Positions 1 to 64,000 of a stretch of 64,000 nt of DNA are shown here, in pieces. The notes below the pieces were generated by a model, which did not search any database, had not been told where the DNA came from, and saw only the letters and a list, made by a program, of their open reading frames with translations. Source of the DNA: Dehalococcoidia bacterium. Lineage in GTDB: Bacteria; Chloroflexota; Dehalococcoidia; Lucifugimonadales; UBA3495. The stretch is from NCBI GenBank assembly GCA_965201145.1, contig CBDAVT010000002.1, positions 2,203,380 through 2,267,379 of the forward strand, written 5' to 3'. Position numbers and translations under genes: made by a program. How positions within the stretch are numbered: position 1 is the first letter of the stretch; every line of letters starts with the position of its first letter.

Positions 1-20
1 ACGCAAAATTTAGGAAGCCC

Positions 21-203
21 CAGGGCTATCGCATATGAAAAAATTTCAGGCTCAGAACGGAACTTTCCGATGTTTTGGCGGCGCTTTACTGGGTAATCAA
101 CATCAAAACCAACGGTTTAAGTCTTAAATTACCCAAATTTAGCAGTTAAAAACGGAGATTTACCCGTCAATTGGCCTCTTAAATTCCATATGCGATAGCC
201 CTG
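21..203 (+). mobile_element. 183-bp MITE-like element, copy 1 (variant A)
   Basis: Starts CAGGGCTATCGCATATG and ends with its exact reverse complement (17-bp TIR). Flanked by a direct 10-bp duplication TAGGAAGCCC (11-20 and 204-213). No credible internal ORF. Confidence 0.9.
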
Positions 204-210
204 TAGGAAG

Positions 211-247
211 CCCTCACCCCCGGCCCCTCTCCCGCGAGGAGAGGGGA
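211..247. repeat. REP-like GC-rich palindromic element
   Basis: CCCTCACCCCCGGCCCCTCTCCC-GCGAG-GAGAGGGGAG hairpin. Same motif family recurs in at least 12 intergenic sites of the window. Confidence 0.7.
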
Positions 248-337
248 GTAGTTGGCCCGGTTGTTTCCCGGTTCCGCAGGGGGTAAACTTAACCCACTGT
301 CGCAGGGCCGCACAGGTATGAGCGCGAGGTGTGAAAT

Positions 338-1534
338 ATGACTGGACTGCAAGGAACTTATGAACCGCCGGCGCAGTCGCGGGTGACTTTCGGTCAGGGC
401 CGGGCGGAGAATCTGGCGGCGGAACTGGACCGATTGGGCAGCCAGCGAGTAATGGTTTTATCCGGTCGCAGTGTTGCGGAGAAAACCGATACGGTGAATC
501 GAGTGGCTTCGCTGCTGGGCGAGCGCTGTCTGGCCGTCTATTCCAACCTGCCCCAGCGGGCGCCCCTGGCTACCGCCGTTGAGGCGACGCAAATTGCCCT
601 GGATAACCGGGTGGATACGCTGGTTGGCGTGGGGGGCAGCACCATTTCTGACGCGGCCCGGATGATTGGCGTAATGATGGCCGAGGGCATTACTACCGAG
701 GCTGAATTGCGGGAACGGGGGCATCAAGGCGGGGGGAACTTTCGCTCCAACGCCGCCGGTGAGCAACTGCCCTGGCAGGTGTCCATTCCGACAACCCTGT
801 CCGCCGGCGAATTCAACGTGGGCGGCGGCAATGTCCTGGACGACCGGGCCGGGCATAAAATCAGGGTTCGGCACCCCGACCTCTACGCCCATTTAATCGT
901 CTTGGACCCGGACCTGACCGAAGGCACTCCCGACTGGCTTTGGCTGTCCAGCGGGGTCAAGGCGCTGGACCACTGTATCGAACGGCTCTACTGCCGGGGC
1001 AGCCAGCCGGCTACCGACGCTACCACTGCCAAGGCGGCGGAACTGCTGCTGTCCAATCTGCCCAATTCCAGAGAGGCGATGGGCAATTCCGAAGCTCGCT
1101 TGAACTGTCTGCTGGGCGCCTGGCTGTCGATGATGGGCGCGCCCAGCGTGGGGTCCGGACTCAGCCACGCCATCGGCCACGTCATCGGAGTCAAGTACAG
1201 CGTGGGCCACGGTTACACTTCCTGCGTAACCCAGCCCTACGTGATGGAATTCAACCGTCCGGCTTCGGCGGACAAGCAAGCCTTGCTGGCTCAGGCCGCC
1301 GGTCTGGACACCCGGGATCTGGGGGATGAAGCGGCGGCGGCCGCGGTGGCCCGGGTAGTCGATGACTTCATTATGGATCTGGGAATGCCCCACCGACTGC
1401 GGGAGCTGGAGATACCCCGGGAAGACCTGCCGGAAATCGCCCGGCTTACCCTGGAGGACGGCCCGGCGCGCAACAACCCGGTTCAGGTTTCCGAACCGGA
1501 GGAACTGCTGCCCCTGCTGGAAAAGGCGTGGTAG
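338..1534 (+). CDS. iron-containing alcohol dehydrogenase family protein (maleylacetate reductase-like)
   Basis: 398-aa ORF. Has the Fe-ADH glycine stretch GVGGSTISDAAR and His cluster SHAIGHVIG...GH. Neighbours are a dienelactone hydrolase and a lactonase. Confidence 0.8.
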   Translation: MTGLQGTYEPPAQSRVTFGQGRAENLAAELDRLGSQRVMVLSGRSVAEKTDTVNRVASLLGERCLAVYSNLPQRAPLATAVEATQIALDNRVDTLVGVGGSTISDAARMIGVMMAEGITTEAELRERGHQGGGNFRSNAAGEQLPWQVSIPTTLSAGEFNVGGGNVLDDRAGHKIRVRHPDLYAHLIVLDPDLTEGTPDWLWLSSGVKALDHCIERLYCRGSQPATDATTAKAAELLLSNLPNSREAMGNSEARLNCLLGAWLSMMGAPSVGSGLSHAIGHVIGVKYSVGHGYTSCVTQPYVMEFNRPASADKQALLAQAAGLDTRDLGDEAAAAAVARVVDDFIMDLGMPHRLRELEIPREDLPEIARLTLEDGPARNNPVQVSEPEELLPLLEKAW

Positions 1535-1833
1535 GGAAAAGAAGTTCAGGCATTTAACGGGCAGATCAAGGGTTTGCCCGCCGCCGTTGCTTGACTTGCC
1601 AGGGATTTCATAAAGTCCGGGCCGGACGGCGGGAAGGTGAGGTCAATCGTCAACCTCCGGCTTCCGGCAAATCCTGAAGCCCCGGTAGTCGCGGTTGGCG
1701 GCGCCGGAGACCTGGTCGCGACCGGGGCCGGGGATAATCCCCAACTCCGGCCGCCAATCTGCTACAATTCACCTGCCGGCCCGAGTCGGGCCCGGCGCAA
1801 CAGCGCCACGACAATAAAACGGAGGTATGCGCA

Positions 1834-2547
1834 ATGCCGTCTTTTACCGACAAGTTGACCGTCAACGGGGAAGAAATGGAGATGTACGCCGCGGTTCCCA
1901 GCGGTTCGGGGCCTTTTCCCGCCGTGGTAATCGCCTTTCACGTCGGCGGAATGGATGAGTTTGACAAGGTTATGGCCGACCGGTTCGCCGAGGAAGGCTA
2001 TGTCGCCGTGGTTCCCGACCTGTTCCACCGCTTCAGCGAAGAGGTTATGGCCGGCCCCCGTCTGGACCGGCTGGGCCACCTCAACGACCCGGACATCATC
2101 GCCGATATGAATGCCGCCGTGGACTTTCTCACTAATAATTCGGCCGTCGACAACGAGCGCATCGGCGTTACCGGGTTCTGCATGGGCGGGCGCATTGCCT
2201 GGCTGATGGCCGCGGTCAATCCCATTTTCAAGGCCACCGTCCCCTTCTACGGCGGCAACATTATGGGCATTTGGGGCGATGCCGAGCAGACGCCCTTTGA
2301 ATTGGCCGACGGCATCAACTGCCCGATGCTGTTCCATTTTGGCGAGATTGACCGCAACCCGTCGCAGGAGGATATGGTCAAGCTTGACGCCGAGTTGACC
2401 CGGCTGGGCAAGGAACATATCTTCCACACCTACCCCGGCGCCGACCATGCCTTTATGGACTGGACGGGAGCGCGCCACAACGAGGAAGGCGCCGCCCTGG
2501 CCTGGCCCAGGACGATCGAGTTCTTTAACCAGTACCTGAAGGGGTAA
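1834..2547 (+). CDS. dienelactone hydrolase family protein
   Basis: 237-aa ORF. Has the alpha/beta-hydrolase nucleophile elbow GFCMGG (Cys nucleophile typical of DLH) and C-terminal GADHAF His motif. GGAGG RBS 8 nt upstream. Confidence 0.8.
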   Translation: MPSFTDKLTVNGEEMEMYAAVPSGSGPFPAVVIAFHVGGMDEFDKVMADRFAEEGYVAVVPDLFHRFSEEVMAGPRLDRLGHLNDPDIIADMNAAVDFLTNNSAVDNERIGVTGFCMGGRIAWLMAAVNPIFKATVPFYGGNIMGIWGDAEQTPFELADGINCPMLFHFGEIDRNPSQEDMVKLDAELTRLGKEHIFHTYPGADHAFMDWTGARHNEEGAALAWPRTIEFFNQYLKG

Positions 2548-2694
2548 GAGCGGGCACCCCGCCAGGGTAGGGAACGTGCCGGCTGGTCTGCCGCTTCAGG
2601 AGCGCCGCTAACGGTCCGCTGGCGAGCCAGCCCTTGCGGAGTGAGGCAATATCGTTGCAACGGAACGTCACAGGATGTTAAAACCGGACTCCTG

Positions 2695-3780
2695 ATGCCG
2701 GCGCTACTGGAAAGAAAGGAAGAGTACCTGCCGATACCGGAAAAGGCTTTGGCCCGTCTCTGGCAGAAGCGGGCGGCCCGGCAGCGGGAGTTTCGCACCG
2801 GCGCCGGACGGCGGGTGCGGGTATTGTATCCGGGCCGGCCCGGCACCGCCGCCGGCCCGGACTTCCGGGACGCGCTGCTGGAAGTGGAAGGACTGGGTCT
2901 GGTAAAAGGGGATGTGGAGCTGCACCTGCGGCAGCAGGATTGGTACGCTCACGGCCACGCTACCGATCCCAACTATAACGGGGTGGTGCTTCACGCCGCC
3001 CTGCAGACCTCGCCCCAGCCAACTAAATTGCACAATGGGCAGCAGGCTCCGGTAATATCCTTGGCTGGGTTGCTGGACGAAAGCGCTGCCGACTTCGACG
3101 CTGCTGCCGAAAGTCCGGGAGCCCCGGGGCCGGCCGGGTCCCTGTGGCGGCTGCTGGCCGACCGGGGCTGGACGCGTCCCGAGGATGCCGCGGGGCTTGG
3201 GCGGTTGCTGGATGCCGCCGGCGATGCCCGCTTCCGGACCAAAGCCGCCAATTTCGCCGCTTTCAATCGGGAGCAGCCGCCGGCCCAGACCTTGTACGAA
3301 GGACTGCTGGAGGCGCTGGGATATTATGCCAACCGCCAGCCTTTCCTGAAACTGGCGCGGCAGGCTCCCTGGCAAGCCCTGTGTGCCGAAGCTGTAACTG
3401 TCCCGCCGGAAAGCCGGAGCGCCGTCATTGAAGGCCGTCTGCTGCACTTGTCCGGGTTGGCCGAAGGGGAAGGGAGCCGACCCCGCCGGGCCGCCGGCTA
3501 CGGGCGACCTCTGCTGGCCGCCGAGTGGAACTGCTTCCGGGTACGGCCGGCCAACCACCCGCGCCAGCGCATCGCCGGCGCCGCCCGACTGCTGGCCCGT
3601 TGCCTGATGGAATCGGCAGGGGCTCAGCCGGTTGAGGATTCTTTGGTCGAAAACCTCCGCCGGGCAGTAGCTGCCGACAGCGCCGCCAAGCTGACCGGCG
3701 CGCTGACCGTAAAGGCGGATAGACCCGGGGCGTGGCCTACATCGGCGCCGCCCGGGCCCGGGACCTGGCGGTCAACGTGA
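2695..3780 (+). CDS. DUF2851 family protein, frameshifted (C-terminal part continues in ORF 3732..4001)
   Basis: Family-typical stretch GPDFRDALLEVEG...GDVELHLRQQDWYAHGH...VVLH. The conserved C-terminus (ARDLAVNVILPFL...LQPNEICREMAEQLL) is in another frame from about 3732. Start chosen at MPALLERK. Confidence 0.6.
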   Translation: MPALLERKEEYLPIPEKALARLWQKRAARQREFRTGAGRRVRVLYPGRPGTAAGPDFRDALLEVEGLGLVKGDVELHLRQQDWYAHGHATDPNYNGVVLHAALQTSPQPTKLHNGQQAPVISLAGLLDESAADFDAAAESPGAPGPAGSLWRLLADRGWTRPEDAAGLGRLLDAAGDARFRTKAANFAAFNREQPPAQTLYEGLLEALGYYANRQPFLKLARQAPWQALCAEAVTVPPESRSAVIEGRLLHLSGLAEGEGSRPRRAAGYGRPLLAAEWNCFRVRPANHPRQRIAGAARLLARCLMESAGAQPVEDSLVENLRRAVAADSAAKLTGALTVKADRPGAWPTSAPPGPGTWRST

Positions 3781-4082
3781 TTCTGCCCTTCCTGGACGCC
3801 CTGGATAGGGTCAATTCTTCGGACACCCCGCAGCCCGACAGCCCCTCCCTTACCCTCTACCGGAAATTTCCCAAGCTGCAACCCAACGAAATCTGTCGGG
3901 AGATGGCCGAGCAATTGCTGGAGGCGGACTGGAGCGGGACCGTAAACTCCGCCCGGCGGCAGCAGGGACTGATTCACCTGCACCGCCAACTGACCGGCTG
4001 AACCCGCTAATTTCCGACCGCTGCCGGGGACGGGTTCTATACCGCCCCCTGACCGGCAATCAGAGTATTCCGGGCCTGGCCG

Positions 4083-5096
4083 CTAAACTTCCACCGGCAG
4101 CACCCACATTGGCCCCGCCCCCAGTTCGTAGGTTTCGAACCGCTCCAGCTCGCCGGTATCGGTAATTCGGAAGGCGGCCAGCTTGCCCGACTCCAGGCCG
4201 GCCGAGTACAGGTAGCGGCCGGTGGGGTCGATGCCAAAGGCTCGGGGCACCGGTTCGGCCGGCGTCTGGCCCAGGGCAGTCAAGCGGCCGGCGTCATCCA
4301 CCGCATAACCGGCGATGCTGTCGTGGCCCCGGTTGGGCGCGTAAAGGTAGCGGCCGTCGGGGGTAATCTGGATTTGAGCGCAACTGTTCCGCCCTTCGAA
4401 CCCTTCCGGCAGGGTGGTGAGGGTCTGGAAGGGAGTCAAGCCGCCGGTGTCCGTATCCAGGTGATAGCCGGTGACGCTGCAACCCTGCTCGTTGGAAACG
4501 TAGATAATATCCTTGCTGGGGTGAAAACAGAAATGCCGGGGCCCGTCCGGGTTAGCCGGGCTGACCCGGGGCGGGTCATTGGGCGTGATCTGCCCCGTGG
4601 CCGGGTCGAAGTGGAACTGAAAGATGGCGTTGGGGCCGTCGCCGGCGGCAATGTGCGGTACGTAGCCGTAGCGGTTGCCGGGGTCGGTCTGGAAGCAGTG
4701 CGCCCCGGTGCCGGTAGCCACCCATTCCACCGGCGGGCCGGTTACGGCGCCGTCAGCGCCGATGGCGTGCACCGCGGCGTGGCCGGCGTTGTAGTAGGCC
4801 GACAGCAGGTAGCGGCCGGTCCGGTCGGTGGCGATGTAGCACGGGTCCGACTCCAGCCCCGCCGTGACAATGAGCTCCAGCTCGCCGCTGTCGGGAATCA
4901 GCCGGTAGCTGGATACCTCCAGGTCGTCCCGCCGGCCCACGTAAACGAACTGCCGGTCAGGACTGGCGGCCATAGGCGCCGGCCGGCCCGGCGCCGCGGT
5001 CTCGCCCAGCAATTCCAGACGGCCGTCGGCCGGGTCCAGGGCGAACCGCAGCGCCTTGCCTTCGCCGGAAATGGAAACATACACGTAAAAAGCCAT
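4083..5096 (-). CDS. lactonase, 7-bladed beta-propeller family (6-phosphogluconolactonase/cycloisomerase-like)
   Basis: 337-aa ORF with repeated blade signatures (FVYVGRR, YLLSAYY, YGYVPHI, IIYVSNE, YLYAPNR, YLYSAGL). Confidence 0.75.
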   Translation of the reverse strand: MAFYVYVSISGEGKALRFALDPADGRLELLGETAAPGRPAPMAASPDRQFVYVGRRDDLEVSSYRLIPDSGELELIVTAGLESDPCYIATDRTGRYLLSAYYNAGHAAVHAIGADGAVTGPPVEWVATGTGAHCFQTDPGNRYGYVPHIAAGDGPNAIFQFHFDPATGQITPNDPPRVSPANPDGPRHFCFHPSKDIIYVSNEQGCSVTGYHLDTDTGGLTPFQTLTTLPEGFEGRNSCAQIQITPDGRYLYAPNRGHDSIAGYAVDDAGRLTALGQTPAEPVPRAFGIDPTGRYLYSAGLESGKLAAFRITDTGELERFETYELGAGPMWVLPVEV

Positions 5097-5338
5097 TGCT
5101 TTACCTCATCTTCCTCAGAATGGTTGTCCGATTGTAAATTAGACGTGATTCTACCACAGCGGTTTTGGAGGGTCGGGTGTTAGTTAAGCGCCGTCTCCCT
5201 CATAATGGCGAAATGCAGTATGCTGAGCGTGTCGGGTTCAGACACAAACTCATTCAGAGAAATCATTGCTCAAAGGCTCCCTTTATTGTCCCCGGGGGCA
5301 GGGAATGTCGGGATTCCATCGAAGAAGAATGTGTCGGA

Positions 5339-6661
5339 CTAAGGGGGGCTGTCCAATTCTACCCGGATTACCCGATAGGTCTTGCCACGAAGGACTACTA
5401 CAATGTCATCTCCAATTTCTTTCCCTTCAATATGACATATTCCCAGAAATGGTATTTCTTCCCACGAGTATCTGCCCCGGTTTTCATATACCCTTGTTAC
5501 ACACGGGTTGTTATTCCGCGTTGTGTGCCACCAAGAACCGTTTTCTTCCCAAGTCAACAGAGCCAGGAATGAACCGTCATTGTAATGCGCCTCCGGTATT
5601 GACGGTGTGGGAGTAGGTAATCTTACATTTCTGCCGGCTTTCAGGAAATTAAACCGAGAGTAAATTTCTTCAATAGCAAGGGCATAACCTACATTTTCCA
5701 AGTGGTCCCACCCGCAGGTATTCATACCGATGATATTACCGTCGGTTGTCATTAACGGCCCGCCGCTGTTTCCCGGATTAAGGGCTGCATCGGTTTTGAT
5801 CCAGTGCACTCCATCTTGGCAAGCGCCGTAAAGAACTTTTGCAACGGAGACTATGCCACTGGTAACAGTTCGGCTGCCTCCCCCTTGGGGATAGCCCATC
5901 GCTATTACCCGGCTCCCTTTAGCGATGTTGGTGGATACAGTAATTCCGGCCCCCCATTGCTTCAGATAGCTTATCCCGTCCTTATATCCAGTTCCAGCCC
6001 AGTCGAAGTCATTGGGCCCGACGTCGATTAAAGCTACATCTGCGACTTCATCTACACCCAGAACTTGGGCCCGCGAAATAGTAATGTCTCGGTACCAGCG
6101 CAATTCTACCCATTGGTCATTTCCTACAACGTGAGCGTTTGTGACCAGATACCATTCGGTACGGTTAGACGGATCCTGGATAAAGAACCCGGTCCCGGAG
6201 CCACCTGAGGACAAAATTAGCACTATATAAGGGTTCAACCTATCGCTCCAGTCAGCAATACTAGGGGTCGGGGTTGGAATGCGAGTTGGTCTGACGGTCG
6301 GCACTGGGGTAGCGGTTGGCTGGGGGGTGGACGTGGGAATCGGAGTAGGAATCGGCTGCGGAGAAGCCGTCGGCGCCGGGGTTGCCGTCGGTTGAGGCGT
6401 GGCAGTGGGAATCGGGGTAGGAACTGGCTGCGGCGACGCCGTTGGCAGTGGAGTAGGGATAATTTGTGGCGTCGCCGTAGCCACTTTTGGAGCTGGGGTA
6501 GTGGTTGGTTGGGGCGTCAACGTAGGCATTGAATCCACAACCGCCTGAGCCCTCTGGTCAATCAAGCGGTTCAGCTCCTCCGTGGAAGGGCCGCAGGCCA
6601 GTACCGCAAAGATTAACGCAACAGCCCCAACACGCCCGAAATTTAACCAATCGCCAAACAT
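5339..6661 (-). CDS. secreted trypsin-like serine protease (S1 family) with Pro/Thr-rich linker
   Basis: 440-aa ORF. Has a lipoprotein-like signal (VLACG), repeated TPQPTxTPAPT linker and the serine motif GNSGGPL. The catalytic and C-terminal part is visibly AT-richer than its neighbours. Confidence 0.8.
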   Translation of the reverse strand: MFGDWLNFGRVGAVALIFAVLACGPSTEELNRLIDQRAQAVVDSMPTLTPQPTTTPAPKVATATPQIIPTPLPTASPQPVPTPIPTATPQPTATPAPTASPQPIPTPIPTSTPQPTATPVPTVRPTRIPTPTPSIADWSDRLNPYIVLILSSGGSGTGFFIQDPSNRTEWYLVTNAHVVGNDQWVELRWYRDITISRAQVLGVDEVADVALIDVGPNDFDWAGTGYKDGISYLKQWGAGITVSTNIAKGSRVIAMGYPQGGGSRTVTSGIVSVAKVLYGACQDGVHWIKTDAALNPGNSGGPLMTTDGNIIGMNTCGWDHLENVGYALAIEEIYSRFNFLKAGRNVRLPTPTPSIPEAHYNDGSFLALLTWEENGSWWHTTRNNNPCVTRVYENRGRYSWEEIPFLGICHIEGKEIGDDIVVVLRGKTYRVIRVELDSPP

Positions 6662-6689
6662 ATTTCCGACTCTAACCTTATCGTATTCC

Positions 6690-8192
6690 CTAAATAAACC
6701 GGGCCTGGGTTCTAGGGGTGTCGGCGTAGTCGATATAGACGGTGATTACTTCGCTGAAGAAGTCCACCGCCTCTACTCCCTGTTCCCGCTGGCCCACGCC
6801 CGAGGCTTTGAGGCCACCGAAGGGGAGATGCACTTCACCCCCCAGCGTGGGAGCGTTGACGTGAACCATGCCGGCATCTACGGTGTTGATGTATTTATAA
6901 GCTCGGGGCAGGTCCCGGGTGTAAACCGACGAAGACAGACCGAACTTGACGCTGTTGGATACTGCCACCGCCTCTTCCAGGTCCCGAACTTTGAATACCG
7001 TCAACACCGGCCCGAATATTTCCTCCTGGGCGATGCGCATATCCGGGGTAACGTCGGTGAAAATCGTCGGTTCCACGTAGTAGCCTTCTGCAAATTCGCC
7101 CCCGGTCAGGGCGTGGCCGCCAAAGGCCAGGTGCGCGCCCTCCTCGGCGCCGATGCCGATGTAGTTAAGCACGGTATCCAACTGGGACTGGCTGGCCAGG
7201 GGGCTGACGTCGGTATTCGGCGCCATCCCGTCGCCCACCCTCAGTTCGGCGGTGCGCTGAATCAGCTGCTCCATGAAGGTGTCATAGACGTCTTCTTCCA
7301 CGATGACCCGGCTGGTGGCGGTGCACCGCTGGCCGGTAGAACCGAAGGCCCCCTGCACAATACCGCCCAGGGCCTTGTCCAGGTCGGCGTCGGCCAGCAG
7401 AATGACGGCATTCTTGCCGCCCATTTCGCACTGCACCTTTTTCAGCCGCTGGGCGCCCGCGGCGTAGATGCCGGTGCCGATTTCCGTTGAGCCGGTGAAG
7501 GAGATGCCCTGCACCTCCGGGCTTTCCACCAAGGCGTTGCCTACCGACCCGCCGGGGCCGGTAATCAGGTTTAACACTCCCGGCGGCAGGCCGGCTTCCT
7601 CAAATACCTCGGTCAGCTTGACGGCGCTGAGGGGAGTAATGGAGGCCGGCTTGAAAACCAGGGTGTTGCCGCAGATGAGGGCCGGCGCCATCTTCCAGGC
7701 GGGTATGGCGATGGGGAAGTTCCAGGGGGTAATGATGGCGACGACGCCCAGCGGACGGCGCACGGTATAAGCCACCGTGTTGGGCAGTTCCGAGGGAGTG
7801 GTATAGCCGAACATCCGGCGGCCCTCCCCGGCGGCGTACTCGATGATGTTCATTGCCCGGCGCACCTCGCCCTGGGCGTCAGGCAAAGGTTTGCCCTCCT
7901 CCTCGGTGATGGCGCGGGCCAGTTCGTCGCTGCGGCGGGCCATAATGTCCAGGGCGCGGTAGAGAACCTGGGCGCGGGCCGGGGCCGGCGTATTGGCCCA
8001 GCCTTCCAGCGCCTGCCGGGCGGCCGCCACCGCCTGCAGGGCATCCTCCGGGGTTGAGGTCTGAAACTCGCCCAGCACCCGGTCCTTGTGGGCCGGGTTG
8101 GCGATGGGGTAGGTGCGGCCGGATACGGACTCAACCCATTGTCCGCCAATGAAATTGCGATGGGGGTCAGCCGGTAGAGTAGTCATAGACAA
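6690..8192 (-). CDS. NAD(P)-dependent aldehyde dehydrogenase
   Basis: 500-aa ORF with ALDH motifs [15 protein letters not shown] (catalytic Glu) and GQRCTATSR (catalytic Cys). Confidence 0.9.
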
Positions 8193-8431
8193 TTCCTCAG
8201 TTCTTCTTTTTCGACAGCGGGGTCAGTTAATACCCCGTTGCAGTAAAGTACCATTACCGCCCGTCAGGGGCAAGTTGGCAAGGGTCGAAGGAACGGGGCA
8301 ATCGGATTGCCGGCAGCCCTTTTGTCGATTATTCTTCGCAGCCAGCCCGCAATTGCCGGGCGGGTGTGCCGCAAGGCCGATTCCGGTAAAATGGGATCCG
8401 GGAAACAAAACTAATTTGGAGAGGCAAAGCA

Positions 8432-8719
8432 ATGGCAGGTTATATGATTGCCGACGTTACGGTAACCGACCCGGCGGGATTTGAGGAGTACCGCCAGCTG
8501 GTCAGCGCCACCATCGAAGCCTACGGGGGCCGCTACGTGGTGCGGGGCGGCGCCACCGAGATGGTGGAAGGGGACTGGACGCCCAGCCGTCTGGTAATTC
8601 TGGAATTTGACAGCGTGGAGCAGGCCAAGGCCTGGTATTACTCCGAGGAGTACGCCGGCCCCAAAGCGATGCGGCACAATTCGGCCACCACCAACGCCGT
8701 TTTCGTTGCCGGCATTTAG
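8432..8719 (+). CDS. DUF1330 domain protein
   Basis: 95-aa ORF. Pattern YMIADVTVTDPAGFEEY...GGRYVVRGG...EGDW...LVILEF.S.E.A.AWY.S.EY is typical of DUF1330. GGAGAGG RBS upstream. Confidence 0.7.
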   Translation: MAGYMIADVTVTDPAGFEEYRQLVSATIEAYGGRYVVRGGATEMVEGDWTPSRLVILEFDSVEQAKAWYYSEEYAGPKAMRHNSATTNAVFVAGI

Positions 8720-8752
8720 TCTTTTCCACCGGCTCTGCCACCGCCGGGGCGA

Positions 8753-9427
8753 TTACGGTAATTCCGGACGGGTCTGGAGTTTTTCGAACAGGTAGGCGGG
8801 CGCGGATTTGGTTGGCTTGAACCGGGCCCGGCTGGGCGGTCGGCCGGCGTCGCCAGCCACCATTTCCGCAGTGAACCGGGTCTCCCGGTCAGTCTTGAAA
8901 TAGGCGGCCAGTTGCGCTTCAGTCGTTTCCAGAAGGAGGCCGCTGCCGGCAAAGGCGCCAATCAGCCGATAATCCGGGTCGGTCCAGGCCCGGCGGGCAT
9001 CGTAATGTTCGTCATTGACCAGCAGCCGGCCGCCGGGACGCAGGAATCTCTTGCCATACCGGGAAACGAACCCGGCGTTAAGGGATATAAGCAGGTCGAA
9101 GGCTGCTTCGGTCGCGGCGGCAAAGGCGCGGTAGTCTTCCTGATAACAGCGAATTTGGGCGGCTTCCGGGTAAGCTTTATGGTGGTTTACGTATTCCAGC
9201 AGGGCCGGGTCGGCCATGGCATTGGCAAAGCCGGCCAGGGAGTCAACGTAGGTCACTTCGGAGAAGAACAGGGACGGAGTAAGGTGCAGCCATCTGCCGA
9301 GGTAGAGGGTCCGGGCTGCGCCGAAGTTGGCCCGTAGCTGCTGGAAAACCGGCCCCAGGTCGCAGTTGCAGTCTGGCCGGTTTCGGTAATGTTCCAGATA
9401 GATGTTCAGGGGATTCCGTAAAGACAT
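8753..9427 (-). CDS. hypothetical protein (possible SAM-methyltransferase-like fold)
   Basis: ORF 8753..9502. Start moved to MSLRNPLNIY. Only weak motif support (RFLRPGGRLLVND). Confidence 0.35.
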   Translation of the reverse strand: MSLRNPLNIYLEHYRNRPDCNCDLGPVFQQLRANFGAARTLYLGRWLHLTPSLFFSEVTYVDSLAGFANAMADPALLEYVNHHKAYPEAAQIRCYQEDYRAFAAATEAAFDLLISLNAGFVSRYGKRFLRPGGRLLVNDEHYDARRAWTDPDYRLIGAFAGSGLLLETTEAQLAAYFKTDRETRFTAEMVAGDAGRPPSRARFKPTKSAPAYLFEKLQTRPELP

Positions 9428-9524
9428 TGGCGCGGCTTCGTCCTTACCCCCTCTCCTTCTGACCGGAGAGGGGGTTGTTCCGGTCTCCCGGTGCGGTGGC
9501 AAGCCCGGCGGCGGGCTTGATAGT

Positions 9525-9941
9525 CTAGCGCCAGGCGGCGTGGTACATAACTTCGATCAGGTTGCCGTCCGGGTCCCGGAGGAAGCCGGCCAGCTTGCCG
9601 ATGTCATTCAACTTCGGTTCACGGCCCGGCTCGAAGTCGATTCCTTCCTGCCGTAAATTGGACAGCCAGGCGTCCCAGTCCTCCACCTCGACGGCGAAAT
9701 GGTTGGTAGGATGGGGCTGGGGATTGGCCTCGACGTGAAGATGCAGTTCCGTATTGCCCAGCTTCAGATAGCGGGGGCCGTCCTCGGTCCATTCGGCGCC
9801 GAAGGCCCGGGCGTACCAGTCCTGACTGCGGGCCACGTCGCTGGTTTCCACATTGGTATGCTGAATCATACTGACCTTGATGCTGCCCTGGGTAAACGCG
9901 GGTATGTAGGGATTGCGTTCCGGCATAATGCTTACCTCCAC
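9525..9941 (-). CDS. VOC (glyoxalase/bleomycin-resistance/dioxygenase) family protein
   Basis: 138-aa ORF. Has the VOC-like pattern HTNVETSDVARSQDWYARAFG...HFAVEVEDWDAW...LRDPDGNLIEV. Confidence 0.7.
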   Translation of the reverse strand: MEVSIMPERNPYIPAFTQGSIKVSMIQHTNVETSDVARSQDWYARAFGAEWTEDGPRYLKLGNTELHLHVEANPQPHPTNHFAVEVEDWDAWLSNLRQEGIDFEPGREPKLNDIGKLAGFLRDPDGNLIEVMYHAAWR

Positions 9942-10172
9942 TCCAATTATGCGCTGGGCGGCCCAGGCCCGGGGAAAACGGCTGTCCTCTGGGCCGTTGC
10001 GGGTCGCCCCAAATATATTACAAGGGGACGGAAGCGGTCAAACTGGCCGGTGACCGACGGGATTTGATTGCCGGGAAGGGCCGTGCTAGACTGCGGGCAG
10101 AGGCAAAGATGAGGAAGTAGAATAAATGATGGTTAATGCTGGTTCGTACAACGGTGGTTATGGTAAATAATG

Positions 10173-11949
10173 CTAATTTCCTGAATCCCGGTCGCCTTGC
10201 TCGGAGACGTGTCGAAATATTTGCTCATGGGCATACTCTTGAGCCTCGAACAAATCAACCAAATCTCTAATACTATTAACGTACAATCTCTTGTTATCGG
10301 CATTGTTAATCCTTAACTCTTCCAGTGTCAGCTTATTCCGCTTAATTCCGTTGCAAGTACGGTGGAGTAATGCCAGATTATAGAGTTCATCATTTCCTTG
10401 CATCCCTTCATTTGCTTTCCTGGCCCGGATGTGGTCAACTTCCAGCAGGGTATCATCCAGAGTTCCGTTGGGCCGGTAGGGTTTGTAGCCGCAACCCCAA
10501 CAGACCGGGCCAAATCGGTCCATCAGTAGCTTCTTGGCTTCCTCTTTGGGTATGCGCCCGGACCATGTAGAGGATTGTGATGGCAGTTTCTGCCCTTTCT
10601 TACGTTGTGAGATGTTGTAGAAAGGAGCGGGATCTATATCAGTACGCTTGGGCAATTGATCTGGGCCAATAGTATATGAAGTTGACTGTTGCAGTTCGGT
10701 TTGATGTTCTCCTAACGCTTTGTGTGTGCTGTTGGTCGTGTCAGAAAGGGCAAAACCATTTAAGTAAAACCTCCGTTTGAGCATAGTCCACGCTCTATAT
10801 GCCATGTCGCAAGCCAACCATCTACGGTTTAGTCTTTCAGCTGCGATGGCAGTTGTAGCACACCCGGCAAATATGTCCAAAACAACGTCGCCAGGATTAC
10901 TAGAAACTCGTATAATACGCTCATAGAGGTCTAATGGCTTTTGCGTGGCGTACCCGGTTTCCTCCAGCCTCCTTTTAACCAGTTGGTAGGCATATAGCTG
11001 TTTAATGTCGCTCCAAACTGTAGATAGTGGAACACCTTTGGATTCATCTAAATATTGAGTTTCTGTATTACCGTTAGGTCGTTTCCTTGTACGGAAGCGG
11101 CGGCCATCACCGTCTTTGTAGATGAAACGTTCACTGACGTACTTGTCTGAGTATGGGAGATAGATAGGATTGCAGGGCTATCGCATATGAAAAAATTTCA
11201 GGCTCAGAACGGAACTTTCCGATGTTTTGGCGGCGCTTTACTGGGTAATCAACATCAAAACCAACGGTTTAAGTCTTAAATTACCCAAATTTAGCAGTTA
11301 AAAACGGAGATTTACCCGTCAATTGGCCTCTTAAAATCCATATGCGATAGCCCTGGATAGGATTGTAAGTATGTTTACCGCCATTCCTAGCGTAGAATAA
11401 AAGCGTATCATGCGCTTTGACCTGTTTTGCTCCCCCTGCTCTTCCTCCTGACGGCGTACCATAACTCCACACGATTTCGTTCACCATATTGTTCGCTCCG
11501 AACACGGCATCTAATAACATACGCAAATAGCTGTTCGCATGGCTGTTACAGTGAACATATATACTACCTGTATCCTTTAGTATGCGTCTGCACTCGATTA
11601 ATCGGACTGCCATAAAAGCAATGTATGCCGCTTCGTTATCAGTCGCGCACGCTTCGACAGCTTGGATTACAGCATGGATGGCAGGATAATCATCTTGTAT
11701 TCGCATCTTCCATGTCGGATGCACGTCATCGTCCCAGTTCCAAACGTCCTTTACTCGTGTCTCTCCAATACCTTCGTTATGAGCGACACGATGCTCACGT
11801 GCTAAAGCCTTTTCTTCTTGTAGCTCAGCAGGTGTTATGGGGGGGTTAGGCTTTCTTTTGAACGTTTCATTAGCAGCAAATGGTGGGTCTATGGCAATAA
11901 GGTCAACGCACTCGTTGTTAAGGGACCGAAGGAACGTTAAGTTATCCAT
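10173..11949 (-). pseudogene. DNA methyltransferase (N4/N6, DPPF motif) fused to a C-terminal HNH nuclease domain, interrupted by a MITE
   Basis: N-terminal part has IAIDPPF (motif IV). After the MITE the same frame continues (YLPYSDKYVSERF...VLDIFAGCATT, motif I). The C-terminus has HNH-like EVDHIRARK...LALLHRTCNGIKRNK. Removing 11173-11355 plus one TSD restores one 527-aa ORF. Confidence 0.85.
11173..11355 (+). mobile_element. 183-bp MITE-like element, copy 2 (variant A)
   Basis: Same TIRs. 10-bp TSD GATAGGATTG (11163-11172 and 11356-11365). Lies inside the methyltransferase coding sequence. Confidence 0.9.
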
Positions 11950-12241
11950 TATCGCTAGGGTGCGGTTAGCTACGTTTAAGTTTCCATAACCACCGTTGTG
12001 CGAACCAAAAGCGCCCCCGGGTGGTGGGAGTTTTCGGGGTTATTGCATTGCTGGCTTTGGGCCGGGGCGTCAGCGCAGCTCGCAAGCATCCGCCGGGGGA
12101 AGGGGAGTCGCTCAATAAGATGTAACTCCCGTACACTTTCAATTCCCCCGGCGGACTGTAGTTTCGGCTAAGCAGCGGCGGTGGAACCGGAGACGCCACA
12201 GCTTCACGATTCAAGCTGAACCCATAACCCTGGGCCTGCCG

Positions 12242-12661
12242 TCAGGCGTCGATATTCATGGCCTTGAGGCCGATGGCGGCCAGCTCTTCGTCCCGGGCCA
12301 GGTAGCCGCCGACGCCGATGCCGCCCATGATGACTCCGTCTTTGGACTTGACTACCACGCCGCCGATGCCGGGGGTCAGGTTGGGGTCGCCGTAGTCGCT
12401 GACGGTGCGGCCCCGTTCCTTCAACTGCTCTCCGTGAGGGCCGGTATCCATACCCATAACGGCGGCGGTGTAGGCCTTGCGGAAGGCGTGCCGGCGGGCG
12501 TAGAGCCGCACGTTGTCCATCTGGGCGTAGGCAACCATATTGCCGGCATCGTCCACGATGGCAATAGCCACCGGCATCACCACCGGACTGGTGGCCTCTG
12601 CAATGATGGCCTGCATGGCGGCCTGGGCCTGCTCAAAATCAATGAAGGGTTTTTCGGACAT
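12242..12661 (-). CDS. GlcG/HbpS-like heme-binding protein (DUF336)
   Basis: 139-aa ORF with the family-typical IAIVDDAGN...A..KA.TA and GGIGVGG motifs. Confidence 0.75.
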   Translation of the reverse strand: MSEKPFIDFEQAQAAMQAIIAEATSPVVMPVAIAIVDDAGNMVAYAQMDNVRLYARRHAFRKAYTAAVMGMDTGPHGEQLKERGRTVSDYGDPNLTPGIGGVVVKSKDGVIMGGIGVGGYLARDEELAAIGLKAMNIDA

Positions 12662-12743
12662 ACAGCTTGTTCCTCCCGGTATTTTTCAGGTTCTGGATCC
12701 GGGCCGCAGCTTGAACTATCCGGAGCGGCCGGCGAATTTACAG

Positions 12744-14447
12744 TTACAGCGTCGCATCCCGGCGGTGGATTCCGGTGGCGCCGCTGGGTCGATTGCCGCG
12801 TTCCTCCTCAATCTGCGGCGTACCGTCCAGTTCGGCGCAGCGCACTTCAAAGGTGTGGTCTCCGGCGGCAAAGGGCCAGTCATAGCGCCAGATGACCCAG
12901 GTAGTCTCCGACAGGGGCGACCGCAGTTGGGCGTCCTGCCAGGGGCCTTCGTCCACCCGCACCTGGACGCGGGATATGCCCCGGGCTCCGGCAAAGGCGA
13001 TGCCGCCCACCGGCACCAGACGCTGCCCCTCCTTTTCGATAATGTCCCGCACTGCCACGGTGTCAATGACCGAAGTGGCCTTTACCCGGGCTACTTCGTC
13101 CCAGCCGCGCTCGACCCAGTAACCCTCTTTGTATTCCTCGGTTACTTCGATGTCAACAATCCATTTCGGCTGCTTCATCCCGTAGCGGTCGGGCAACCAG
13201 ATGCGCAGCGGGAAGCCGTGGTCGAAGGGCAGCGGCTCGCCGTCCCAGGCGTAGCAGAGCATTATCCGTTCATCGGAGCCAATCAGGTCCAGGGCGACTG
13301 TTTCGTAGAAGCCGTCGGCCGACTTGATTACCAGATAGCGGGCGTTGGGTAAGGGCTGAACGTCGGCCAGTATCTCCTGCAGCACGGCGCCCGTCCACCA
13401 GGTAGTGCTAATCAGGGTGGTTCCGATGCGTCCGGAGATGCAGGACAAGGTTACGTACTGGTCGCGGGAGGTGTAGTTGTTCCGAATCTCCTCAATGGTC
13501 AGCTCCCGCGGGTTGGCGACCAGGCCGTGAATGGGCAGCACCCAGTTGCTGATGTCAATGAAGGTAGGTTCGGTGCGCAGGAAAACCTGATAGTGGTCTT
13601 CCACCGGCGTAAATTCGGGACGGGTGCCCGGGGCGGGAGTTACCGGGTCGCCGTCGTTGGGCAGAGGACGCTTGGGGGGCATCTCCGCCGGAGGCATCGA
13701 GCCGGCTACCGACTCGCTGATGCGGGCTTGCTCGCTCTGGGAGAGGACCGCTCCCAGGCCGGCGCCGGCAACGGTGATGGTGGCGGTGGTGGCCCCCAGG
13801 CGAACCAGGAACTGGCGGCGGTTCAGGACGCCGGTCGAGCGGCTCTCGCCATTGACAACTACGTCCTCCGTCGCATCGGCTGCGGCGCCGGCGCCGGCCG
13901 CTTCCCGGGCCAACCGAAGCTGGACGCGGCCCAGGGCCAGACCCCAAATCAGGAACATTGCCAGCAGCGCAACAAAGGCGATAACCGGATTCATGGTTGA
14001 CTGGCCCAGGCTGACAACGGTCAGCGGCAGGCCGAAGATGAGACCGACAATCAGGCCGGGCGCCGGCCGGGCCAACAGGCTGGACAGCGGGCCTCCAACC
14101 ATCCCCACGGGTTCGGCCGGCCGGGTTCGCAGCACGGCAAAAAAGACGGCGGCCGCGACTACTCCCAGCAGAAATACCATAAGGATGGCCGCCACTTGTT
14201 CGCTGGTCTTGGCTGCCGCCGCCACGCTCAGATTGAACAGCAGCAGCGCCTCAATCATCAGATCGATGCCGAAGGTTATCAGAGAGCCGGGAGTAACCCG
14301 GGCAATCCAGTCGAACAGGGTAAAGGGGACGAAGGGCAGGTCAATTAACTTGTCCGCCAGGAACATTAACCCTAACAGGGGAGCGGTAAAGAGACTACCG
14401 ACCAGCGCGCCATAACCCAGGCTGGGCTTCAGTCCCGTCATCTGCAA
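12744..14447 (-). CDS. membrane-anchored molybdopterin-dependent oxidoreductase (sulfite-oxidase fold)
   Basis: 567-aa ORF. N-terminal polytopic hydrophobic region followed by a Mo-co binding/dimerisation-like region (VTLSCISG, GFPLRIWLPDRYGMKQPKWI). The ATG at 14441 is better spaced from the GGAGG than the TTG at 14447. Confidence 0.7.
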   Translation of the reverse strand: MQMTGLKPSLGYGALVGSLFTAPLLGLMFLADKLIDLPFVPFTLFDWIARVTPGSLITFGIDLMIEALLLFNLSVAAAAKTSEQVAAILMVFLLGVVAAAVFFAVLRTRPAEPVGMVGGPLSSLLARPAPGLIVGLIFGLPLTVVSLGQSTMNPVIAFVALLAMFLIWGLALGRVQLRLAREAAGAGAAADATEDVVVNGESRSTGVLNRRQFLVRLGATTATITVAGAGLGAVLSQSEQARISESVAGSMPPAEMPPKRPLPNDGDPVTPAPGTRPEFTPVEDHYQVFLRTEPTFIDISNWVLPIHGLVANPRELTIEEIRNNYTSRDQYVTLSCISGRIGTTLISTTWWTGAVLQEILADVQPLPNARYLVIKSADGFYETVALDLIGSDERIMLCYAWDGEPLPFDHGFPLRIWLPDRYGMKQPKWIVDIEVTEEYKEGYWVERGWDEVARVKATSVIDTVAVRDIIEKEGQRLVPVGGIAFAGARGISRVQVRVDEGPWQDAQLRSPLSETTWVIWRYDWPFAAGDHTFEVRCAELDGTPQIEEERGNRPSGATGIHRRDATL

Positions 14448-14886
14448 AACCTCCTAAACCGAAAGGCCCCTGGGAAGTTGGTATAGTGGATACTTCCCGG
14501 GCCGGTAAAACAGTTCTACGTTTTCCGGGCCATCAAGGATTCATTTTCTGCTTTTGCCCCTGGGTTACGGTTCCGGCCGACGGGCCGATAGCTTTATACA
14601 ATGGCCGGAAGTTTCGCGTTCTTCCCCCGGAAGCGGCGGCCGTTCAGATTACCCCCGGCGGCACGGGATCGGGGAAGCGGCTCCGGGCAATTGGGGGCAG
14701 GTTCGTCAGGATTTCAGCTATCCCTTCCTTCGGGACTGGCGGCGGCCGTCTCCGGGTTGATTGATTCAGCCTGAAAATGCCGCCGTCCGGCATGGCTGCC
14801 TCTAGCCGGGCCGAACTCAGATCGTTGTATAGTAATGCTGGTAAAATAAGTTGTCGGTTGCCATTATAACCTAAAGGGAGCAGCAG

Positions 14887-16125
14887 ATGAATAATGCAGT
14901 CGCTTTGATGTTGCTGGCTATTTGCCCGGTCCTAATTGCTGCCTGCGGCTCACCGCCGGAGGACAGCGGCGCGACTCTGTTCCTGCCGGGGTCCGGCAGC
15001 AGCGCGGCAGAGTCCCCTACCCTGCGGGACCGAATGGCGGCCCGGGACGGGCTGGCAGTTCCGGGAATAGATGAAAGTGTCGGCGGTGGGCCGGCCTCGG
15101 TACAGTTTGGCCCGGCCAACCCCGGAAATATGGGGCGGTCAGCTATCGGGCCCTTCGGCCCGGCCGCCGGGCCGGGAGCGGACGCCGGAGCGCCGGAATG
15201 GGCGCTGCCGCCGGAGGTAGAGTCCCTGGCCCGGGTGGCCGTGGCCGTGGAGTCGGTGGCGGCGGCGTCGGCCCAGCTTCAAGCCATTGCGGAAAGACTG
15301 GGCGGATTTGTGGATGCCCTCGCCAGTTCCGGTGGCAGCGCTGCCCCCCAGGCGGACATCACGATTAAGGTGCCCCAGGTTCAAATCGCCCCGGCCCTGG
15401 AATTCATCGAATTTTTGGGCGACGTGCAGTACCGCAGCCTGCGCAGTGAGGACGTAACCGAACGGCACATTGACCTGACCGCCCGACTGTCGGTCTATCG
15501 GAAGGAGGAGCAGAACCTTCTTTCTCTGCTGGAACGCAGCAGCACGGTAACCGAACTTTTAAGTATCGAGAAGGAATTGGCCCGCGTCCGGACCGATATT
15601 GAGCGCAGTCAGGGACAACTGAATCTGCTGGAAGATCGGGTAGCTATGGCGGCAATTCAAGTTACGTTGTTTCCCCGGGATGAAAAACTTGCCGGCCCGG
15701 CGGCCGTTTTTAACGTCCGGGTCGCCGACGTTGCCGACCGGGTGGCCGAGTTGCAGGAATACGTGAGCGGCCAACGGGGCGAAATAGACGAAATTTATCT
15801 GGCCTCGGCCGGCGCCGCGGAGCGGGCGGAGGTGGCTTTCCGAGTATTTCCCCAAAACTTTCAGGCGACGGCCCGGTTTATCGAAGACCAGGGGCAGGTG
15901 GAGTCCCGGGAACTGCTGGAGCATCCGACTAAACCCTCCGGCGGGGCGGGCTCGTCCCGGGACCCGGCGGCCAGTTTTGAAGTGTCCTACGTGGACCACC
16001 CCGCCGGAGTCAACCTTTGGACGCCTCTACTGATAATCCTGGGGCTGACTGCCCTGGGCGGCGGTCTGGCATTCCTGCTGCGGACAGCCTACCGGCGGGG
16101 CCGGCAGCGGGGCAGCTTCATTTAG
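14887..16125 (+). CDS. DUF4349-like lipoprotein
   Basis: 412-aa ORF. Has a lipobox LIAACGS, a central coiled region and a C-terminal TM helix (LLIILGLTALGGGLAFLL). Confidence 0.55.
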   Translation: MNNAVALMLLAICPVLIAACGSPPEDSGATLFLPGSGSSAAESPTLRDRMAARDGLAVPGIDESVGGGPASVQFGPANPGNMGRSAIGPFGPAAGPGADAGAPEWALPPEVESLARVAVAVESVAAASAQLQAIAERLGGFVDALASSGGSAAPQADITIKVPQVQIAPALEFIEFLGDVQYRSLRSEDVTERHIDLTARLSVYRKEEQNLLSLLERSSTVTELLSIEKELARVRTDIERSQGQLNLLEDRVAMAAIQVTLFPRDEKLAGPAAVFNVRVADVADRVAELQEYVSGQRGEIDEIYLASAGAAERAEVAFRVFPQNFQATARFIEDQGQVESRELLEHPTKPSGGAGSSRDPAASFEVSYVDHPAGVNLWTPLLIILGLTALGGGLAFLLRTAYRRGRQRGSFI

Positions 16126-16130
16126 AGTAT

Positions 16131-16170
16131 GCCCTCACCCCCGGCCCCTCTTCCCGAGGAAGAGGGGAGA
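16131..16170. repeat. REP-like palindromic element
   Basis: GCCCTCACCCCCGGCCCCTCTTCCCGAGGAAGAGGGGAGAG, immediately after the stop of the preceding gene. Confidence 0.7.
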
Positions 16171-16295
16171 GGAGATGGTGAAGGGGAATGATGCAGCCCT
16201 GTACCCGGTAATGGTTTAAGGCTATAATCCCGTTAGAGGGATACTCGGACTGGCGCTTTGCCAGCCCGGAATAAGCGACAGAGGGAAGGTAGAGG

Positions 16296-16751
16296 ATGGC
16301 AGACGCAGACGGCAAGTATGTCGAGTGGGTTCACGGCTCCAGTATGCAAGTAGAATACCTGGGCCGCATTACTTCGGTGCGGCACACTGGGCCTTTCGTC
16401 CGGATTGAAGGCGCCGGCGGCCAGAATACGTGGGTGCATTTTCCCGTGCCTACGATGGCGATTGCCAACGGGAAGCACACCCGGGCCGAGGCGGCGCTGG
16501 TGAGTTTCCGGACCCGCGCTTGCGCCACCGTGCATGAGGTCATCGTTTACGACGGCGAGAAGTGCATCGCCGAACACATGGACCTGGGGCTGCAGGGCGA
16601 TAATCTGGACGCCCGTTTTGAGATTCCGGAGGCTCCGGAGGTGCAGCAGGGGCTTAACGTGACGGTGGGCGTTACCTTCGCCGCCGGCGCCCCGGATACC
16701 CGTTCCATGCAGATTGAGATAGTCGGCGTCGGCATAGAATTTGCCCTCTAG
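16296..16751 (+). CDS. hypothetical protein
   Basis: 151-aa ORF with non-repetitive composition and an AGGTAGAGG RBS-like stretch upstream. No family recognised. Confidence 0.4.
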   Translation: MADADGKYVEWVHGSSMQVEYLGRITSVRHTGPFVRIEGAGGQNTWVHFPVPTMAIANGKHTRAEAALVSFRTRACATVHEVIVYDGEKCIAEHMDLGLQGDNLDARFEIPEAPEVQQGLNVTVGVTFAAGAPDTRSMQIEIVGVGIEFAL

Positions 16752-16901
16752 CCCGCCGCTGTTCCACCGACAAGAGATAAAAGAAGCCGTCCGGCAGCCG
16801 GGGCCCCGGTGTCCGTCAGCCCGACGCTGCGTGTTGAGCCGGTTTCTGGTCGAAACTGACTCAATACGCGGTCATTGGTGAATCGGAAATAGGTAGGCCG
16901 G

Positions 16902-18146
16902 CTACAGCAGTCCCGCCCGCCCGAAAAGCCCGCCCAGCGCGCCGGCCCCGATAATTACCAGGGGCGCCGGGATGCGGAAGAACATTACCGCCCCAAAGGC
17001 CAGCAGGGCGATTACCGCCCCGGCCGGATTGGGGTCGGCCCGCTGCCACAGCAGGAACACTACCCCCACCACCAGGCCAATGGCGGTAGCGTTGATTCCC
17101 ACCAAAGCTATCCGCACCCAGGGATACCGGCGCAAGCGTTCCCAGAAAGGCAGTACGGCGTAGATTAGCAGCACGCCGGGCAGGAACAGGCCGACAAAGG
17201 CCAACAGCAGCCCGGGAATGCCGCCAGCTACCGCTCCCAGATAGGCGCTGAAACTGAACAGTGGCCCCGGCAGAGCCAGCATCAGGGCGAATCCGTCCAG
17301 AAACTGCTCTTCGGTTACCCAGCCGGGTTCCACTACTTCCGTCAACAGCATGGGCAGAACGACCTGGCCGCCGCCGAAAATCAGCGAGCCGGTGCGGTAG
17401 AAGGACTCGAACAGGGCCAGCCATTGCTGCTCGAACACCAGGCGCGCTGCGATGAGACCTGCCAGCAGACCGAAAAAGATAGCCAACAGCAGAACCCCGG
17501 CCACCGCTGATATTCCCAGGTTGTCCAGGGGAACGCCGGCCGCGCTTGGGGCGGAATCCTGGCGCCGGTTCCGCAGGGCAAAGACGGTGATCAAGCCGCC
17601 CAGGGCCAGTACCGCCGGAAATGCCCAGGGTTGGCGCACCAGGATGGCGGCCACCGCGCCCAGCAGCATTAACCCCATGGTCAAGCGAGTGTTGACCACC
17701 ACGACGCCCAGCCGCCAGGTGGCCACGGCCACCAGGGCTACCGTGGCCGGCTGAATTCCGTCCAGCCAGGCCGGGCGGTCCCCCTCCGCAAAGAAGTGGG
17801 CCACGCCCAGGCCGGCCAAGGCCATTACCGTTGCCGCCGGCAGCAGGAACAGGAAGAGAGCCAGCAGTCCCCCCATCGGCCCGGCCCGGACGGTACCTAC
17901 TGCCACTACCATCTGGGTAGAGGTAGGGCCTGGCAAGCCCTGGCCCAGTCCCAGCAGTTCGACGAACCGCTCTTCGTCCAGCCAGCGTCGCCGGGCTACG
18001 AACCGCTCCTGGAGCAAGGCGATGTGCGCTTGGGGACCGCCGAAGGCAATCCAGCCCAGGGGCAAGAAGGCCCAGGCAACTTCCAGCAGCCGGCGGGCCA
18101 GGGATGCCGCCGCTGCCGGCCCTTGAACCGGATTTGTTTCTGCCAT
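16902..18146 (-). CDS. chrA: chromate transporter (CHR family)
   Basis: 414-aa polytopic ORF with duplicated CHR halves (FGGPQAHIALL... and FGGGQVVLPML...). Confidence 0.8.
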   Translation of the reverse strand: MAETNPVQGPAAAASLARRLLEVAWAFLPLGWIAFGGPQAHIALLQERFVARRRWLDEERFVELLGLGQGLPGPTSTQMVVAVGTVRAGPMGGLLALFLFLLPAATVMALAGLGVAHFFAEGDRPAWLDGIQPATVALVAVATWRLGVVVVNTRLTMGLMLLGAVAAILVRQPWAFPAVLALGGLITVFALRNRRQDSAPSAAGVPLDNLGISAVAGVLLLAIFFGLLAGLIAARLVFEQQWLALFESFYRTGSLIFGGGQVVLPMLLTEVVEPGWVTEEQFLDGFALMLALPGPLFSFSAYLGAVAGGIPGLLLAFVGLFLPGVLLIYAVLPFWERLRRYPWVRIALVGINATAIGLVVGVVFLLWQRADPNPAGAVIALLAFGAVMFFRIPAPLVIIGAGALGGLFGRAGLL

Positions 18147-18252
18147 ACCCGCATCCCGTCCCTCGTAATATAGCGCCGGCGCAACCGGCCGACGTCTGGC
18201 ATTGTACCTGCCGCCGGCGTCCGACGCTATGCTGAAGCGCCGTCCTTAGCAG

Positions 18253-18293
18253 CCTCTTCCCTCTCCCTGGGGGAGAGGGGCCGGGGTGAGGGC
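18253..18293. repeat. REP-like palindromic element
   Basis: CCTCTTCCCTCTCCCTGGGGGAGAGGGGCCGGGGTGAGGGC. Confidence 0.7.
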
Positions 18294-18339
18294 CGGCGGA
18301 ACAAGTCGGATAAGGCTTGACAAGAACCCGCTCAGTGTC

Positions 18340-18351
18340 GAACAATTGTTC
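18340..18351. promoter_or_regulatory. candidate LexA (Cheo-type) SOS box GAACAATTGTTC
   Basis: Perfect GAAC-N4-GTTC palindrome 28 nt upstream of the 18380 start. It lies 17 nt downstream of a TTGACA hexamer (18317-18322), which is where a -10 element would sit. Confidence 0.6.
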
Positions 18352-18379
18352 TAAATCATAACTAACCGTAGGGGGAATC

Positions 18380-18769
18380 TTGAACTTGTACCTACTCAAG
18401 GCTTGCCGCCGGTGCGGCGGAGATTTGGCAGAAGACGATGGGGACTGGATTTGTCTCCAGTGCGGCGCCTATGCTTACGTGGGATTGTATAGCCAGCCCG
18501 GCTTGCCGCCAATAGTTCCACCGGATTGGCCGTCGCCTGCCGACGGGGCCGGTGATACATTCGGTTCTTTCCGGGAATCCGGCGACAGCAGCAAACATCT
18601 ATCAGGTCAAATATCCGGTCAAAATGACCCGGCCTGGCCTCGGTCAGATTGCCGGGTTCCGGCGCGCTTCGTCGAGCAGTCCCGGGGCAGCGACTCGCCG
18701 GTGCGGTACGGTGGGGATACCGGACGCCCGGAACGCGACGGCGGCCCGGCCCGGCAGCCCGGACTATGA
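18380..18769 (+). CDS. zinc-ribbon protein with low-complexity tail
   Basis: 129-aa ORF with a TTG start after an AGGGGG RBS. Has CRRCGG...CLQCG (CxxC-N15-CxxC). Its stop overlaps the next start in ATGA (18766-18769). Confidence 0.5.
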   Translation: MNLYLLKACRRCGGDLAEDDGDWICLQCGAYAYVGLYSQPGLPPIVPPDWPSPADGAGDTFGSFRESGDSSKHLSGQISGQNDPAWPRSDCRVPARFVEQSRGSDSPVRYGGDTGRPERDGGPARQPGL

Positions 18770-19233
18770 CCTTGCTGGCGCTGGACGCCGCCGTAAGAGA
18801 AACGGGCTGGGCCATTTTTCGGCCCGACGGGAACACCGCTACCGGCGTCATCAAAATGTCGCGCAGTCGTCGGCTGGATGCCGCCGGCCGGATCAGTTAC
18901 CTGACCGGCTGCCTGGACCTGCTGGTGGAACAGTGGCAGCCCGGAGCGGTAGCTTGCGGTCAGCCTTCGGGCATCCGCTGGCCGGCGCCGGCCCTGGAAT
19001 TGCTGGACAACTCCCTGGTCGGGTGGGCGGCCCGGCACCGGCTGCCTCTGCATACCTATGCAACCCAGGAAATTCGTACTGTCATCGCCCGCCACGCCCG
19101 GGTTCCCCAGGACCAGTTAGCCTATGCCATAATGCGAAGCCTGCGGCTCATCGGCGTCAGCAAGGCTACTTCCGAATGGGAGGCGCTGGCCGTAGGCTAC
19201 TATCATTTTTGCCACCGGAAGCTTAACGGCTGA
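18766..19233 (+). CDS. divergent RuvC-like (RNase H fold) nuclease homolog
   Basis: 155 aa from MTLLALDAAVRETGWAIF. Collinear with RuvC by eye (LALD = first Asp; SEWEALAVGYYH in place of D.ADALA.A..H). The expected catalytic Glu region reads AVACGQPSG. Confidence 0.55.
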   Translation: MTLLALDAAVRETGWAIFRPDGNTATGVIKMSRSRRLDAAGRISYLTGCLDLLVEQWQPGAVACGQPSGIRWPAPALELLDNSLVGWAARHRLPLHTYATQEIRTVIARHARVPQDQLAYAIMRSLRLIGVSKATSEWEALAVGYYHFCHRKLNG

Positions 19234-19327
19234 AATGTCGGAACGTTTACCGGCACGATACCCAATACGGCGCGCTTTACCCCCAGCCGGAGTTTTAGTC
19301 CACCGATCGGATTCCGGGTGGGGTTAA

Positions 19328-19350
19328 GCGGCCGCGGCCGCCTGCTTTTT
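19328..19350 (+). terminator. possible intrinsic terminator
   Basis: GCGGCCGCGGCCGC stem followed by CTGCTTTTT, about 95 nt after the RuvC-like stop. Confidence 0.4.
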
Positions 19351-19469
19351 GCGTCGCCGTCCGCTGCCGTCGGGTGCGATTTACCGCAATTCGGGGCGGG
19401 CAGCCGGAATGACTTTCCCGGGGCGTGTATAATGGTTGACGCCGCAACTGAAACGGGGAGGTTAACCCG

Positions 19470-19823
19470 ATGCCAATTATTCAGCGTCCTTACGTTCCCC
19501 CGGAAGACCAGCCGCCCCAGGAAGAGAGCTACGTCAACCCCGGCGATACCCGGGGAGCCGATGCTTCCGGGGAGCCGATTACCTTTTACTGCGACTCGTT
19601 CCACATTTACAGCAGCCTCTACTCCGCCGTCCTCTTCTTTGGCGAGCAGATGGAGGAGCGGGAGCCGATCCTGCGGGCCAGAATCAAGGTCAGCCCCCAA
19701 ATGCTGAAAGCCTTTGCCCTGCTGGCGAATAAGCACGTCCGCGACTACGAGGAAGCCGTTGGCCCGATAACGCTGCCGGAACAGGTTTACAATGCCTGGG
19801 ATATTGAGCCGGAGCAAAAGTAG
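19470..19823 (+). CDS. hypothetical protein (DUF3467-like)
   Basis: 117-aa ORF. GGGGAGG RBS and a TGTATAAT -10-like element at 19424-19431. The family call is a weak recollection only. Confidence 0.45.
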   Translation: MPIIQRPYVPPEDQPPQEESYVNPGDTRGADASGEPITFYCDSFHIYSSLYSAVLFFGEQMEEREPILRARIKVSPQMLKAFALLANKHVRDYEEAVGPITLPEQVYNAWDIEPEQK

Positions 19824-19954
19824 TTAGCCGGAGCAGCGCGGGAGAAAGCGCGCCGGGAATAAAGGTCAAGTTGATTGCCCGGCTTCCGCAGAGTGCCGCG
19901 AAAGCGATTAGTACCGGGCAGTTGGAAAATTCAGTATTTTGAAGCGAGGCGCTT

Positions 19955-20467
19955 ATGACCGATCCGGGTTTGGAATCCAGCCCACAACCGGAGGGAGTCC
20001 GCTCCGTGGCGGAGAACGACGCTTGTCCGGTGGAAATAGAATCGGAAGTGGATGTCGCTACTCCGCCGGATTGGGACTGGCGGACTATCAGCGCCAGCCA
20101 GCCCAACGCTGCTACCTTTCACATCAACCACAGCGACGTCACGCAAGTGAAAGTGGATGCCCTGGGGCCCGACGATTCGCCGCCCGATGCCCCCTTCGTG
20201 ATTACCGGGAGCATACCGATACTGATAATCGATACCCTGGACCAGTACTGGGCCGGCGAATCCCACACCCGACTGCCCCTGCAAGGGCTGCGGGTGCCGG
20301 TGGCCGCCGATACCGAAGCTGAAGCCAAACAGAAGCTGGCCGCCGACCTGGCTGCCCAACTGCGTCTCCTTTTGTTGCTCTCTTCTTCCCGGCAGGGCAA
20401 CATTGCGCCGGAGCTGAGAGCCAATCTGGTTTACCTCAGTTCGGTGCTGGACTCCCGGTCGCGTTAG
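19955..20467 (+). CDS. hypothetical protein
   Basis: 170-aa ORF. No family recognised. Confidence 0.35.
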   Translation: MTDPGLESSPQPEGVRSVAENDACPVEIESEVDVATPPDWDWRTISASQPNAATFHINHSDVTQVKVDALGPDDSPPDAPFVITGSIPILIIDTLDQYWAGESHTRLPLQGLRVPVAADTEAEAKQKLAADLAAQLRLLLLLSSSRQGNIAPELRANLVYLSSVLDSRSR

Positions 20468-20745
20468 CCGGCCCCGCTGCCGGGACTGATGGGCGGGAGC
20501 AGCCCCGGGTCATGGCGTAAAGAACTGCGGGTGCGCAAATTTGCGGCTACGGCCCAACGCCGATTGCCCGGCGGGAAAGCAGCGATTCGGAGCAAAGGCG
20601 GGAAAGGCAACCAGAGTCCAATGCTGACGGGGTATCCGGTCGGCCCGTTTCCGCCGTCCTTCGGGTTGCGGCGGCCGGAGCGCCGCCGCTGGCAAGGGCG
20701 GGCCGGCCAGCTAAGGAGAATGCCGGTCGGAGGATTGGGCCCGAG

Positions 20746-22446
20746 CTACCCAAGCCGGGCCTGGCTTACCGCCTCCGGCACATCCGCCAGGTCAACCATA
20801 GTGGCTTCGGCCTGGCTGCGGGCCTTCATTTCAACGGCATTATTGCGGAGATTGCGGGGGCTGACCACCAATCGCAGCGGCAGTCCCATCAGGTCGGCGT
20901 CATTCAGCTTGACCCCGGCGGTCTGGTCTGGGCGGTCGTCGTAGAGGGTTTCAATCCCGTTGTCCCACAGCTCCCGATACAGCTTGTCGGCAGCTGCGGC
21001 CACGGTCGCGTCGGCCAGGTTCAACCCTACCAGGTGAACCTGGTAGGGAGCTATGGGCGCCGGGAAGATGATTCCCCGGTCATCGTGGTTCTGCTCGATG
21101 GCCGCCGCCAGCAGCCGCCCCACTCCGATACCGTAACAGCCCATAGTTATCGGATGCTGCCGGCCCTCCTGGTCCAGGTACATGGCCCCCAGATGCTCGC
21201 TGTAGGATGTGCCCAGCTTGAAGATATGCCCCACCTCAACGCCGCGGGTGGCTTCCAGCGGACTGCTGCACTGAGGGCATAGATGTCCCGGCTGAGCCAG
21301 GGCAATGTCGGTCAGGATATCTACCTGGAAGTCCCGGGGATAGTTGGCGTTTCGGTAGTGGGTATCGGGCTTGTTGGCCCCCACCACGAAGTTGCTGCCC
21401 CGGGTAATGGACGCGTCGGCGACTCGCCGGACGTGGGTTATGCCGACGGGCGAGGCCGATCCGGCAACCAGCCCGGCCTCCCGCACTTCTTCGTCGGTAG
21501 CAAAGCGCAGGTCATTGCAGCCCAGGCAGTTCTTCAGCTTGACCTCATTAACTTCCAGGTCGCCCCGCAGCGTAACGAATATCACTTCCCCGTCGGCGGA
21601 GTAGAAGACGGCTTTAAGGGTCTGGCTGGCGGGGACGTTCAGGAAGTCGGCCAGGCCGGCGATAGTCCTTAGTCCGGGGGTGTCGATTTCGTCCAGGGGT
21701 TCCGGGTCAGCTTCATCCGGGTCCGGGAAGATGCCCACCGCCTTCTCGGCGTTGGCGGTGTAGCCGCAGGCGGGACAGGTAATAACGGTGTCCTCGCCGG
21801 TGGGAGTAGCCAGCAGAAACTCGTGGGAATCCTTGCCGCCGATAGCGCCGCTGTCGGCCTCGGCCATCAGCACGGGCAGGCTGCAACGGCGGTAAATATT
21901 CCGGTAAGCCCGGGCCATATTCTGATAGCTCTCATCCAGGCTGGCGTCGTCGGCATTGAAACTGTAGGCATCCTTCATATCGAACTCGCGCACCCGAACC
22001 AGGCCGGCGCGGGGTCGCGGCTCATCCCGGAACTTGGTCTGTATCTGGTAGAGGATCACCGGCAAATCCCGGTAACTCTGCACATTGGCCCGTACAATGC
22101 TGGTGACCACTTCCTCGTGGGTCGGGGCCAGCACCATGGGGCGGCCCCGCCGGTCTTCCATGGCAAAGAGCACTTCACCCATAGCCTCGGCCCGGCCGGT
22201 TTGCTCCCACAACTCCCGAGGCTGCAGGGCGGGCATCATCAATTCCTGACCGCCGGCGGCGTCCATCTCTTCCCGAATGATGTTCTCAATTTTGCGCAGG
22301 GCCCGCCAGGCCAGGGGCAGATAGGCGTAAACGCCGGCGGCCACCTGGTAGATGAGGCCGGCCCGCAACATCAGGCGATGGCTGGCCGTTTCCGCTTCGG
22401 GCGGGTCTTCCCGCAGAGTCTTGGTTACCAGTTGGGTGAATCGCAT
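20746..22446 (-). CDS. proS: proline--tRNA ligase
   Basis: ORF 20746..22494. Start placed at MRFTQLVTKTLRE. Has class II aaRS and bacterial ProRS editing-insert architecture (YQIQTKFRDEPRPR, GCYGIGVGRLL). Confidence 0.9.
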   Translation of the reverse strand: MRFTQLVTKTLREDPPEAETASHRLMLRAGLIYQVAAGVYAYLPLAWRALRKIENIIREEMDAAGGQELMMPALQPRELWEQTGRAEAMGEVLFAMEDRRGRPMVLAPTHEEVVTSIVRANVQSYRDLPVILYQIQTKFRDEPRPRAGLVRVREFDMKDAYSFNADDASLDESYQNMARAYRNIYRRCSLPVLMAEADSGAIGGKDSHEFLLATPTGEDTVITCPACGYTANAEKAVGIFPDPDEADPEPLDEIDTPGLRTIAGLADFLNVPASQTLKAVFYSADGEVIFVTLRGDLEVNEVKLKNCLGCNDLRFATDEEVREAGLVAGSASPVGITHVRRVADASITRGSNFVVGANKPDTHYRNANYPRDFQVDILTDIALAQPGHLCPQCSSPLEATRGVEVGHIFKLGTSYSEHLGAMYLDQEGRQHPITMGCYGIGVGRLLAAAIEQNHDDRGIIFPAPIAPYQVHLVGLNLADATVAAAADKLYRELWDNGIETLYDDRPDQTAGVKLNDADLMGLPLRLVVSPRNLRNNAVEMKARSQAEATMVDLADVPEAVSQARLG

Positions 22447-22510
22447 ATTACCTTGTCCTTCCGGCGGCCTGGGAACGGCGGCAAGGCCGGCCACGGCGGC
22501 GGCGCGCCGG

Positions 22511-23671
22511 TTAATCTCCCGCCGGCGCGGGCGTATTCTCTACCTCTTCCATCAAGGCCGTAAACATTTCCGCCTCGGAAACGACGCGCACCTTCTGGCC
22601 CTTGCGGAAGATTACGGCCCGTCCGGCGCCGGCAGCAATGCCCACGTCGGCGTCCTTGGCCTCGCCGGGCCCATTCACTTCGCAGCCCATTACCGCAACC
22701 TTGACATTCCGATCGGTTTTCTTCAGCAGCGCATCCACATCGTTAGCCAACTTGCGCACATCCACGTCGGCCCGGCCGCAGCTAGGGCAGGCTACCAGGG
22801 TAGCTCCCTTGCTGCGCAGGTTCAAAGACTTGAGAATTTCGTAGCCGGCGGCTACCTCTTCCCGGGAGTCGTCGCTCAGGGATACGCGGATGGTATCGCC
22901 GATGCCTTCGTAGAGCAGGTATCCCAGACCCACGGCGGTGCGAATGGAACCGGACTGGGCCGTCCCTGCCTCGGTAATGCCCAGGTGGAAGGGGTAAGGC
23001 ACCATATCGGCCAATTGCCGGTAGGCCTCGACGGTGGTCGGCACGTCGAAGGCTTTGAGGGAAATTTTTATCTGGTCGAAGTCCTGCTGCTCCAGCAGGC
23101 TGATTTCCCACAGGGCGGTAGCCACCATGTGGTCCACGATGCTGTATTCGCCTTCCCTGGCCTCGCCGGCCTTGGGCAGCTTGTTGACCAGGTCCATGTG
23201 TCGGGAGAAGCCCCGGGTGCGGCCAATGCCGCCCACGGGAGGCAGGCTGCCAAAGTTTACGCCGATACGGATGGGGATGCCCCGCTCTTTGGCTACCTTG
23301 ACCACATCCTTAATCTGGTCCTCGTTGCGCAGATTGCCGGGGTTCAGCCGCAGACAGTCCACTCCGCCCCGGGCGCACTCGATTGCCAGTTGGTAGTGAA
23401 AGTGGATGTCGGCAATCAGGGGTATATTGATCTGCTGCTTGATTTCGGCCATGGCCATGGCCGCTTCCATGTCCGGCACGGCGGAACGGATGATGTCGCA
23501 GCCCACTTCTTCCAGTTCGTGAATCTGGCGCACGGTGGCCTTGACGTCCCGGGTGTCAGTCTTGGTCATCGACTGAACTGTGATGTCAGCGCCACCACCG
23601 ACTTTGACATCCCCTACGTAAATTGGTTTGGTAACTCGGCGCTTCAGCATAGATTCAACCCTCTCCGCCAT
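22511..23671 (-). CDS. ispG: 4-hydroxy-3-methylbut-2-en-1-yl diphosphate synthase
   Basis: 386-aa ORF with IYVGDVKVGGGADITVQSMTKT, LRLNPGNL and CPSCGR ... CEVNGPGE Fe-S cysteines. Confidence 0.9.
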   Translation of the reverse strand: MAERVESMLKRRVTKPIYVGDVKVGGGADITVQSMTKTDTRDVKATVRQIHELEEVGCDIIRSAVPDMEAAMAMAEIKQQINIPLIADIHFHYQLAIECARGGVDCLRLNPGNLRNEDQIKDVVKVAKERGIPIRIGVNFGSLPPVGGIGRTRGFSRHMDLVNKLPKAGEAREGEYSIVDHMVATALWEISLLEQQDFDQIKISLKAFDVPTTVEAYRQLADMVPYPFHLGITEAGTAQSGSIRTAVGLGYLLYEGIGDTIRVSLSDDSREEVAAGYEILKSLNLRSKGATLVACPSCGRADVDVRKLANDVDALLKKTDRNVKVAVMGCEVNGPGEAKDADVGIAAGAGRAVIFRKGQKVRVVSEAEMFTALMEEVENTPAPAGD

Positions 23672-23918
23672 CGGCTAAATTAAGGTTAGCGCTACCTGTC
23701 TCACTACTACTATCGATCCATGTTACACGAAACCGGGGGTGGACGCTACTAGGGGCAGTATCCCGAAATGGGATAGCTGCCCGTTGTCGCTGCCGGAAGC
23801 CCGGTCGAATCATCCCCGAACCGGCGCGGGAGCGACGAAGCGCTGACCCAATCCGGCGACTTCCGCGCCGGATTTGCTTTAACTCCTTGACAACCCGTAT
23901 GACCCTCAGTCAACATTA

Positions 23919-23932
23919 AGAACATAAGTTCT
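23919..23932. promoter_or_regulatory. candidate LexA (Cheo-type) SOS box AGAACATAAGTTCT within a promoter
   Basis: GAAC-N4-GTTC lies between a -35-like TCAACA (23910-23915) and a -10-like TATACT (23933-23938), 30 nt upstream of the radical-SAM start. Confidence 0.6.
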
Positions 23933-23961
23933 TATACTTTAAGACGGGAGGTTGACCTGCT

Positions 23962-25326
23962 GTGCTCATCAAACGCGCCCCGGACGTTTACGAAAAAATG
24001 CAAATCCTCGGCGGAATGGCCGGCGACGACATTCTGGCCCAGCCCCAGGGCGGTAAATGGAGCCGAAACTCCCCCGCCCCGGCAGACGCGGCGGCCTCCG
24101 CCGGCAGTTATTCCTATACCAACCCGGCGAAACGGCCGGCCCCCGGCGTCTATCGCGCCGCTATGCCCAACGGCAAGTTCATCAACCTGATGCGGGTAAT
24201 GTTTACCGACTTTTGTATGATGGACTGCGCCTACTGTCCCAACAGCGTTTACGTACTCCGCAAGCGATACGCCTTCAAGGTGGAAGAGCTGGCTAAAGCC
24301 TTTATGGAAATGCACCAGCGCCACACCGTCGCCGGTCTCTTTCTCAGTTCCGGCATCGCCGGCAGCGGCTCCAAGACCTCGGACAAGATGATTCAGGTCA
24401 TCGAAAGCCTGCGCCAAAAGCACCACTTTAAGGGGTATGTCCATCTAAAGGTGATGCCCGGCACCGAGTATCAGTACGTCGAGGCGGCCCATCGCCTTGG
24501 CACCCGCCTGTCGGTCAATATCGAAACTCCAACGGCGGAGATGATGCGGCGGATAAGTCCCCACAAGGACTTTGACGGCGGTATTCTGGCGCCGATGGAA
24601 TGGATTGACCGGCTGACTAAAGAAAGCAGTGGCGGCGCCGTGGGTCAGGCTACCCAGATGGTAGTGGGCGCCGCTGACGAGACCGACGCTGACATCTTTC
24701 AGCGCATCGACCAGCTCTATACCGACTGGAACCTGAAACGGGTCTATTATTCGGCTTTTCGCCCGGCGGCCCACACTCCCATGGAAGAACATCCGGCCAC
24801 GCCGCCGCGCCGGGAGCACCGACTCTATCAGATGGATTGGCTTAAACGGATCTACCAGTATTCCAATGCGGAGCTGAACCTGGCTTTTGACGCCGGTGGT
24901 TTTCTGCCGCTGGATCAGGACCCGAAGACGGCCATCGCCCTGGAAAATCTGGACGCCTTTCCGGTGGACTTGAATGCCGCCAGCCACGAGCTGCTGCTGC
25001 GGGTGCCCGGCCTGGGGCCAACCTCGGCGCAGCGGATTATCGACAACCGCCGGAGCCATCGTATCGATAACTGGCGGGATTTGCAGGCGATGGGCGTGGT
25101 GCGGAAACGGGCCTGGCCTTTTGTCGCCTTTCCCGGTCAGCGGCCGCCCCGGGCCAAGCAGCTGAAACTGGAGCTGTTTCCGGAAGGGGCTAAAGACGGC
25201 CCGATTCCGGCCGGGCCTTTGGGGACGGTCTGGGGCAGCGGCCAGAGTAATGGGTCGGCCCCCTGCGGCCAGGCCCGAACCTGTCACGGGTGCCCGCTGT
25301 ACGGAACCCCGGGCCACCCGGGGTAG
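23962..25326 (+). CDS. putative DNA modification/repair radical SAM protein (TIGR03916-like)
   Basis: 454-aa ORF. Has the radical-SAM cluster CMMDCAYCPN and a C-terminal helix-hairpin-helix LLLRVPGLGPTSAQRII. Confidence 0.75.
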   Translation: MLIKRAPDVYEKMQILGGMAGDDILAQPQGGKWSRNSPAPADAAASAGSYSYTNPAKRPAPGVYRAAMPNGKFINLMRVMFTDFCMMDCAYCPNSVYVLRKRYAFKVEELAKAFMEMHQRHTVAGLFLSSGIAGSGSKTSDKMIQVIESLRQKHHFKGYVHLKVMPGTEYQYVEAAHRLGTRLSVNIETPTAEMMRRISPHKDFDGGILAPMEWIDRLTKESSGGAVGQATQMVVGAADETDADIFQRIDQLYTDWNLKRVYYSAFRPAAHTPMEEHPATPPRREHRLYQMDWLKRIYQYSNAELNLAFDAGGFLPLDQDPKTAIALENLDAFPVDLNAASHELLLRVPGLGPTSAQRIIDNRRSHRIDNWRDLQAMGVVRKRAWPFVAFPGQRPPRAKQLKLELFPEGAKDGPIPAGPLGTVWGSGQSNGSAPCGQARTCHGCPLYGTPGHPG

Positions 25327-25420
25327 TGGGGCGCCGGCCTTTATAAGGCTCCAAAGAGTGCGCCGGCCTTTTGCTTCTGTCGGAAGGACGGCGCTGTTTT
25401 TCTGGAGTGGTATGGCTGTT

Positions 25421-26368
25421 CTATTGGTGAGAACCGGTTGATACTAACGGCCTAATCTCTACTGCGGACTCCCGGGGGTACTTTCGCGGATAGGCAATGG
25501 GGCCGGCGCCGTCGGTATTTCCGGGAACGGCGGGCCGGGCGTTCCTTTGCTTGACCGTTGCCGGGGCGGCGCGCCGGGGATATTGGTCTGGCCGCGGCGC
25601 CAACTTCGCCGGCTGCGGGTTCGGCCGGACGGGAGCGAAATTACGGGCGGCGGCCGGAGCCTGCTCCAGGCCCCGGATTGAATTCAGGGGCCGGTCGTCT
25701 CTGCCACGGGCCAGATTCCAGGCTCGCCAGCCCTCCGGCCCGAACCGAGTCAATGCCAAGTCAGCCGGCATATCGGCGACCTGACCCAGGGTATGGAATC
25801 CGAGACGATGCAGAGCCGCTCGGGTGCTGGAGGAGACCGGCAGCAGGTCAACCGGGTGCGGCGCCAGGAATTTGGCCGCATCGGGCGACACCCGAACCGC
25901 TCCCGGCGCTCGGCTGCTGCGGGCGGCCACCAGCGCCGGGAATTTGCCCTCGCCGACGCCGATACCGGGATTCAGCCAGCGCGGCAGCAGGTTCAGCAGG
26001 GTGGCGACCAGCCGCGCTTCGCCGCCGTACATCGGCCCCAAACCGTCAATAGCCACGTAGGCGAGGCCCAGTTCCGCCGCCTCCACCCGGGCGCTGACTC
26101 CCAGCAGGCCGGCAAGGGCCTGTCGGAATACCCGGCAGTAATAGGCTTCGTCGGCTTCCAGCACAACGGCATGGGGCGGATAAATCAAAGCCGCTTCCGG
26201 GGGGGGGGGGGGGGGGGCCGCCAGCGTTGCTTCGGGCCGGGCGTCGACTACCCGGGCCGGGCTGCGGCTGCGGTCCGCTAAAATAACGGTACGTGGCTTG
26301 AGCTGCGGGTTTCGATGCAGCTCGGCCTCGACCCTCAGGTGTTTAATCAGGACACAAGCTACTTTCAT
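25421..26368 (-). pseudogene. Y-family DNA polymerase-like (ImuB/DinB-type) gene remnant
   Basis: The N-terminus MKVACVLIKHLRVEAELHRNPQL...VVLEADEAYY...AYVAIDGLGPMYGG...GVGEGKFPALVAA...LPVDLLP...LGFHTLGQVADMP is collinear with Y-family/ImuB proteins. The conserved A..GV.PGM segment is replaced by poly-Pro from a C19 run. The sequence becomes low-complexity after about residue 235. Confidence 0.55.
26199..26217. repeat. G19 homopolymer tract (C19 on the coding strand of the Y-family remnant)
   Basis: Counted directly. Translates as PPPPPP, in frame. Confidence 0.9.
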
Positions 26369-26419
26369 TTCATCCCGGCAAGGCCCAGTAATGTAGAGTA
26401 GCGCTTCCGGGTAATTGTA

Positions 26420-26432
26420 AGAACTATGTTCT
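26420..26432. promoter_or_regulatory. degenerate LexA-box-like palindrome AGAACTATGTTCT (N3 spacer)
   Basis: GAAC-TAT-GTTC lies about 55 nt upstream of the 26368 start. The spacer is one nt shorter than the canonical box. Confidence 0.3.
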
Positions 26433-26731
26433 ATATGTCAATGTCCAGTGAAGGAGTGGTGGTGTTCCAATTTAGGTTGTCGAGGTGTATGTCTGCGACC
26501 CCTGTGGCTGCCCTGGCGGTAATGGGACAAATGCTGCGTCTTGACTTAAACTACCTTGCAACGCCGCCCAAGCAACGGTTTCATTTGACTCAGGCCGGCA
26601 GATATATTAATATAGAGATATACAATTATAGAGTATTCCAATGTTAGACTTAAATTTAGCTAACCGAACTGCCTTGCACCGGGATAACAGACCAATACTG
26701 CGGGGAATCAATACCGGAATAACAGCCCTTA

Positions 26732-26748
26732 CCCCCCCCCCCCCCCCC
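26732..26748. repeat. C17 homopolymer tract
   Basis: Counted directly. Intergenic, 46 nt upstream of the riboswitch candidate. It is inverted relative to the G19 tract 514 bp away. Confidence 0.9.
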
Positions 26749-26794
26749 GTTCCACGTAACTCGGTAGCCTCTCCCGCCCAGCGCCGGACAATTT

Positions 26795-26872
26795 AGTCCG
26801 GGGAGTAAACCGGGTAGCTGGTACCAGGGCGCTTACGCGGGATGGGTTGACGCGATAAGAGACGCCCGGACT
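26795..26872 (+). promoter_or_regulatory. candidate yybP-ykoY (Mn2+) riboswitch aptamer
   Basis: P1 pairing AGUCCGG(G)/(C)CCGGACU encloses GGGGAGUA at the 5' side and UUGAC...AAGAGAC at the 3' side, the motif's conserved blocks as I recall them. Two small internal hairpins. It is followed by a terminator and then membrane-protein genes. It is shorter than typical members. Confidence 0.45.
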
Positions 26873-26886
26873 GCAAGCTTGGGTCG

Positions 26887-26936
26887 CCCCGGAATCTCCA
26901 GAAACCAGGCTGGAAGACTCCGGGGCCGCTTTTTTT
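26887..26936 (+). terminator. intrinsic terminator (expression platform of the riboswitch candidate)
   Basis: CCCCGGAATCTCCAG-loop-CTGGAAGACTCCGGGG imperfect 15-bp stem, then CCGC and TTTTTTT (26930-26936). Confidence 0.6.
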
Positions 26937-27085
26937 GCCGGCCCGGGACGGCCCCGCACCAGCCGTGATGTCGAATATGTTGCACTGGCGTAATTTCTGA
27001 CCGGGAATGCGGATTCCCTCAGTAGTCTCTAAAAACAAAGGAAACCTAAGGCGCCTTTAATCTGGCCGTCGAAGGAGTTAAGCGA

Positions 27086-27445
27086 ATGGCATTGATAATG
27101 TACGCTGCCGCCGGGTTAGTTATAATCGGCACTTTCCTGACTTGGGACACTTCCTGGTATATCCGGGGGATCAAGCGCTCTTTTGGAATAGCCACTCTGG
27201 TGATGGGCATTATTGCAATAATAGCTATCTCGCTGGGAAAGCTATCCGAGAACGAGAAAATGGACTCAGTGATGCAAGTCTTCCTGATTTTGCTGGCCGT
27301 GGGAATTTCCGGTATCTGTATCATGCTCGCAGCGGTGGCAATTGACCCCGATGATTGGGGAGTGGGGTTGATAATGACCGCTGTTGGTGGGGTGCTGCTG
27401 GGTTTGGGAGCCATTTGGAAGATAGGTCAAGGACATAGATTTTGA
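27086..27445 (+). CDS. small polytopic membrane protein (4 predicted TM segments)
   Basis: 119-aa hydrophobic ORF. GAAGGAG RBS 8 nt upstream. Paralogous in architecture to 27647..28099 (shared FL(T/P)W motif after TM1). Confidence 0.55.
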   Translation: MALIMYAAAGLVIIGTFLTWDTSWYIRGIKRSFGIATLVMGIIAIIAISLGKLSENEKMDSVMQVFLILLAVGISGICIMLAAVAIDPDDWGVGLIMTAVGGVLLGLGAIWKIGQGHRF

Positions 27446-27646
27446 AATTTAGCGGGATAATGGGCCGGACTGGCCGGAGGGGCAGCCGACTGCCGCTGCT
27501 GCTCTCCTTTACGACGCGACGAAAAGCCCCCCTGGCATACATCGGTGTAACCGCTAACAACTCGCCTTAATGCTCTGCCGTTCCCAAAAGGAAAGGCAAG
27601 AAATTTAGGCCGGGGATGAGCCGGGTAATCAAGCGTATGCCGCAAG

Positions 27647-28099
27647 GTGCGGAGGTGGACAGTGGCGATTGTAATATACGTTGGAGCGGTGGTGGTTATA
27701 ATCAGTATGTTCCTGCCTTGGGTAGAAACCTCAGGGATTTACGAGATGACAGCGGGGAATTTCAACGCCCTTGAGATGGGCTCCCCTTTTCTTATTCTCG
27801 GCCTCCTGGTAGGGCCGGTCCTTGCAATGTTAATGTGTGCGCTGGGGAATCTGTGGAATAAGAAAAGCACGGTGATCCAAATCCTTTTGCTTTTAATCGC
27901 CGCCGGGATCTGCTTTTTAGTAATCTTAACCTGGATCGAAATTAACGACATCGGCAATCTCATCGCCCGAAGAGGCTCCGGTCCAATAGTGGCAGTCATT
28001 GGCTGTGTGGCAATAGTTTTGGGAACTCTGGGAATCTGGACCCGGAGTGAGAATAGCGGTCCGGTCTGGACGGAGAAGTATGACGGGCGGAACTACTGA
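27647..28099 (+). CDS. small polytopic membrane protein, paralog-like
   Basis: 150-aa hydrophobic ORF. An alternative GTG start at 27662 follows GGAGGTG. Confidence 0.5.
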   Translation: MRRWTVAIVIYVGAVVVIISMFLPWVETSGIYEMTAGNFNALEMGSPFLILGLLVGPVLAMLMCALGNLWNKKSTVIQILLLLIAAGICFLVILTWIEINDIGNLIARRGSGPIVAVIGCVAIVLGTLGIWTRSENSGPVWTEKYDGRNY

Positions 28100-28182
28100 T
28101 GGCGGAGCTGCCTGACGGGACTTGTTGTCGGCAACGGTTGACGCTATTATAGCCGGCGCCAGACCAGACCTACGGAGGCGTT

Positions 28183-29100
28183 ATGGTTCAATACTCCTTC
28201 CGACTGCCCAACGCCGACTACCTGGGCTTTCCGGCCACCCCGGAAGCCATTGTCCAGACCGCTGTTAAAGCGGAAGAACTGGGTTTCGATGCGCTGTTCG
28301 TCAACGACCACGTTATCGTCGATGACTCGCCCCGCAGCGAACCCTGGCGCAATGTTTACGATCCGTTGGTGGTCCTCGCTTACGTGGCGGCCCGAACCTC
28401 CCGGGTAAAGCTGGGGACTTCGGTGCTGATAATGCCTTACCGAAATCCGATCGTAACGGCCAAGATGTTCGCTACCCTGGATCAAATGTCCGGCGGGCGG
28501 GCCATCGCCGGGGTGGGCGTCGGCTGGAATGAAGCCGAGTACGCCGCCCTGGGCGTCCCGTTCCGGCAGCGAGGGGCCCGCGCTACCGAGTACCTCCAAA
28601 TCTGGCAAGCCTGCTGGGCGCCGGGGCCAACGACTTTTCACGGCCGCTTCTTCTCCTTCGAGAATATGCACGTCAACCCCAAACCGCGGCAGCAGCCCCA
28701 CCTGCCGCTGTGGATTGGCGGCTCCGGCCCGGCGGCATTGCGGCGGGCCGCCCGCTTCGGTCAAGTGTGGCAGCCCACCCCGACCCCATTGGACGCTCTG
28801 GTCAGCAACCAGAATTACCTGAAAGACTTTTGTGCCGAAATCGAGCGGGAAGAAGCGCCGGCCACTCGGATGAGCTTTCGGGTCAACTTCAGCCGAATAA
28901 CCGGCAGTTCCGGCGGAAGCGGCGACCGCCCCACGGGACAGGGAACCCCGGAACAGGTGGCCTCGGACATCACCCGCTATCGTCAGGAAGCGGGGCTGGA
29001 GCAATTTCAGATTAACTTCAACGGCTGCGGCAGTTTGCAACAACTGCTGGATTCTATGGACGCGCTGGTGGAGGAGGTTATTCCCCGGGTGGACGGGTAG
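28183..29100 (+). CDS. LLM-class flavin/F420-dependent oxidoreductase
   Basis: 305-aa ORF with the luciferase-like pattern (FDALFVNDH, LGTSVLIMPYRNP, GGRAIAGVGVGW, LWIGGSG). Confidence 0.8.
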   Translation: MVQYSFRLPNADYLGFPATPEAIVQTAVKAEELGFDALFVNDHVIVDDSPRSEPWRNVYDPLVVLAYVAARTSRVKLGTSVLIMPYRNPIVTAKMFATLDQMSGGRAIAGVGVGWNEAEYAALGVPFRQRGARATEYLQIWQACWAPGPTTFHGRFFSFENMHVNPKPRQQPHLPLWIGGSGPAALRRAARFGQVWQPTPTPLDALVSNQNYLKDFCAEIEREEAPATRMSFRVNFSRITGSSGGSGDRPTGQGTPEQVASDITRYRQEAGLEQFQINFNGCGSLQQLLDSMDALVEEVIPRVDG

Positions 29101-29165
29101 TTAAGGCGATTGGTCGCCCCGGCTTCGGCCCGGTCAGCGTAAAGTAGCGGCGCCGGACTGCGGCC

Positions 29166-29663
29166 TCAACGCCGCCGCGGGTCGATATATTCGCCAGGAT
29201 TTGAGGGGCGTTCCATGCCGATAGTCGCCATAATCAGCGCCAGCGCGATGGGTATCAGGAGGCCGGCGGCGTAAATCGGCACGTGCCCCACCGAGCCCTT
29301 GCCAACTTCCAGCAGCCGATCCGCCAGGCTCATGGTCTCCCACCGATCCGAGTACAGGGCATCCAGCGGAGCCGCCTCGTAGTTTCGTTCGAAGTGCAGC
29401 CACATCCCCACCCCGGCTACCAGTATGGTAACGACGGCGATCCCCCGGGCCAGCTTGGCCGGGAAAGGGGTGGGACGGATTATCAGCAGCAGCAAGGCCA
29501 GAAAAATTGCGCCCAATGCCGCCCAAGGCGCCAGTTGCCAGATACTGTCCCAGTGCCGGTGATAGGCCAGGGCAATCGCGGTGCCCAGCACGCCCAGAAA
29601 GACCAGACACAGCAGGCTGACCCGCAGCGAGGAGGCTACTTCTTCGTTTCTGGTATCGCGCAT
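29166..29663 (-). CDS. hypothetical membrane protein
   Basis: 165-aa ORF with four hydrophobic segments. Start abuts the stop of the upstream gene. Confidence 0.5.
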   Translation of the reverse strand: MRDTRNEEVASSLRVSLLCLVFLGVLGTAIALAYHRHWDSIWQLAPWAALGAIFLALLLLIIRPTPFPAKLARGIAVVTILVAGVGMWLHFERNYEAAPLDALYSDRWETMSLADRLLEVGKGSVGHVPIYAAGLLIPIALALIMATIGMERPSNPGEYIDPRRR

Positions 29664-30106
29664 CAGGGCAGCTTCAGCAGGGCGATGATGTCGTCGATTG
29701 CGCCCATATTGTGATTGTGGCGGGCAAAGTCGCTGCGCAGTTGCTTGAATTCGTGATCGTCTTCCGGGTAGGGGCGGTGATCCTCGATTTCGCGAGCCCA
29801 GGCTTCAGCGTGGCTGATTCCGGCCCGCTCAAAGGCGGCCCGCAAGTCTTCCCGGCTGGCGTTGTTGGCGGAAACCTTTTCGCCGGGAGTGTCAGTTGGG
29901 GCTGCTTCTGTCGGAGTCGGGGGCGGCGCCGGCGTCGGAGTAGGACTGGGCGTGGCGGTAGGAACAGCTTCCGTCGGGGGTGGCTCCGCCGCGGGCGCCC
30001 CAGAACCGCAGGCGGCTAACACTACCGCCAGACCGAACAGGGACAGCAGCGCCCCGGACGCATAAACGTACTTCCAGACCTTCCAATTACTTCCACTAAT
30101 CCGCAT
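29663..30106 (-). CDS. hypothetical lipoprotein with Pro/Thr-rich linker
   Basis: 147-aa ORF. Lipobox LAACGS, PT-rich linker and a small C-terminal helical domain. Confidence 0.5.
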   Translation of the reverse strand: MRISGSNWKVWKYVYASGALLSLFGLAVVLAACGSGAPAAEPPPTEAVPTATPSPTPTPAPPPTPTEAAPTDTPGEKVSANNASREDLRAAFERAGISHAEAWAREIEDHRPYPEDDHEFKQLRSDFARHNHNMGAIDDIIALLKLP

Positions 30107-30272
30107 AACCGCAGCCTCAAAGATTTATCAGGCGTGTCCTGGCTGAAGATTCGCCAACAGCCAATTACGTTAGACTAACGCCTAAAATTGTAAGCCAAAC
30201 CCCCGAAAATTTGCAAAGGGTCTGATACCCATTTCACCTCAACTCTCTTCTAAAGAAGAGAACAAAACCAAT

Positions 30273-30311
30273 CTCCCCTCTCCTCGCGGGAGCGGGGCCG
30301 GTGGTGCGGGC
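30273..30311. repeat. degenerate REP-like element
   Basis: CTCCCCTCTCCTCGCGGGAGCGGGGCCGGTGGTGCGGGC. Confidence 0.5.
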
Positions 30312-30353
30312 TGGCGATACAATTTGGTACTTCCCAATAACTGATACACGGTA

Positions 30354-30381
30354 TTGACAACGTTAACTCCGGTGCTATAAC
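30354..30381 (+). promoter_or_regulatory. sigma70-type promoter candidate
   Basis: TTGACA-N16-(TGC)TATAAC, 77 nt upstream of the 30458 start. Confidence 0.5.
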
Positions 30382-30457
30382 TTATACTAGGTATCAATAA
30401 GAGCAGGAAAATAGAACTGCGTCAACAATACTACGATGCCGAAATGGAGTGACCTAA

Positions 30458-32800
30458 ATGTCCAGAAACCCGTTGCCAATTTTGTTACCCCTTGTTGCTG
30501 TCTTTATTCTTTTAGCGGCAGCCTGTAGTTCTTCAGATCAGGCAACCCAACCGGCCCCGACATCCCCGCCGACCCAGAATATGCCCGCGGCCGATGCCCA
30601 GACCGAGCCGGCGGCGGAGCCGTCCCAAATGGTTCAGGTAGTTACTACCAGCAATATCGTGGCCGACTGGGTCGCGGCCGTCGGTCAGGACCGGGTGGAA
30701 GTTCTTTCCCTGATGCCGCCGGGCGCTGACCCGCATACCTACCAACCCGGCGCGCAGGACATCAGCCATGTCGCCGACGCGGACCTGATAATGAGCGTGG
30801 GGGTGGGCCTGGAATCCGGCTGGCTCAACGATCTGGTGCAAAATGCGGCCCAGGATGCCCACGATATTGTGGAACTGGGCGAGTCGATTGACCCCATAGA
30901 TTTTGTGGAAATATTTGAGGAACCGGCCCACGAAGAAATGAGCGAGCTGGTCGGGCGTTTGCTCATCGGAGACGGCGACACGGGCGCCGTTTCGGTCATC
31001 GAGCTGGACCACGGCGAGGTGGAACAGGACGCCTATGACCTGGGCAGCCGAGCCGGCCGCATTTACGCCACCAAGAGCGGCCGCTTCGCCGTCGCCGTCG
31101 CCAGCGACGCCAATTTGGCCCAGGTGTTCGACGGCGGCATTTACCAGGAAGCCCATGATGACCACTTTGACCTGGTGCACCGGGAAATGAGTCCCGTCGG
31201 CCTCGACCTGGCCGGCGACCGCCCCGTCCATCTCTACATCGGGAAAGAGTGGGCGACTATATTTTATGACGGCAGCGGCGACGTTCTGCTGATTAATGAG
31301 CATGAACTGGAAGAAGAAGGCGCTGCCTATACGCCGGTAAAGCTTAACGCCGGGCCGCACCACGGCGCGGCGGTGCCTTTTGAGGGCGACTTGTTCGCCA
31401 TCACGGCTCAACATCCCGATTTTGACTCCGACCCGGAGCAATACCGCCTTCCCACGACGGTGGATATTCGCGACCTTTCCGGCGAGGTGCTCTACAGCGC
31501 CGGCGACTGCCCCAGCCTGCACGGGGACGCCGGCAACGGCCACGTGGCCGTGTTCGGCTGCCGCGGCGGCGTCCTGACCGTGAGCGCTGAAGCCGGCCAG
31601 TTTGACCATACCTTCATTCCGGCGCCGGTCGGAGAACCGGAAGATTTCCGCCTCACTTCCGTATGGGGCGCCCCAGGCTCGGAGCATTTCTTCGCTCTGG
31701 GTTCCGCCGTGGGCCTCTACGTGGTGGAACCTGAGGCGGGGAGTATGGAGCAGTTGGTGCCCGTCGCCGGCGACCTGGTCCCGATTCAGGTCGCCCTTAG
31801 TTCGGACGGCGAGCAGCTGGTGGTGGTGCTGAGCGATGGCGAAATCCGCCTGTACGATGCCCACGACGGCGCGGTAATCGCGACCAACGCCGAAGCCCTG
31901 ACTACGCCGGTGGAAACCGGTTTCTGGGCTCGTCCCCACGTGGCCATGGGGCCGGATGCCATCTTCGTTACCGACTCGGTGGGCAACCAGGTTCTGCATC
32001 TGGATGCCCATGACCTGGAAGTGGTAAACCACTGGGATGTGGCCGGAACTCCGGTGAAGATTGCCTTCGTTGGACTACCCGGCGAGACCGGGGGACACCA
32101 CGAAGATGAGCATGACGGCCACGGGCACGAAGCCGAGGCCGAAGCCGGACATGACGGCCACGGGCACGAAGCCGAGGCCGAAGCCGGACATGACGGCCAC
32201 GACCACGAAGCGGAGGCCGAAGCCGGACATGACGGTCACGACCACGATGCCCACGCCGGCCACGACCATGGCGAGCTGGACCCGCACTTCTGGTTTGACC
32301 CCCTGCGGGTCAAGCAGGCGGTGGACAGCATCGCTGCCCACCTGTCGGAATTGGACCCGGACGGTCAAGCCCACTACCGGGAAAATGCCGCTGCCTACAA
32401 CCGAGAGCTGGATGAATTGCACGCCTGGATCCAAACCGAGGTGGACCAACTGCCCCCGACGCAGCGGCAGTTGGTAACAACCCACGATGCCTTCCAGTAT
32501 TTCGCCCAAAGATACGGGTTCGAAGTCGTTGGCACCGTACTGCCTCTATCCACCGAAGTCGATCCTTCCGCCCAGGAAATAGCGGCCCTGGTGGAGAGTA
32601 TCCAGGACTCCGGCACGAAGGCGGTGTTCGCCGAGAAGTCCCAATCAGACCGCCTTTTGCGGCAGGTTGCCGATGATACGGGAGCGCAGGTTATCGGCGG
32701 CCTCTACACCGGTACATTGGGCGAACCCGGCGGGGAGGCCGGCACTTACCAGGATTTCATGCGCTATAATGTCACTACTATTGTGACGGGGCTGAAATAG
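30458..32800 (+). CDS. ZnuA/TroA-family metal-binding lipoprotein with a large internal insertion and His-rich repeat
   Basis: 780-aa ORF with lipobox LAAACSS. N-lobe VVTTSNIVADWV...PPGADPHTYQP. C-lobe starts at LDPHFWFDP and continues LVTTHDAFQYFAQRYGFEV. About 430 aa are inserted exactly where ZnuA proteins carry their His-rich loop. Confidence 0.75.
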   Translation: MSRNPLPILLPLVAVFILLAAACSSSDQATQPAPTSPPTQNMPAADAQTEPAAEPSQMVQVVTTSNIVADWVAAVGQDRVEVLSLMPPGADPHTYQPGAQDISHVADADLIMSVGVGLESGWLNDLVQNAAQDAHDIVELGESIDPIDFVEIFEEPAHEEMSELVGRLLIGDGDTGAVSVIELDHGEVEQDAYDLGSRAGRIYATKSGRFAVAVASDANLAQVFDGGIYQEAHDDHFDLVHREMSPVGLDLAGDRPVHLYIGKEWATIFYDGSGDVLLINEHELEEEGAAYTPVKLNAGPHHGAAVPFEGDLFAITAQHPDFDSDPEQYRLPTTVDIRDLSGEVLYSAGDCPSLHGDAGNGHVAVFGCRGGVLTVSAEAGQFDHTFIPAPVGEPEDFRLTSVWGAPGSEHFFALGSAVGLYVVEPEAGSMEQLVPVAGDLVPIQVALSSDGEQLVVVLSDGEIRLYDAHDGAVIATNAEALTTPVETGFWARPHVAMGPDAIFVTDSVGNQVLHLDAHDLEVVNHWDVAGTPVKIAFVGLPGETGGHHEDEHDGHGHEAEAEAGHDGHGHEAEAEAGHDGHDHEAEAEAGHDGHDHDAHAGHDHGELDPHFWFDPLRVKQAVDSIAAHLSELDPDGQAHYRENAAAYNRELDELHAWIQTEVDQLPPTQRQLVTTHDAFQYFAQRYGFEVVGTVLPLSTEVDPSAQEIAALVESIQDSGTKAVFAEKSQSDRLLRQVADDTGAQVIGGLYTGTLGEPGGEAGTYQDFMRYNVTTIVTGLK
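32111..32265 (+). repeat. 39-bp coding tandem repeat (about 4 units) encoding HDGHGHEAEAEAG
   Basis: Units at 32111, 32150 and 32189 plus a partial fourth. Nearly identical at the DNA level. Confidence 0.85.
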
Positions 32801-32921
32801 CGCGCCTGAGGGTACGGCGTGCCGTAGTTTAAGGCAGCGCCGGCTCAGCGAACTGCAAACACCGGGGCAGCTCCGTATTAGAGCTGCCCCGGTGTACGTT
32901 AATATCCTTTTTCCTCAGCCG

Positions 32922-34013
32922 CTACACTTCGTAACAGGCGGCCCAGTGGCCCGGAGACTTCTCCTCGGTGGGCGGGTGCGGGTTGTCCCGGCAAAAGTCG
33001 GTAGCCAGGGGACATCGCTCGAAGAAACGGCACCGGTCCGGTGGATCAACGGCTACCGTCAAGTCGCCCCGGATGTCGGGCGGCGCCCGCCGGTAACCGG
33101 GGTCCGGCGCCGGAACCGCCGAAAGCAGGGCCCGAGTGTAGGGGTGAACCGGATTGCGCAGCAGCTCTTCGGTTTCCCCCAATTCCACGATTTTCCCCAG
33201 GTACATTACGGCGATGCGGTGGCACATATAACGCGCCACCGCCAGGTCGTGGGTTACGTAGATGTAGGCAACCCCCAAGTCCCGGGCCAACTGCTGCATC
33301 AGGTTCATAATGCCGGTGCGGCTGGACACATCCAGCATGGAAGTCGGTTCGTCGGCCACAACGAAGGACGGCGTTACCACCAGCGCCCGGGCAATTGCCA
33401 CCCGCTGCCGTTGGCCCCCGGAAAGCTCATGAGGGTGCCGGAAAAGGAAGGCCCCCGGCGGCGTAAGGCTCACCCGCTCCAGAATCTCCGAAACCCGGTC
33501 CACTCGGTCCATCACGGTGCCGATGCTCTGCACCGCCAGCGGTTCGGCGATGGTATCGTAGATGGTACGCCGGGGATTCATCGACTCGTAGGGGTCCTGA
33601 AAAATCATCTGCACCTGACGGCGGAAAGCCCGCAAGTCCCGTCCCTGAATCGTTCTCGATTCCACCGGCAGCTCGGGAGACTCCCGGTTGGTCAGCCCGG
33701 GCAGTCGGAACCAAATTTCCCCCGTAGTCGGTTCCAGCAGCTTGACCAGTAGCTTCCCGACGGTAGTCTTACCGCAGCCTGACTCGCCCACCAACCCCAG
33801 ACTCTCCCCCGGGGCCAGGGCCAGGGACACAGCGTCCACGGCATGGATAAAACTGGCCGCCTTCCGGAAAAGGCCCCGGCTTACCGGGAAGCGCACCGTC
33901 ATTTCGGCGGTGGACACCAAAGCCCCGGGGAGCGCCGGCGGAGTGGCGAAGTTGGTCACGCGGCCCTCACTTGCCGGATGCCGCCGGTGCGGCAGCTGCG
34001 GCTGCGGTTTCAT
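32922..34013 (-). CDS. ABC transporter ATP-binding protein (OppF/DppF-like)
   Basis: Walker A GESGCGKTT, signature LSGGQRQR, Walker B FVVADEP and a C-terminal oligopeptide-ABC extension. The true start may be the GTG at 33959, just after the upstream stop. Confidence 0.85.
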   Translation of the reverse strand: MKPQPQLPHRRHPASEGRVTNFATPPALPGALVSTAEMTVRFPVSRGLFRKAASFIHAVDAVSLALAPGESLGLVGESGCGKTTVGKLLVKLLEPTTGEIWFRLPGLTNRESPELPVESRTIQGRDLRAFRRQVQMIFQDPYESMNPRRTIYDTIAEPLAVQSIGTVMDRVDRVSEILERVSLTPPGAFLFRHPHELSGGQRQRVAIARALVVTPSFVVADEPTSMLDVSSRTGIMNLMQQLARDLGVAYIYVTHDLAVARYMCHRIAVMYLGKIVELGETEELLRNPVHPYTRALLSAVPAPDPGYRRAPPDIRGDLTVAVDPPDRCRFFERCPLATDFCRDNPHPPTEEKSPGHWAACYEV

Positions 34014-34980
34014 CCAAAGGGTGCCAGCAGTCGGCCCACCGGCTGCCCCGCCTTACCTTGGGTGGGTACTCCTCCCGACATTCCCGGGTAGCGTGCCGGC
34101 AGCGGGGATGAAAAGGGCAGCCCGGCGGCGGGTTGATGAGGTTGGGCGGTTCCCCGGCCAGATTTACCAGGGGACGTTTGGGGCCGGTAACGCTGGGAAA
34201 GGCGCCCAGCAGCGCTTCCGTGTAGGGATGCAGCGGCGCGCGGAATACATCCGCCACGTCCCCGAACTCCACCAAACGGCCAGCGTACATCACGCCGATA
34301 CGGTCGGAAACTTCGGCCACCACGCCAATGTCATGGCTGATGTAAATTACGGCCATCCCCAGTTCCCGCTGGATACTCTTCAGCTCCCGCAGAATCCGGT
34401 CCTGCACGATTACGTCCAGGGCGGTGGTAGGCTCGTCGGCAATGACAATGGTTGGGTCGCAGGAAAGAGCCATAGCGATGACCGCCCGCTGCCGCATCCC
34501 GCCGCTGAACTCGTGAGGGTAGCGCTCCATCAGCGCCGGGTCCAGGCCCACCAGGCGGAACAGACGCGCCACCCGCGCCCTGGCGGCGGCGGGCGTCGAT
34601 TCCACCCCGTGCGCTTCAATGGCCTCAATTACCTGCCGCCCTACCCGATACACCGGGTCCAGGGCATTCATCGCCGCCTGAAATACCATGGCGATGCGGC
34701 TCCAGCGGTAGTCGCGAATCTCCGCTTCGGATAGAGCGAGAAGATCCCGGCCGTCCAGGAAGACCTGTCCGCTCTCCAGCCGGGCGTTGTCGGGCAGCAG
34801 CCGCAGCAGACAGTTGGCTACCGCCGTCTTCCCGCAGCCCGACTCGCCGACCAGTCCCAGCGCCTGCCCCGGGGCCAGATCAAAGCTGACTTCCTGCACC
34901 GCCTTGACCTCGCCGCTGCGGGTAAGGTAACGCAGGGACAAACCGACCACTTTCAGGATGGGAGCGTCCGCCGCCGCCAT
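33967..34980 (-). CDS. ABC transporter ATP-binding protein (OppD/DppD-like)
   Basis: Walker A GESGCGKTA, signature FSGGMRQR and Walker B IVIADEP. Confidence 0.85.
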   Translation of the reverse strand: MAAADAPILKVVGLSLRYLTRSGEVKAVQEVSFDLAPGQALGLVGESGCGKTAVANCLLRLLPDNARLESGQVFLDGRDLLALSEAEIRDYRWSRIAMVFQAAMNALDPVYRVGRQVIEAIEAHGVESTPAAARARVARLFRLVGLDPALMERYPHEFSGGMRQRAVIAMALSCDPTIVIADEPTTALDVIVQDRILRELKSIQRELGMAVIYISHDIGVVAEVSDRIGVMYAGRLVEFGDVADVFRAPLHPYTEALLGAFPSVTGPKRPLVNLAGEPPNLINPPPGCPFHPRCRHATRECREEYPPKVRRGSRWADCWHPLDETAAAAAAPAASGK

Positions 34981-34999
34981 AACCGGGCTCCCCCGATTC

Positions 35000-36001
35000 C
35001 TAACTGCGCTGTCGGCGCAGTCGGGGATTTACTACCTCATCCAGGGCGCGTCCGCCCAGGTAGAAGGCGCTGCACAGCAGTGTAATTGACGCGCCGGCCG
35101 GAATTATCAACCACCAGTACCGGGTGCCGTCCATCAGGTAGCCGCCGGTATTGGCGGTATGGATCATTATCCCCCAGCTCATTCGGATGTCCAGCAGCCC
35201 CAGGAAGGACAGCACCGCCTCGGCAAATATGGCCGTGGTGACGGTGAACATCATATACAGCAGGGACAAGGGCAGCAGATTGGGCAGGATGTGGACAAAA
35301 ATTATGTGAAAGTGGCCGCCGCCGGCTACCCGCGCCGCCTCGATATAGGGTTTCACCTTAATGCTGATCGCCTGGGACTTGAGGATGATGGCCGTTCCAC
35401 CGAATCCGCCCAGTATCCCGATAACCAGGGCCAGGTAGAACAGGTTCAACTTGAACAGAGCGCTCAGCACAATCAGCAGGGAGATGCCGGGCAGAGCGAT
35501 TATCAGGTCGGCCAGGCGCATAAAGAAGGTGTCCACCAGCCCGCCATAGTAGGCAGACGCCGCGCCCACGGTGGTGGCAATGGCTACGGTAACCAGCGCC
35601 GCCGTAATCCCCAGCACAAACTCGGAGCGCGTGCTCCACAGCAACTGGCTCAGCACATCCCGCCCCAGGGGGTCAGTTCCCAAAGGATGCCGCCAGGTAG
35701 GCGGCGCCGGCTGCTCCAGACGGTCGTAGGCATAGCCGGTTACCGGGTCGTAGGTGTCCCGGTCCCAGATTGTCAGCATCAGGATGGGGTGGGCCACGGC
35801 CATCAGCGCAAAAATGCCGATGATGACCAGGGCCAGCACCCCGATACGACTTTCCATGAATATGGCCCAACCGGCGCGGAAGGAGCGCCCGGCCAGCCGG
35901 CCGCGGGCTACCAGCAGCCGGAATCGGCTGTGGCCTACTTCAATGGCCGGCGGTTCGGGAGCGGTTTCCGGCCCGGGTGGCAAATTATGCGGTGTAATCA
36001 C
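35000..36001 (-). CDS. ABC transporter permease (DppC/OppC-like)
   Basis: 333-aa polytopic ORF with an EAA-loop-like YIEAARVAGGGHFHIIFVHILPN. Overlaps the upstream permease by 4 nt. Confidence 0.85.
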   Translation of the reverse strand: MITPHNLPPGPETAPEPPAIEVGHSRFRLLVARGRLAGRSFRAGWAIFMESRIGVLALVIIGIFALMAVAHPILMLTIWDRDTYDPVTGYAYDRLEQPAPPTWRHPLGTDPLGRDVLSQLLWSTRSEFVLGITAALVTVAIATTVGAASAYYGGLVDTFFMRLADLIIALPGISLLIVLSALFKLNLFYLALVIGILGGFGGTAIILKSQAISIKVKPYIEAARVAGGGHFHIIFVHILPNLLPLSLLYMMFTVTTAIFAEAVLSFLGLLDIRMSWGIMIHTANTGGYLMDGTRYWWLIIPAGASITLLCSAFYLGGRALDEVVNPRLRRQRS

Positions 36002-37140
36002 TGGTATCGTATCCTGGGGTCGAGATAGACGTACAGAATGTCCACAATCAGGTGCGCCAGCAGGGAGAAGAGGCCAATAAATACCATTGCGCCCATTACC
36101 AGGGGCAAGTCTTCGGTCCGCACTGCCTGGAGCAGAGTCATACCGGTGCCGGGCCAGGAAAATACGCCCTCGATGATGACGCTGCCGTCAATGGCGAAGA
36201 TGAGGCTGTAAACCAGACTGGTTACCACCGGCAGGAGGGCGTTGCGGGCGGCGTGGCGGTCCCGAATCTGCTTTTCCGGCAGGCCTTTGGCCCGGGCTGC
36301 CATCACGTAGTCCTCCCGTATCGTTTCCAGCATACTGTTGCGGGTCAGCAGCATGGTGCCGGCAAAGGATATGAGGGTCAGGGTGGCAATGGGCAGCACC
36401 ATGTGCTTGAGGATGTCCAGGGCCAGCCCGCCAACGCCCGACATATACCATATTAGCAAGGCGGCGGCCACCGCTCCGGCGATGGCCGGCCACCGCCACC
36501 GGCCCAGTCGCAGCCTTTGCAGCAGGTACAGCGCCAGCAGCGAGAAGACGGTCAGCAGGAAAGCGGTCAGCAGCATTTGACCGAAGACGAAGTTGGCCGA
36601 TACTTCGGCGTGGCGCCAGACCAGAGGGTCCAGAAACTTGCCCACCGGCAGCCAGCCCAGCCGGAAGGCGAAAATCCAGATCATCATCAGGGCGAAGGCC
36701 GGCGTAAATACGGTAAAGAGGGTGGCGCCGGAGATGGTGGCGGTGTATTCCAGCACGCCGCCCCGCCGCCACGCAATGGCTTTCCCCAGGAAGAAGCCGA
36801 CGTAGAAGGACAGGATGGTAGCGGAAAGAAACAGTACCGCCGTTCGGGGCACCCGTTCCGCCAGCACTTCCAGCACCGGGCGGGGGAAATGGCCGAAGGA
36901 TACGCCAAAATTTCCGGTAACGGTATTCTTCAGGTGAATCAGGTATTGCTGCCACAAGGGCTGGTCCAGGCCAAAGGAGGCCCGAATCTGCTCCCGCACG
37001 TCGGGAGGCAAGTCCGGGTTAAGGGCGTAAAAAGAGGCATAGTCCCCCGGCTGGGCCTGAACCAGGAAGAATGTCAAAGTTATTATCAGGAAAAGGGTAA
37101 GGCCCATTTGTCCCGCCCGGCGGAACAGATAACCGGTCAT
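35998..37140 (-). CDS. ABC transporter permease (DppB/OppB-like)
   Basis: 380-aa polytopic ORF with an EAA-loop-like YVMAARAKGLPEKQIRDRHAARNALLPV. Confidence 0.85.
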   Translation of the reverse strand: MTGYLFRRAGQMGLTLFLIITLTFFLVQAQPGDYASFYALNPDLPPDVREQIRASFGLDQPLWQQYLIHLKNTVTGNFGVSFGHFPRPVLEVLAERVPRTAVLFLSATILSFYVGFFLGKAIAWRRGGVLEYTATISGATLFTVFTPAFALMMIWIFAFRLGWLPVGKFLDPLVWRHAEVSANFVFGQMLLTAFLLTVFSLLALYLLQRLRLGRWRWPAIAGAVAAALLIWYMSGVGGLALDILKHMVLPIATLTLISFAGTMLLTRNSMLETIREDYVMAARAKGLPEKQIRDRHAARNALLPVVTSLVYSLIFAIDGSVIIEGVFSWPGTGMTLLQAVRTEDLPLVMGAMVFIGLFSLLAHLIVDILYVYLDPRIRYQ

Positions 37141-37461
37141 AAGGGACGCTCCCGGTTCAAACAGTTGGGTGGGAAGACTCTAATTCCAAACATCGCAGCT
37201 CCGTCCCCCGGCAGTTGACCCACCGGAATGACGCTGCAAATAATCGACGGGCCGGTAAGAAGCCCGGTTTCCAATCACGACAAATCTCAATCATTTGCGG
37301 GAGAAGCTAGTTGAATTCACCGGACAGTTAGTTGCCACCGCCTCCGGATTTCAAGTTTCCCGGTCGAACTCAAAAAAGAGCTGTTGCCGGACGTTACTAC
37401 TTATCAGCTTCCACCATAGGAGCAAATTGGCGTACTCCGGCTCTCCTACCAAGGGTGTAGG

Positions 37462-37908
37462 TCAAATCGGCGTGAAGAGCGTTTCCGAGGATATCTTCTG
37501 CTTTAGGACCCGGTTTATTTGACTGCGCTCTACGTTTGCATCCTCTTGTAAGCCAAGACAATGGATAATGCCATTGACATCGGCGCTAAGGCGAGCGCCT
37601 AGCGCAATTTTCAGGAGGCCGTCGCTTTGTTCGTTTACCTGATAAGAGTGAAAATGCACCGGGTCAGCCAATACTGCCGGGGTCTTTAAGTGCGAGAAAT
37701 CAAACACTCCACTCATATAGTCGAGTAATACATCCTGGATTACGAGTACAAGTTTCTTGTTCAGGTGTTCGAAGGTCTGACTTTTGTGGTGCATTTGCAC
37801 CAGTATTGTCTTCGCAGTCATTTTCCAGTTCATATCCTCGACTATCCGCGCCCAATCCTGGTATCTTCTGGTAGTGGCCTGGCCGAACAGTTCAAGTATT
37901 CGGTTCAT
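37462..37908 (-). CDS. putative type II restriction endonuclease partner (uncharacterised, possibly truncated)
   Basis: The ATG at 37908 overlaps the methyltransferase stop in ATGA. AT-rich like the methyltransferase gene. No nuclease motif recognised. A further ORF-like stretch follows in another frame downstream (about 37300-37460). Confidence 0.35.
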   Translation of the reverse strand: MNRILELFGQATTRRYQDWARIVEDMNWKMTAKTILVQMHHKSQTFEHLNKKLVLVIQDVLLDYMSGVFDFSHLKTPAVLADPVHFHSYQVNEQSDGLLKIALGARLSADVNGIIHCLGLQEDANVERSQINRVLKQKISSETLFTPI

Positions 37909-39041
37909 ACCGCCAATCCACAACGTTCCAGGGACATATCGAGATACTCTCGCGAAATGTCAATGCCAACCGATTTACGGTCGAGCTGATTCGCAACGTA
38001 CAGGGTAGTTCCAGTACCTGCAAAGGGGTCTAAGACAACTCCTCCCAGAGGGCAAGTAGCCAATATTGGTATCAGACAGAGATCAACCGGATACGGGGCG
38101 AAATGCAGTTTCCGGTCTTGGGTATCTTCGGGAATTATGTCCCACACATCGGCCGGCTTTGCTCCTTTGGGATGGTATTGCAGAAAGTAGAACCCTTTAT
38201 CTTTTAGCTCCTTGGCGCGTCCTGACAACTTGCTGCTGTCTGAATGGGTAGTCCGCTGCTGGCCGCGTATAATCATTCTAAAGTCGGCCAACTGACCTTC
38301 GGCTACCGCAGTAAGCATTTTGTCGAGCCCTCGGAAAGCAGCGTCCTTTTCGCTGGCGCTAAGCGCTGTAGAAAGCTCAATCTGACGACGGTATCTCACC
38401 CCTGAAACACCGGTGGCTGAAACTACAGCGCCATTTACAACTTTGCTCTTTTGCGGATTTGCTCTGATTGCATCGACATCGTAATAATACTTTGGCTGCT
38501 TCACAAAGTGAAATATATTCTCGTGGACGTTGCCCAGTCGGTCTTTGGTTGTATCCCTCCCTCCCTTTACTTTGTTCCAAATCACGCTGTTCCTGAGTAT
38601 CCATCCCTGGTTATCGGTCAATTCGAAGGCGACACGCCACGGGATGCCCATCAACTGCTTGGAATGGTATGAATCGCCTAGGTTCAGCCAGAATGACCCT
38701 TTTGGCTTCAATATTCGTTTCAATTCAATAAAGACCGCTGCCAGGTTGCTTACATAGTCGTTATAGTCCGGCTCCAGCCCGATGCCGCCATCGGAATATT
38801 CGCGCTTGTTCCAGTAAGGCGGCGAGGTTACAGCGCAATCCACGGATTCATTCGGTAAATGCGCCAGCACTTCGGAGGTGTTTCCCAGAAGCGTCAACGG
38901 GAGAGTAGAGGGGCCTTGCAGATATTCCACAAACGCTTCGGCATAGGCGTCAGTTACTACCCTTGGCGCACAGTCCTTTGGACCTTGCGCTGTAGGGTGA
39001 AATGACATCTGAAAACCGCAGCCATCGGGTTTCATCGTCAA
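37905..39041 (-). CDS. DNA methyltransferase, beta class (SPPY motif; N4-C or N6-A)
   Basis: 378-aa ORF. Motif IV DCAVTSPPYW precedes motif I VLDPFAGTGTT. GAGGAG RBS. AT-richer than its flanks (28/60 G+C at 38401-38460). Confidence 0.85.
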   Translation of the reverse strand: MTMKPDGCGFQMSFHPTAQGPKDCAPRVVTDAYAEAFVEYLQGPSTLPLTLLGNTSEVLAHLPNESVDCAVTSPPYWNKREYSDGGIGLEPDYNDYVSNLAAVFIELKRILKPKGSFWLNLGDSYHSKQLMGIPWRVAFELTDNQGWILRNSVIWNKVKGGRDTTKDRLGNVHENIFHFVKQPKYYYDVDAIRANPQKSKVVNGAVVSATGVSGVRYRRQIELSTALSASEKDAAFRGLDKMLTAVAEGQLADFRMIIRGQQRTTHSDSSKLSGRAKELKDKGFYFLQYHPKGAKPADVWDIIPEDTQDRKLHFAPYPVDLCLIPILATCPLGGVVLDPFAGTGTTLYVANQLDRKSVGIDISREYLDMSLERCGLAV

Positions 39042-39104
39042 GGCTCCTCTGCTGGTTCGGGTTCATTAAGGCTTTAGCCAACCGTTTTGGTTCGAGCCAC
39101 CCCC

Positions 39105-41234
39105 TCACTTTATATTCACCACGGTGGTCATTCCGTTGGTGTTTTGCAGGCCGCCCAGGGTTTCGGTGTAGGGGAAGGTCAGACGGTCGCTGCGGTAGGT
39201 TTCCACGGTGGGCGTGGTGAACAGGGTAATATAGGGCAGTTCTTCCGCCAGAAATTCCTGCATCTTGAAGACCTGCTGCTGCGCTCGGACCACATCCGTT
39301 TCCGCCACCAATTCATCGGCCAGACGGTCAAACTCCGGGTTGCTGTACCCGCCGGCGTTGAACCCTTCCAGGGATGAGTGGCGGCTGTGAAAGAAGTTCT
39401 CCAGATAGTCGGGGAAGAGGGTCAAACTCCAACCCAGAAGCCACAGGTCAAAGTCCTGCTGGTCAAAGACCTTCTCCACAATCAGGTTAAAGCCGGTCAG
39501 GTCGGCCTGCAAGGGTATGCCCACCTCGTTGAGCCAGCGTTCAATCCAGATAGCGAAGGTGGAGCGCAAGGGATCATACCCCGGACTGGGCGCCAGGACC
39601 GTCATCGCCGGTATGGGGTCTCCGTTGGGCAGCTTTAACCCTTCACCCTTTTGTTCGACAAAACGGCCGTCCTCGCTGACTCGGGGCTCGGTTTCCCAGG
39701 TGAAGCCGGCCTCCTTGAGGAGCGCAACCGCCTGTTCCACCCGCTGGGCCCGGGTTAGCCCCTGGCCGTAGGTCGGCACATCCGGGTTATACCAGGCGGC
39801 GTTGCCTTCAGGCACCATGGCATATACCGGAATCGCCACCCCTTGCAGCACCGTATCGGTCAGAAACTCCTTGTCAATCAGGATGGCTACGGCCTGGCGG
39901 AAAGCCTTGTCATCCAGGGGCGCGCGCCGGGTGTTGAAGCCCATGTAGCGGACGCCGGAGGAGGCGTTTTCGATAGTGGTCAGCCCCGCTTCGCCGACTA
40001 GCTGTTCCTGCAACCCCTTGGAAAGGCCCAGCGGATTCAACATAAAGTCGATGTCGCCTTTTCTGAGGGCCAGCACCGAGGCATCCTGACTGCCGTAGAT
40101 AGAGTAGATGATACTGTCAGCGTAAGGCCCCACGGTATATTCCAGAGACTTCTCCCCGGTTGGGGCGCCAAAAGCGCTGAACTCGAATACCCCCGGCTTG
40201 GCCTCGGCGTAGGCTCCGTTAGTGTATTCGGTCACGGTGCTGCCGGTGAAATAGAAGTCCGCGTTGCGGGTCTTTTCGGCAAAAGCGCCGCGTTCCCATT
40301 TGGCGAAGCTGTGGCCGCCGGCGACGGGCTCACCCTCGGGGACGTGGGCGTAAAGGACCTTTTGCTGCTCGGTAAGCTCTCCGGCCCCTTTGGCTTCGGC
40401 TACCACCGGTCCCCAGTAGGCTTGGGAAAAGATGGGCATAAAGGCCAGGCCGAACTGCCAGCGAGCCAGACCAGGCTTCTGCTTGAAGTAGATTTTGAGC
40501 CGATACGAGTCCAGCGCCTCGGCATGGTCGAAGTAGTCCTGGTCAACGATGGAAGGCCAGTTGCCGGTAAGCCGCAGGTCGGTAACGGTGGTGGCGGTAA
40601 AGACAAAATCTTCGGCAGTTACATCATTGCCGTCGCTCCATTTAACTCCCGGCTTCAACGGCACTTCGGTAGTCCAAAGGGTTTGTCCGGCAACCGTCTC
40701 CTCTTGCAGCGGCGTGGGAAAGTCGGCAGCCAGCGCGGGAATCCAGTCGAACCGCTGGTCGGAATAGGTATAGAGAGAAAGCTTGCCGCCTCCCAGCACA
40801 TATCGGTTCCAGATGGTGCCGTCGGGCCCGAGGTAAGCCCAGAAATTGTCGGTGGTCAAATCCTCGGAAATGCCAAGCTGATACACCTTTTCTTCGGCAT
40901 CGCCGGTTCCGGTTTCCGGGCCGGTCGGAACCGGGGTGGGATGGGACGGAGCCAGGGTTGGCGCCGCAGCTGGCCCGGCGGCGGAAGTATCGGCAGCGGT
41001 GGTTTGAGGTGTAGCCTGCGGTGGAGGAACGGCAACGGCAGTCTGCGGCGTAGCCCGGGGCGCCGCCGAAGCACTGGCGTCCGCTGCGGCCGGCCCGGGG
41101 GTGGGAGTTACCACCACTTCCACTTCCCGGACGACCTCCACCTGCCGCGTGCAGGCAAGCAGGGCTGCCAGAACCAGCAGCAAGGTCAGAATGGAAACCG
41201 GTCGAGCCAGACAGGTCATTGTCAGCACCCCCAC
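39105..41234 (-). CDS. ABC transporter substrate-binding protein, family 5 (peptide/nickel)
   Basis: 709-aa ORF with signal/lipobox LLACT, a long PT/A-rich linker and an SBP_bac_5-like body. First gene of the operon continued at 37140. Confidence 0.85.
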   Translation of the reverse strand: MGVLTMTCLARPVSILTLLLVLAALLACTRQVEVVREVEVVVTPTPGPAAADASASAAPRATPQTAVAVPPPQATPQTTAADTSAAGPAAAPTLAPSHPTPVPTGPETGTGDAEEKVYQLGISEDLTTDNFWAYLGPDGTIWNRYVLGGGKLSLYTYSDQRFDWIPALAADFPTPLQEETVAGQTLWTTEVPLKPGVKWSDGNDVTAEDFVFTATTVTDLRLTGNWPSIVDQDYFDHAEALDSYRLKIYFKQKPGLARWQFGLAFMPIFSQAYWGPVVAEAKGAGELTEQQKVLYAHVPEGEPVAGGHSFAKWERGAFAEKTRNADFYFTGSTVTEYTNGAYAEAKPGVFEFSAFGAPTGEKSLEYTVGPYADSIIYSIYGSQDASVLALRKGDIDFMLNPLGLSKGLQEQLVGEAGLTTIENASSGVRYMGFNTRRAPLDDKAFRQAVAILIDKEFLTDTVLQGVAIPVYAMVPEGNAAWYNPDVPTYGQGLTRAQRVEQAVALLKEAGFTWETEPRVSEDGRFVEQKGEGLKLPNGDPIPAMTVLAPSPGYDPLRSTFAIWIERWLNEVGIPLQADLTGFNLIVEKVFDQQDFDLWLLGWSLTLFPDYLENFFHSRHSSLEGFNAGGYSNPEFDRLADELVAETDVVRAQQQVFKMQEFLAEELPYITLFTTPTVETYRSDRLTFPYTETLGGLQNTNGMTTVVNIK

Positions 41235-41453
41235 AAATCAGGAAACTTGTACCCTTTGGAAAAATATCGAGAATGGGCCGATGGAAGACCGAAAGGGGCA
41301 TCGTTGGTAAAAGAGACCATCCGCCGTTCCATTCTGCCCAAAGCCCCGTTCGGACCGGAAAAGATGCTGTCCGGAAGCAGGCAATGACGAAAAGCATTGC
41401 TCGTAAAGCTTACCAGCAGGTTCAAGCCTTGTCTAGCAAGACGGGGAAGGGGT

Positions 41454-41636
41454 CAGGGCTATCGCATATGGATTTTAAGAGGCCAATTGACGGGTAAATC
41501 TCAGTTTTTAACTGCTAAATTTGGGTAATTTAAGACTTAAACCGTTGGTTTTGATGTTGATTACCCAGTAAAGCGCCGCCAAAACATCGGAAAGTTCCGT
41601 TTTGATCCTGAAAATTTTTCATATGCGATAGCCCTG
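41454..41636 (-). mobile_element. 183-bp MITE-like element, copy 3 (variant B, inverted)
   Basis: Same TIRs. 10-bp TSD GGGAAGGGGT (41444-41453 and 41637-41646). Lies about 220 nt upstream of the SBP start. Confidence 0.9.
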
Positions 41637-41800
41637 GGGAAGGGGTCTGATAACCAGGTTCCCATTATTTTTAAGTCGTATCTCTGAAAAGAGGGGAAAC
41701 AGCGTGGAAAGGTGTTACTGAATGGTTGGCAATGAGATAAAGGAGTGGGGCCGACTCCCAGTCGGCCCCACAAAATTGGCTTGCCGGTAGAGAATCGGGA

Positions 41801-43072
41801 CTAGATGTAGTCCTCTTCCTCCATCATGCCCATGTTGTCCCGGCTCTGGGACAGGCCGCGAGCCATCTCGGCGCGGAATTCCTCGATCATGTCGTCAGTA
41901 ATGTTTCCGCCGTTGGAAAGGGCCTTTTCCTTGAACTGGAGGAACGCCCATTCTTCGGTGTCGCCCTGCGGCATATTGAAGAACCCGGCATCGAAGACCG
42001 GCATTTCGCCGGGGCCGAAGTAGCCCTTCCCTTCCAGAGTGTAGCCTTCCAGGTCGTGGGTGCCCTTGCCCAGCACCTGACCGGTCTCGGCATAGTGCTC
42101 CATGACATTCTGGAGACCGTACTTCTGGATGGGGCAAACCTTCATGCAGATGCCGCAGCCGAGGTAGCGGGCCATGACCGGGCGGCAGCGCTTGAAGTAG
42201 AGCTTGTTCTTCTCGATCCCGCGCCACCAAATCTTGTCGCGCATGAGGGCGCGGCCGGGGCAGCGGTTTACGCAGACCTGGCAAACCTGGCAGAAGGCGT
42301 GGATGCCGTAGTCCACCGGCGAGTCATAGGTGACATTGGCGTCGGTGGTAATCATCATCAAGCGGCAGCGGGAGCCAACGTGGGGGGTCAGCAGGTAACC
42401 GCAAGCGCCCAACTGACCGAGACCGGCAGACACGAACATGGGGATGTAAGGGCCGGTATTGTCATTGGGACTGTGCACCTGGGCGCGATAGCCGAGGCTG
42501 CGGATGTAGTTGCCCAGTTCCAAGCCGGCGGCGCCTTCCGTCCGATAGGTGCTGGAGTGGACAATCTCGGCGTCAACGCTGGGGATGGTCTGAGTCGGCT
42601 CGAAGTCCTGTTCGTAAGCCAAGCAGATGACGTGAGGGAACTTTACCCAGTCTTTCTTGCTCTGGTAGGTGTAGTGGGTGTCATAGGCGGTAATGCCGAC
42701 TTCCACGTAGCCCAATTCCCGGGCTTTGCTCTTGATCAGCTCGCTGACATCCTCGCCGGTAGGTTCGACGGTGGGCTCCAGGTCGCCGGTCAGTCGGGCG
42801 CCCATAATCAGGGAGCGATTGAGTTTGTCATGTTCCTTGCGGATTTCGCGCATTTCGACGTGCTGGTCGCGGATGGCGTTGGCCCAGTCGCGGGAAGCGC
42901 GCTCGGTGATGTTCATGGTCTCCACGGGATATTCCCGGGCGTACCAGTCAACTTCGCGCTGAATCTTGGGAATACCGGGCACCGTCTCCAGCTCTTCAGG
43001 CACCGGGATGGTTACCGGGGCATCGCCCATATTCTTGCCGGGTCGAACAACCTCATGTCCGATTCTGAGCAT
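41801..43072 (-). CDS. reductive dehalogenase/QueG-family 4Fe-4S protein (no signal peptide)
   Basis: 423-aa ORF with CQVCQVCVNRCP and C-x10-CGICMKVCP ferredoxin-type motifs after an RdhA/QueG-like core. No TAT or Sec signal is visible. Confidence 0.55.
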   Translation of the reverse strand: MLRIGHEVVRPGKNMGDAPVTIPVPEELETVPGIPKIQREVDWYAREYPVETMNITERASRDWANAIRDQHVEMREIRKEHDKLNRSLIMGARLTGDLEPTVEPTGEDVSELIKSKARELGYVEVGITAYDTHYTYQSKKDWVKFPHVICLAYEQDFEPTQTIPSVDAEIVHSSTYRTEGAAGLELGNYIRSLGYRAQVHSPNDNTGPYIPMFVSAGLGQLGACGYLLTPHVGSRCRLMMITTDANVTYDSPVDYGIHAFCQVCQVCVNRCPGRALMRDKIWWRGIEKNKLYFKRCRPVMARYLGCGICMKVCPIQKYGLQNVMEHYAETGQVLGKGTHDLEGYTLEGKGYFGPGEMPVFDAGFFNMPQGDTEEWAFLQFKEKALSNGGNITDDMIEEFRAEMARGLSQSRDNMGMMEEEDYI

Positions 43073-43276
43073 AGCTTCTCCTCCCTATTGATCATCTCGA
43101 ACCGTAGGATCAAGTCTTGCGCCTAACAATAAACCTTGCATTTTTATTTGTCAATACTATGGGGCAAAGGTTTTTGTATTCCTTTTTACGATAATAAATA
43201 ATAAACCGGAATCGCCAGACCGGACAAGGTGTTTGACGATTGCTGGAAGGCGGTGAGAAATTTTGGTGGGGCCCGC

Positions 43277-43792
43277 CTATTCGCCGACCCGGAGCGGCAG
43301 CGCTTCCCGGAGGACCGTCAGCGTCCCTTTTAGCTCGGACACTTCCCGGGAAATTTCGTCAACCCGGACCTGTAAGGCGTCGATACGGCGGTTCGTTTCA
43401 TCAATGCGGCGGTTCGTTAGGTCAATACGTTGATTTACATAGTCAAACCGCAGGTTCAGATCATCAATGCGCTGATTAACGGCGGCAAAACCATCGGTCA
43501 TCCGCACTTCCAAATCGTCGATGCGCTGATCTATCCGAGCTTCCAAATCATCGACCCGCTGATTGACCGCGGCAAAGCCCTGATCCATCCGAGCTTCCAA
43601 ATCATCGACCCGCTGATTGACCGCGGCAAAGCCCTGATCCATCCGGGATCCTAAATCATCGACCCGCTGATCCATCCGGGTTTCCAGGTCATTGGCCCGC
43701 CGGTTTTGCATTCGGGCTACGGCCAGAATTAAGGTGGCGAGCCCCACTCCCACCCCGATAATGGCGATTATAACTGCGATTTCACCGGACAT
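43277..43792 (-). CDS. N-terminally membrane-anchored coiled-coil protein with hendecad-type repeats
   Basis: 171-aa ORF. TM helix IAVIIAIIGVGVGLATLILAV followed by repeats R(M/I)DQ....NQR(V/I)DDLE. Confidence 0.6.
   Translation of the reverse strand: MSGEIAVIIAIIGVGVGLATLILAVARMQNRRANDLETRMDQRVDDLGSRMDQGFAAVNQRVDDLEARMDQGFAAVNQRVDDLEARIDQRIDDLEVRMTDGFAAVNQRIDDLNLRFDYVNQRIDLTNRRIDETNRRIDALQVRVDEISREVSELKGTLTVLREALPLRVGE
43533..43640. repeat. 54-bp coding tandem repeat (2 exact units plus degenerate flanks)
   Basis: ATCCGAGCTTCCAAATCATCGACCCGCTGATTGACCGCGGCAAAGCCCTGATCC occurs at 43533 and again at 43587. Confidence 0.85.
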
Positions 43793-44041
43793 TGTGCGAA
43801 CAGTCCTAAAAAATTACCTGGACAGAAGGTAGTATAAAGCAAGCGCAGCTTGATTGGAATAGCCTTGCTGAATGATATTGTTAACTTAAAGTGGAGGTAG
43901 CTATATAATTGTTGCCAGCTAATATTTCGGAGGGCGGCGCCTGGCCCTGGGGCCCGAGCCGCGCCCCCGCCTTTATGACCGGCGGCCCTATCCCTGGCTT
44001 GGCCCCGCGCCTACGGGGGAGGCTTGGGACCCGCTCCCAGA

Positions 44042-46786
44042 CTACTCCGACAGCCCGGCATACCTCTGGCCGGTAACCGACGGCTCCCGGGACAAGTCCC
44101 GGCGGATAGCGGCAACGGTTTCCTCCTCTACTCCCAAAGCTGCGCATACCGCCGAATTCAAAGCCTGTCGCACCGGGTCGTTGTTCATCTGCGGCAGGGG
44201 CAGCATAACTGAGTTGGCATATCGATCATAGGCTGCGGCCAGGGTGGACACCACTTCTTCGCCGATGGCGGAGAAGTGGGGAACTAGTAATTTGCGCAGA
44301 TCATCAATGGAGAAACGAGGATAAGACGGTACTCGATTTGAGCGATTGCCCAGCATAACAAGTACACCGATAGATGAGTTCAGGAAAGTGCAAATAGCTT
44401 TTTCCAGCCGCTCTTTCTCCGGTTCGACTGCCGTCAAGTTGCAAGGTGACCAGGATGATCCTACCACTGGAGTATCCAGTCTGACTGCCAAAGCTTTAAC
44501 TGTATTGAGGCGCATCCGGTTCGGTAACAGAAATTTGCTACGCTGCTGCCAATATTTGGACGCCAAATGTTCTTTCTTTGGTTTAGTCGCAAGGTTGGTA
44601 TCAGGCAAAGCTACCATGCTTTGGGTAACTTCCGTCTGGTGTTCCCACAAAGCAACCCTGGACTCGCCACTCGGCATTGGGGATTTTATGAAAGCATCCC
44701 GAATTCTCCGACCTTCCGGTCCAACGTCTGAAATCTCGCCAAGAGCGACTACCTGGAACAGTTTATTGTTTCTCAAAGCGAGAAAACTGCTGCAAAGATA
44801 GGGAGAAAGAAACTGGACTCCACCCCAATCACCGGCCCCAATCAAGTGTTCGGGCCACTCCTGGACCGTGCCGTAACCCTGTGTTTCAACGGTTCCATTC
44901 AGAATTGCCCGGGCGACATTCAGAGAATTGGCGGGAGCAGCCGGGTTGAGCGCCAGATTTATCACTCGGGTCGGCGGCTTCGGTCCTTTGGCCGCGTTCC
45001 AGCGCCGGCAAACCAGGAGCATTTCCCCAATGGTGGTGTTTTCGGAGAAATAGATACGTTCCGGGTCGTGGGAAGCTACGATAAATTCGACGTGAAACTT
45101 GCTGGCTAGATAACACCTCATTTGACTTCCTGAAACATCTGTAGCAGCTATCATCGGTAAGACCGTAGCAATTACACCTTCATCGGTCTTGCAAATATAT
45201 TCCGCTAGGAACAGGAACGCACCACTGTTGCCGGCCATATACGTGGGTTTATTGTAAAACAGGTCCTTTTCCCGGTCTTTGATTCTCTTTTCGTCCGCGG
45301 GGCTGAATTGGTCGTGACGCAGGCTGTCCCGGGTAAAGGGCGGGTTCATAATCACCAAATCGGCCGGTTCGGCCTGGGACATTTCCTCACCGCTGTCCAC
45401 CTGACTCACCGCTTGGGTGGCATTAGGCCAGGGCATCAGCCGGGGCTGCTGGTCCAGAAATTCTAGCGAACCGAGATATGCCTTCCGGTTCTGGCCCACG
45501 CCAAGAAAGGCGCGGCCAATTTTCATATTGCGGAAACGGGTAGCCGGGGATAATAGCCCCAAGGTGGTAGCCGCCATGTGGGTGGCAGTCAAATTCACGT
45601 CATAGCCGGTCAGCACCCGTTCAATCAATGCGGCGGCCAGATTTCCGTCGTCCCGCGCCTGGGGCGCCAAGTCCCGGATACGCTCGGCCGCAGCCATCAG
45701 CAGCGTTCCGGTGCCGCAGGCCGGGTCGGTAATCCTCAATTTGGCAATGGCCTCAGAATCTTGCCAGTCGCACATAGTTTCAGTGATGGCTAAAGCGGCC
45801 AGCAGGGTTGCCGCCGGGGTAGTAGTGTAAAAGGAGCCATCGTAACGGGCGGTATCCAGGACGGTATGAAATACGGGCCCCAGCAAGTCGTGGCGCAGAC
45901 TGGCGATGTTGCCCGATACGGCCAGGGCCGCCGCGGCCGTATCCCGAAGGGCGGCGGTAAAAGCGGAGTCTTGCGGGCAGGACAGGAGCGCTGCCCGGCC
46001 CGTCTCAAATATCGGCTTGTAATCCAGCGCGAGAATCAGGTCCCAGGCAGCGTTGAAAGCGCCTACCGGATCATCGGCGGCGGCGCACTGCTGCGCCAGA
46101 TCCGGCGGCCAGGGTCCGGAGAAGGGCGCGTTGGTTCGATTGTCCACCTCAGGGCGCAGGTCGTTTCGGTGGGCGTCCAGCCGGGAATGGAACATGACGG
46201 CGGTGGCGACTACCAGCAAGGCTCGTTTGGCTGGCGCATCCCAGGGATTTCGAACCACCCGACCTTTCCTGGTCTGGCGGGGCAAGTCCAGAGCCCGGGC
46301 AAAAGCTTCCTTCTGCGCTTCGCTTAACCGGATTACCGCTCCGTCCAGGCTGCTGGACCGGGCCGCCGCCGTGGCATCCGGGTCGCCCAGTTGAGCCGGC
46401 GTCAGCCGAATGACCGATACCAGCCCCCGGATGTCGCCCTCTACCCATTCCGCCGCCGCCCCTTTGCCGTCCCGAACCGTCCAGACTAATTGAGCATTGG
46501 GCAGAGATTCCCTGGTGGTATCGTCGGGATAGCAGACGGCAACGGCGCATTGAGCCAATCCTTGCTTCAATCGGGCGTCGGCATCTTCGACAGCTTCCCG
46601 ACGTTTAGCCGTACTTTGTCCGTGTTCCGCTTCTACGGCAATGACGGCCGGCCCGATGCGTACTTCCACATCCATCCGGAGGTTGCCTGGATAGATAACC
46701 TCCGGTTTTGCGGCAAGGCCGTACTTCTGACTAAACTCGTCAGCCAACTGGATGTTCAGAACGGATTCCCATTGCCTGGTAGTCAT
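44042..46786 (-). CDS. 914-aa N6-adenine DNA methyltransferase-domain protein with long N- and C-terminal extensions (type IIG/IIL-like candidate)
   Basis: Motif I ITDPACGTGTLL and motif IV VIMNPPF (gamma-class order). About 330 aa lie upstream and about 400 aa downstream. G+C is mosaic (38/60 at 46201-46260 versus 29/60 at 44581-44640). Confidence 0.65.
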   Translation of the reverse strand: MTTRQWESVLNIQLADEFSQKYGLAAKPEVIYPGNLRMDVEVRIGPAVIAVEAEHGQSTAKRREAVEDADARLKQGLAQCAVAVCYPDDTTRESLPNAQLVWTVRDGKGAAAEWVEGDIRGLVSVIRLTPAQLGDPDATAAARSSSLDGAVIRLSEAQKEAFARALDLPRQTRKGRVVRNPWDAPAKRALLVVATAVMFHSRLDAHRNDLRPEVDNRTNAPFSGPWPPDLAQQCAAADDPVGAFNAAWDLILALDYKPIFETGRAALLSCPQDSAFTAALRDTAAAALAVSGNIASLRHDLLGPVFHTVLDTARYDGSFYTTTPAATLLAALAITETMCDWQDSEAIAKLRITDPACGTGTLLMAAAERIRDLAPQARDDGNLAAALIERVLTGYDVNLTATHMAATTLGLLSPATRFRNMKIGRAFLGVGQNRKAYLGSLEFLDQQPRLMPWPNATQAVSQVDSGEEMSQAEPADLVIMNPPFTRDSLRHDQFSPADEKRIKDREKDLFYNKPTYMAGNSGAFLFLAEYICKTDEGVIATVLPMIAATDVSGSQMRCYLASKFHVEFIVASHDPERIYFSENTTIGEMLLVCRRWNAAKGPKPPTRVINLALNPAAPANSLNVARAILNGTVETQGYGTVQEWPEHLIGAGDWGGVQFLSPYLCSSFLALRNNKLFQVVALGEISDVGPEGRRIRDAFIKSPMPSGESRVALWEHQTEVTQSMVALPDTNLATKPKKEHLASKYWQQRSKFLLPNRMRLNTVKALAVRLDTPVVGSSWSPCNLTAVEPEKERLEKAICTFLNSSIGVLVMLGNRSNRVPSYPRFSIDDLRKLLVPHFSAIGEEVVSTLAAAYDRYANSVMLPLPQMNNDPVRQALNSAVCAALGVEEETVAAIRRDLSREPSVTGQRYAGLSE

Positions 46787-46857
46787 TTCTGCCTTTGCAA
46801 CTGTCAGTTATCGTTTATCTGCCAATTAGCCTTGCCTTAATTGGCAGCGATTACCCC

Positions 46858-47727
46858 CTAATACCCCCGGAAGCTTTCGGTGAATAGCAGCGCATTTTCC
46901 AGGGGGCCGTCTATTTCCAGTTGGGCCGGCGTGTCGCCGCCGCTGCTGAGGTCCAGGCGGCCGTAGATTAGCAGCACGTAGGCGCTGGCGTTGGCCCGGA
47001 AGGCCACGTCGGGCGTGGCGGCCCCGGCCGGTTCAATGCGGAAGCTGTCTCCCTCCAGAACTACATCCTCGGCCAGCGTGGCGGCGCCGGAAACTTCGAA
47101 CCGGAACCGGGCGCGGCTGCCGTCGCCCCGGGGACTGAAGCAGGCATTCAACCAGCGATGGGCCACATTCACAATCAGGGCAGCGGCCGGGTCGGACAAC
47201 TCTGCCGCCGGGTCAAAGGCGGACCGAATGTCCCAGCCGTGGATGGCGATCTCCTGAATGCGCCGGGTTACATTTTCGTGTACCGGCACAACGCCCCGGC
47301 GGTGAAAAGAAGGTTTCTCCCAGTCCGCCTCCTGCAGTTCATTGGCCGTTTGGCACAGGCTGACATGGCCCTCATTTAATGCCGCCAACAGTTCGGCGCC
47401 GTCCCGCCCACCGCGAAAGGTGATGGCCCGGTCCGCCGTCATCTCCGAAGCTCGATCTCCGGCATCCAGAAATCGGGCGCCTTCCGGCGGGTCGCTGAGG
47501 CCCTGTCGGGCGCGGGACAGCGCCGTGGCCGTACCACTGGCGCCCTGAACCAGGTGCGCCACCACATCACCCACCTTCCAGGCGGTGCAGGCGCTGTCCC
47601 GCTCCCACCCGGCGGCATCCAGCCCGGCCAGGAATCGAGCCAATTCCTCGCCCTCGCTCTGGAGAACCTGAATCACATTCGGTCTGGGGGGTATTGTCCT
47701 GGAAACCATATTAACTCCTTGCGTCAT
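46858..47727 (-). CDS. DinB/MDMPI-family (TIGR03083-like) metal-binding protein
   Basis: 289-aa ORF. The N-terminal pattern CTAWKVGDVVAHLV is typical of mycothiol-maleylpyruvate-isomerase N-terminal domains. Confidence 0.6.
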   Translation of the reverse strand: MTQGVNMVSRTIPPRPNVIQVLQSEGEELARFLAGLDAAGWERDSACTAWKVGDVVAHLVQGASGTATALSRARQGLSDPPEGARFLDAGDRASEMTADRAITFRGGRDGAELLAALNEGHVSLCQTANELQEADWEKPSFHRRGVVPVHENVTRRIQEIAIHGWDIRSAFDPAAELSDPAAALIVNVAHRWLNACFSPRGDGSRARFRFEVSGAATLAEDVVLEGDSFRIEPAGAATPDVAFRANASAYVLLIYGRLDLSSGGDTPAQLEIDGPLENALLFTESFRGY

Positions 47728-47779
47728 CCAACGGAAACTGTCAAATATCCGCCAATTCCGGCGGTGGAATCTTAACCGC

Positions 47780-48718
47780 TTATTGCACTACCCCGGCCCC
47801 GTGGCGGCCGGTGTCCGCGGCCCGGTACAGGCTGCCCCCGGTGGTAGTCACGTACAGGTCGCCGCCATCCGGGCCGCCAAAGGCGCAGTTGGTGGGCGTT
47901 TCGGGCAGTCGATGCGACTCCAGAATGCGGCCCGTGGGCGTCAAGACGTAGGCCATCGGTCCCGGCCCGGATCCCTCGCCGCCAGCCACCGCTACTATGT
48001 TGCCGGCATCGTCCAGACACATACCATAGATGCCCCGTTGGACTCCCCGGCGGCCGCTTCCATCGTCCTGGCCGAAGGTGTGCAGCAGCCGATAGGGGCC
48101 CAGCGCGCCGCTCTCCAGAATGGGATAGGCCCGCAGCTCCCGCCTTCCTTCCGGGGCTTCGCTGCTTTCGGCCACGTACAAGACATCTTCCTCCGGCGCC
48201 AGCAGGAGGGCCATAGGCGCATCGGTATCGTAGGTCATTCGGGTAATGGGCGCATCCAGCCCCGACTCGGGGGATTCCAGCCGCAGCACCGAAGCGTGGT
48301 CGAGCTTATCGTGAATCTGGGGATTCATCGCCTCCCGCAGGTCGCCGTGAGGGTCGCAGAACCAGATTCGGTCCGACCCGTCCACCAGCAAATCCCGGGG
48401 TTGGTTGTGGTACACGCCATTCAGTTTGTGCGCCAGGGGCGAAGTGCTGCCGTCGGCATTGAACCGCACCAGCCGGCGGCCGCCGCTTTGGGCCCCGTAA
48501 AGGACACCGGAGCGGGAGAAGGCCAGCCCGCAGGTTCGGTTGGTCCAACGGCGAAAATCGGCAACTTGTCCCGAATCGGGGGCGTAGCGGAGGATGCGGT
48601 TGTTGGCGGCGTTGAAGGGGAAGGTCAACTGCGTGAACAGCAGCGCTTCCCCGTCCCAAACGGGCCCGTCGGTGGGACTGCCGAAGGGCCCGGCCACCGG
48701 TTGAAAATCCCAGTTCAC
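47780..48718 (-). CDS. SMP-30/gluconolactonase/LRE-family beta-propeller protein
   Basis: 312-aa ORF with the family-like pattern PTDGPVWDGEALLFT, RPNDL-like QPRDLLVDGSDRIWFCDP, and GPDGGDLYVTT. Confidence 0.7.
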   Translation of the reverse strand: MNWDFQPVAGPFGSPTDGPVWDGEALLFTQLTFPFNAANNRILRYAPDSGQVADFRRWTNRTCGLAFSRSGVLYGAQSGGRRLVRFNADGSTSPLAHKLNGVYHNQPRDLLVDGSDRIWFCDPHGDLREAMNPQIHDKLDHASVLRLESPESGLDAPITRMTYDTDAPMALLLAPEEDVLYVAESSEAPEGRRELRAYPILESGALGPYRLLHTFGQDDGSGRRGVQRGIYGMCLDDAGNIVAVAGGEGSGPGPMAYVLTPTGRILESHRLPETPTNCAFGGPDGGDLYVTTTGGSLYRAADTGRHGAGVVQ

Positions 48719-48801
48719 GGTAATCTTACTCCAGGCAGCTGGTTAGGTCAGGATTGTAGGAGCCGGCCAATGGGGGTGTCAAGGAAACGGGGGCGGGGTG
48801 G

Positions 48802-48984
48802 CAGGGCTATCGCATATGAAAAATTTTCAGGATCAAAACGGAACTTTCCGATGTTTTGGCGGCGCTTTACTGGGTAATCAACATCAAAACCAACGGTTTA
48901 AGTCTTAAATTACCCAAATTTAGCAGTTAAAAACTGAGATTTACCCGTCAATTGGCCTCTTAAAATCCATATGCGATAGCCCTG
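48802..48984 (+). mobile_element. 183-bp MITE-like element, copy 4 (variant B)
   Basis: Same TIRs. 10-bp TSD GGCGGGGTGG (48792-48801 and 48985-48994). Lies in a divergent intergenic region. Confidence 0.9.
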
Positions 48985-49150
48985 GGCGGGGTGGGTCATT
49001 ACACGCTCATTGGTGAATTAATGCATCTACTTACAGGACCCCGGCAGGTCTGCGCTAATCTGAAGGATTGGTTGAATTATCTCACTGCCAATGCTAATCT
49101 GCCTGCAAACACCGATGGACGACACCAGAAATAAGAGAAGGTGAGCAGCG

Positions 49151-50107
49151 ATGGCGGAAAGGCGAATTGGCGTGGCGGCAATGGGCGGTGACAGTCGGGC
49201 GGTGGTGTCCCGGATTCAGCAACTGGAAGAGCTGGGCATTGCCGCGGCCTGGCTGACTTCCGGCGGCGCCGGGCCGGATGCGCTGACCACCTTTGCCGCC
49301 GCCGCGGCCACTACCGAGCGCATTCTGCTGGGTACCAGCATTATTCCCACTTACCCGAGGCATCCTATCGTGGCGGTGCAGCAAACGCAGGTAGTGGCCC
49401 AGTTGGCGCCGGGACGGTTCCGGCTGGGTTTGGGCCCCAGCCACAAGGTCAGCATTGAACCGATGTACGGCATAGAACATCACGCCCCCTTGACCAACCT
49501 GCGGGAGTATATCCAGGTGGTGAAGGCGCTGCTCTGGGAAGGTCAGGTGGATTTTGACGGCGCCCAGTATCACGGGCACGGAGCGCTGCCGGGCGCGCCG
49601 GCCCCGGATGTGCTGGTAATGGCATCGGCGCTGCGCCGCCGTTCTTTCCGGCTGTGCGGCGAGGTGGCCGACGGGGCCATCAGCTGGGTCTGCCCCGGCC
49701 AGTACCTCCGGGATGTGGCTTTGCCGGAGTTGCAGCGCGGCGCGGCGGAGGCCGCTCGTCCAACGCCGCCGTTGATTGCCCACGCCCCGGTTTGCGTCCA
49801 CGAGAACCTGGAGGAAGTTCGGGAGGCGGCCCGGGCGCAGTTAGCCAACTACCCCCGGTCGCCCTTCTACCAGGAAATGTTCGCCGCCTCAGGCCATCCC
49901 GAAGCCCGGGACGGGACCTGGAGCGACGGTATGCTGGAGGATGTGGTTTTCATGGGCGATGAAGATACGGTAGCCGGCCGGATTCGGGAGTTGTTTGACT
50001 GGGGCGCGACGGAAATTCTGGCCCACCCCATCACCGCCGGCAGCGACCCGGCAGCCTCCATGAACCGCAGCCTGAACCTGATTGCGACGGTGGGTCAGGG
50101 GCTGTAG
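49151..50107 (+). CDS. LLM-class F420-dependent oxidoreductase
   Basis: 318-aa ORF with the luciferase-like pattern (LGTSIIPTYPRHP, RFRLGLGPSH). Confidence 0.8.
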   Translation: MAERRIGVAAMGGDSRAVVSRIQQLEELGIAAAWLTSGGAGPDALTTFAAAAATTERILLGTSIIPTYPRHPIVAVQQTQVVAQLAPGRFRLGLGPSHKVSIEPMYGIEHHAPLTNLREYIQVVKALLWEGQVDFDGAQYHGHGALPGAPAPDVLVMASALRRRSFRLCGEVADGAISWVCPGQYLRDVALPELQRGAAEAARPTPPLIAHAPVCVHENLEEVREAARAQLANYPRSPFYQEMFAASGHPEARDGTWSDGMLEDVVFMGDEDTVAGRIRELFDWGATEILAHPITAGSDPAASMNRSLNLIATVGQGL

Positions 50108-50155
50108 GAAAATTCGGAAATTACTGAAAGGAACCCGGGACTTTCACGAGGTAAT

Positions 50156-51097
50156 ATGACCCTGACTGCAAATGTAGCAAATTGGAAATTCGACTATCGC
50201 TCTGATTATGTCGGCAACTCACTCATAATCCAGGCAAATTGTTTTGAATGGCTCAAAAGAATTCCCGAGAATAGTATTCACGCCTTCGTTACTGACCCAC
50301 CCTACGTAGTTAAGGAGTACGAAAGGGAGCAACTGGACAAAAGAGCTAACGGAAGTGGCGGAGTTTGGAGGATTCCACCGTCTTTCGATGGGCATTCCAG
50401 GGCGCCGTTGCCCCGGTTTACGGCTCTATCCCATAAGGAAAGGCAAGTTTTAACGGATTTCTTCACTGTTTGGGCCAGGCTGGCAGTGCGAGCGTTGTTG
50501 CCGGGAGGCCATGTGATTATTGCCAGCAATGCTTTTCTTTCGCAAGCCGTTTTTTCTGCTCTTATCGATGGTGGGTTGGAGTTTCGAGGTGAGTTAATCA
50601 GAGTTGTCCGTACTTTGCGCGGTGGAGACCGACCCAAAAACGCCGAAGAGGAATTTTCAAACGTGTCTTCACTCCCACGTGGATGCTACGAACCTTGGGG
50701 AATTTTTCGTAAAACTTTGCCGATAGATATGACCCTACGTGATTGCTTGCGTAAGTTTCAGACTGGCGGACTTCGCCGACTTCCCGACGGGAAACCTTTC
50801 GAGGACCTGATCTTCAGTGAAAGGACTCCGAAGAAGGAAAAAGAAATCTCAAACCACCCTAGTTGCAAACCCCAATCCTTTATGCGTCAAGTTGTTTATG
50901 CTGTGCTACCGATGGGCGAAGGTATCATATGCGACCCATTTATGGGTAGTGGGAGCACCTTGGCTGCCGCTGAAGCTGTAGGAGCTTGTTGCGTTGGCCT
51001 AGAGACACGTCAAGAATACTACGATCTAAGCCGCATAGCCATTCCGAGATTAGCTGCTATGGGCACAAAGCTAAATCCTGCACTATTGCTACTGTAG
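50156..51097 (+). CDS. DNA methyltransferase, beta class (DPPY motif; probably N6-adenine)
   Basis: 313-aa ORF. Motif IV FVTDPPYV precedes motif I CDPFMGSGST. AT-rich (26/60 G+C at 50161-50220). Confidence 0.85.
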   Translation: MTLTANVANWKFDYRSDYVGNSLIIQANCFEWLKRIPENSIHAFVTDPPYVVKEYEREQLDKRANGSGGVWRIPPSFDGHSRAPLPRFTALSHKERQVLTDFFTVWARLAVRALLPGGHVIIASNAFLSQAVFSALIDGGLEFRGELIRVVRTLRGGDRPKNAEEEFSNVSSLPRGCYEPWGIFRKTLPIDMTLRDCLRKFQTGGLRRLPDGKPFEDLIFSERTPKKEKEISNHPSCKPQSFMRQVVYAVLPMGEGIICDPFMGSGSTLAAAEAVGACCVGLETRQEYYDLSRIAIPRLAAMGTKLNPALLLL

Positions 51098-51737
51098 GGC
51101 CTACAGAGAGCGGTATATCCAATTGTCTGCCATTTTCCGGTATCCCGAGCAGTAACTGTGGCAGTAATGGTGCGTCGGCTAGTTGATGAGCGTCCTGAAA
51201 ACTGCCAATCGCTTTCTTCAAGATGTGCGACAAGGACTTGAACAAAGCGGAAAGGACGTCTATCAGTTCTCGTCCCTGTATCTTGAGGTCTGTTGCTGTC
51301 AAATACAAACACTATTAACCAGGTACTTTCCGGGTTGTGTCCCTGCCAACCACGCAAGTATCGGGAAGCCTTGACTCAATCCCGGAACTTGTATGCTGGA
51401 CCGAGTCATCGGGGAATTGCCCTGCGGGTATCAAGTCCGGGTGCCCGTTATGATAACGATTCTTCACTATATTGGGGCTATGTTTGGGTAGAGTCGAAAT
51501 CATGAACTCTCCAACCATGCTACTGAAGTTGGCCGGCATTAGTATGGATTCTAATCGAGCCTGGCCTCGTTCATTGAGTTGGTTATTGATGAATCCCAGA
51601 AAATCCAGATACTCGCACATAGCGAGATAAATTTGCCGGACAGTAACTCCGTAAGGCAACTTGGCATTGCGGTTAAAATCCCTAAAGCGGACTGAATTTG
51701 GAGTGCAGGCGGCCTTTTCTGAGTAGTTATTATTCAC
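51057..51737 (-). pseudogene. decayed restriction endonuclease-like gene (at least two frameshifts)
   Basis: Three overlapping minus-strand ORFs in three frames (51315..51737, 51019..51357, 51057..51308) read as one protein. GHPDLIPAG...GIES shifts to RGWQGHNPESTWLIVFVFDS, which shifts to TATDLKIQGRELIDV... It is convergent with the methyltransferase. Confidence 0.45.
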
Positions 51738-51874
51738 GTTGGCTCTGGTTGAATCCTAAATTCTGAGTTTCTAGTCTCAACAAGCTTAACGAAAATAGCG
51801 TGATTAGTTTATCCTCCGAACTCCGTTGTTGCCTGAGTTCGAATACCCGCATCAGTTCAATGCAGCTCCGGCCC

Positions 51875-53449
51875 CTAAATCTTCGCCTTGGCCGCTTCCC
51901 TTTGGCCGGTGGCGGTCAGTTCCCAGCTTTTTCCGGTGGGGTCCTCCCGCAGCAAACCGTAGGCTGCCAGCGAGCGGCGGGCTAATTCCGCCGAGTTCCG
52001 CCACCGGATTTGGCCCTCCGGAAGTTCCTGGTAGTCGGCGCCCTTAAAGTAAGGCCCAAGCATGGCCTCGATTCCGGCCAGCACCGATTCGGTGTCGCCC
52101 TGGCCGCCCAGGTCAAAGAGAACCTCAAGGATGGGGAGCTCAAATTCGCCTACCGGAGTGGCCGCGCCGACCGGGGAAGGCTCGGCAGCGCCACCGGAAC
52201 CACTGCCGCTTTGCGGTTTTGGAACCTCTTCTTTGGCCTCCGCCGCGCTGTTTTGACCGGAACCGTTTTGGCCGGTCTCGGCGGCTTGACGCTCGGCGTA
52301 AATTTGGTGCGCCCGGTCAATAGCCCGGACCCGGCCGCTGACCAGAATTTCCTGACGCTCGGCGGCCCAGCGATTCGAGGCGGCAACACTACGGACCGAA
52401 CCTTGAAAATGGGGCATAACGTAGCGGGCCAGCAGTTCAAAGCTGTGCAGCATCTTCTCCCGGTGCGCCCAGTCGATGGTCTGGACCAGAAAGCCGCCAA
52501 AGCCGCCGCTCTGTTCGGCCAGGTTGTTGATGCTCCGGATGCAGTCGTCCGGGGTGCCGATAATCCAGGACCCATTGTCGGCCATAAAATCCACCACCTC
52601 TTCCAGTGGGCCGTCAAAGGCCGCTTTGCGCCCGTTGGTTCCCTCGGAGTACTCGCGCAGATAGCGGCCGGAGCCCAGCCGTACCTCGTCCAGGGCCTGC
52701 TGCCGGTCCTCGGCCAGGTGAACCGGCACCGCCAGCCGCCAGTCGAATCGGTCCACCGTCTGCCCGTGCTCCGCCGCCGTGGTTTCAGCAATCTCCCACA
52801 AACCCTTCAGGTTGGACGGGCCGGCCGAAGGGTCGCGAGGCACGGTGATGGTCAGCACTGCTGCGCCGTACTTGCCGGCCAGGGCGACTCCGGCTGGCGA
52901 CTGCACCGATGCTACCGCTAACGGCATATAGGGGCGCTGGTAGGGTCTCAATTGAAGCATGGCCTCCCGCAGTTCGAACCAGTCGCTCTTGTAGGTGATT
53001 GGCTCATCTTCGGTGAAGAGTCGCAGGACGATGCCCATGGCCTCATCCATCTTTTCCCGTTGGGTAGCCGGGTCGATTCCCATCATATAGGCATCGCCGG
53101 GCAGCGCGCCCGGGCCAACGCCCAGCATAACCCGTCCGTGGGTCATGTGATCCAGCTGCACCATCCGGTTGGCTACCATGAAGGGATGGTGGTAAGGCAG
53201 GCTGATGACCCCGGTGCCCAGCTTGATGTGGCGGGTTCGCTCGGCAGCGGCGGCGATAAACAGTTCCGGCGAGGATATGGTTTCCCAACCGGCGCTGTGA
53301 TGCTCGCCAATCCAGGCTTCATCGTAGCCCAGATAGTCCAGCCACTGGATTAACTCCAGGTCCCGGTCTATCGCCAGGGTGGGATTCTCGCCAACCCGGT
53401 GGAAAGGGCCCAGGAAGATGCCGAATTTCATGCGGTCAGGCAGGTTCAT
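51875..53449 (-). CDS. LLM-class flavin-dependent monooxygenase fused to a C-terminal Mrr_N-like winged-helix domain
   Basis: Start placed at MNLPDRMKFGIF (AAGGA RBS). Luciferase-like core (EAWIGEHHS, KLGTGVISLPYHHP), a Gly/Ser/Ala-rich linker, then LPILEVLFDLGG...IRWRNSAELARRSLAAYGLL...GKSWELTATG. Confidence 0.7.
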   Translation of the reverse strand: MNLPDRMKFGIFLGPFHRVGENPTLAIDRDLELIQWLDYLGYDEAWIGEHHSAGWETISSPELFIAAAAERTRHIKLGTGVISLPYHHPFMVANRMVQLDHMTHGRVMLGVGPGALPGDAYMMGIDPATQREKMDEAMGIVLRLFTEDEPITYKSDWFELREAMLQLRPYQRPYMPLAVASVQSPAGVALAGKYGAAVLTITVPRDPSAGPSNLKGLWEIAETTAAEHGQTVDRFDWRLAVPVHLAEDRQQALDEVRLGSGRYLREYSEGTNGRKAAFDGPLEEVVDFMADNGSWIIGTPDDCIRSINNLAEQSGGFGGFLVQTIDWAHREKMLHSFELLARYVMPHFQGSVRSVAASNRWAAERQEILVSGRVRAIDRAHQIYAERQAAETGQNGSGQNSAAEAKEEVPKPQSGSGSGGAAEPSPVGAATPVGEFELPILEVLFDLGGQGDTESVLAGIEAMLGPYFKGADYQELPEGQIRWRNSAELARRSLAAYGLLREDPTGKSWELTATGQREAAKAKI

Positions 53450-53564
53450 GGCGGCCGTCCTTAGTTTTAGAGTAGGGTAAAGGTTCGAAATAGGGGACAT
53501 TTTCCGGAGTATGTCGGGCATTATAACCAGCGGGCCGGGCCGGGGCAATTGCCGGTGCGGGACG

Positions 53565-53639
53565 GCCCTCACCCCTCACCCCGCTCCCCCAGGGAGAGGG
53601 GCCGGGGTGAGGGCTTCCCCCTGGCCGGGAGTGAGGGCC
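53565..53639. repeat. compound REP-like palindrome
   Basis: GGCCCTCACCCCTCACCCCGCTCCCCCAGGGAGAGGGGCCGGGGTGAGGGC...GGGAGTGAGGGCC. Confidence 0.7.
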
Positions 53640-53713
53640 GCCGCGACAGTACCCAAGTCGGCAGCGATGGGTTAAAATAGTGCTACTATCCAGAACCCGG
53701 GAGGCCCTATACC

Positions 53714-54175
53714 ATGGACATGGGCGACATCGCCGCCATTGCTGCCATCTCCACCGTATTTCTCGCCATAGTCGGACTTTCGGCCACGGCCATTTTCCGT
53801 ATCGGCAAACTGACCGAGGCCACGGACAGGATACCGGAAGAGTTCCGCGCCGAACTCCAGACCGTGGAAGCTCGCAACGAAGAACGCTTCCAGCGAGTAG
53901 ATGACCGTTTCCAGTATATGGAGGCCTTGAATGAAGAACGCTTCCGACGCATGGAAGAGCGTATGGAAGAACGCTTCCAGCGTATGGAAGAGCGTATGGA
54001 AGAACGCTTCCAGCGTATGGAAGATCTCATTCACCATAACGAGGAGTTAATTCGTTCCGAGAGTGAACGAATTCAGGGGCAGATTCTCATTTTGCAGCAA
54101 GCGATAATGACCCACTCCCACGACCAGGACGGCAACGTCATGTTTCGGGTTCCTATGCCTGATACTGAGGAATAG
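53714..54175 (+). CDS. N-terminally membrane-anchored coiled-coil protein with 11-residue EERFQRMEERM repeats
   Basis: 153-aa ORF. TM helix IAAIAAISTVFLAIVGLSATAIF. 33-bp DNA tandem repeat units at 53933, 53966 and 53999. Confidence 0.6.
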   Translation: MDMGDIAAIAAISTVFLAIVGLSATAIFRIGKLTEATDRIPEEFRAELQTVEARNEERFQRVDDRFQYMEALNEERFRRMEERMEERFQRMEERMEERFQRMEDLIHHNEELIRSESERIQGQILILQQAIMTHSHDQDGNVMFRVPMPDTEE

Positions 54176-54193
54176 TTCCGCCTGTTTGCAGAC

Positions 54194-54332
54194 GGCCCTC
54201 ACCCCTCTCCCCGGAAGCCCTCACCCCTAACCCCTCTCCCGCGAGGCGAGGGGGACTTTGGGCAAACTCTCCCCTCTCCTCCAGGGAGAGGGGCCGGGGG
54301 TGAGGGCTTCCCCCTGGCCGGGGGTGAGGGCC
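54194..54332. repeat. cluster of REP-like palindromes
   Basis: Three nested or adjacent copies of the CCCTCACCCC / CCCCTCTCC ... GGAGAGGGGCCGGGGGTGAGGG motif, between two convergent genes. Confidence 0.7.
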
Positions 54333-54447
54333 GCCGGGGAGAGAAGCCAGGGCAGAGGGCAAAACCAGGCCCGGTTGGAAGTTTACGCTTCCAACCGGGC
54401 CTTTTCCCGTTTGCCGTTTAGATACGCCGGCCGTTGGCCGGCTGCAA

Positions 54448-57400
54448 CTAGCCGTTGTCCAGGGTGAACTTGAACTGGCCGCTGGCCGTGCCTCCGTTGG
54501 AGTCCGTGGCCGTTATCTTGATAGTCAACTCCTGGGAGGCGGCTCCTCCGGCGGTCAGCGTTAGCGTGCTGCCCGACCAGGAACCCGTTACCTTGTTCCG
54601 GGCGATCTCGTTCAGCTTCCCGGTTTTGACCGCTCCGGTGCGCTGGTGGGTGGTGGTCACCTCAACTGCGTAGGTCAGGCCGTCGCCGCTGAAGTGGCTG
54701 GTCATATCCAGCGCGCTGGTTTCGCCTTCCGACAACTCAACGTCGTCGAACTCGTCAATCAGCGTTGCCGGGTTATCCGGCTCCGGGGTAGGTTCCGGAG
54801 TGGGCTCGGGCGTAGGCTCCGGGGTCGGTTCCGGAGTAGGCTCGGGCGTAGGCTCCGGGGTCGGTTCCGGAGTAGGCGCAGGCGTAGGCTCCGGGGTAGG
54901 TTCCGGAGTGGGCTCGGGCGTAGGCTCCGGGGTCGGTTCCGGAGTGGGCTCGGGAGTAGGCTCGGGGGTGGGTTCCGGAGTAGGCGCAGCCGTCGGTTCC
55001 GGCGTGGCCGGGGGAACCGCAACCAGCGTCAGCGTGAAGTCGTCGCTGGCGGTGCCACTGTTCTCGTCGGTAGCCGTGATGGCGATGGTCAGCGACTGCA
55101 AGGCCGCCGGGCCGCCGGTCAGGGTCAGGACGCTGCCGTCCCACGCGCCGGTTACCTTGTTGACCGCAATCGTGTTGAGTTCGCCGGTCTTCTGGTTGCC
55201 GGTGCGCTGGTTGGTGGTGGTAACCATCACCTGGTAGGTGAGGCCGGCCCCTCTGAAGTGGTCGTCCATATCAAGGGCCTGCTCGCCGCCGTTCCAGATG
55301 TCCAGGTCATCGAAAGCGGCAATCAGCGTCGCATCCGGCCCTGGCGTGGGATCCGGCGTCGGCGCAGGCGTGGGTTCCGGGGTCGGTTCCGGGGTAGGCG
55401 CTGCCGTCGGCTCCGGGGTGGGTTCCGGGGTTGGCGCTGGCACTGCCGTTGCGGTGGGCACTGGCGTGGCCGTGGCGGTCGGTCCCGGCGCGGTTGTGGG
55501 CGCCGGCGTCGTCGCCTCGGTCGTCAGGCCGCTCACTTCCACCGTAAAGTCGCCGGCGGTGGAGCTGTAGAACGTCGTCGCTTCGATCGTGTAGGTCCCG
55601 GCGGACAGCGTTCTGGTTATCTGTGAGTTGGTATAAACGCCGCCGTCATCGTTTTCCTCGATTACGCTGCCGTTCGTACCCTCGCCCGAAAGCAGGTACA
55701 TATATGCGTCCCGTCCGATTATAAAGTCGCCCGGTGTGGTTGGATCCGGGACATCGGCCGGAACGATGAGGTCGATCTGAACTTCAGACTCCTCGCTGAG
55801 GGTGAAGCTGTAGTACTTGGCGTAAGCGCCCGGGGGACGATTGGCGGAACCGCAAGAGCTGTCCCAGGTACCCTCCACCGTAACGCTGTCCGAGGACTGG
55901 TCCAGGGCCTCTACCACACAGCCTGGCATGGGCGTTGGCGTCGGCTCAGGCGTGGGCTCGGGCGTCGGTTCCGGCGTGGGGGTTGGTGTCGGCGTCGGTG
56001 GAAGCTCAGGCGTCCCCTCTACCGTGCCGATGGCGAGAACGTTGTCGTCCGAGTCCAGGGCCACAACTTCAACGCTGTAGAGCTGATCCGCCGTCAGGCC
56101 GCTGATGGCGTGGGCATTGGCGGAATCGGTGGCAACGCGGGCGCTGTATGGGCCGATCACCTTCTGGACGACGCCGTTGTTGTCGATCTCATTAACCTCG
56201 CCCCAGCGGATGCTGTGTGCGGCAGCGCCGCTGAACGCGGTCCAGCTGATGGAGAGCGATGTTCCGTCGCCGCCGTCGGTTGCCGTCAAGCTATCAATCT
56301 GTGGGACGATGGGGGTTATCCCGCTGTCGGGCGGGCCGCCCGGCGCGGTTCCTTGCGGCTTGCCGGTCAGTAGAGCCGAGGGGACACGGAGCTGGACATA
56401 GTTGTTGTTGCCCCAGCAGCGGGTCTTGCCCGTGCTGGTGATTGCGCAGGCGTGCTCCTTGCCGACGTCGACGCGCACATACCGCTCGTCATCCGGCGGA
56501 TGCGTCAGACCCTTCGGGCGGTAAGTGTAGATGCCGTTCTCGTTGAAGTACACGTAGACCGGCATCGAATCGACCCGCTCGAACTTGGCGTAGCCGTAGT
56601 GCGTGCCGCCGATAGTGTAGCCGGACGAGCGCTCCCACCAGAAGTCCGTTTCGTCCGTGTCCGTCGCGCCGCGGTTCAGGCGGTCGTTGTTGTACCACGA
56701 CACCTGGAATGGCTCGCTGGAGCCGGTCCAATCGAAAGTCGTGGGACTGGTGCCGTCCCAGAGCGTCAACTGCTCGCCGATGTGCCACGAGGCGTTCCAG
56801 CAGCGGATGTGCCCCTCCAGCCGGGTGGCGCAGATGCCGCCCGGGCCCATGCCGACGGAGGTGTAGGCCCCGTTGGGCATAAAGTTGCCCCGGTCAAAGG
56901 GATAATCCCGGCCGGACACGGCGCCGCTGCCGAATTCAAAGCAGTCCAGCCCGAGGTCGTGGGCGATGAGACAGAGGGTATTGTTGGAAACTTCCAACGC
57001 ATCAAGGCTGTAGAGCTCCGCTCGTTTGATGGCCGGACCGCCACCCAATGACGAGATATCAGGGCCCTGGATCGAAACGCGCTGGTCGCCATCCCCTCTG
57101 CTGCTCGGCGAGTCGGCGCAGCGGGCCGCTCTGAGGTCAAGACCCCCAAAGGACGCGGTGTCCGGTATCAGACCACAGGTGAAATTGCCCCAGTCGTCCA
57201 CTGCGAGCTTGACTATATTATGATTCGCTTCGTGCGGGAAGTCTCCCTGCTTCGGGGTGCTGTCCTTGAAGCATATAGGCTGGTTACTATCCTCCTGTAC
57301 CAGACAGGCGTGGCGCCCGCCGACGGCAACGTCCTTCACGTTAGGGTAGGCAGTGCCGCTGCTGTCGGATATGATGGTGCCGATTTTTTTGCCGAGGGAC

Positions 57401-59259
57401 TCTCGGGAGTATCCCTTGCCCCAGCAGACCGCGTTCTTGCCGGCGGTGATGCCGCAGGTGATCGAGTCCCCGGCGGAGACTGCGTCCCAGTGGTACTTCG
57501 TGCCGTTGAGGTCGGTCGGGACGTTCGTTTCGCCGTAGGTGTTCTTGCCCCAGCAGACCAGCGCGCCTCTGCCGTGGTTCAGCGCGCAGGTGTGGTAGAA
57601 GCCGGCGCTGATGTCCACATCGCCCTGCATGATCGGGGAGGCGGCATCGCCGAACAGGCTCAGGTCATGCACCGTCGGGTAGTTGGTTTCGTACCCCTCC
57701 ATATAGACGACGAAAGATTTTCGGGCTGGTTCCCCGGCCGGAGGCGCGTTGTGACGTGTGCAGGTGATGCGTATGTTGTCGCCACCGATGGGGGTGTCGA
57801 GATGCTCAGAGCAAATCACGCCCGATGAGGTTTTCACCCCTCCCGGCAGGACGGCGGCGTAGCGATAGCCGCCGGGCATCTCCGCCACCGCGGGCTGGAT
57901 CTTGACATACTCCCCGTCAGACCATTCGTGCATGTACTCCGGGGCGTTCAGCCGGAAGCGGTAGCCGTCCCACTTGGGCCAGACCATCTCATCGGTTCCG
58001 TGCCAGTCGCCGGCCTTGCCGTCGTAGTTCCAGTCGGACCAGTACTGCGGGGCAACGACGCCGTCGTACAAGCCCTTGTTGCCGTGATCGCCGGTGCCGC
58101 TGCCGTCGCCGTCGCTCATGATCAGCTGGATCCTGATCCGCTTGTCGCGGTTCTGGACCATATCCTCAGACATGCTCATGCGCAGGTAGTTGACGCCGTC
58201 GTTCATATAGCCTGGGCCGATGGGGCAGCCCTTGGCGTACTTTTTCCCTTTGTAGACGTAGCTGCCGGGCCGCACTGTCGGCTCGCGGCGCGTTTCGTCA
58301 TAAACTATGGTGTCCTGGTGACAGGGGCCCGTAATGAGCCGGAGGGGGCCCGAATCGGGCTCGCCATCCTTCGGCGTCGGCACAGAGGCGTGGTGCTGCC
58401 AGTAGTCCCGCTGATCCCACTGGCTGTCGAAGTAGCCGTTGGAGTTGGCGTAGTTGATCTGGACGTAGATGCCCTTGATGTAGCGGGCGGGCGGCGGATT
58501 GTCGAACTTCCAGGCGATGGTGAAGCCGCGCTTGCCGTCTTCCGGCTCAACGTCAACGTAGTTGAGCCAGGCGTCAAAGCCCATAGGGTCTGGGTTCGCC
58601 TCGGCCGGCTCCAGGTTGAACAGGCAACTAGCCAAATCCGCTCCTGCGACTGAGTTCAACCCGGCGTTCTTTCCGCCCGGCACACTCGCAACCGGGATGT
58701 CATCGTGGTCCGGGACGGTTACGCCGATGGAGTTCTTGAGGTGATACTCATGGTAGGCGTATTGGGTGCCCTCTACTTGGTTTGATACGTCTCCCCGGGC
58801 GGTATCTGCATTGCCGGAGATATACCAGCCCTTGGGTAGGTTCGAGCCTAGGTACTGATACTTGTACCCCACATAGTCCGCGGTGCTCAGGGCATCGGGG
58901 ATGTCCCAGCCGCAGACCACCACCGGGTCGGTGTCCGTGGTGATGTCCTTGTAATGGACGGTGACCTCCATGTCCAGGTCCGAGTTGGCGCCCTGGCCGA
59001 AGGTCCCCAAGTTCAGCGTGCGGTCCTTCAGCGTGAACTTGGTGCCGACGCCGTAGTAGTCCTCGTCGTTATAGTTGTTGGTTCCCGAGGTGTGGCGCCC
59101 GTCGCGGAAGAAGGTGTCTTCCTGCAGGGACGGCGTGGCGCCGTACTGCACCAGCACTTCGTCCAGGACAACGTGGTTATTGCTGTCGCTGGTGTCGGTC
59201 AGCTTGATGACGATCGTCAGCCCGCCGGCGCCGCCATTGGGCGGGTCGAGGCTGGGCAC
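54448..59259 (-). CDS. giant secreted multidomain protein (main reading frame)
   Basis: 1603-aa ORF. Contains RCC1-like repeats (C.L...G...CWG.N.YG), an FN3-like segment, a pre-peptidase C-terminal (PPC)-like domain (YYSFTLSEES...TYTIEATTF), three PT/PEPT linkers and two about 100-aa Ig/cadherin-like repeats at the C-terminus. It has no signal peptide of its own. Confidence 0.8.
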   Translation of the reverse strand: MPSLDPPNGGAGGLTIVIKLTDTSDSNNHVVLDEVLVQYGATPSLQEDTFFRDGRHTSGTNNYNDEDYYGVGTKFTLKDRTLNLGTFGQGANSDLDMEVTVHYKDITTDTDPVVVCGWDIPDALSTADYVGYKYQYLGSNLPKGWYISGNADTARGDVSNQVEGTQYAYHEYHLKNSIGVTVPDHDDIPVASVPGGKNAGLNSVAGADLASCLFNLEPAEANPDPMGFDAWLNYVDVEPEDGKRGFTIAWKFDNPPPARYIKGIYVQINYANSNGYFDSQWDQRDYWQHHASVPTPKDGEPDSGPLRLITGPCHQDTIVYDETRREPTVRPGSYVYKGKKYAKGCPIGPGYMNDGVNYLRMSMSEDMVQNRDKRIRIQLIMSDGDGSGTGDHGNKGLYDGVVAPQYWSDWNYDGKAGDWHGTDEMVWPKWDGYRFRLNAPEYMHEWSDGEYVKIQPAVAEMPGGYRYAAVLPGGVKTSSGVICSEHLDTPIGGDNIRITCTRHNAPPAGEPARKSFVVYMEGYETNYPTVHDLSLFGDAASPIMQGDVDISAGFYHTCALNHGRGALVCWGKNTYGETNVPTDLNGTKYHWDAVSAGDSITCGITAGKNAVCWGKGYSRESLGKKIGTIISDSSGTAYPNVKDVAVGGRHACLVQEDSNQPICFKDSTPKQGDFPHEANHNIVKLAVDDWGNFTCGLIPDTASFGGLDLRAARCADSPSSRGDGDQRVSIQGPDISSLGGGPAIKRAELYSLDALEVSNNTLCLIAHDLGLDCFEFGSGAVSGRDYPFDRGNFMPNGAYTSVGMGPGGICATRLEGHIRCWNASWHIGEQLTLWDGTSPTTFDWTGSSEPFQVSWYNNDRLNRGATDTDETDFWWERSSGYTIGGTHYGYAKFERVDSMPVYVYFNENGIYTYRPKGLTHPPDDERYVRVDVGKEHACAITSTGKTRCWGNNNYVQLRVPSALLTGKPQGTAPGGPPDSGITPIVPQIDSLTATDGGDGTSLSISWTAFSGAAAHSIRWGEVNEIDNNGVVQKVIGPYSARVATDSANAHAISGLTADQLYSVEVVALDSDDNVLAIGTVEGTPELPPTPTPTPTPEPTPEPTPEPTPTPMPGCVVEALDQSSDSVTVEGTWDSSCGSANRPPGAYAKYYSFTLSEESEVQIDLIVPADVPDPTTPGDFIIGRDAYMYLLSGEGTNGSVIEENDDGGVYTNSQITRTLSAGTYTIEATTFYSSTAGDFTVEVSGLTTEATTPAPTTAPGPTATATPVPTATAVPAPTPEPTPEPTAAPTPEPTPEPTPAPTPDPTPGPDATLIAAFDDLDIWNGGEQALDMDDHFRGAGLTYQVMVTTTNQRTGNQKTGELNTIAVNKVTGAWDGSVLTLTGGPAALQSLTIAITATDENSGTASDDFTLTLVAVPPATPEPTAAPTPEPTPEPTPEPTPEPTPEPTPEPTPEPTPEPTPAPTPEPTPEPTPEPTPEPTPEPTPEPTPEPTPEPDNPATLIDEFDDVELSEGETSALDMTSHFSGDGLTYAVEVTTTHQRTGAVKTGKLNEIARNKVTGSWSGSTLTLTAGGAASQELTIKITATDSNGGTASGQFKFTLDNG
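54777..55008. repeat. coding microsatellite-like repeat (18-bp period) encoding PEPTPE linker
   Basis: GGCTCCGGGGT(A/C)GGTTCCGGAGT(G/A)GGCTCGGGCGTA reiterated. Shorter versions lie at about 55330-55500 and 55925-56000. Confidence 0.8.
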
Positions 59260-59693
59260 CAGCTTTTCCGTGGTGTTGTTCGAGCCAGCTTGGGGGAACC
59301 AAGGTTGTTTTCGGTCCAGTCGGTGTCGAAGCCGAGCTGGACGATGCCGTCGGAGCCGTCGTTATACAGATAGACGTTGTCCATCTGTACAAGCTGCTCC
59401 CCTTCGGGCACGTGGAAGTCGAACGTTGTGGGGTTTATGGTCCCTTCGGAGTTTATCGCCCGGTCGAAGCAGATGAAATCCACCGCGGCGCCGCCGCGGG
59501 TCATCGGTTCGCTGCACCCCTTGACGTTCTCAATTGCATGGTTGCTCCTACTGGCGTCGCGGGCTTCAGCCTGCTGGGTGGGCGCGGCCAGGGCCAAAGC
59601 CGTCAACCCCACCACCGCCGCCAGGAACAGGGCGGTGATAAACGGTAAACTTCTGACGGGTAAATTTTTGCTGGTACGGTAAAGGGCAAACAT
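59217..59693 (-). CDS. N-terminal fragment (signal peptide plus first domain) of the giant protein, separated by a 1-nt frameshift
   Basis: The ATG at 59693 gives MFALYRTSKNLPVRSLPFITALFLAAVVGLTALALAAPTQQAEA (Sec-type signal). The frame meets the 54448..59259 frame at a C5 run (G5 on the plus strand, 59292-59296). One extra C fuses them. Confidence 0.6.
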   Translation of the reverse strand: MFALYRTSKNLPVRSLPFITALFLAAVVGLTALALAAPTQQAEARDASRSNHAIENVKGCSEPMTRGGAAVDFICFDRAINSEGTINPTTFDFHVPEGEQLVQMDNVYLYNDGSDGIVQLGFDTDWTENNLGSPKLARTTPRKSWCPASTRPMAAPAG

Positions 59694-59697
59694 CTTA

Positions 59698-59717
59698 CCC
59701 CCCCCCCCCCCCCCCCC
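59698..59717. repeat. C20 homopolymer tract (G20 on the coding strand), 4 nt upstream of the giant-protein start codon
   Basis: Counted directly. The mRNA-sense context is G20-TAAG-ATG. Confidence 0.9.
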
Positions 59718-59916
59718 GCCGGCGCGGGCTAAGCCGGGGGAGGATTTTCCGCATAGTACGAGCCATTGGGGGCACCTCCTGAATTTTGTTGGTGTGTGGA
59801 TGGGTACTCGGTATAGGTACACACTGCGCCCGGAAACACAACTCCAGCGATTCTATCAATCAAGCGCAGCATAAATAATGCTAGAACATAATTGGGCGGA
59901 ATGCAAGGGGGTAACA

Positions 59917-59946
59917 GGCCCTCATCCCCGGTCCGGGGGGTGAGGG
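59917..59946. repeat. REP-like palindrome
   Basis: GGCCCTCATCCCCGGTCCGGGGGGTGAGGG. Confidence 0.6.
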
Positions 59947-59968
59947 TTTTCCGAGGAAGGGGTAAGGG

Positions 59969-60481
59969 CTAGTCCAAAGTAAGCACCAGGGTCAGCAGGG
60001 CGCTAACCGTTGCAATCACCATCGCCGCCGAGCCGCCAACAATGGCATAAAAGAGCCGGTCGATTCGGGAATTAACACTCTGCTGCATGGCATCAATCCG
60101 GGCGGACACCAAATCAATCCGAGTGTCCATACTTTGCTGCAGGGCATCAATCCGGGCGTCCATACTCTGCTGCAGGGAGATTATCAGGGCATTTGTCGCC
60201 CGCTGGTCCTCCCGCAGCTCGGACACTGCCGTCTCCACCCCCGTCAGCCGGGCATTCGTTTCCCGCTGGTCCTCCCGCAGCTCGGACACTGCCGTCTCCA
60301 CTCCCGTCAGCCGGGCATTCGTTTCCCGCTGGTTGGCCTGCATCTCCCCGCGCAGCTCCACCAGGCCCGTCTCTACCCCCGTTAGCCGGGAATTGGTTTC
60401 CCGCAAATCGTCCCGCAGGTCTGCAACCGAGTGCTCTACCGCCGTCATCCGTTCCGACAAGTCATCCGTAGTTGTTACCAT
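59969..60481 (-). CDS. tail-anchored coiled-coil protein, tandem paralog 1
   Basis: Start at MVTTTDDLSERMTAVE (AGGAGA RBS). Modular 11/21/25-aa repeats (RLTGVETAVSELREDQRETNA). C-terminal TM LFYAIVGGSAAMVIATVSALLTLVLTLD. Confidence 0.7.
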   Translation of the reverse strand: MVTTTDDLSERMTAVEHSVADLRDDLRETNSRLTGVETGLVELRGEMQANQRETNARLTGVETAVSELREDQRETNARLTGVETAVSELREDQRATNALIISLQQSMDARIDALQQSMDTRIDLVSARIDAMQQSVNSRIDRLFYAIVGGSAAMVIATVSALLTLVLTLD

Positions 60482-60512
60482 GGTTTTATCTCCTGATTGA
60501 GCTATGCCAACC

Positions 60513-60540
60513 ACTATACCGGATACCGGCCCATTGTCAA
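60513..60540 (-). promoter_or_regulatory. sigma70-type promoter of paralog 1
   Basis: Minus-strand TTGACA-N16-TATAGT, about 30 nt upstream of the start codon. Conserved upstream of all four paralogs. Confidence 0.6.
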
Positions 60541-60570
60541 TCCACTGGGCCAAGGGGAGCGAAACAAAAT

Positions 60571-60608
60571 TCCCCTCTCCTCGCGGGAGAGGGGCCGGGG
60601 GTGAGGGC
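60571..60608. repeat. REP-like palindrome
   Basis: TCCCCTCTCCTCGCGGGAGAGGGGCCGGGGGTGAGGGC. Confidence 0.7.
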
Positions 60609-60628
60609 TTCCTGGGAAGGGGTAAGGG

Positions 60629-61048
60629 CTAGTCCAAAGTAAGCACCAGGGTCGGCAGGGCGCTAACCGTCGCAATCACCATAGCCGCCGAGCCGCCAAC
60701 TATGGCATAAAAGAGCCGGTCAATGCGGGAATTAACACTCTGTTGCAAGGTTTCAATCCGGGCGGCCATCTCGCTCTGCAAGGAATCGATCCGGGAGGTC
60801 ATCTCGCTTTGTAAGGTATCAATCCGGGAGGTCACGCCATCGATCCGGGCGTCCACACTTTGTTGCAGGGAGATTATCAGGGTATTCGTCGCCCGCTGGT
60901 CCTCCCGCAGCTCGGACACTGCCGTCTCCACCGCCGTCAACCGGGCATTGGTTTCCCGATGGTTGGCCTGCATCTCCCCCCGCACCTCCAACACCGAGTG
61001 TTCCACCGCCGTCATCCGTTCCGACAAGTCATCCGTAGTTGTTACCAT
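60629..61048 (-). CDS. tail-anchored coiled-coil protein, tandem paralog 2
   Basis: Same N-terminus, RBS (GGAGGAAAGGAAACT) and C-terminal TM as the others. Different set of internal modules. Confidence 0.7.
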   Translation of the reverse strand: MVTTTDDLSERMTAVEHSVLEVRGEMQANHRETNARLTAVETAVSELREDQRATNTLIISLQQSVDARIDGVTSRIDTLQSEMTSRIDSLQSEMAARIETLQQSVNSRIDRLFYAIVGGSAAMVIATVSALPTLVLTLD

Positions 61049-61079
61049 AGTTTCCTTTCCTCCGTAAGTTCTGCCAACC

Positions 61080-61107
61080 ACTATACCGGATACCGGCCCA
61101 TTGTCAA
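61080..61107 (-). promoter_or_regulatory. sigma70-type promoter of paralog 2
   Basis: Minus-strand TTGACA-N16-TATAGT. The MITE copy 5 boundary is 19 bp upstream of the -35. Confidence 0.6.
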
Positions 61108-61126
61108 TCCACCGCAGTACCCGGCC

Positions 61127-61309
61127 CAGGGCTATCGCATATGGATTTTAAGAGGCCAATTGACGGTTAAATCTCCGTTTTTAACTGCTAAATTTGGGTA
61201 ATTTAAGACTTAAACCGTTGGTTTTGATGTTGATTACCCAGTAAAGCGCCGCCAAAACATCGGAAAGTTCCGTTCTGAGCCTGAAATTTTTTCATATGCG
61301 ATAGCCCTG
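61127..61309 (-). mobile_element. 183-bp MITE-like element, copy 5 (variant A, inverted)
   Basis: Same TIRs. TSD (A)GTACCCGGCC (61116/61117-61126 and 61310/61311-61320). Confidence 0.9.
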
Positions 61310-61317
61310 AGTACCCG

Positions 61318-61433
61318 GCCCTCACCCCTAGCCCCTCTCCCACGAGGCGAAGGGGAACTTTGGCGGATAAGCCGGCTACTGCCCCAAACATAAACTCCCC
61401 TTTCCCCCAGGGAGAGGGGCCGGGGGTGAGGGC
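61318..61433. repeat. compound REP-like doublet
   Basis: CCCTCACCCCTAGCCCCTCTCCC...spacer...CCCCTTTCCCCCAGGGAGAGGGGCCGGGGGTGAGGGC. The same doublet occurs at 62185-62297 and 54215-54310. Confidence 0.7.
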
Positions 61434-61477
61434 TTTCGGGACGGGGCCGAGCTTTCGGGAGGAGAAGGGGGTAGGAG

Positions 61478-61915
61478 CTAGTCCAAAGTAAGAACCAGGG
61501 TCAGCAGGGCGCTAACCGTCGCAATCACCATAGCCGCCGAGCCGCCAACAATGGCATAAAAGAGCCGGTCAATGCGGGAATTAACACTCTGTTGCAGGGA
61601 GATTATCAGACCATTCGTCGCCCTCTGGTCCTCCCGCAGCTCGGACACCGCCGTCTCCACCGCCGTCAACCGGGCGTTGGTTTCCTGCAAATCACCCCGT
61701 ACCTCCAATACCGAGTGTTCCACCGCCGTCATCCGGGCATTGGTTTCCCTCTGGTTGGCCTGCATCTCCCCGCGCAACTCCACCAAGCCCGTCTCCACCG
61801 CCGTCATCCGAGCGTTGGTTTCCCGATGGTTGGCCTGCATCTCCCCGCGCAACTCCACCAGGCCCGTCTCCACCGCCGTCATCCGTTCCGACAAATCATC
61901 CGTAGTTGTTACCAT
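61478..61915 (-). CDS. tail-anchored coiled-coil protein, tandem paralog 3
   Basis: Same termini. Contains two TGLVELRGEMQAN(H/Q)RETNARMTAVE modules. Confidence 0.7.
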   Translation of the reverse strand: MVTTTDDLSERMTAVETGLVELRGEMQANHRETNARMTAVETGLVELRGEMQANQRETNARMTAVEHSVLEVRGDLQETNARLTAVETAVSELREDQRATNGLIISLQQSVNSRIDRLFYAIVGGSAAMVIATVSALLTLVLTLD

Positions 61916-61946
61916 AGCTTCCTTTCCTCCGTAAGCTCTGCCAACC

Positions 61947-61974
61947 ACTATACCTGATACCGGTCCATTGTCAA
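61947..61974 (-). promoter_or_regulatory. sigma70-type promoter of paralog 3
   Basis: Minus-strand TTGACA-N16-TATAGT. The MITE copy 6 boundary is 19 bp upstream of the -35. Confidence 0.6.
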
Positions 61975-61993
61975 TCCACCGCAGTACCCGACC

Positions 61994-62176
61994 CAGGGCT
62001 ATCGCATATGAAAAAATTTCAGGCTCAGAACGGAACTTTCCGATGTTTTGGCGGCGCTTTACTGGGTAATCAACATCAAAACCAACGGTTTAAGTCTTAA
62101 ATTACCCAAATTTAGCAGTTAAAAACGGAGATTTACCCGTCAATTGGCCTCTTAAATTCCATATGCGATAGCCCTG
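61994..62176 (+). mobile_element. 183-bp MITE-like element, copy 6 (variant A)
   Basis: Same TIRs. 10-bp TSD GTACCCGACC (61984-61993 and 62177-62186). Confidence 0.9.
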
Positions 62177-62184
62177 GTACCCGA

Positions 62185-62297
62185 CCCTCACCCCTAACCC
62201 CTCTCCCGCGAGGCGAGGGGGACTTTGGCGGATAAGCCGGCTACTGCCCCAAACACAAACTCCCCTCTCCCTGGGGGAGAGGGGCCGGGGGTGAGGG
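62185..62297. repeat. compound REP-like doublet
   Basis: CCCTCACCCCTAACCCCTCTCCCGCGAGGCGAGGGGG...CCCCTCTCCCTGGGGGAGAGGGGCCGGGGGTGAGGG. Confidence 0.7.
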
Positions 62298-62340
62298 TTT
62301 TCCGGACGGGGCCGGGTTTTCGGGAGGAAGGGGGTAAGCG

Positions 62341-62790
62341 CTAGTCCAAAGTAAGAACCAGGGTCAGCAGGGCGCTAACCGTCGCAATCACCATAGCCGC
62401 CGAGCCGCCAACGATGGCATAGAAGAGCCGGCCAATTCGGGAATTAACACTCTGTTGTAAGGTATCAATCCGGGCGGTCATCTCGCTTTGTAAGGTATCA
62501 ATCCGGGAGGTCACGCCATCGATCCGGGCGTCCACACTTTGTTGCAGGGAGATTATCAGGGCATTCGTCGCCCGCTGGTCCTCCCGCAGTTCGGACACTG
62601 CCGTCTCCACCGCCGTCATCCGGGCATTGGTTTCCCGATGGTTGGCCTGCATCTCCCCGCGCAACTCCACCAGGCCCGCCTCCACCGCCGTCAACAGAGC
62701 ATTGGTTTCCCGCAAATCACTCCGCAGCTCCACCAGGCCCGTTTCCACCGCCGTCATCCGTTCCGACAAATCATCCGTAGTAGTTACCAT
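62341..62790 (-). CDS. tail-anchored coiled-coil protein, tandem paralog 4
   Basis: Same termini. Its module order differs again. Confidence 0.7.
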   Translation of the reverse strand: MVTTTDDLSERMTAVETGLVELRSDLRETNALLTAVEAGLVELRGEMQANHRETNARMTAVETAVSELREDQRATNALIISLQQSVDARIDGVTSRIDTLQSEMTARIDTLQQSVNSRIGRLFYAIVGGSAAMVIATVSALLTLVLTLD

Positions 62791-62821
62791 AGTTTCCTTT
62801 CCTCCGTAAGTTCTGCCAACC

Positions 62822-62849
62822 ACTATACCTGATAGCGGCCCATTGTCAA
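62822..62849 (-). promoter_or_regulatory. sigma70-type promoter of paralog 4 (unoccupied MITE target next to it)
   Basis: Minus-strand TTGACA-N16-TATAGT. The single-copy GTACCCGGCC at 62859-62868 is the empty-site equivalent of the copy 5/6 targets. Confidence 0.6.
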
Positions 62850-62865
62850 TCCACCGGGGTACCCG

Positions 62866-62938
62866 GCCCTCACCCCTCTCCCGCGAGGCGAGGGGTGTTT
62901 CTTTTTCGTCACCCCTCCCTCAGGAAGAGGGCAGGGGA
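62866..62938. repeat. REP-like palindromes
   Basis: GCCCTCACCCCTCTCCCGCGAGGCGAGGGG ... CACCCCTCCCTCAGGAAGAGGGCAGGGGAG. Confidence 0.6.
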
Positions 62939-63033
62939 GTTTCGTTCCATCTGGTGTATAATATATCTTCGGACGAAGCGGCCCGCCCCGACACTTGCAG
63001 CCGCAACGATTCAATAAATGGAGGTATGATTCA

Positions 63034-63726
63034 GTGAAGTTACTGGTAATCAGCGGTGGACGACACCCCTACGAGGAATCTACTCCTATCCTTAACGACT
63101 TTCTTACCGCCGCCGGCCACGACGTGACGGTTACCGAGGATGCCTCGGTGCTGGCTAATTCGGCGGAGATGAACGCCTTTGACGCGCTGGTGTTTAACAC
63201 TCGCCGGGAAAACATCCCCGACTTTGGGGACTGGGCTTTAGCCCCGGCGGAACGGCAGGGTATGGCCGACTATATCCGTTCCGGCAAAGGATTCGTCTGC
63301 CTCCATATTTCCACCTGCCTGTCCAATACCTGGCCCGAGTACCATGAAATCACCGGCGGCGGCTGGATTACCGGAACCAGTTACCACCCGCCCTACGGCG
63401 AGTTTACGGTCAACGTGAGCCAGGCCGGGCATCCCGGCGTCCAGGGCGTATCCGACTTTGCCACCAATGACGAGCTTTATATGGGCCTGGCCTACGGGGA
63501 AGGCAACGATATTTTCCTCACCGGAGATTCGGAGGACGGTACCTGGCCCTGGGGCCCGAATCGCTCCCCCACCTTTATGGCCGGCGGCACCTATCCCCTG
63601 GCCTGGACCCGCGCCTATGGCGAAGGCAAGGTCTTCGTCCTGCTGCTGGGCCACGACGGACGCAGCTTCGAAACACCCGAGTTTCAGCAAATAGTCCTCA
63701 ACGGCGTAGATTGGGCCACCGCCTGA
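63034..63726 (+). CDS. ThuA-domain (trehalose-utilisation-like) protein
   Basis: GTG start 9 nt after GGAGG. KLLVISGGRHPYE ... GFVCLH ... WTRAYGEGKVFVLLLGHD is ThuA-like. Confidence 0.65.
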   Translation: MKLLVISGGRHPYEESTPILNDFLTAAGHDVTVTEDASVLANSAEMNAFDALVFNTRRENIPDFGDWALAPAERQGMADYIRSGKGFVCLHISTCLSNTWPEYHEITGGGWITGTSYHPPYGEFTVNVSQAGHPGVQGVSDFATNDELYMGLAYGEGNDIFLTGDSEDGTWPWGPNRSPTFMAGGTYPLAWTRAYGEGKVFVLLLGHDGRSFETPEFQQIVLNGVDWATA

Positions 63727-63769
63727 GCGCGCTAATTAACCACCTCTACCGCAGCCGGAAAGAAAAACC

Positions 63770-63800
63770 GGGCCGGGGCTTTTGCCCCGGCCCTTACTTT
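63770..63800 (+). terminator. intrinsic terminator
   Basis: Perfect 10-bp stem GGGCCGGGGC-TTTT-GCCCCGGCCC followed by TTACTTT. An A-run on the 5' side makes it potentially bidirectional. Confidence 0.6.
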
Positions 63801-64000
63801 GTGCGGTAAGCTCGGCTTCGGGCCCTGCCCCACCTACGGAAATTCAATATATTGCTATTCCCTTACCCCCGGGGAGAGGGGAGTCAATACTTTCCTCGCA
63901 GGACCCCTTGCAAACCCGGCCTATTTTCCCTGCTCTATCCGTGGTACTCGCAGGGCAATAACCGGCTGCGTCTTTTCGCGTCCTGCGTGGTTAAACAGTT

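Follow-up and report, generated by a model that had tools for sequence, protein, structure and literature searches.

Bacterial MITEs are exemplified by the Correia elements of Neisseria and RUP of Streptococcus pneumoniae, and ISs that target REPs include IS1397 and ISKpn1, both of the IS3 family, as well as IS110-family elements in Pseudomonas REPs. MaeMITEa-h of Microcystis are likewise bacterial MITEs (PMC2779907). Among the ISs themselves, the ISAs1 family is the one that bears most directly on the element described here, and its named members include ISAs1, IS1358, the E. coli H-repeat/YbfD-YdcC elements, ISArsp11, and ISPmar4. The family has IRs of 14-22 bp starting with CAGGG and a 10-bp DR (PMC11946415), and ISArsp11 has the IR CAGGGCTGATGCAAAGTCG, with the start CAGGGCTGATGC, and a 10-bp DR (PMC6305408). 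In the literature that we searched, we found no ISAs1 mechanism or target rule and no description of ISAs1-derived MITEs, and the TIR CAGGGCTATCGCATATG studied here was absent in that context.

Here, we analyzed a 64-kb stretch of DNA (64,000 nucleotides, hereafter the window) from an uncultured Dehalococcoidia bacterium (Chloroflexota), where six 183-bp units very probably constitute a MITE family that is of the ISAs1 type by its ends and is driven by a partner IS of the same genome. What the comparisons below establish is how the element is built, that its copies are insertions, to which family its ends belong, and that a partner IS exists. We found that the 17-mer CAGGGCTATCGCATATG occurs 12 times in the window, compared to 0.16 in shuffled sequence, and that these occurrences form six inverted pairs at the coordinates given in a preliminary description of this DNA, which had proposed six 183-bp copies with exact TIRs. 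The 17-mer is a perfect TIR at both ends of all six copies, and every unit is 183 bp long:

21..203, plus strand: MITE copy 1, variant I; TSD TAGGAAGCCC at 11-20 and 204-213
11173..11355, plus strand: MITE copy 2, variant I with A at position 164; TSD GATAGGATTG at 11163-11172 and 11356-11365
41454..41636, minus strand: MITE copy 3, variant II; TSD GGGAAGGGGT
48802..48984, plus strand: MITE copy 4, variant II; TSD GGCGGGGTGG
61127..61309, minus strand: MITE copy 5, variant I; 11-bp TSD AGTACCCGGCC at 61116-61126 and 61310-61320
61994..62176, plus strand: MITE copy 6, variant I; TSD GTACCCGACC at 61984-61993 and 62177-62186

Copies 3 and 5 are inverted compared to the other four. When all six are oriented alike, they are 97-100% identical and vary only at positions 23, 31, 35, 134, 143, and 164. 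As the preliminary description had it, there are two variants, and copies 3 and 4, which share the second, are identical to each other; copies 1 and 6, both of variant I, are also identical. All TSDs are intact and no two are alike. A 10-bp TSD had been claimed at every copy, and this is the case for five of the six, while copy 5 has 11 bp.

The element has a G+C content of 41%, compared to 60% for the window. ORFs that lie wholly inside it are 24-36 aa long and incidental, the longer listed ORFs enter from the flanks, and a 30-aa ORF that starts in the TIR has no record among the called genes. tblastn detected no ISAs1 transposase within the window, in agreement with the earlier statement that it contains no transposase. 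No further partial copies of the 183-bp element were found in the window. Folding, which the preliminary description had suggested as a check, showed that either strand of the unit forms a highly stable hairpin (-64 and -69 kcal/mol, z about -8), in which the A+T-rich 133-bp interior and the TIRs make up one long imperfect structure. We treat the 133-bp interior as filler with no demonstrated function.

The position of five copies agrees with the earlier placement of five out of six in 5' regulatory regions, but we found no evidence for a regulatory role. An Fe-alcohol-dehydrogenase gene (338-1534) follows copy 1 at a distance of 135 bp, and the TSD of this copy adjoins a REP-like box, CTCACCCC, at 213. 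Copy 3 is flanked by genes for a 4Fe-4S protein (41801-43072) and a solute-binding protein (39105-41234) and lies in the intergenic gap between them. Copy 4 also occupies an intergenic gap, whose flanking genes diverge: an SMP-30/gluconolactonase-like gene on the minus strand (47780-48718) and a gene for a luciferase-like monooxygenase on the plus strand (49151-50107). Copy 5 is located 20 bp upstream of the -35 hexamer of a coiled-coil paralog gene with a consensus-like promoter; here, too, the TSD adjoins a REP-like box. Copy 2 is the only one that is not intergenic, as it is found inside a DNA methyltransferase-HNH gene:

10173..11949, minus strand: N6/N4 methyltransferase-HNH gene split by copy 2, with its Pfam domains divided between two ORFs

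The N-terminal part of this gene (11366-11949) reads into the MITE and reaches a stop at 11281, while the C-terminal part spans 10173-11172; one ORF retains the N-terminal half of PF01555, and the other retains the C-terminal end of PF01555 together with PF01844. The N-terminal methylase fragment has no record among the recorded proteins that we looked up. When copy 2 and one TSD were removed in silico, a 527-aa ORF was restored, which is 76% identical to an intact 526-aa homologue (P0001) and aligns to it without a gap across the insertion point. More than 100 listed homologues cover about 99% of the length of the restored ORF. MITEs inactivate genes, and the gene affected here is of the restriction-modification type.

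Copies 5 and 6 lie within a tandem array of paralogous coiled-coil genes, where they occupy the same position upstream of successive paralogs in opposite orientations; a lookup of one coiled-coil paralog among recorded proteins returned no record. Both TSD copies of copy 6 carry A where those of copy 5 carry G. Since the orientations are opposite and the G/A difference is present on both sides, these two copies are independent insertions. The array also includes an unoccupied version of the same site, with the fourth paralog's promoter on one side and, at 62869, a REP-like box (CTCACCCC) on the other:

62859..62868, no strand assigned: empty paralogous target site, with a single GTACCCGGCC

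In a different assembly (locus L136), a full IS begins at the alignment column where both array MITEs begin, upstream of a homologous paralog promoter. Three independent insertions, two of a MITE and one of an IS, have occurred at one promoter-upstream position. Since an empty paralogous site exists and excision restores the ORF, the TSDs are true duplications. Together, the restored gene, the empty paralogous site at 62859-62868, and the repeated insertions at the same position demonstrate insertion mobility in three ways.

It could be argued that the units spread by segmental duplication, recombination, or assembly error instead of transposition, and duplication is plausible for copies 5 and 6 since they sit in a tandem paralog array. 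However, the flanks and the TSD differ at every copy, the array copies are opposite in orientation with G/A differences matched in both TSD halves, and removing a copy restores a reading frame. In addition, an independent short-read assembly reaches the same junctions, with contigs from run SRR33960554 ending 27 nt inside copies 2 and 4. Duplication or assembly error is effectively refuted by these observations. When filled and empty sites were compared by means of the flanking genes, every contig retrieved stopped at or before the MITE; repeats of this kind are precisely where short-read assemblies break. No orthologous empty sites were obtained from the closest relative (ProRS 88% identical), where synteny is too weak.

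We also considered a domesticated or functional role for the element, as a module (an UP-element or promoter, a terminator, or a structured small RNA) that is selected upstream of genes, in keeping with the five intergenic copies upstream of genes, the two copies that precede the -35 of a consensus-like promoter by 20 bp, and the very stable hairpin on both strands. This is very unlikely, as one copy destroys a gene, the element is present in both orientations at one paralogous site, and a third paralog does without it. The long hairpin is expected of any element made of two diverged inverted halves. A consensus scan of copies 5 and 6 revealed no internal sigma-70-like promoter or terminator, and the Rfam 15 covariance models gave no match to a curated RNA family in the whole window at the gathering threshold and none inside copies 5 and 6 at E<=1. 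Furthermore, putatively RNA-derived contigs begin beyond the MITEs on the downstream side (at about 311-330 and at about 49107-49136) and do not enter them. We therefore continue with the reading of the units as a transposing MITE family.

A MITE requires ends that a transposase elsewhere can use, and ends of this kind are found on complete ISs. One such IS, complete at 1200 bp, comes from a Dehalococcoidia MAG (L076); its 17-bp TIRs are identical to those of the MITE, and its TSD is 10 bp long. The 373-aa protein that it encodes reaches 385 bits against the model NF033564 ('ISAs1 family transposase', cutoff 70) and also matches PF13808 and PF01609. Three other loci (L077, L091, and L103) likewise hold full ISs with the CAGGGCTATCGCATATG TIR and 10-bp duplications. 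The preliminary description had not recognized the TIR as that of any named IS; it is in fact a typical ISAs1-family end, identical to that of a multi-copy IS, so that the novelty of the end is removed while the mobility of the element is kept.

The genome of the window itself also appears to encode such transposases. The window proteins map to a 2,422,633-bp contig. A cluster of 12 transposases (P0144), which is 76% identical to the L076 transposase, includes seven different proteins of 375 aa and three shorter ones whose longest contig is of this same length, and these are therefore apparently encoded on the window's contig. P0144 itself has no entry in the contig index, and the one contig returned for the variant P0243 belongs to another assembly. 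The full-length variants differ from each other by 1-5 residues, and the truncated forms are P0245, P0248, and P0253. P0243 scores 388 bits on NF033564 (cutoff 70), and the IS that encodes it spans 1003-2209 of L136, with a length of 1207 bp and 61% GC; the IS DNA compared here comes from that other assembly, which encodes a protein identical to P0243, and not from the window's own contig. This IS matches the MITE ends exactly over its left 21 nt and its right 24 nt, the variant base at position 164 among them. The match extends over the C-terminus of the transposase (...KFHMR), which has its stop codon within the TIR. The right flank of this IS copy is a poly-G run, and no TSD is readable there. 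The search for a full-length IS with these ends, proposed earlier as a check, yielded a 1207-bp ISAs1 IS, with the P0144 cluster apparently in the same genome. Altogether, an ISAs1 IS with the ends of the MITE appears to be multi-copy on the window's own 2.42-Mb contig.

A simple origin of the MITE by internal deletion of the resident IS was rejected, since the two sequences resemble each other over no more than 21 nt at the left end and 24 nt at the right end. The MITE interior shows no similarity to the IS and differs from it in G+C content (41% vs 61%).

Given these shared ends, the 375-aa DDE transposase of the IS would bind the termini common to the IS and the MITE, and a transposase of the P0144 cluster would move the MITE in trans. 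The element would be joined to staggered cuts 10 bp, or occasionally 11 bp, apart, and repair of these cuts would give rise to the flanking duplications. Recent activity is indicated because the copies are near identical, the TSDs are intact, the gene is freshly broken, and the transposase copies are themselves near-identical. The earlier proposal of a non-autonomous MITE that was recently mobilized in trans by a DDE transposase with cuts of about 10 bp is therefore supported by the unique TSDs, the restored gene, the empty paralogous site, and the matching IS.

Whether the P0144 cluster supplies the mover is a separate matter, since the mover could be another transposase or mobility could have been lost along with any compatible active transposase. 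Only 21-24 terminal nt are common to the MITE and the IS, some of the genomic transposase copies are truncated, and the 17-bp TIR is used in other bacteria by many diverged ISAs1 transposases (37-100% identity), so that another ISAs1 relative could drive the element. On the other hand, at least seven full-length, near-identical variants are apparently present on the window's contig, and the identity of the ends continues past the 17-bp TIR and takes in the variant base at position 164. The IS and the MITEs also share an insertion hot spot, and the copies are 97-100% identical with all TSDs intact. We consider a different or missing mover very unlikely and retain the P0144-cluster IS as the probable driver. 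Our findings assign a repeat that had been an orphan to a family and name its probable driver, and they document a recently active IS/MITE pair in uncultured Dehalococcoidia, a lineage whose mobile elements are little studied.

The REP-like box CTCACCCC is found 18 times in the 64 kb, and three of the six MITE copies adjoin one. These REP-like units form a family in the window that is separate from the A+T-rich MITE with its IS-type TIRs and TSDs; since it has these three properties, the 183-bp element was rejected as a REP/BIME unit, a type of short GC-rich palindrome that lacks TSDs and IS-type ends. Other MITE families with CAGGGCTATCGCATATG ends, of 141 bp and of 170-360 bp, are found in soil metagenomes, Bradyrhizobium, Reyranella, and Dehalococcoidia MAGs. 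MITEs with this TIR are common in soil metagenomes and Alphaproteobacteria, so that the 183-bp element is part of a large and widespread group. Among sites of these related families, 10 out of 23 have the TSD spanned by a stem of 6 bp or more, compared to 4.4% of random positions. Related MITEs often insert at the apex of REP-like hairpins, while the copies in the window lie at the edge of the CTCACCCC box. A search of genome contigs for CAGGGCTATCGCATATG returned at least 114 loci, and none of those listed contains the MITE interior. The interior was also not found in any other loci fetched, its 25-nt core was not found in JGI metagenome contigs, and a search of the PLSDB plasmids gave no match to the 183-bp unit.

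ISAs1-type ends flank many distinct MITE families of soil bacteria and seem to prefer REP-like hairpins. We tentatively raise the possibility, which we regard as less probable than not, that ISAs1-driven MITEs with the CAGGGCTATCGCATATG end form one large group that crosses phyla (Chloroflexota, Alphaproteobacteria, and soil metagenomes), whose shared transposase type might select structured targets instead of random DNA, namely REP-like palindromes, at the apex or the edge, and a fixed site just upstream of strong promoters. If true, this would be an undescribed mode of target selection for ISAs1 and would link REPs and MITEs as two classes of intergenic repeats in bacteria. MITE insertion sites could offer a way to study ISAs1 target choice.

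Judged by its sequence, the 183-bp MITE is an ordinary kind of hitch-hiker transposon that itself appears to be previously uncatalogued in the plasmids, metagenome contigs, and literature compared. Like bacterial MITEs in general, it is small (MITEs measure less than about 600 bp), non-coding, multi-copy, mostly intergenic, and hairpin-forming, with TSDs and with TIRs that match a resident IS; unlike them, it is tied to another IS family, and no resemblance to them in sequence was detected. REP-targeting ISs share with it an apparent preference for repeated extragenic palindromic units, but their transposases are of different families, and the preference is statistical only here (3/6 and 10/23 sites). 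The other families with CAGGGCTATCGCATATG ends have TIRs that are identical or differ at no more than two positions, 10-bp TSDs, and similar sizes, whereas their interiors are unrelated. Compared to an ISAs1 IS, the MITE is 183 bp instead of about 1.2-1.3 kb, lacks a transposase, has an unrelated interior, and resides in an uncultured Dehalococcoidia host, while the IS carries its last transposase codons and stop inside the right TIR. On the other hand, the MITE resembles the ISAs1 family in its CAGGG start, a 17-bp TIR that falls within the family range, its 10-bp duplications, and ends identical to those of ISAs1 elements that score more than 380 bits on NF033564.

We found 12 occurrences of the 17-mer CAGGGCTATCGCATATG in the window, compared to 0.16 matches in shuffled sequence; they form six inverted pairs, each bounding a unit of 183 bp. 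These pairs coincide exactly with the six inverted-repeat MITE copies placed by the preliminary description at starts 21, 11173, 41454, 48802, 61127 and 61994. The near-identity and the two variants that it had reported are also borne out, as the oriented units vary only at positions 23, 31, 35, 134, 143 and 164; copies 21 and 61994 have the same sequence, and copies 41454 and 48802 likewise, together making up the second variant. Two copies (41454 and 61127) are inverted relative to the other four. All six have a direct target-site duplication (TSD) of their own, which has the described length of 10 bp at five of the six sites, while at 61127 it is 11 bp (AGTACCCGGCC). The MITE has a G+C content of 41% compared to 60% for the window, where we detected no further partial copies and where, as claimed earlier, no transposase accompanies the elements: a tblastn search of the window for an ISAs1 transposase was negative.

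Copy 11173 lies inside a gene, splitting an N6/N4 DNA methyltransferase domain between two ORFs: the one to its right encodes the N-terminal half, and the one to its left encodes the end of the domain plus an HNH nuclease domain. When the 183 bp and one TSD copy were removed in silico, both ORFs joined into a single 527-aa frame. The restored protein has thousands of homologues, of which more than 100 among the matches listed span about 99% of its length, and the best of these, P0001 (526 aa), shares 76% identity and aligns gap-free over the insertion point (...HTYNPIYLPYSDKYV... in the restored protein and ...HIYNPIHLPYSEKYI... in P0001 at the junction). Our findings demonstrate that the MITE has inactivated one restriction-modification-type gene of the region. 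The window holds two more genes of DNA-methyltransferase type, which makes the region rich in genes of restriction-modification type:

44042-46786, N6_Mtase-like gene, 914 aa
50156-51097, N6_N4_Mtase gene, 313 aa, adjoining a luciferase-like gene

Two further copies, 61127 and 61994, lie within the following array:

59969-62823, minus strand, tandem array of four paralogous small coiled-coil protein genes (ORFs of 150-194 aa)

Pfam gave only weak sub-threshold matches to these paralogs, such as DUF7310, and every paralog is preceded by a promoter close to consensus (TTGACA-16-TATAGT) and by a GGAGG ribosome-binding site. The two MITEs occupy the same position 5' of two adjacent paralogs in opposite orientations. 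Their TSDs differ, G compared to A, in both halves, so this difference must be older than the two separate insertions. At the next paralog the equivalent sequence contains GTACCCGGCC once and lacks a MITE, leaving an empty site at 62859-62868. From the restored frame, the paralogous empty site and the separate TSDs, the MITE copies are real insertions, one of which disrupted a gene, and the earlier interpretation of a recently active family is upheld. An assembly artefact was excluded, as contigs of an independent short-read assembly (SRR33960554) enter copies 11173 and 48802, stopping 27 nt inside them.

In a scan of genomes, one per species, the matches listed for the 17-mer were mostly from Alphaproteobacteria and Dehalococcoidia MAGs; the ends alone matched, and the MITE interior was absent from all of them. 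At one such locus, L076, two terminal inverted repeats (TIRs) lie 1200 bp apart with a 10-bp duplication outside and a 373-aa ORF inside, which carries PF13808 and PF01609 and scores 385 bits on the NCBIfam model NF033564, 'ISAs1 family transposase' (cutoff 70). The final codons and stop of this ORF (...HMR*) fall within the TIR. Through its ends, the MITE thus belongs to the ISAs1 family.

Searching with the L076 transposase revealed a cluster of 12 members (P0144 cluster; 375 aa, 76% identity), of which seven distinct 375-aa variants, 1-5 residues apart, and three shorter forms are apparently on the window's own contig, as their longest contig has the length, 2,422,633 bp, of the one that carries window proteins. 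The shorter forms, truncated transposase copies outside the window (P0245, P0253 and P0248), include one, P0245, whose C-terminus (...RRSY-QGYRI*) is translated TIR; a nested IS or MITE has therefore interrupted that transposase gene. The transposase P0243 scores 388 bits on NF033564, and we read the DNA of its IS from L136, a contig of another assembly that encodes exactly P0243. The search for a full-length IS with the MITE ends, as proposed earlier, thereby yielded a 1207-bp element (L136 1003-2209) that matches the two ends of the MITE exactly over its first 21 and last 24 nt, including the codons ...KFHMR* and the position-164 base that sets copies 21 and 61994 apart. Past those ends the likeness stops, and the IS has 61% G+C compared to 41% in the MITE interior. 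This 1207-bp ISAs1 element, present in several copies in the same genome, is the probable driver of the MITE. As for the host, the prolyl-tRNA synthetase encoded in the window shares 76-81% identity with proteins from 'Dehalococcoidia bacterium', 'SAR202 cluster bacterium' and 'Chloroflexota bacterium' MAGs, and 88% with its closest relatives, which places the genome among uncultured Dehalococcoidia.

The left flank of the IS in L136 is homologous to the coiled-coil array, and a full 1207-bp element stands 5' of a homologous coiled-coil gene (L136 1-1020 and 1003-2209; ENA ERZ25068762 ctg49162). When aligned, the IS starts in the exact column where MITEs 61127 and 61994 both start, 20 nt 5' of the -35 hexamer in the TTGACA-16-TATAGT promoter; the right flank of the IS is a poly-G run, and the comparison applies to the left flank only. 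Since the column is the same and the target sequences differ, two MITEs and one full IS were inserted independently at one relative position, an outcome expected from one transposase acting on both elements.

On each strand, the whole MITE folds as a single hairpin, long and imperfect, that takes in the TIRs (-64 and -69 kcal/mol, z about -8), in line with the proposal that the transcribed element would fold. Compared as inverted copies, its halves agree in 62 of 98 alignment columns when the TIRs are counted; without them, the alignment score exceeds the mean of the shuffles by about 3 SD and is surpassed by some of them. We found no Rfam family match to the MITE, no sigma-70-like promoter or terminator inside copies 61127 and 61994 by consensus scan, and no gene record for the small ORFs that begin with the ATG in the TIR. 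In runs SRR33991070-100, many contigs (Logan contigs L116, L119, L123, L124, L117 and L132) have an Illumina adapter or poly-A joined, at the contig start or end, to about 311-330 and about 49107-49136, just 5' of start codons and 3' of MITEs. This suggests that the contigs are RNA-derived with untrimmed adapters and that their 5' ends may mark transcript starts; if so, the MITEs at 21 and 48802 would lie outside those mRNAs.

A separate GC-rich REP/BIME-like family (unit roughly AGGAAGCCCTCACCCCCGGCCCCTCTCCCGCGAGGAGAGGGGA) is also present:

REP/BIME-like units in the window
205-248
16126-16169
18253-18293
30260-30312
53560-53616
54193-54311
60557-60613
61313-61434
62179-62299
62854-62897
63860-63884

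These units are single or in inverted pairs, the pairs forming hairpins of about 115 nt, and some are followed by T-runs with a terminator-like look. Only 18 CTCACCCC/GGGGTGAG boxes occur in the 64 kb, and the TSD directly adjoins a CTCACCCC box at three of the six MITE copies (21, 61127 and 61994), for which we roughly estimate a chance of 1e-5 under random intergenic insertion. The empty paralogous site already carries such a box, and the REP-like unit is therefore older than the MITE insertion. Other repeats in the window lie within ORFs:

54448-59259, minus strand, 1603-aa ORF with RCC1 repeats and a PPC domain; long stretches with 12-nt (4-codon) repeat periodicity at 54707-55058, 55301-55508 and 55913-56014
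32101-32256, in-frame 39-nt tandem repeat, within a ZnuA-like 780-aa protein
43483-43710, in-frame 54-nt tandem repeat
53865-54046, in-frame 33-nt tandem repeat

The same TIR and 10-bp TSDs also surround short elements that are otherwise unrelated: 194 bp long in Bradyrhizobium altum, 209 bp in alphaproteobacterial MAGs, and 184 and 225 bp in a Dehalococcoidia MAG. Scanning metagenomes with the right end (23 nt) gave at least 120 loci, and those among the matches listed were mainly a 141-bp family and families of 170-360 bp rather than full ISs; none of the loci listed shared the window MITE interior, nor did a 25-nt core from it match JGI metagenomes. Among the 170-360-bp families, TSDs frequently form the apex of a hairpin, CCCTC(T)CC...GGAG(A)GGG; at 10 of 23 sites the TSD is spanned by a stem of 6 bp or more, compared to 4.4% of random positions. 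Eleven related-family copies (loci L152, L162, L166, L207, L220, L243, L247, L026, L060, L041 and L096) have inverted, not direct, 10-bp flanks, such as ctctccCGCTTGCGGG[element]CCCGCAAGCGggagag, where the element seems to sit between the two halves of a REP-like palindrome whose central dinucleotide is flipped. We tentatively raise the possibility, which we hold to be rather doubtful, that structured targets, either REP-like or close to promoters, are selected by ISAs1-type transposases, which would also be the drivers of a large and uncatalogued group of MITE families spanning phyla.

The literature searched gave no description of ISAs1-derived MITEs or of the CAGGGCTATCGCATATG TIR. Published ISAs1 inverted repeats are 14-22 bp long, start with CAGGG and are accompanied by 10-bp direct repeats (PMC11946415), and the MITE resembles the family in its CAGGG-type ends and 10-bp duplications. 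It is likewise similar to ISArsp11, both in the inverted repeat of that element, CAGGGCTGATGCAAAGTCG, and in its 10-bp direct repeat (PMC6305408).

Follow-up and report, generated by a model that had tools for sequence, protein, structure and literature searches.

A foreign methyltransferase-HNH gene flanked by an inverted repeat and split by a MITE in a Dehalococcoidia genome

Genes and features of the locus

The DNA considered here comes from a Dehalococcoidia lineage, and we call "the window" the whole stretch that was analysed, 64,000 nucleotides (64 kb) long. Within it, a gene of the VOC/glyoxalase family and an HbpS/GlcG-like gene are separated by an island whose sole coding content, between the two arms of an inverted repeat, is a gene encoding a DNA methyltransferase fused to an HNH nuclease, with a miniature inverted-repeat element (MITE) nested in it (Table 1). 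The island thus has the end of the glcG-like gene on one side and the VOC promoter on the other.

Table 1. Features of the methyltransferase-HNH locus and of its two host flanks, in window positions
Feature	Position	Strand	Description
VOC/glyoxalase-family gene, host flank	9525..9926	-	133 aa from ATG
VOC promoter-like site, marks host DNA at left	10012..10041	-	TTGACC-18-TATATT; matches TTGACC-N17-TATAGT upstream of VOC in relatives
AT-rich stretch outside left arm	10105..10139		35 nt, 31% G+C
Inverted repeat, left arm	10140..10166		TGGTTCGTACAACGGTGGTTATGGTAA; 44% G+C; 6 nt past the methyltransferase-HNH stop codon
Methyltransferase-HNH gene, 3' part	10173..11172	-	AdoMet-binding motif region, HNH domain, stop codon 10173-10175
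MITE target-site duplication, copy 1	11163..11172		GATAGGATTG, 10 bp
MITE	11173..11355		183 bp; perfect 17-nt terminal inverted repeats CAGGGCTATCGCATATG; one of six window copies
MITE target-site duplication, copy 2	11356..11365		GATAGGATTG, 10 bp
Methyltransferase-HNH gene, 5' part	11366..11949	-	Internal ATG (Met14, family numbering) to MITE insertion point; DPPF motif region of the N6/N4 methylase domain
N-terminal remnant of the family's 13 codons	11950..11988	-	In-frame YGNLNVANRTLAI versus family MGNLNVANRTLAI; without start codon; an ATG lies one base out of frame at 11987-11985
Inverted repeat, right arm	11981..12007		TTTCCATAACCACCGTTGTGCGAACCA; 48% G+C; minus-strand TAT-GGA-AA at 11988-11981 is at the position of the family ATG-GGN-AAY start
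Weak terminator-like hairpin, downstream of glcG-like gene	12014..12030	-	T-run abuts the outer edge of the right arm
HbpS/GlcG-like gene, host flank	12242..12661	-	139 aa

The gene between the arms shows as two open reading frames on the minus strand (10173-10880 and 11281-11949). When the MITE and one copy of its target duplication are removed, a single frame of 540 codons is obtained, and this works only with a duplication of exactly 10 nt. In the restored protein, the N6/N4 DNA methylase domain (PF01555) scores 129 bits, and an HNH domain at the C-terminus (PF01844) scores 25.7 bits for a cut-off of 21.4. The methylase part is of the beta class, its nearest solved relatives being M.MboIIA, M.RsrI, CcrM and the Type III Mod subunits. 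Among the models of a defence library, those of Type II and Type III methyltransferases fit it best. As the MITE splits its frame, the gene is dead. A preliminary description of this DNA had presented it as the only gene between the repeats; it is indeed the sole gene there, but it is not intact, being interrupted by a 183-bp MITE with a 10-bp duplication.

The beginning of the gene is also altered. The usual N-terminus of the family reads M-G/S-x-L-N-V-x-N-R-T-L-A-I/V-M-D-N, and the window reads, in frame, Y-G-N-L-N-V-A-N-R-T-L-A-I-M-D-N, with a TAT (11988-11986) where the homologous locus L100 has an ATG (TAT-GGA-AAC-TTA-AAC in the window versus ATG-GGC-AAT-CTG-AAC in L100). The family start codon has therefore been lost, either through the deletion of one G from ATGGGAAAC or through base substitutions. 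The closest homolog, P0001, likewise starts at the internal methionine.

The nested element has the characters of the MITE class: a length of 183 bp, no coding capacity, perfect 17-nt ends, target duplications and multiple copies. The 64 kb contain six copies, at least 98% alike, and a separate target duplication accompanies each of them (10 bp, for one copy possibly 11 bp); the junctions of the element are confirmed by contigs from other samples, which break inside it from both sides. No parent insertion sequence (IS) was found in the window or in the related loci examined; a 2-kb pair of MITE-like ends in the related locus L013 was considered as such a parent and rejected, as it encloses a host phosphate-binding gene. 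The CAGGG ends and the duplications of about 10 bp recall the ISAs1 family, from which the element may derive.

The inverted repeat and the limits of the inserted DNA

The preliminary description had reported that the 23-mer GGTTCGTACAACGGTGGTTATGG at 10141-10163 matches the reverse complement of 11984-12006 at 22 of 23 positions, and this is exact; no such match was obtained in 100 shuffles. The full repeat is longer, as it continues by one base outward and three inward to give arms of 27 nt that agree at 25 positions. The distances that had been given from the 23-mers to the gene, 9 nt to the stop codon (10173-10175) and 34 nt to the ATG (11949), are likewise correct. The flanking inverted-repeat score of the cassette is 21, and 198 of 200 random 1.78-kb intervals of the window score 13 or less, the two exceptional intervals scoring 21 and 22. 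Both arms and both junctions are reproduced, with 99.9-100% identity, by independent short-read assemblies from other samples, and the structure is therefore no assembly artefact.

A search for other occurrences of the 23-bp repeat had been proposed in the preliminary description, and it returned none. The 23-mer does not recur in the 64-kb window with up to 3 mismatches, nor does a further copy of an arm with up to 8 mismatches; the arm sequence is absent from 1.57 Mb of related genomes and loci (degenerate search, up to 7 mismatches); and the exact 23-mer, with Y at the mismatched position, gave 0 matches in three public collections (185,579 representative genomes, the JGI metagenome contigs and IMG/VR). 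In Col156-type plasmids, a stretch located upstream of rep bears some likeness to the left arm (25/28, or 31/36 with a 2-nt gap; E 0.2-2). We regard this as probable chance, since the stretch is single-copy in those plasmids and lies outside any repeat, and the matches inspected all belong to one replicon family.

The drop in G+C content that had been noticed at the repeats is real. The G+C fraction is 0.46 inside, in both halves of the gene, versus 0.60-0.64 in the flanking genes and spacers, and GC3 is 0.45 versus 0.78-0.83 in the VOC, glcG-like, molybdopterin oxidoreductase and aldehyde dehydrogenase genes. The arms resemble the cassette in composition (Table 1) and differ from the adjoining spacers, which have 61-64% G+C. 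To the right, the composition switches at the arm's outer limit. To the left, the AT-rich stretch that precedes the arm may itself be part of the insert, which would make the left arm subterminal; a plus-strand mini-ORF of 14 codons (10126-10170; MMVNAGSYNGGYGK followed by a stop codon) overlaps this stretch and the left arm. Terminator-like hairpins such as the one beside the right arm are no more frequent in the window than in shuffled sequence.

According to the comparison with related loci, the glcG-like and VOC genes are adjacent and the methyltransferase is absent in five of them (L013, L034, L096, L097 and L098), with spacers of 105-538 bp, and none of these five contains the repeat arms. 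When the glcG-VOC spacers of L013, L034 and L095-L099 are compared with the window, nothing but the coding ends can be aligned, and the spacers differ from one another, carrying small hairpin repeats and MITEs of various kinds. Because these spacers do not align, synteny proves the insertion but does not give its edges at base resolution. The alignment of loci from the VOC gene to the glcG-like gene, as suggested in the preliminary description, thus yielded five relatives without the insert, but the empty site could not be placed at the level of the base. The uniqueness of the 23-mer, which the same description had set against a mobile cassette should synteny place the boundaries elsewhere, is a fact, but since synteny cannot set these boundaries the point cuts cleanly neither way.

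These data support the segment as a foreign insertion. The foreign composition of the arms, the position of the right arm over the ancestral start of the gene and the absence of the arms from relatives together indicate that the arms belong to the insert and not to the host. The window contains three further methyltransferase islands of low GC3, which makes four in 64 kb, so that genes of this kind have been repeatedly acquired by this genome. Rfam and tRNA scans of the window returned nothing, and a tRNA-linked integration is therefore rejected.

Homologs of the gene and search for signs of mobility

The methylase-HNH fusion belongs to a family of more than 4,000 relatives, of which those examined come mostly from Chloroflexota-type metagenome assemblies, the best being 76% identical. 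No full-length relative of the fusion was found in the phage, plasmid and viral-contig collections; those of phages and plasmids gave relatives of the methylase domain alone, at about 28-39% identity. Searches of metagenome contigs with the protein and of viral contigs with the family alignment confirmed no related loci.

Around five homolog loci (64-76% identity) there are no flanking inverted or direct repeats, and the repeat is therefore not a trait of the family; the DNA upstream of the five homologs is unrelated to the right arm. These homologs occupy four unrelated contexts, with MFS and aldehyde oxidase genes (L001), YceI and PanC genes (L002, L102-104), TP_methylase and unknown genes (L100) or PGDH and luciferase genes (L101) as neighbours, and the glcG/VOC context of the window differs from all of them. 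Their GC3 of 0.57-0.74 is nearer to that of their hosts. The YceI - gene - PanC neighbourhood is common to two genomes, and the family is therefore often vertically kept. The copy in the window looks like a recent arrival.

Homing by the HNH domain, one of the options of the preliminary description, is disfavoured by this distribution. Like free-standing HNH homing endonuclease genes, the window gene is solitary, horizontally mobile and equipped with an HNH nuclease domain. Homing, however, copies a gene into one conserved target by means of flanking homology, and the homologs of the window gene are found in four unrelated contexts. Moreover, unlike in free-standing homing genes, the nuclease is here fused to a complete methyltransferase, and the gene has neither relatives on viral contigs nor full-length relatives in phage collections.

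The preliminary description had found no target-site duplication for the cassette, and this is confirmed: for all boundaries placed up to 6 nt from the arms there is no duplication, whether exact and of at least 4 nt or of 7 nt with one mismatch. The sole identity between the flanks is the 4-nt AAAG at 10105-10108 and 12008-12011, if the AT-rich stretch is counted as part of the insert. No transposase or recombinase domain was detected with Pfam in window ORFs of at least 220 aa or in genes within 10 kb (precomputed annotations were used for the genes within 10 kb, and scans of the larger ORFs for the rest of the window). A cognate IS with matching ends was found neither in the 64-kb window nor in 1.57 Mb of related genomes. 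Finally, no empty, inverted or excised allele is present among 12 independent Logan contigs from other samples, all of which are collinear with the window.

Mobile insertion cassettes (MICs), the class proposed in the preliminary description, are normally multi-copy and accompanied by target duplications. They share their ends with an intact IS of the same genome, which mobilises them (PMC3129680). The IS231-MIC231 elements of Bacillus cereus are an example cited in the ISsaga paper (PMC3129680), and Tn3-type MICs are reported from Xanthomonas (PMC4337579). Like MICs, the window cassette has terminal inverted repeats around a passenger gene and no transposase; unlike them, it has no target duplication, and no cognate IS or second copy in the 64 kb and the 1.57 Mb of relatives that were searched. 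The proposal therefore holds as to the foreign insertion, the repeats being part of the insert and the missing transposase, but not as to a duplication, a second copy, a cognate IS or repeats around homologs. The cassette is thus not established as a MIC: of the four features that define the class, two are present, one is absent and the last could be examined within 64 kb only.

Other known types were considered and rejected. The arms are symmetric and 1.8 kb apart, unlike an integron cassette, which has an attC site at one end. Elements of the IS200/IS605 and IS91 types carry no terminal inverted repeats, in which they differ from the window cassette.

Origin of the island

The closest precedent is provided by Furuta, Abe & Kobayashi (Nucleic Acids Res 2010), who described restriction-modification or orphan methylase genes tightly flanked by imperfect inverted repeats of at least 20 bp (PMC2853133). 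In the resolved cases these repeats, which agree at 26/26 and 60/65 positions, occur in the inserted unit alone, and the genome with the empty site does not have them (PMC2853133). No transposase or integrase is linked to the units, and the mover was left open between the gene product and a transposase acting in trans (PMC2853133); 8-bp target duplications accompany 2 of the 24 cases, those with the 65-bp and 26-bp repeats (PMC2853133). By its methylase gene, its unit-unique inverted repeats of more than 20 bp and the lack of a linked mobility gene, the window unit fits this kind of repeat-flanked, transposase-less restriction-modification unit. It differs from the resolved cases in showing no detectable target duplication, and from the published units in that its cargo is a single fused methyltransferase-HNH polypeptide, already inactivated, and in that the inner end of its repeat overlaps the start region of the gene.

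On this analogy, the explanation that we favour, although we hold it tentatively and somewhat short of an even chance, is that the island is a compact, repeat-bounded and horizontally acquired restriction-modification-like single-gene unit that was inserted once and is now a decayed relic. The island encodes a beta-class methyltransferase of the N6/N4 type joined to an HNH nuclease, viewed here as a selfish gene of restriction-modification-like kind, which entered one Dehalococcoidia lineage at the spacer that separates its glcG-like and VOC genes. With the foreign DNA came the 27-nt inverted repeat, which most probably delimits a compact unit resembling a transposon, the single insertion of which may have been carried out by a transposase in trans or by another end-recognising enzyme. 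The start codon has been lost and the gene was later split by the 183-bp MITE; the unit would now be an immobile relic, seen in the population in a single fixed arrangement. The foreign origin of the segment, its insertion as judged from the relatives, the existence and uniqueness of the repeat, the broken gene and the missing target duplication are shown by the data, whereas we infer that recombination took place at the repeat and that an enzyme supplied in trans carried it out.

Several observations count against this explanation. The arms are unique, target duplication is lacking, homologs have no repeats, no alternative allele is known from the contigs and the left arm is possibly subterminal. 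In addition, the repeat contains, at its inner end, a copy of the opening codons of the cargo gene. This would be strange in captured terminal repeats and agrees with an inverted duplication of the 5' end of the gene itself.

The same observations can be read as the trace of a one-off illegitimate integration, in which a linear foreign fragment was joined into the spacer by microhomology or template-switch repair. About 27 nt of the 5' end of the fragment (upstream DNA and first codons) would have been copied in inverted orientation beside its 3' end, and the repeat would be a scar that was never a transposon end. For the missing duplication, the uniqueness of the arms everywhere searched and the inclusion of the gene's own start region in the repeat, this account fits almost as well as a repeat-bounded unit, and it also agrees with arms that share the composition of the cassette and with homologs that have no repeats. 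The AAAG on both sides could be junction microhomology if the AT-rich stretch is insert, but a match of 4 nt is weak evidence. To our knowledge, moreover, illegitimate recombination in bacteria is not commonly documented to yield inverted duplications that lie 1.8 kb from each other. On the genome-wide scale, restriction-modification genes with flanking repeats are significantly over-represented, and this points to a mechanism that recurs and not to accidents (PMC2853133). Taken together, we consider such an integration unlikely, though a serious competitor.

Three further readings would give the repeat a role or an origin other than that of transposon ends. The arms could be the half-stems of a pre-existing host palindrome, a spacer hairpin of roughly 54 bp split at its centre by the gene. 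In relatives, small hairpin repeats and MITEs have a hotspot in the glcG-VOC spacer, and palindromic repeats abound in the window, but the arms have 44-48% G+C in a host whose spacers have 61-64% and whose visible hairpin repeats are G+C-rich, the right arm extends over the region of the gene's ancestral start, and no copy or half-copy of an arm exists elsewhere in the window or in 1.57 Mb of relatives. Recombination at a palindromic site, also put forward in the preliminary description, is thus disfavoured, the more so as the spacers of relatives contain no such palindrome, and we regard this origin as improbable. We give no more credit to an invertible segment, in which the repeats would be the sites of a site-specific invertase that flips the whole gene and makes the methylase phase-variable, switched on when co-oriented with the glcG-like and VOC genes and off in the other orientation. 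Inverted repeats of such length around a complete gene would suit an inversion switch, and the gene is co-directional with both neighbours; yet all 12 of the independent contigs that reach the cassette have it in the same orientation, no recombinase was found in the 64 kb, the homologs have no repeats and the gene is now broken. Control at the RNA level is very doubtful. Here the 3' arm of the transcript would pair with the 5' arm, hide the start region and limit translation of a toxic nuclease-methylase, much as translation is inhibited by fold-back of the hok mRNA. The arms are complementary at 25 of 27 positions on the mRNA strand and the 5' arm covers the ancestral start codon, but the two mismatches are C-A and A-A and not wobble pairs, comparable complementarity between 5' and 3' ends is seen at none of five homolog loci, and a separation of 1.8 kb lets translation begin before the 3' arm is transcribed. 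Each of these three readings, host palindrome, inversion switch and RNA pairing, conflicts with the outcome of one direct test or more.

It is more improbable still that the methyltransferase-HNH protein itself mobilises the unit, the HNH domain cutting at the 27-nt arms of an autonomous transposon of restriction-modification type. One arm would then overlap the gene's own start, as in many insertion sequences, and the homologs without repeats would be domesticated or decayed copies. Were this true, the element would be a transposon driven by a nuclease fold not known for cut-and-paste transposition.

Under the favoured explanation of a repeat-bounded unit moved in trans, and if the arms are truly recombination ends, the locus would be an example from Chloroflexota, with a fused methylase-nuclease as cargo, of the restriction-modification units that are flanked by repeats and have no transposase, a poorly understood class; how such units move has been an open question since 2010. 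At present, the locus is mainly a record of three successive events at one intergenic hotspot: the acquisition of a selfish methylase-nuclease gene, the loss of its start codon and its knock-out by a MITE.

Repeats of the window and of related spacers

The copies of the 183-bp MITE in the window, one of which splits the methyltransferase-HNH gene of the cassette, are ~98-100% similar to one another, carry perfect 17-nt ends (CAGGGCTATCGCATATG) and are bounded by 10-bp target duplications; that of the copy at 61127 may be 11 bp long. In three cases the insertion point directly precedes, on the 5' side, a G+C-rich ...CCCTCACCCC... repeat, an arrangement suggestive of a preferred target. Loci L012 and L013 hold related elements whose ends have diverged, and one of these occupies the glcG-VOC spacer of L013, a relative without the cassette. 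No parent IS was found in the window or in the related loci retrieved.

Besides many copies of a G+C-rich palindromic repeat, the window has a region in which a ~860-bp unit is repeated about three times and which includes two MITE copies in opposite orientation; G+C-rich repeats similar to the palindromic one are found in the spacers of two relatives (L095 and L096). The host spacer from the glcG-like gene to the cassette holds a perfect 13-nt inverted repeat, for which there was neither an Rfam match nor another copy in the window.

Coordinates of repeats, reading frames and genes
Feature	Position	Strand	Detail
MITE copies	window 21-203, 11173-11355, 41454-41636, 48802-48984, 61127-61309, 61994-62176		183 bp
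Mini-ORF	window 10126-10170	+	14 codons, MMVNAGSYNGGYGK*
Inverted repeat	window 12089-12101 and 12143-12155		TCCGCCGGGGGAA ... TTCCCCCGGCGGA, loop 41 nt
Palindromic repeat and ~860-bp repeat unit	window 53565-54363 and 60560-62910		palindromic repeat CCCCTCTCCC..GGGAGAGGGGCCGGGGGTGAGGGC, many copies; ~860-bp unit, about three copies
DNA methyltransferase gene	window 37905-39041	-	GC3 0.54
DNA methyltransferase gene	window 44042-46786	-	GC3 0.63
DNA methyltransferase gene	window 50156-51097	+	GC3 0.46
Homolog P0002 / P0019 loci	L002 6001-7641 and L102-L104 3001-4620		

Reading frames through the cassette arms

The mini-ORF, preceded 8 nt upstream by a GAGGAAG motif, passes through the left arm of the inverted repeat bounding the cassette, and the right arm translates as GSHNGGYG in the frame of the methylase gene. 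The left arm resembles, at 25/28, a stretch upstream of rep in a Col156-type plasmid (NZ_CP032517.1, 1594-1621; E 0.2-2), where it is single-copy and starts a small ORF (MGTYNGSYGKW...); the resemblance is probably due to chance.

Other methyltransferase genes and homologs of the cassette gene

All three further methyltransferase genes in the 64 kb deviate in composition from the host GC3 of ~0.75-0.80, and flanking repeats are absent from each of them. One lies in a peptide ABC transporter operon, between the permease and binding-protein genes. The low-GC island around the plus-strand gene extends to ~51900, and a partner gene may lie within it.

Directly upstream of the closest homolog of the methyltransferase-HNH gene (76% identity), the N-terminal codons of the family give way to extended tracts of short tandem repeats, namely (GGAAAGC)n, (GGCAACC)n and (AGCCAACC)n (L001, 5800-5990), which could form a slippage-prone tract beside a methylase-nuclease gene. 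P0002 and P0019, from different genomes, share a YceI - gene - pantoate ligase neighbourhood, and a VapB antitoxin gene is found near the homolog in both. Also nearby are, in L002, another N6/N4 methylase gene and a gene with a PIN domain and, in L102-L104, a gene for a BsaWI-like restriction enzyme. In this lineage, the homolog appears to be stably inherited within a small defence and addiction cluster.

Follow-up and report, generated by a model that had tools for sequence, protein, structure and literature searches.

Introduction

To our knowledge, the characterised single-chain restriction-modification (RM) enzymes (Type IIG/IIL) consist of an N-terminal PD-(D/E)XK nuclease, a gamma-class methyltransferase (MTase) and a recognition domain at the C-terminus. 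Enzymes of this group, exemplified by MmeI (PMC2731913), carry nuclease and MTase in one chain, are encoded by solitary genes and diversify fast through a swappable recognition module; where such a module is shared, one swap would change both specificities. In the broad sense of Type IIC, both domains likewise reside in one chain and there is no separate R gene. The beta-class MTases, including M.MboIIA, CcrM, M.RsrI, M.BceJIV and Type III Mod, are organized as motif IV (DPPF), recognition domain and motif I (FxGxG). Genes of RM systems are also inactivated by IS elements and MITEs. The ends of ISAs1-family elements begin with CAGGG and their target duplications measure 8-10 bp; MITEs of the family are short, AT-rich, non-coding and multi-copy. 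The family member ISArsp11 has CAGGGCTAATGCAAAGTCG as its IR (IRR) and is flanked by direct repeats of 10 bp (PMC6305408 Table 3). In mobile insertion cassettes, one or more passenger genes lie between IS-type inverted repeats, and a transposase is lacking.

The DNA analyzed here (the window) is a 64-kb stretch from a Dehalococcoidia bacterium, in which a first-pass annotation had described the recent knockout of an MTase-HNH fusion gene by a MITE. The gene belongs to a family that resembles Type IIG/IIL enzymes in its single chain, solitary genes, fast diversification and swappable recognition module, but with a C-terminal HNH domain, a beta-class MTase and an internal recognition domain, and the relationship would be analogous only. 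With Type IIC it shares the single chain lacking a separate R gene, restriction being predicted from sequence, and it differs from the beta-class MTases by an additional conserved linker of ~100 aa and the C-terminal HNH domain. The event in the window is the same thing as the known inactivation of RM genes by IS elements and MITEs, and an IS3-family insertion was also found in each of two other loci of the family (L077 and L081).

Results

A MITE interrupts the MTase-HNH gene

The minus-strand gene was interrupted by an element of 183 bp with 41% GC (Table 1). The terminal inverted repeat of the element (CAGGGCTATCGCATATG) was complementary at 17/17 positions (arms 11173-11189 and 11339-11355), its ends were of the ISAs1 type with the pattern CAGGGCTA..GCA.A, and the element had no coding capacity of its own, being overlapped only by read-through ORFs. 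The N-terminal frame reached ...GGKHTYNPI at 11356, continued for 24 codons inside the MITE and then ended at a stop codon (ORF 11281-11949). The MITE entered at codon 198/199, at the N-terminal border of the recognition domain. In-silico deletion of 11163-11355 (193 bp) resulted in 1584 nt with one 527-aa ORF, as the first-pass annotation had proposed, and the positions it gave for the MITE, the target duplication and the frame were all borne out. Seven independently assembled metagenome contigs were 99.97-100% identical to the locus; among them, L002 crossed the N-terminal junction into the MITE. The interruption is genuine and not an assembly artefact, the same locus being carried by independent contigs.

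Table 1. Positions of the gene parts, MITE copies and repeats in the window.
Feature	Position	Strand	Details
Remnant of ancestral N-terminal extension	11950..11988	-	codons Y-G-NLNVANRTLAI; from 5'-end alignment
N-terminal 198 codons of MTase-HNH gene	11356..11949	-	motif IV DPPF at 11878-11889
C-terminal 329 codons and stop	10173..11162	-	rest of recognition domain, motif I, linker, HNH
Motif I FAGCATT	10851-10871	-	in C-terminal part
HNH domain	10335-10451	-	CWGCG...EVDHIRAR...NLALLHRTCNGIKRN; in C-terminal part
MITE copy in MTase-HNH gene	11173..11355	.	flanked by 10-bp CAATCCTATC
Target-site duplication, copy 1	11356..11365	.	CAATCCTATC on minus strand
Target-site duplication, copy 2	11163..11172	.	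CAATCCTATC on minus strand
MITE copy c1	21..203	.	target duplication TAGGAAGCCC
MITE copy c3, opposite orientation	41454..41636	.	target duplication GGGAAGGGGT
MITE copy c4	48802..48984	.	target duplication GGCGGGGTGG
MITE copy c5, opposite orientation	61127..61309	.	target duplication AGTACCCGGCC/GTACCCGGCC
MITE copy c6	61994..62176	.	target duplication GTACCCGACC
Outer inverted repeat, 5' arm	11981..12007	.	TGGTTCGCACAACGGTGGTTATGGAAA on minus strand; overlaps ancestral start codon
Outer inverted repeat, 3' arm	10140..10166	.	begins 6 nt past stop codon

The element belongs to an ISAs1-like MITE family

The 17-mer end occurred 12 times in the window (0.16 expected), corresponding to six elements, all of 183 bp and each with its own 10-bp target duplication, which differed from one another by 0-5 nt. 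The element is short (below the ~500 bp usual for MITEs) and non-coding, with inverted repeats, a duplication of fixed length and multiple copies, and is a MITE, in agreement with its earlier assignment; the six-copy family, the perfect inverted repeats and the 10-bp duplications all support this. Three of the other copies were a single nucleotide apart from the gene-interrupting copy, whose target duplication was perfect, and the interrupted gene retained all invariant residues (see below). Because of these three features the insertion looks recent, as had been annotated.

The same 17-nt end was present in >120 metagenome contigs, on elements of 141-261 bp with differing interiors, and seven sampled elements were mostly flanked by 9-10-bp duplications. 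Like ISArsp11 of the ISAs1 family, the window MITE has ends that open with CAGGGCT and follow the pattern given above, together with a 10-bp target duplication, and it is short, AT-rich, non-coding and multi-copy like other ISAs1-family MITEs. In sequence, its ends and duplication length match those expected of a putative ISAs1-family derivative. Unlike the typical ISAs1 case, its ends were found in soil metagenomes on many elements whose interiors are unrelated. No cognate ISAs1 transposase or full-length parent IS was found in the 64-kb window or the fetched loci. The only long element detected with the same ends (L199) encodes a transposase of the IS110 family. Elements of the IS110 family are not known to make 10-bp duplications, so the L199 transposase is probably a nested insertion, and L199 was rejected as the likely parent IS or mobiliser of the MITE.

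The restored protein combines a beta-class MTase with an HNH domain

Pfam N6_N4_Mtase (PF01555) matched residues 15-319 of the restored protein with 129.4 bits (gathering cutoff 26.7), and Pfam HNH (PF01844) matched residues 436-474 with 25.7 bits (gathering cutoff 21.4). The motifs were ordered as DPPF (21-24), recognition domain and FAGCATT (296-302). Residues C419, C422, D441, H442, N460, H465, C468 and N469 were invariant across 28 sequences, and every family-invariant catalytic and zinc residue is kept in the restored protein. Sequence and fold matches were obtained to M.MboIIA, CcrM, M.BceJIV, M.RsrI and Type III Mod. Judged by these matches, the restored gene is predicted to encode a fusion protein in which a conserved linker joins a beta-class N6_N4 MTase to an HNH domain with a zinc site at the C-terminus. 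The DPPF motif and the nearest relatives M.MboIIA, CcrM and RsrI suggest that the modified base is probably N6-adenine (m6A). In PADLOC, only MTase models matched, apart from a weak PtuB-like match of the HNH part, and a PDB sequence search with the linker and HNH part alone returned no match. Scanning for promoters and terminators near the gene gave nothing above shuffled expectation, and the Rfam and tRNA scans of the 64-kb window gave nothing.

The gene family has a near-constant framework and a variable recognition domain

Homologues spanning the junction as one polypeptide numbered >4,300 matches, and the top match had 76% identity over 99% of the restored protein. The linker and HNH module was almost always C-terminal to N6_N4 MTases, even in distant representatives. 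Thus, homologues span the junction, and the two halves are not normally separate genes, which were the points on which the knockout reading could have failed. Scanning of species-representative genomes identified 79 loci, all in assemblies of Dehalococcoidia or other Chloroflexi. Several copies per genome were often found, with up to four loci on a single chromosome record, and tandem copies and frequent pseudogenes were also seen. The architecture had been called uncommon. This holds for the phage and plasmid collections (IMG/VR, INPHARED and PLSDB), which contained no full-length match, and not for Dehalococcoidia assemblies, where it represents a large and often multi-copy family. A phage or plasmid origin was rejected on the same null result. 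No solved structure had the full architecture, and nothing specific was found in the literature on a characterised MTase-HNH fusion.

The family genes were usually solitary, and the 79 loci had no conserved neighbour that could act as a partner, be it a controller gene or a nuclease encoded separately, or in any other role. Many copies occupied syntenic or conserved chromosomal positions, suggesting vertical inheritance. The median pairwise identity was 75% in the N-terminal part, 22% in the recognition domain and 71% in the C-terminal part. In one genome with two copies, the frameworks were 96-97% identical and the recognition domains 32%. The window gene has a recognition domain of the type also present in L009-L012. 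From these alignments, the family appears to keep its catalytic framework near constant and to swap the recognition domain.

The gene is an acquired insert

The GC content of the gene was 46%, versus 60% for the window. The insert comprised ~1.7-2.0 kb with a single gene, located between an HbpS-like gene and a glyoxalase gene. In a syntenic relative (L088), these two genes were 173 nt apart with no MTase-HNH gene between them, and the neighbourhood of the closest homologue was unrelated to that of the window. The MTase-HNH gene is therefore an acquired low-GC insert. The breakpoints could not be mapped from the syntenic relative, the intergenic DNA being too diverged. All contigs sharing the neighbouring gene carried the same allele, with no MITE-free or cassette-free allele among them, and neither of the restored sequences was present in a collection of 15 billion proteins.

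The ancestral start codon carries a second lesion

The first-pass annotation had stated that the restored ORF has no other lesion, which was incorrect. In the alignment of 17 5' ends, all homologues except the closest one (P0001/L009) had a start 13 codons farther upstream, reading M-x-x-LNVxNRTLAI-MDN. The ancestral ATG of the window gene (11985-11987) lies 39 nt upstream and is out of frame through a 1-nt deletion (ATGGAAACTTAA); addition of one G restored MGNLNVANRTLAIMDN at the ancestral start. The 12 codons following the lost ATG were perfectly conserved, and the lesion sequence was identical in independent contigs.

Discussion

The observations are best explained by an acquired RM-like MTase-HNH gene that was inactivated by an ISAs1-type MITE and also lost its start codon, a reading that we consider likely. 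A Dehalococcoidia (Chloroflexota) host acquired the gene as a single-gene insert between the HbpS-like and glyoxalase genes. In the intact proteins, one recognition domain would direct methylation, for host protection, as well as cleavage or nicking of unmethylated sites by the HNH domain. A DDE transposase acting in trans and making 10-bp staggered cuts presumably mobilised the MITE, whose insertion shifts the frame and leaves the half with motif I and HNH without a start codon. Separately, the 1-nt deletion displaced the ancestral start from the reading frame, and the gene is dead in the host genome. The anatomy, the copy family, the restored ORF, the homology, the acquisition and the second lesion were observed directly. 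We infer that the intact family proteins are self-contained RM-type enzymes; that the HNH domain is an active nuclease, and that the recognition domain guides it, is suggested by the architecture.

The order of the MITE insertion and the 1-nt deletion, which we likewise infer, bears on whether a functional gene was struck. With the start codon damaged as well, the MITE may have struck a gene already silent: start loss would have silenced or crippled it earlier, perhaps during joining of the ORF to the inverted-repeat arm, and the MITE would then have landed neutrally in a pseudogene. The ancestral ATG is indeed out of frame although the codons behind it are conserved, no in-frame ATG, GTG or TTG exists between the preceding stop and Met14, no obvious Shine-Dalgarno sequence precedes Met14, and the 5' arm of the outer inverted repeat (Table 1) replaces the RBS region present in homologues. 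However, the closest homologue, P0001, also uses the corresponding internal Met as its start and shows no other damage, which indicates that the short form may be functional, and the 1584 nt with no further stops or frameshifts and with all invariant residues kept argue against a long neutral decay before the MITE arrived. We therefore regard prior silencing as possible but doubtful. That the halves are normally separate genes, or that the interruption arose during assembly, is extremely improbable in view of the thousands of single-polypeptide homologues, the C-terminal position of the HNH module even in distant MTases and the junction common to independent assemblies. The intact protein might not be a restriction enzyme but an orphan or regulatory MTase whose HNH-like domain serves DNA binding or acts as a repair or recombination nickase. 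Consistent with this are the solitary gene without a conserved partner, the many copies at conserved chromosomal positions and the lack of a match to any known restriction-enzyme model. The catalytic HNH residues (D-H, N and H/N) and the Cys ligands are invariant across the family, which argues against it, as do the hypervariable recognition domain, low GC, tandem or multiple copies and pseudogenes, which are typical of conflict systems, and such a role appears unlikely.

That one mobile element disabled another, as annotated, is unproven; the gene is an acquired insert, with no sign that it is self-mobile. The gene could be carried as a passenger by a transposase-less mobile insertion cassette moved in trans, or, less likely, be a self-moving homing-type element, and in both cases a mobile element would indeed have been struck by another. 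The single ORF is tightly bracketed by a unique outer repeat with 27-nt arms (25/27 matching), one arm lying over the start and the other just past the stop, and the repeat score was 21, whereas none of 300 mismatched flank pairs exceeded 15. In L024 (on OZ243924.1), also of this family, the gene lies within an inverted repeat of other sequence (23-24 nt) that is flanked by the 8-bp direct repeat TTCAATTA, and both loci resemble mobile insertion cassettes. The absence of the low-GC insert from the syntenic relative and the occurrence of related genes at non-syntenic sites and in multiple copies point in the same direction. Unlike mobile insertion cassettes, however, the window showed no target duplication at the outer repeat ends, where the flanks GGCGCTTT and GCATTAAC differ, and a search of the window, the first 89 fetched loci and the JGI metagenomes turned up neither a partner IS nor another copy of these ends. 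The syntenic, apparently vertically inherited copies also speak against mobility, and the low-GC tract extends ~45 nt beyond the 3' arm. Unique gene-bracketing repeats were seen in just 2 of ~66 testable loci, the window and L024, and the outer repeat was rejected as a family feature. On balance, a cassette origin seems rather improbable.

The event is a real, recent and ordinary MITE strike on an RM-like gene, and the gene family is of more interest. As a textbook case in which an acquired, putative RM-type gene is inactivated by an active MITE family, the event may serve mainly to date MITE activity and RM gene turnover in an uncultured lineage of Dehalococcoidia. Its wider value lies in a large uncharacterised family with a nearly fixed scaffold, a free recognition domain and a built-in predicted HNH nuclease. 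Only tentatively do we suggest that specificity is re-programmed by internal swaps of the recognition domain, that one-gene cassettes spread within and between genomes, some inside inverted repeats of transposon type, as in the window and in L024, where an 8-bp duplication is present, and that they are repeatedly knocked out by host mobile elements, the MITE here and IS3 in L077 and L081. If the nuclease shares the recognition domain, the family would provide compact single-gene enzymes of ~530-610 aa with many specificities. This would be of interest to restriction-enzyme discovery and would help to explain methylome diversity and gene-flow barriers in Chloroflexota of soil, marine and sponge habitats.

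Two further observations concern the other family loci. In one sub-lineage, the loci have a divergent 530-aa ORF in common, for which Pfam gave no match. The other high-scoring repeat pairs corresponded to a palindromic REP-like repeat in L035 and to two IS3 copies in L077.

The MITE splits a single methyltransferase-HNH gene

In silico removal of the MITE with one copy of its flanking 10-bp direct repeat (CAATCCTATC), together 193 bp (1 mod 3), yielded a 1584-nt ORF of 527 aa ending at 10173. When the restored protein was searched against the window by tblastn, its two halves were recovered in frames -2 and -3, both with 100% identity. The element has perfect 17-nt inverted repeats at its termini (CAGGGCTATCGCATATG) and inserted, with the target cut staggered by 10 bp, at codon 198/199, on the N-terminal edge of the recognition domain. 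The resulting frameshift leaves a 222-aa stub of 198 native and 24 MITE-encoded residues, and the C-terminal part of the split gene has no start codon ahead of Leu293. Seven metagenome contigs, each assembled independently and from other runs, matched the locus with 99.97-100% identity, and one of them (L002) spans the N-terminal junction and terminates within the MITE, indicating that the interruption is real and not an assembly artefact. The split gene described by the first-pass annotation was therefore confirmed, and its interpretation found support in part; a mobile element has knocked out an RM-like gene, an ordinary case of a known kind.

Features of the interrupted locus (window positions)
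Feature	Position	Strand	Remarks
Outer inverted repeat	10140-10166 and 11981-12007		27 nt, 25/27 matching; tightly brackets the methyltransferase-HNH ORF
Direct repeat beside the MITE	11163-11172 and 11356-11365		10 bp
MITE in the methyltransferase-HNH gene	11173-11355		183 bp
Truncated ORF	11281-11949	minus	Start at 11949; native ...GGKHTYNPI to 11356; stop 24 codons into the element
N-terminal extension remnant	11950-11988	minus	13 conserved codons, readable; 12 intact, ATG out of frame

The fusion belongs to a fast-evolving Dehalococcoidia family

Pfam analysis of the restored protein identified N6_N4_Mtase at residues 15-319 (129 bits) and HNH at residues 436-474 (25.7 bits, over the cutoff). 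NCBIfam, PADLOC, a PDB sequence search and Foldseek with an AlphaFold model (pLDDT 74.6) all placed the N-terminal two-thirds among beta-class amino-methyltransferases, with M.MboIIA, CcrM, M.BceJIV, M.RsrI and Type III Mod as relatives. These nearest relatives and motif IV, which reads DPPF, suggest a predicted N6-adenine specificity. The HNH part showed a weak likeness to IscB-type and PtuB-type HNH domains and no match to PDB sequences. The intact protein would be a single-chain RM-type enzyme in which the recognition domain selects the site to be methylated and the HNH domain cuts or nicks unmethylated copies of that site. Such an enzyme would be analogous to Type IIG/IIL, from which it differs in its component parts. 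Losing this gene would remove both activities together and would therefore be tolerated, as is the case for other combined R-M polypeptides.

Database searching with the restored protein returned more than 4,300 matches, the top one 76% identical. The best 120 of these were 509-668 aa long, most aligning as a single piece over 95-100% of the query and the rest as two pieces around a variable central domain. The linker and HNH part alone, searched against 1.84 billion cluster representatives, gave only 125 matches, and in the long ones the module was C-terminal in proteins of 510-640 aa. Pfam still detected methyltransferase plus HNH in proteins only about 45% identical. Judged by the junction-spanning homologues and the C-terminal HNH module, the fusion is the normal state, so the two grounds named in advance against the first-pass annotation, homologues failing to span the junction or halves normally encoded separately, do not apply.

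When genomes were scanned, one per species, 79 loci were recovered; every one comes from a Dehalococcoidia or other Chloroflexi assembly, and a single chromosome record carries up to four. IMG/VR yielded no relatives, and neither the 50,697 phage records nor the 72,556 plasmid records searched gave a full-length match; the architecture, previously called uncommon, is uncommon outside Dehalococcoidia but not within it. Some loci are syntenic between genomes, and no conserved neighbour gene was found around the family loci. Compared pairwise, 50 full-length members had a median identity of 75% for the N-terminal catalytic part and 71% for motif I, linker and HNH, against 22% for the central recognition domain (13 clusters, 103-171 aa). 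Two loci of the same genome (L028 and L076) share a framework 96-97% identical and a recognition domain only 32% identical. Family genes usually have a lower GC content than their flanks (58.6% versus 62.4%), and tandem copies are present. Gene disruption is recurrent across the family: of the 79 copies, about 8 are disrupted, with frameshifts in six and IS3-family insertions in two. These traits are those of fast-evolving conflict or selfish genes, not of a housekeeping methyltransferase. The part worth pursuing is this uncharacterised, Dehalococcoidia-centred family, in which the recognition domain is swappable and the gene is occasionally packaged between inverted repeats.

The IS3-family (rve) insertions, about 1.3 kb each, lie in or beside the recognition domain (L077, 2395-3728; L081, 2333-3632). 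On the chromosome OZ251547.1, three of four family loci (L026, L027 and L031) share a 3.6-kb repeat unit at about 2100-5740, comprising the methyltransferase-HNH gene and a divergently transcribed 530-aa ORF, which has a low-complexity tail and gave no match in Pfam.

A 1-nt deletion displaces the ancestral start codon

The first-pass annotation had found no other lesion in the gene, which proved incorrect. In an alignment of the 5' ends of 17 homologues, 16 begin 39 nt farther upstream, with M-x-x-LNVxNRTLAI-MDN, and most of these have a GGAG-type ribosome-binding site in front. In the window, this ATG has lost its frame through a 1-nt deletion (ATGGAAAC versus the expected ATGGGAAAC) and now reads ATG GAA ACT TAA; with one G added, the sequence becomes MGNLNVANRTLAIMDN, identical to the family locus L035. 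Because independent contigs carry the same sequence, the lesion is not a sequencing error. The sole possible start of the window gene is the internal Met14, with no obvious ribosome-binding site before it, and the gene may already have been damaged when the MITE arrived.

The one exception among the 17, the closest homologue (P0001, encoded at L009 on OZ219748.1), likewise starts at the internal Met. There, tandem repeats of 7-8-nt units (GCGGAAA, GCAACCG and CCAACCAG; 5810-5990 of L001, which covers the same place) reach the NRTLAI-M codons and stand in for the N-terminal extension and the ribosome-binding site. Such repeats may permit slipped-strand phase variation.

The gene is an acquired insert

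The gene has 46% GC versus 60% for the window, within a low-GC tract at about 10,000-12,100. A syntenic relative (L088), whose flanking proteins are about 81% identical to those of the window, shares the order molybdopterin oxidoreductase, HbpS-like, glyoxalase, DUF1330 and aldehyde dehydrogenase, and has 173 nt and no methyltransferase between the HbpS-like and glyoxalase genes. P0001 is encoded in a related genome in a different gene neighbourhood. Low GC, the empty syntenic locus and the different location of P0001 together indicate that the gene is an acquired insert, the breakpoints of which could not be placed by comparison with L088 as the intergenic DNA is too diverged.

Whether the insert was itself mobile was weighed from the outer inverted repeat, one arm of which lies over the ancestral ATG while the other starts 6 nt past the stop codon. 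The repeat is unique within the window and scored 21 versus a maximum of 15 among 300 mismatched flank pairs. Among about 66 testable loci, only L024 (OZ243924.1, 3879-5739) has a comparable arrangement. Its family member lies inside a 23-24-nt inverted repeat of another sequence (GGCAATGATATACTTGACTAACG), with one copy of an 8-bp direct repeat (TTCAATTA) on each side, a classical signature of transposition, as of a one-gene mobile insertion cassette. These arrangements are consistent with methyltransferase-HNH genes being occasionally packaged as mobile insertion cassettes. For the window copy, however, the flanks carry no target duplication beside the repeat, and a search of JGI metagenomes and the first 89 fetched loci turned up no further copies; we therefore keep the cassette explanation as a rival without drawing a conclusion, and regard it as rather unlikely. 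The disrupted gene is an acquired, repeat-bracketed insert, but its own mobility, and with it the proposal that one mobile element had disabled another, is unproven.

Between the glyoxalase and DUF1330 genes, the window encodes a 249-aa ORF (8753-9502, minus) with no Pfam match, which is not in L088; in L088, three additional genes separate the oxidoreductase gene from the HbpS-like one. A second low-GC island (37462-39041, minus, 49-51% GC) lies between ABC-transporter genes, where a 378-aa beta-class methyltransferase (SPPY motif) overlaps a 153-aa ORF, and the two form a candidate Type II restriction-modification pair.

The MITE is assigned to the ISAs1 type

The 17-mer end occurs 12 times in the window versus 0.16 expected, corresponding to six 183-bp elements in both orientations, each with a 10-bp duplication of its own. 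The copies are 0-5 nt apart, and the in-gene copy differs from three others by 1 nt. With its 41% GC (60% for the window), short non-coding sequence, inverted-repeat ends and fixed-length target duplication, the element is a MITE. Among the matches listed, the identical end was recovered from more than 120 JGI metagenome contigs, where it caps elements that measure 141-261 bp and whose interiors are unrelated, and duplications of 9-10 bp flanked most of seven sampled elements. ISArsp11 of the ISAs1 family (IRR CAGGGCTAATGCAAAGTCG, 10-bp direct repeat; PMC6305408 Table 3) is alike in end pattern and duplication length, and the MITE was therefore assigned, by this likeness, to the ISAs1 type. 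A cognate transposase source was looked for and not found in the window or among the fetched loci. On contig L199, a 1586-bp element (559-2144) with MITE-type 17-nt ends, extended to about 25 nt, contains an IS110-family transposase and probably represents a MITE into which an IS110 element has inserted.

The motif GCCCTCACCCC adjoins three of the six MITE targets and is absent at the methyltransferase insertion site, which suggests a target preference not common to that site. Two copies, c5 (61127-61309) and c6 (61994-62176), occupy the equivalent position, in opposite orientations, in two units of a tandem repeat of about 865 bp at 60300-63200.

Follow-up and report, generated by a model that had tools for sequence, protein, structure and literature searches.

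Four tandem genes for module-built, predicted C-tail-anchored coiled-coil proteins in a Dehalococcoidia bacterium

Background

The catalogue of small C-tail-anchored proteins in bacteria is poor. On sequence comparison, the nearest named relative of the group described here is Bdr of Borrelia, which is carried on linear and circular plasmids, including cp32 prophages, and whose function is still undiscovered (PMC10016077). Bdr and the proteins of the array studied here are alike in being small, in carrying a C-terminal membrane anchor behind tandem 11-residue (K/R)-I-D-x-(V/L) repeats and in occurring as multiple paralogs per genome with varying repeat numbers. Other described proteins share parts of this plan. 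XhlA, which is associated with lysis in PBSX-type prophages, is likewise short, a coiled coil forming its N-terminal part and a transmembrane helix its C-terminus. YqjD, ElaB and YgaM of E. coli (DUF883) resemble the array proteins as C-tail-anchored, cytoplasm-facing helical paralogs without signal peptide (10.1101/2024.08.16.608256; PMC6389858), and the N-terminus of the YqjD-type proteins binds and inactivates the 50S ribosomal subunit (10.1101/2024.08.16.608256). Finally, SlaB, the S-layer stalk of Sulfolobus acidocaldarius (8QOX chain B; PMC10903991), also combines a long coiled coil with a C-terminal membrane anchor, and its gene adjoins that of a very large surface protein, much as the array adjoins a giant gene.

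Results and discussion

The array lies in a window (the whole stretch of DNA analysed, 64,000 nucleotides) from the genome of an uncultured member of the Chloroflexota. Genes of housekeeping and metabolism are present in the window (ProRS, ALDH, transporters), and its ProRS has its closest counterparts in Dehalococcoidia and SAR202 MAGs. The neighbours of the array include ThuA, a luciferase-like oxidoreductase and transporters. The four minus-strand open reading frames of the original prediction are present with the coordinates and lengths claimed: G1 (59969..60481, 170 aa), G2 (60629..61048, 139 aa), G3 (61478..61915, 145 aa) and G4 (62341..62790, 149 aa). All four begin with the same 16 residues, MVTTTDDLSERMTAVE (minus strand, 60434..60481 in G1, 61001-61048 in G2, 61868-61915 in G3 and 62743-62790 in G4). 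They end in a 34-residue block made up of NSRIDRLFY, a transmembrane helix, TLD and the stop codon (minus strand, 59969..60073, 60629-60733, 61478-61582 and 62341-62445, respectively). The common anchor, NSRIDRLFYAIVGGSAAMVIATVSALLTLVLTLD, is thus found in every gene as proposed, with two substitutions that had gone unmentioned: Leu to Pro within the anchor of G2 (SALPTL) and Asp to Gly in the RIDRLFY of G4 (RIGRLFY). Between these conserved ends, inner modules of 21/25-residue and 7/11-residue types vary in number and order, as a module parse confirms: 16-21-25-21-24-11-7-11-34 in G1, 16-25-24-7-11-11-11-34 in G2, 16-25-25-21-24-34 in G3 and 16-21-25-24-7-11-11-34 in G4. From the N- to the C-terminus, the layout is a Thr/Asp-rich cap, a stack of 21/25-residue modules with one R-h-x-x-h-E motif each (25 being 7+7+11), a conserved 24-residue junction, zero to four R-I-D units of 7 or 11 residues, and NSRIDRLFY leading directly into the transmembrane helix, after which only 1-3 residues remain. 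G1 has the longest rod (~140 residues, ~21 nm), and G3 has no free 11-residue unit. All size differences among the genes are sums of 7 and 11 and every indel is in frame, so the coiled-coil register is kept; gain, loss and swapping of repeat units account for the unequal lengths of the rods.

The degree of sequence sharing among the four genes is far beyond chance, but the description of their modules as near-identical DNA was overstated, as the DNA identity between like modules is 80-100%. Between pairs of paralogs, the dS of the conserved end blocks ranges from 0.05 to 0.48. The pN/pS among paralogs is 0.00 for the N-terminal 16-residue block (14 differences in total over the six pairs, all of them synonymous), 0.14 for the junction and 0.10 for the C-terminal block. 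The conserved blocks are under purifying selection and, since their differences are mostly synonymous, the copies are real, selected genes and not assembly duplicates. The nearest paralog depends on the segment: G2 and G3 group by the 5' block (0.95), G3 and G4 by the 25-residue modules (0.96), and G2 and G4 by the junction and hendecads (0.97-1.00). Together with chimeric modules (G2.1 and G4.1), this supports the recombinational shuffling that had been proposed.

Each gene is preceded, at an equal distance, by the promoter-like sequence TTGACA-16-TATAGT (60513..60540 for G1, 61080..61107 for G2, 61947..61974 for G3 and 62822..62849 for G4, all on the minus strand), which matches 11/12 consensus positions and occurs exactly four times in 59800-63100; these sigma-70-type promoters are called by consensus match. 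The claim of a shared promoter and ribosome-binding site therefore holds in full for the promoter, whereas the RBS/5' UTR is common to G2-G4 (GGAGGAAAGGAA) and differs in G1 (AGGAGATAAAACC). Accordingly, the block from -90 to +48 is 0.88-0.95 identical among G2-G4 and only 0.75-0.78 identical to G1. Terminator-like hairpins follow G2 (60572..60594; GC hairpin with a T-rich tail, belonging to a GC-rich palindromic repeat), G3 (61395..61414) and G4 (62262..62284), all on the minus strand. Two copies of a MITE, which form a 187-nt, 98% inverted repeat, bracket G3. One lies in the G3/G2 spacer (61126..61312), inserted ~10 nt upstream of the -35 element of G2, and the other in the G4/G3 spacer (61991..62177), in opposite orientation and with the same target duplication.

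The tail anchor and rod architecture agrees with AlphaFold2 models that consist of one uninterrupted helix (G1 residues 3-169, pLDDT 92.7; G2 residues 3-138, pLDDT 94). The rods measure ~105-140 residues (16-21 nm), lack lysine, have a net charge of -7 to -10 and show a hydrophobic periodicity of 3.53-3.58 residues, as in coiled coils. The best matches of a narrow family profile among solved structures are trimeric coiled coils (P22 gp26, SlaB and reovirus sigma-1), although these matches are weak (E >= 0.005). Judging from the sequences, the helices would form a parallel coiled coil, probably a trimer. A trimerisation-motif argument can also be made for these rods.

The sole strongly hydrophobic 19-mer of each protein is C-terminal (Kyte-Doolittle 1.9-2.2), and the MVTTTDDLSERM N-terminus is acidic and free of any hydrophobic stretch. 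The rod side of the anchor is basic (S-R-I-D-R) and the distal stub acidic (TLD). Given these charge flanks and the absent signal peptide, the rod is placed in the cytoplasm, which is its most likely location under the positive-inside rule, applied here in place of a dedicated predictor. The same charge polarity is seen in two relatives in the window that are anchored by their N-termini (MSGE-TM-ARMQNRR and MDMGD-TM-RIGK). Contrary to this orientation, basic residues follow the anchor in some distant relatives, and the rod is clearly extracellular in certain hendecad proteins of the wide group (P0019, P0025).

This bears on the comparison with SlaB, from which one could imagine the rods as coiled-coil pillars on the outer side of the membrane, where they would anchor or space a surface layer formed by the adjacent giant protein, as SlaB anchors SlaA in Sulfolobus. 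The giant secreted protein gene (54448-59259, minus strand, at least 1603 aa) does adjoin the array, which lies directly upstream on the same strand, as had been noted; it encodes RCC1 repeats and Pro/Thr linkers, and a signal peptide is found on its upstream ORF. A broad family profile also aligns to SlaB over its terminal coiled coil and anchor (8qox_B residues 354-469, E 2.3e-6), and strong putative promoters would suit an abundant envelope protein. Nevertheless, SlaB has a signal peptide, N-terminal beta domains and an extracellular coil, whereas G1-G4 lack these features, including any N-terminal hydrophobic segment, and are predicted to face the cytoplasm. The export of 105-140 residues with 11-16 arginines in the rod segment is unlikely without a signal peptide, the charge flanks favour an N-in orientation and the 1-3 residues after the anchor are typical of tail-anchored insertion. 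Each gene moreover has its own putative promoter and terminator, and the NCBIfam SlaB model reaches 11.4 bits against a cut-off of 700. No giant-protein neighbour is found in the relatives' loci L001-L014, so that a functional link with the giant gene would be conjectural. An extracytoplasmic stalk is thus unlikely. We slightly favour the reading of the array as four separately transcribed paralogs for C-tail-anchored membrane proteins with cytoplasmic coiled-coil rods, for which a role as stalks or tethers is a guess.

That no family could be assigned from the sequence alone is borne out by the searches, in which all Pfam, NCBIfam, PHROG and PADLOC matches are sub-threshold and of a generic coiled-coil type. 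DUF1664 (PF07889) scores 28.6 bits for G1 against a cut-off of 34.6 and lower for the other genes, and the CCDC90-like DUF1640 (PF07798) matches only 3/55 wider members and does not reach the Pfam gathering threshold. Close matches to the array proteins are few (8 in 5.8 billion proteins), but a profile search of 1.84 billion representatives retrieves 1083 matches at E <= 1e-3. Many of these proteins have 80-200 aa, with the match extending to the C-terminus. By sequence, G1-G4 are members of a large uncurated group of small, apparently tail-anchored proteins with 11-residue (R/K)-I/F-D repeats. This wide group is found mostly in Dehalococcoidia MAGs, some of which we take, from their names, to be sponge-derived, and its members often stand in tandem. 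Relatives at 11 genome loci are all from Dehalococcoidia or Chloroflexota MAGs, and tandem copies occur in L005, L006, L008, L013 and L014. No conserved gene neighbour among the relatives' loci ties the family to a process. The window itself encodes two further relatives outside the array: a 171-aa protein (43277..43792, minus strand; family HMM E 4.7e-18) in which (R)-V/I-D-D-L repeats come after an N-terminal membrane anchor, and a weakly related 153-aa protein (53714..54175, plus strand; family HMM E 1.4e-5) with an N-terminal anchor and EERFQRMEERM 11-residue repeats. The gene of the latter abuts the 3' end of the giant gene.

The suggested likeness to Bdr stands for the hendecad repeats and the anchor but not as family membership. 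The broad profile retrieves Bdr at E 1e-17 to 1e-12 and aligns with Bdr residues 90-187 (repeats and anchor) with an hhalign probability of 97.8%. Among 1824 ORFs, a Bdr HMM matches G2 (4e-6), G1 (1e-4) and G4 (1.6e-3) within the repeat region, and does not match G3. R-I-D units of 7 or 11 residues number 2-4 in G1, G2 and G4, G3 having only the terminal RIDRLFY. In contrast, the narrow subfamily profile finds no match in Bdr (1.8% probability), and nothing aligns to the N-terminal domain of Bdr (approximately its first 60-90 residues), the hhalign match starting at Bdr column 90. The array proteins further differ by their 21/25-residue module region, which Bdr lacks, by the Arg of their repeats where Bdr has Lys, and by their chromosomal location in Chloroflexota instead of spirochaete plasmids and prophages. 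The link could be a convergence of repeats and a hydrophobic tail.

Since Bdr is borne by cp32 prophages (PMC10016077), the reach of the profile to this family could also speak for a mobile-element or prophage heritage, in which the array would encode XhlA- or Bdr-like membrane proteins aiding lysis, vesicle release or element maintenance. The resemblance to XhlA is, however, weak: Pfam XhlA (PF10779) scores 24.3 bits for G1 against a gathering threshold of 34.7, it is not listed for G2-G4, and it matches 5/55 members of the wider family at E <= 1e-3. PHROG 937 ('hemolysin') matches over the coil and anchor (E 3e-5), and the relative in L013 sits among ArdC, Rad52, PD-(D/E)XK and DUF6094-helicase genes, but the remaining relatives are in metabolic neighbourhoods. 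The array proteins are repetitive and longer than XhlA, with no holin, endolysin, lysis cassette or other phage genes found near the array. A motif scan of 2.9 million viral contigs yields 0 relatives, 50,697 phage records give only a generic coiled-coil tail fibre, and near-consensus, constitutive-looking promoters would be odd for lysis factors. Such a heritage is decidedly unlikely.

Alternatively, the proteins could act like YqjD, ElaB and YgaM, as hibernation factors that tether ribosomes by binding the 50S subunit with their N-termini. The architecture and paralogy are the same, with several cytoplasm-facing C-tail-anchored helical proteins per genome (10.1101/2024.08.16.608256), and the N-terminal tip is identical in G1-G4, all nucleotide differences in it being synonymous. 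Yet DUF883 is missing from the complete list of Pfam matches of G3 at E <= 10 (25 families), as well as from the best 25 Pfam matches of G1, G2 and G4. The N-terminus of the array proteins is acidic, whereas a basic one would be expected of a tunnel-entering peptide, and their rods are far longer and built of repeat modules that the YqjD-type proteins lack. We regard this reading as very unlikely.

Finally, repeats of this kind invite the suspicion of a mis-assembly, or of non-coding repeats that merely stay open. Short-read contigs of at least 10 runs all end within ~50-315 nt of the array edge, a 15-billion-protein collection holds no protein encoded in 59969-62823, and an assembly gap falls inside the gene of a relative (L008). 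On the other hand, the copies carry many synonymous differences, unique module orders and unique spacers, their indels preserve the register and homologues with the same ends exist in independent genomes. Independent short-read contigs (L018, L019) also contain the upstream flank of G4 with 100% identity. An artefact is thus extremely improbable. In a short-read contig of another run, the module next to the G4 flank is a different first module, and a public 2.42-Mb contig bearing byte-identical versions of the window's flanking proteins carries four more paralogs, P0002-P0005 (138, 131, 131 and 99 aa), G1-G4 not being listed on it. If these occupy the locus of the array, every array gene would differ between near-identical genomes.

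Conclusions

In the reading that we favour, each product would be one continuous alpha-helix forming a parallel coiled coil, inserted post-translationally into the membrane, with an acidic, lysine-free rod of 16-21 nm in the cytoplasm. Length variants would stem from unequal recombination, or from gene conversion, between repeated modules. By analogy with other bacterial C-tail-anchored proteins, the rods may work as cytoplasmic stalks or tethers, fixed in the membrane, by which a partner would be kept, or large complexes kept out, at defined distances from it. A bolder reading, which we consider rather unlikely, is that the locus is a fast-evolving length-variation system that forms, with Bdr, a cross-phylum class of repeat-length-variable tail-anchored stalks; if true, length itself would be selected. 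The natural length series of the array (109-140 rod residues) is a ready test of the importance of stalk length.

The array is not a new mechanism. It shows instead that proteins with Bdr-like repeats and anchor fall within a far wider uncurated group, which is abundant in Dehalococcoidia and related Chloroflexota and is marked by tandem expansion and register-preserving steps in rod length. A curated family model would annotate ~1000 currently nameless representative proteins.

The tandem array and its signals

The array of tail-anchored coiled-coil paralogues at 59969-62823 is real and had been accurately described. The ORF list and the sequence place its four minus-strand genes exactly where the original prediction had put them: G1 (59969-60481, 170 aa), G2 (60629-61048, 139 aa), G3 (61478-61915, 145 aa) and G4 (62341-62790, 149 aa). 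The N-terminus MVTTTDDLSERMTAVE is common to all four, as had been claimed; the C-terminal anchor (NSRIDRLFYAIVGGSAAMVIATVSALLTLVLTLD) is shared too, but with one substitution each in G2 and G4. In the G2 anchor (block 60629-60733), otherwise invariant, a Pro stands for a Leu at mid-anchor (SALPTLV), and in G4 (block 62341-62445) a Gly replaces the conserved Asp of RIDRLFY. In these two copies the changes could reflect early decay or functional divergence.

Scanning 59800-63100 for promoters returned exactly four TTGACA-16-TATAGT sites (11/12), each at a constant position upstream of one array gene. The promoter is thus shared by all four, as proposed; the Shine-Dalgarno region, also proposed as shared, is common to G2-G4 but different in G1. 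Since each gene has its own promoter site, and G2, G3 and G4 are each followed by a GC-rich hairpin with a T-rich tail, the sequence points to four stand-alone transcription units.

Nei-Gojobori counts over the three conserved blocks gave pooled pN/pS of 0.00 (N16), 0.14 (the 24-residue junction) and 0.10 (C34), with pairwise dS of 0.05-0.48 among the paralogues. Such silent-site divergence with unchanged proteins rules out both a duplicated-assembly artefact and non-coding repeats.

Module anatomy and probable recombination

The proteins were cut at the recurring (A/G)VE and QQS(V/M) boundaries, giving modules of 16, 21, 25, 21, 24, 11, 7, 11 and 34 residues in G1; 16, 25, 24, 7, 11, 11, 11 and 34 in G2; 16, 25, 25, 21, 24 and 34 in G3; and 16, 21, 25, 24, 7, 11, 11 and 34 in G4. 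Module number and order therefore differ among the paralogues, as predicted. All the length differences are sums of 7 and 11 (21 = 3x7; 25 = 7+7+11), so the coiled-coil register runs on unchanged from N-terminus to membrane helix. Two modules are chimeric: G2.1 has the 21-mer head HSVLEV on a 25-mer body, and G4.1 a TGLVEL head on a 21-mer body. The nearest paralogue also shifts along the gene, G2 being closest to G3 in the 5' block (0.95 identity), G3 to G4 in the 25-mers (0.96) and G2 to G4 in the junction and the 11-residue R-I-D units, or hendecads (0.97-1.00). Unequal recombination and gene conversion between repeated modules would be expected to leave such a pattern, and the earlier view of the modules as a recombination substrate finds support in both the chimeras and the segment-wise change of nearest paralogue.

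Assembly and possible strain variation

The ThuA-side flank of the array is 100% identical in independent short-read contigs, which break off at its edge, as they should if short reads cannot span the repeat. The organism is present in sequencing runs SRR33960551/53 and SRR33991074-98. Contigs L018-L027, drawn from 10 or more sequencing runs, all carry an identical ThuA gene and end within about 50-315 nt on its upstream side; the array, or the GC-rich repeat next to it, is where short-read assemblies consistently break. One of these contigs (L020 1-330, SRR33991082, against window 62722-63050) has the unique flank upstream of G4 joined to a first module of G2 type, HSVLEVRG in place of TGLVELRS, and its promoter has SNPs of its own. 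It is either a true strain variant or an assembly chimera; because the switch falls within a 45-nt stretch identical in G4 and G2, it was not counted as evidence for strain variation. In a relative's repeat-rich gene the hendecad repeats are interrupted by a run of N, an assembly gap (L008 10013-10572), so repeat numbers are unreliable in short-read MAGs of this family.

Dispersed repeats in and around the array

An AT-rich inverted segment in two array spacers was considered as an invertible switch. It is instead a dispersed MITE about 185 bp long, bounded by the terminal inverted repeats CAGGGCTATCGCATATG and flanked by target-site duplications of 8-9 bp; six copies occur, in both orientations (23-201, 11175-11353, 41456-41634, 48804-48982, 61129-61307 and 61996-62174). 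The copies are 96-99% identical, and the window holds 12 matches to the terminal repeat against 0.15 expected. The two array copies (61126-61312 and 61991-62177) have the same target duplication, GTACCCGRC, but are themselves oppositely oriented. They precede the -35 elements of G2 and G3 by about 10 nt, and G4 retains the empty site. As a pair they make up an inverted repeat of 187 nt (98%) that flanks G3 and its promoter, and between them the G3 segment could invert.

GC-rich palindromic repeats built on the core GAGAGGGGYYRGGGGTGAGGG are concentrated at the ends of genes, in either orientation (220-231, 53575-53604, 54205-54321, 59937, 60565-60608, 61318-61433, 62184-62298 and 62852-62906). 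They look like a REP-like intergenic family, and some also serve as terminator-like hairpins. Rfam and tRNA scans of the 64-kb window found nothing.

Genomic context

A ThuA-domain gene lies upstream of the array and a giant gene for a secreted RCC1-repeat protein (54448-59259, minus strand) adjoins it downstream, as had been noticed. No comparable neighbour stands beside any relative's locus examined, and this adjacency therefore cannot be taken as a sign of a functional link. Amidohydrolases, an ABC permease and a JAB protein recur among seven syntenic Dehalococcoidia loci; these loci have no genes in common with the window, and no conserved functional partner emerged from them. Two family genes stand in tandem at L013 (1-12393), flanked by Rad52/Rad22, PD-(D/E)XK, ArdC-N and MPTase-PolyVal genes and, on the other side, by a 1384-aa DUF6094/helicase gene, a region that looks like an integrated mobile element. 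Another relative's locus lies among metabolic genes. Next to the array, a signal-peptide-bearing ORF (59217-59822, minus strand) overlaps the start of the giant ORF by about 40 nt in a different frame, close to a C5 run; a frameshift, a pseudogene or a small secreted protein in its own right could each account for this. The 158-aa product has an entry of its own in the public protein collection.

The window's ProRS, whose best named relatives are from Dehalococcoidia and SAR202 MAGs (78-80% identity), has a 100% identical counterpart on a public contig of 2,422,633 bp. That one contig also has entries for the ThuA protein, the 158-aa and 153-aa neighbours, a 170-aa protein and four further paralogues (P0002-P0005; 138, 131, 131 and 99 aa) not encoded in the window; the public collection holds none of the products encoded in 59969-62823. 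A genome with at least eight paralogues, the array being simply absent from the collection, is the more likely explanation; a public copy of the locus carrying a different array would also fit, and ranks below it.

Family relationships

The original prediction could assign no family, and no curated model in Pfam, NCBIfam, PHROG or PADLOC reached threshold for any of the four proteins. The best scores were for DUF1664 (28.6 bits, cut-off 34.6) and XhlA (24.3, cut-off 34.7); the remaining sub-threshold matches (SMC, apolipoprotein, JetC, ZorA) are generic coiled-coil noise. The suggested likeness to XhlA does not amount to membership: score and context both fail, and no relatives were found in the viral contigs or phage records searched.

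Direct matches to G1 number only 8 among 5.8 billion proteins. A scan of species-representative genomes gave 11 loci, all from Dehalococcoidia or Chloroflexota MAGs, whose products (79-117 aa) have an N(S/G)R(I/F)DRLFY-anchor end and a variable count of 11-residue units; members stand in tandem at L005, L006, L008, L013 and L014. A metagenome scan for close relatives yielded just one distant locus. Searching 1.84 billion representatives with a profile gave 1083 matches at E <= 1e-3, many of 80-200 aa with the match reaching the C-terminus, and a subset has an M(V/T)T(A/T)TDD start in common. A Pfam scan of 55 members of this wider group found no dominant family. PF28217, an accession not in the local Pfam copy, is precomputed for many distant members and none of the close ones. 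The hendecad-repeat tail-anchored group is uncurated in the libraries searched.

The proposed likeness to Borrelia Bdr holds for the repeats and anchor. The broad profile, built on the wider group, retrieves Bdr proteins (E 1e-17 to 1e-12) and aligns to Bdr residues 90-187, which cover repeats and anchor, with an hhalign probability of 97.8%; the Bdr HMM matches the R-I-D repeats of G2, G1 and G4, leaving G3 unmatched. Membership is another matter, since Bdr reaches only 1.8% against the narrow profile of the close subfamily and its N-domain has no counterpart in G1-G4. Bdr would thus be their nearest analogue with a name, and may be distantly related to them, but it is not taken as their family. 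[quoted passage not shown] The coil-plus-anchor end of SlaB (PMC10903991) also aligns with the broad profile (E 2.3e-6), but SlaB is exported and has beta domains, both features absent from G1-G4.

Structure and topology

AlphaFold2 modelling, a check that the original prediction had suggested, gave one uninterrupted helix for G1 (residues 3-169, pLDDT 92.7) and for G2 (3-138, pLDDT 94). A Foldseek search of the PDB with the G2 model returned 0 matches, as expected of a single helix. The rods span 109-140 residues (about 16-21 nm), with a hydrophobic periodicity of 3.53-3.58 residues, no lysine and a net charge of -7 to -10. Each 21/25 module carries one R-h-x-x-h-E, a trimerisation motif of short coiled coils. 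In line with that motif, the best matches of the narrow profile among solved structures, all weak, are the trimeric coils of P22 gp26, SlaB and reovirus sigma-1; the rod would probably be a trimer. The apolipoprotein matches prompted the alternative of an amphipathic helix lying on a lipid surface; this was judged less likely because three hydrophobic positions in 11 (a, d, h) would suit a coiled-coil core over a wide lipid face.

The four proteins lack a signal peptide and only 1-3 residues extend beyond the anchor, which is flanked by a basic rod side and an acidic distal stub; by the positive-inside rule the rods would face the cytoplasm. Two further membrane-anchored hendecad-repeat proteins are encoded in the window (43277-43792, minus strand; 53714-54175, plus strand, abutting the giant gene's 3' end), with the opposite architecture of an N-terminal anchor followed by repeats and the same charge polarity around the anchor. 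The source genome appears rich in membrane-anchored hendecad-repeat proteins.

G1-G4 belong to an uncurated, Bdr-like family of coiled-coil proteins with a C-terminal tail anchor, and their array is a tandem expansion in which rod length has changed in register-preserving steps; a cytoplasmic stalk or tether is the best-supported guess for the role of these rods.
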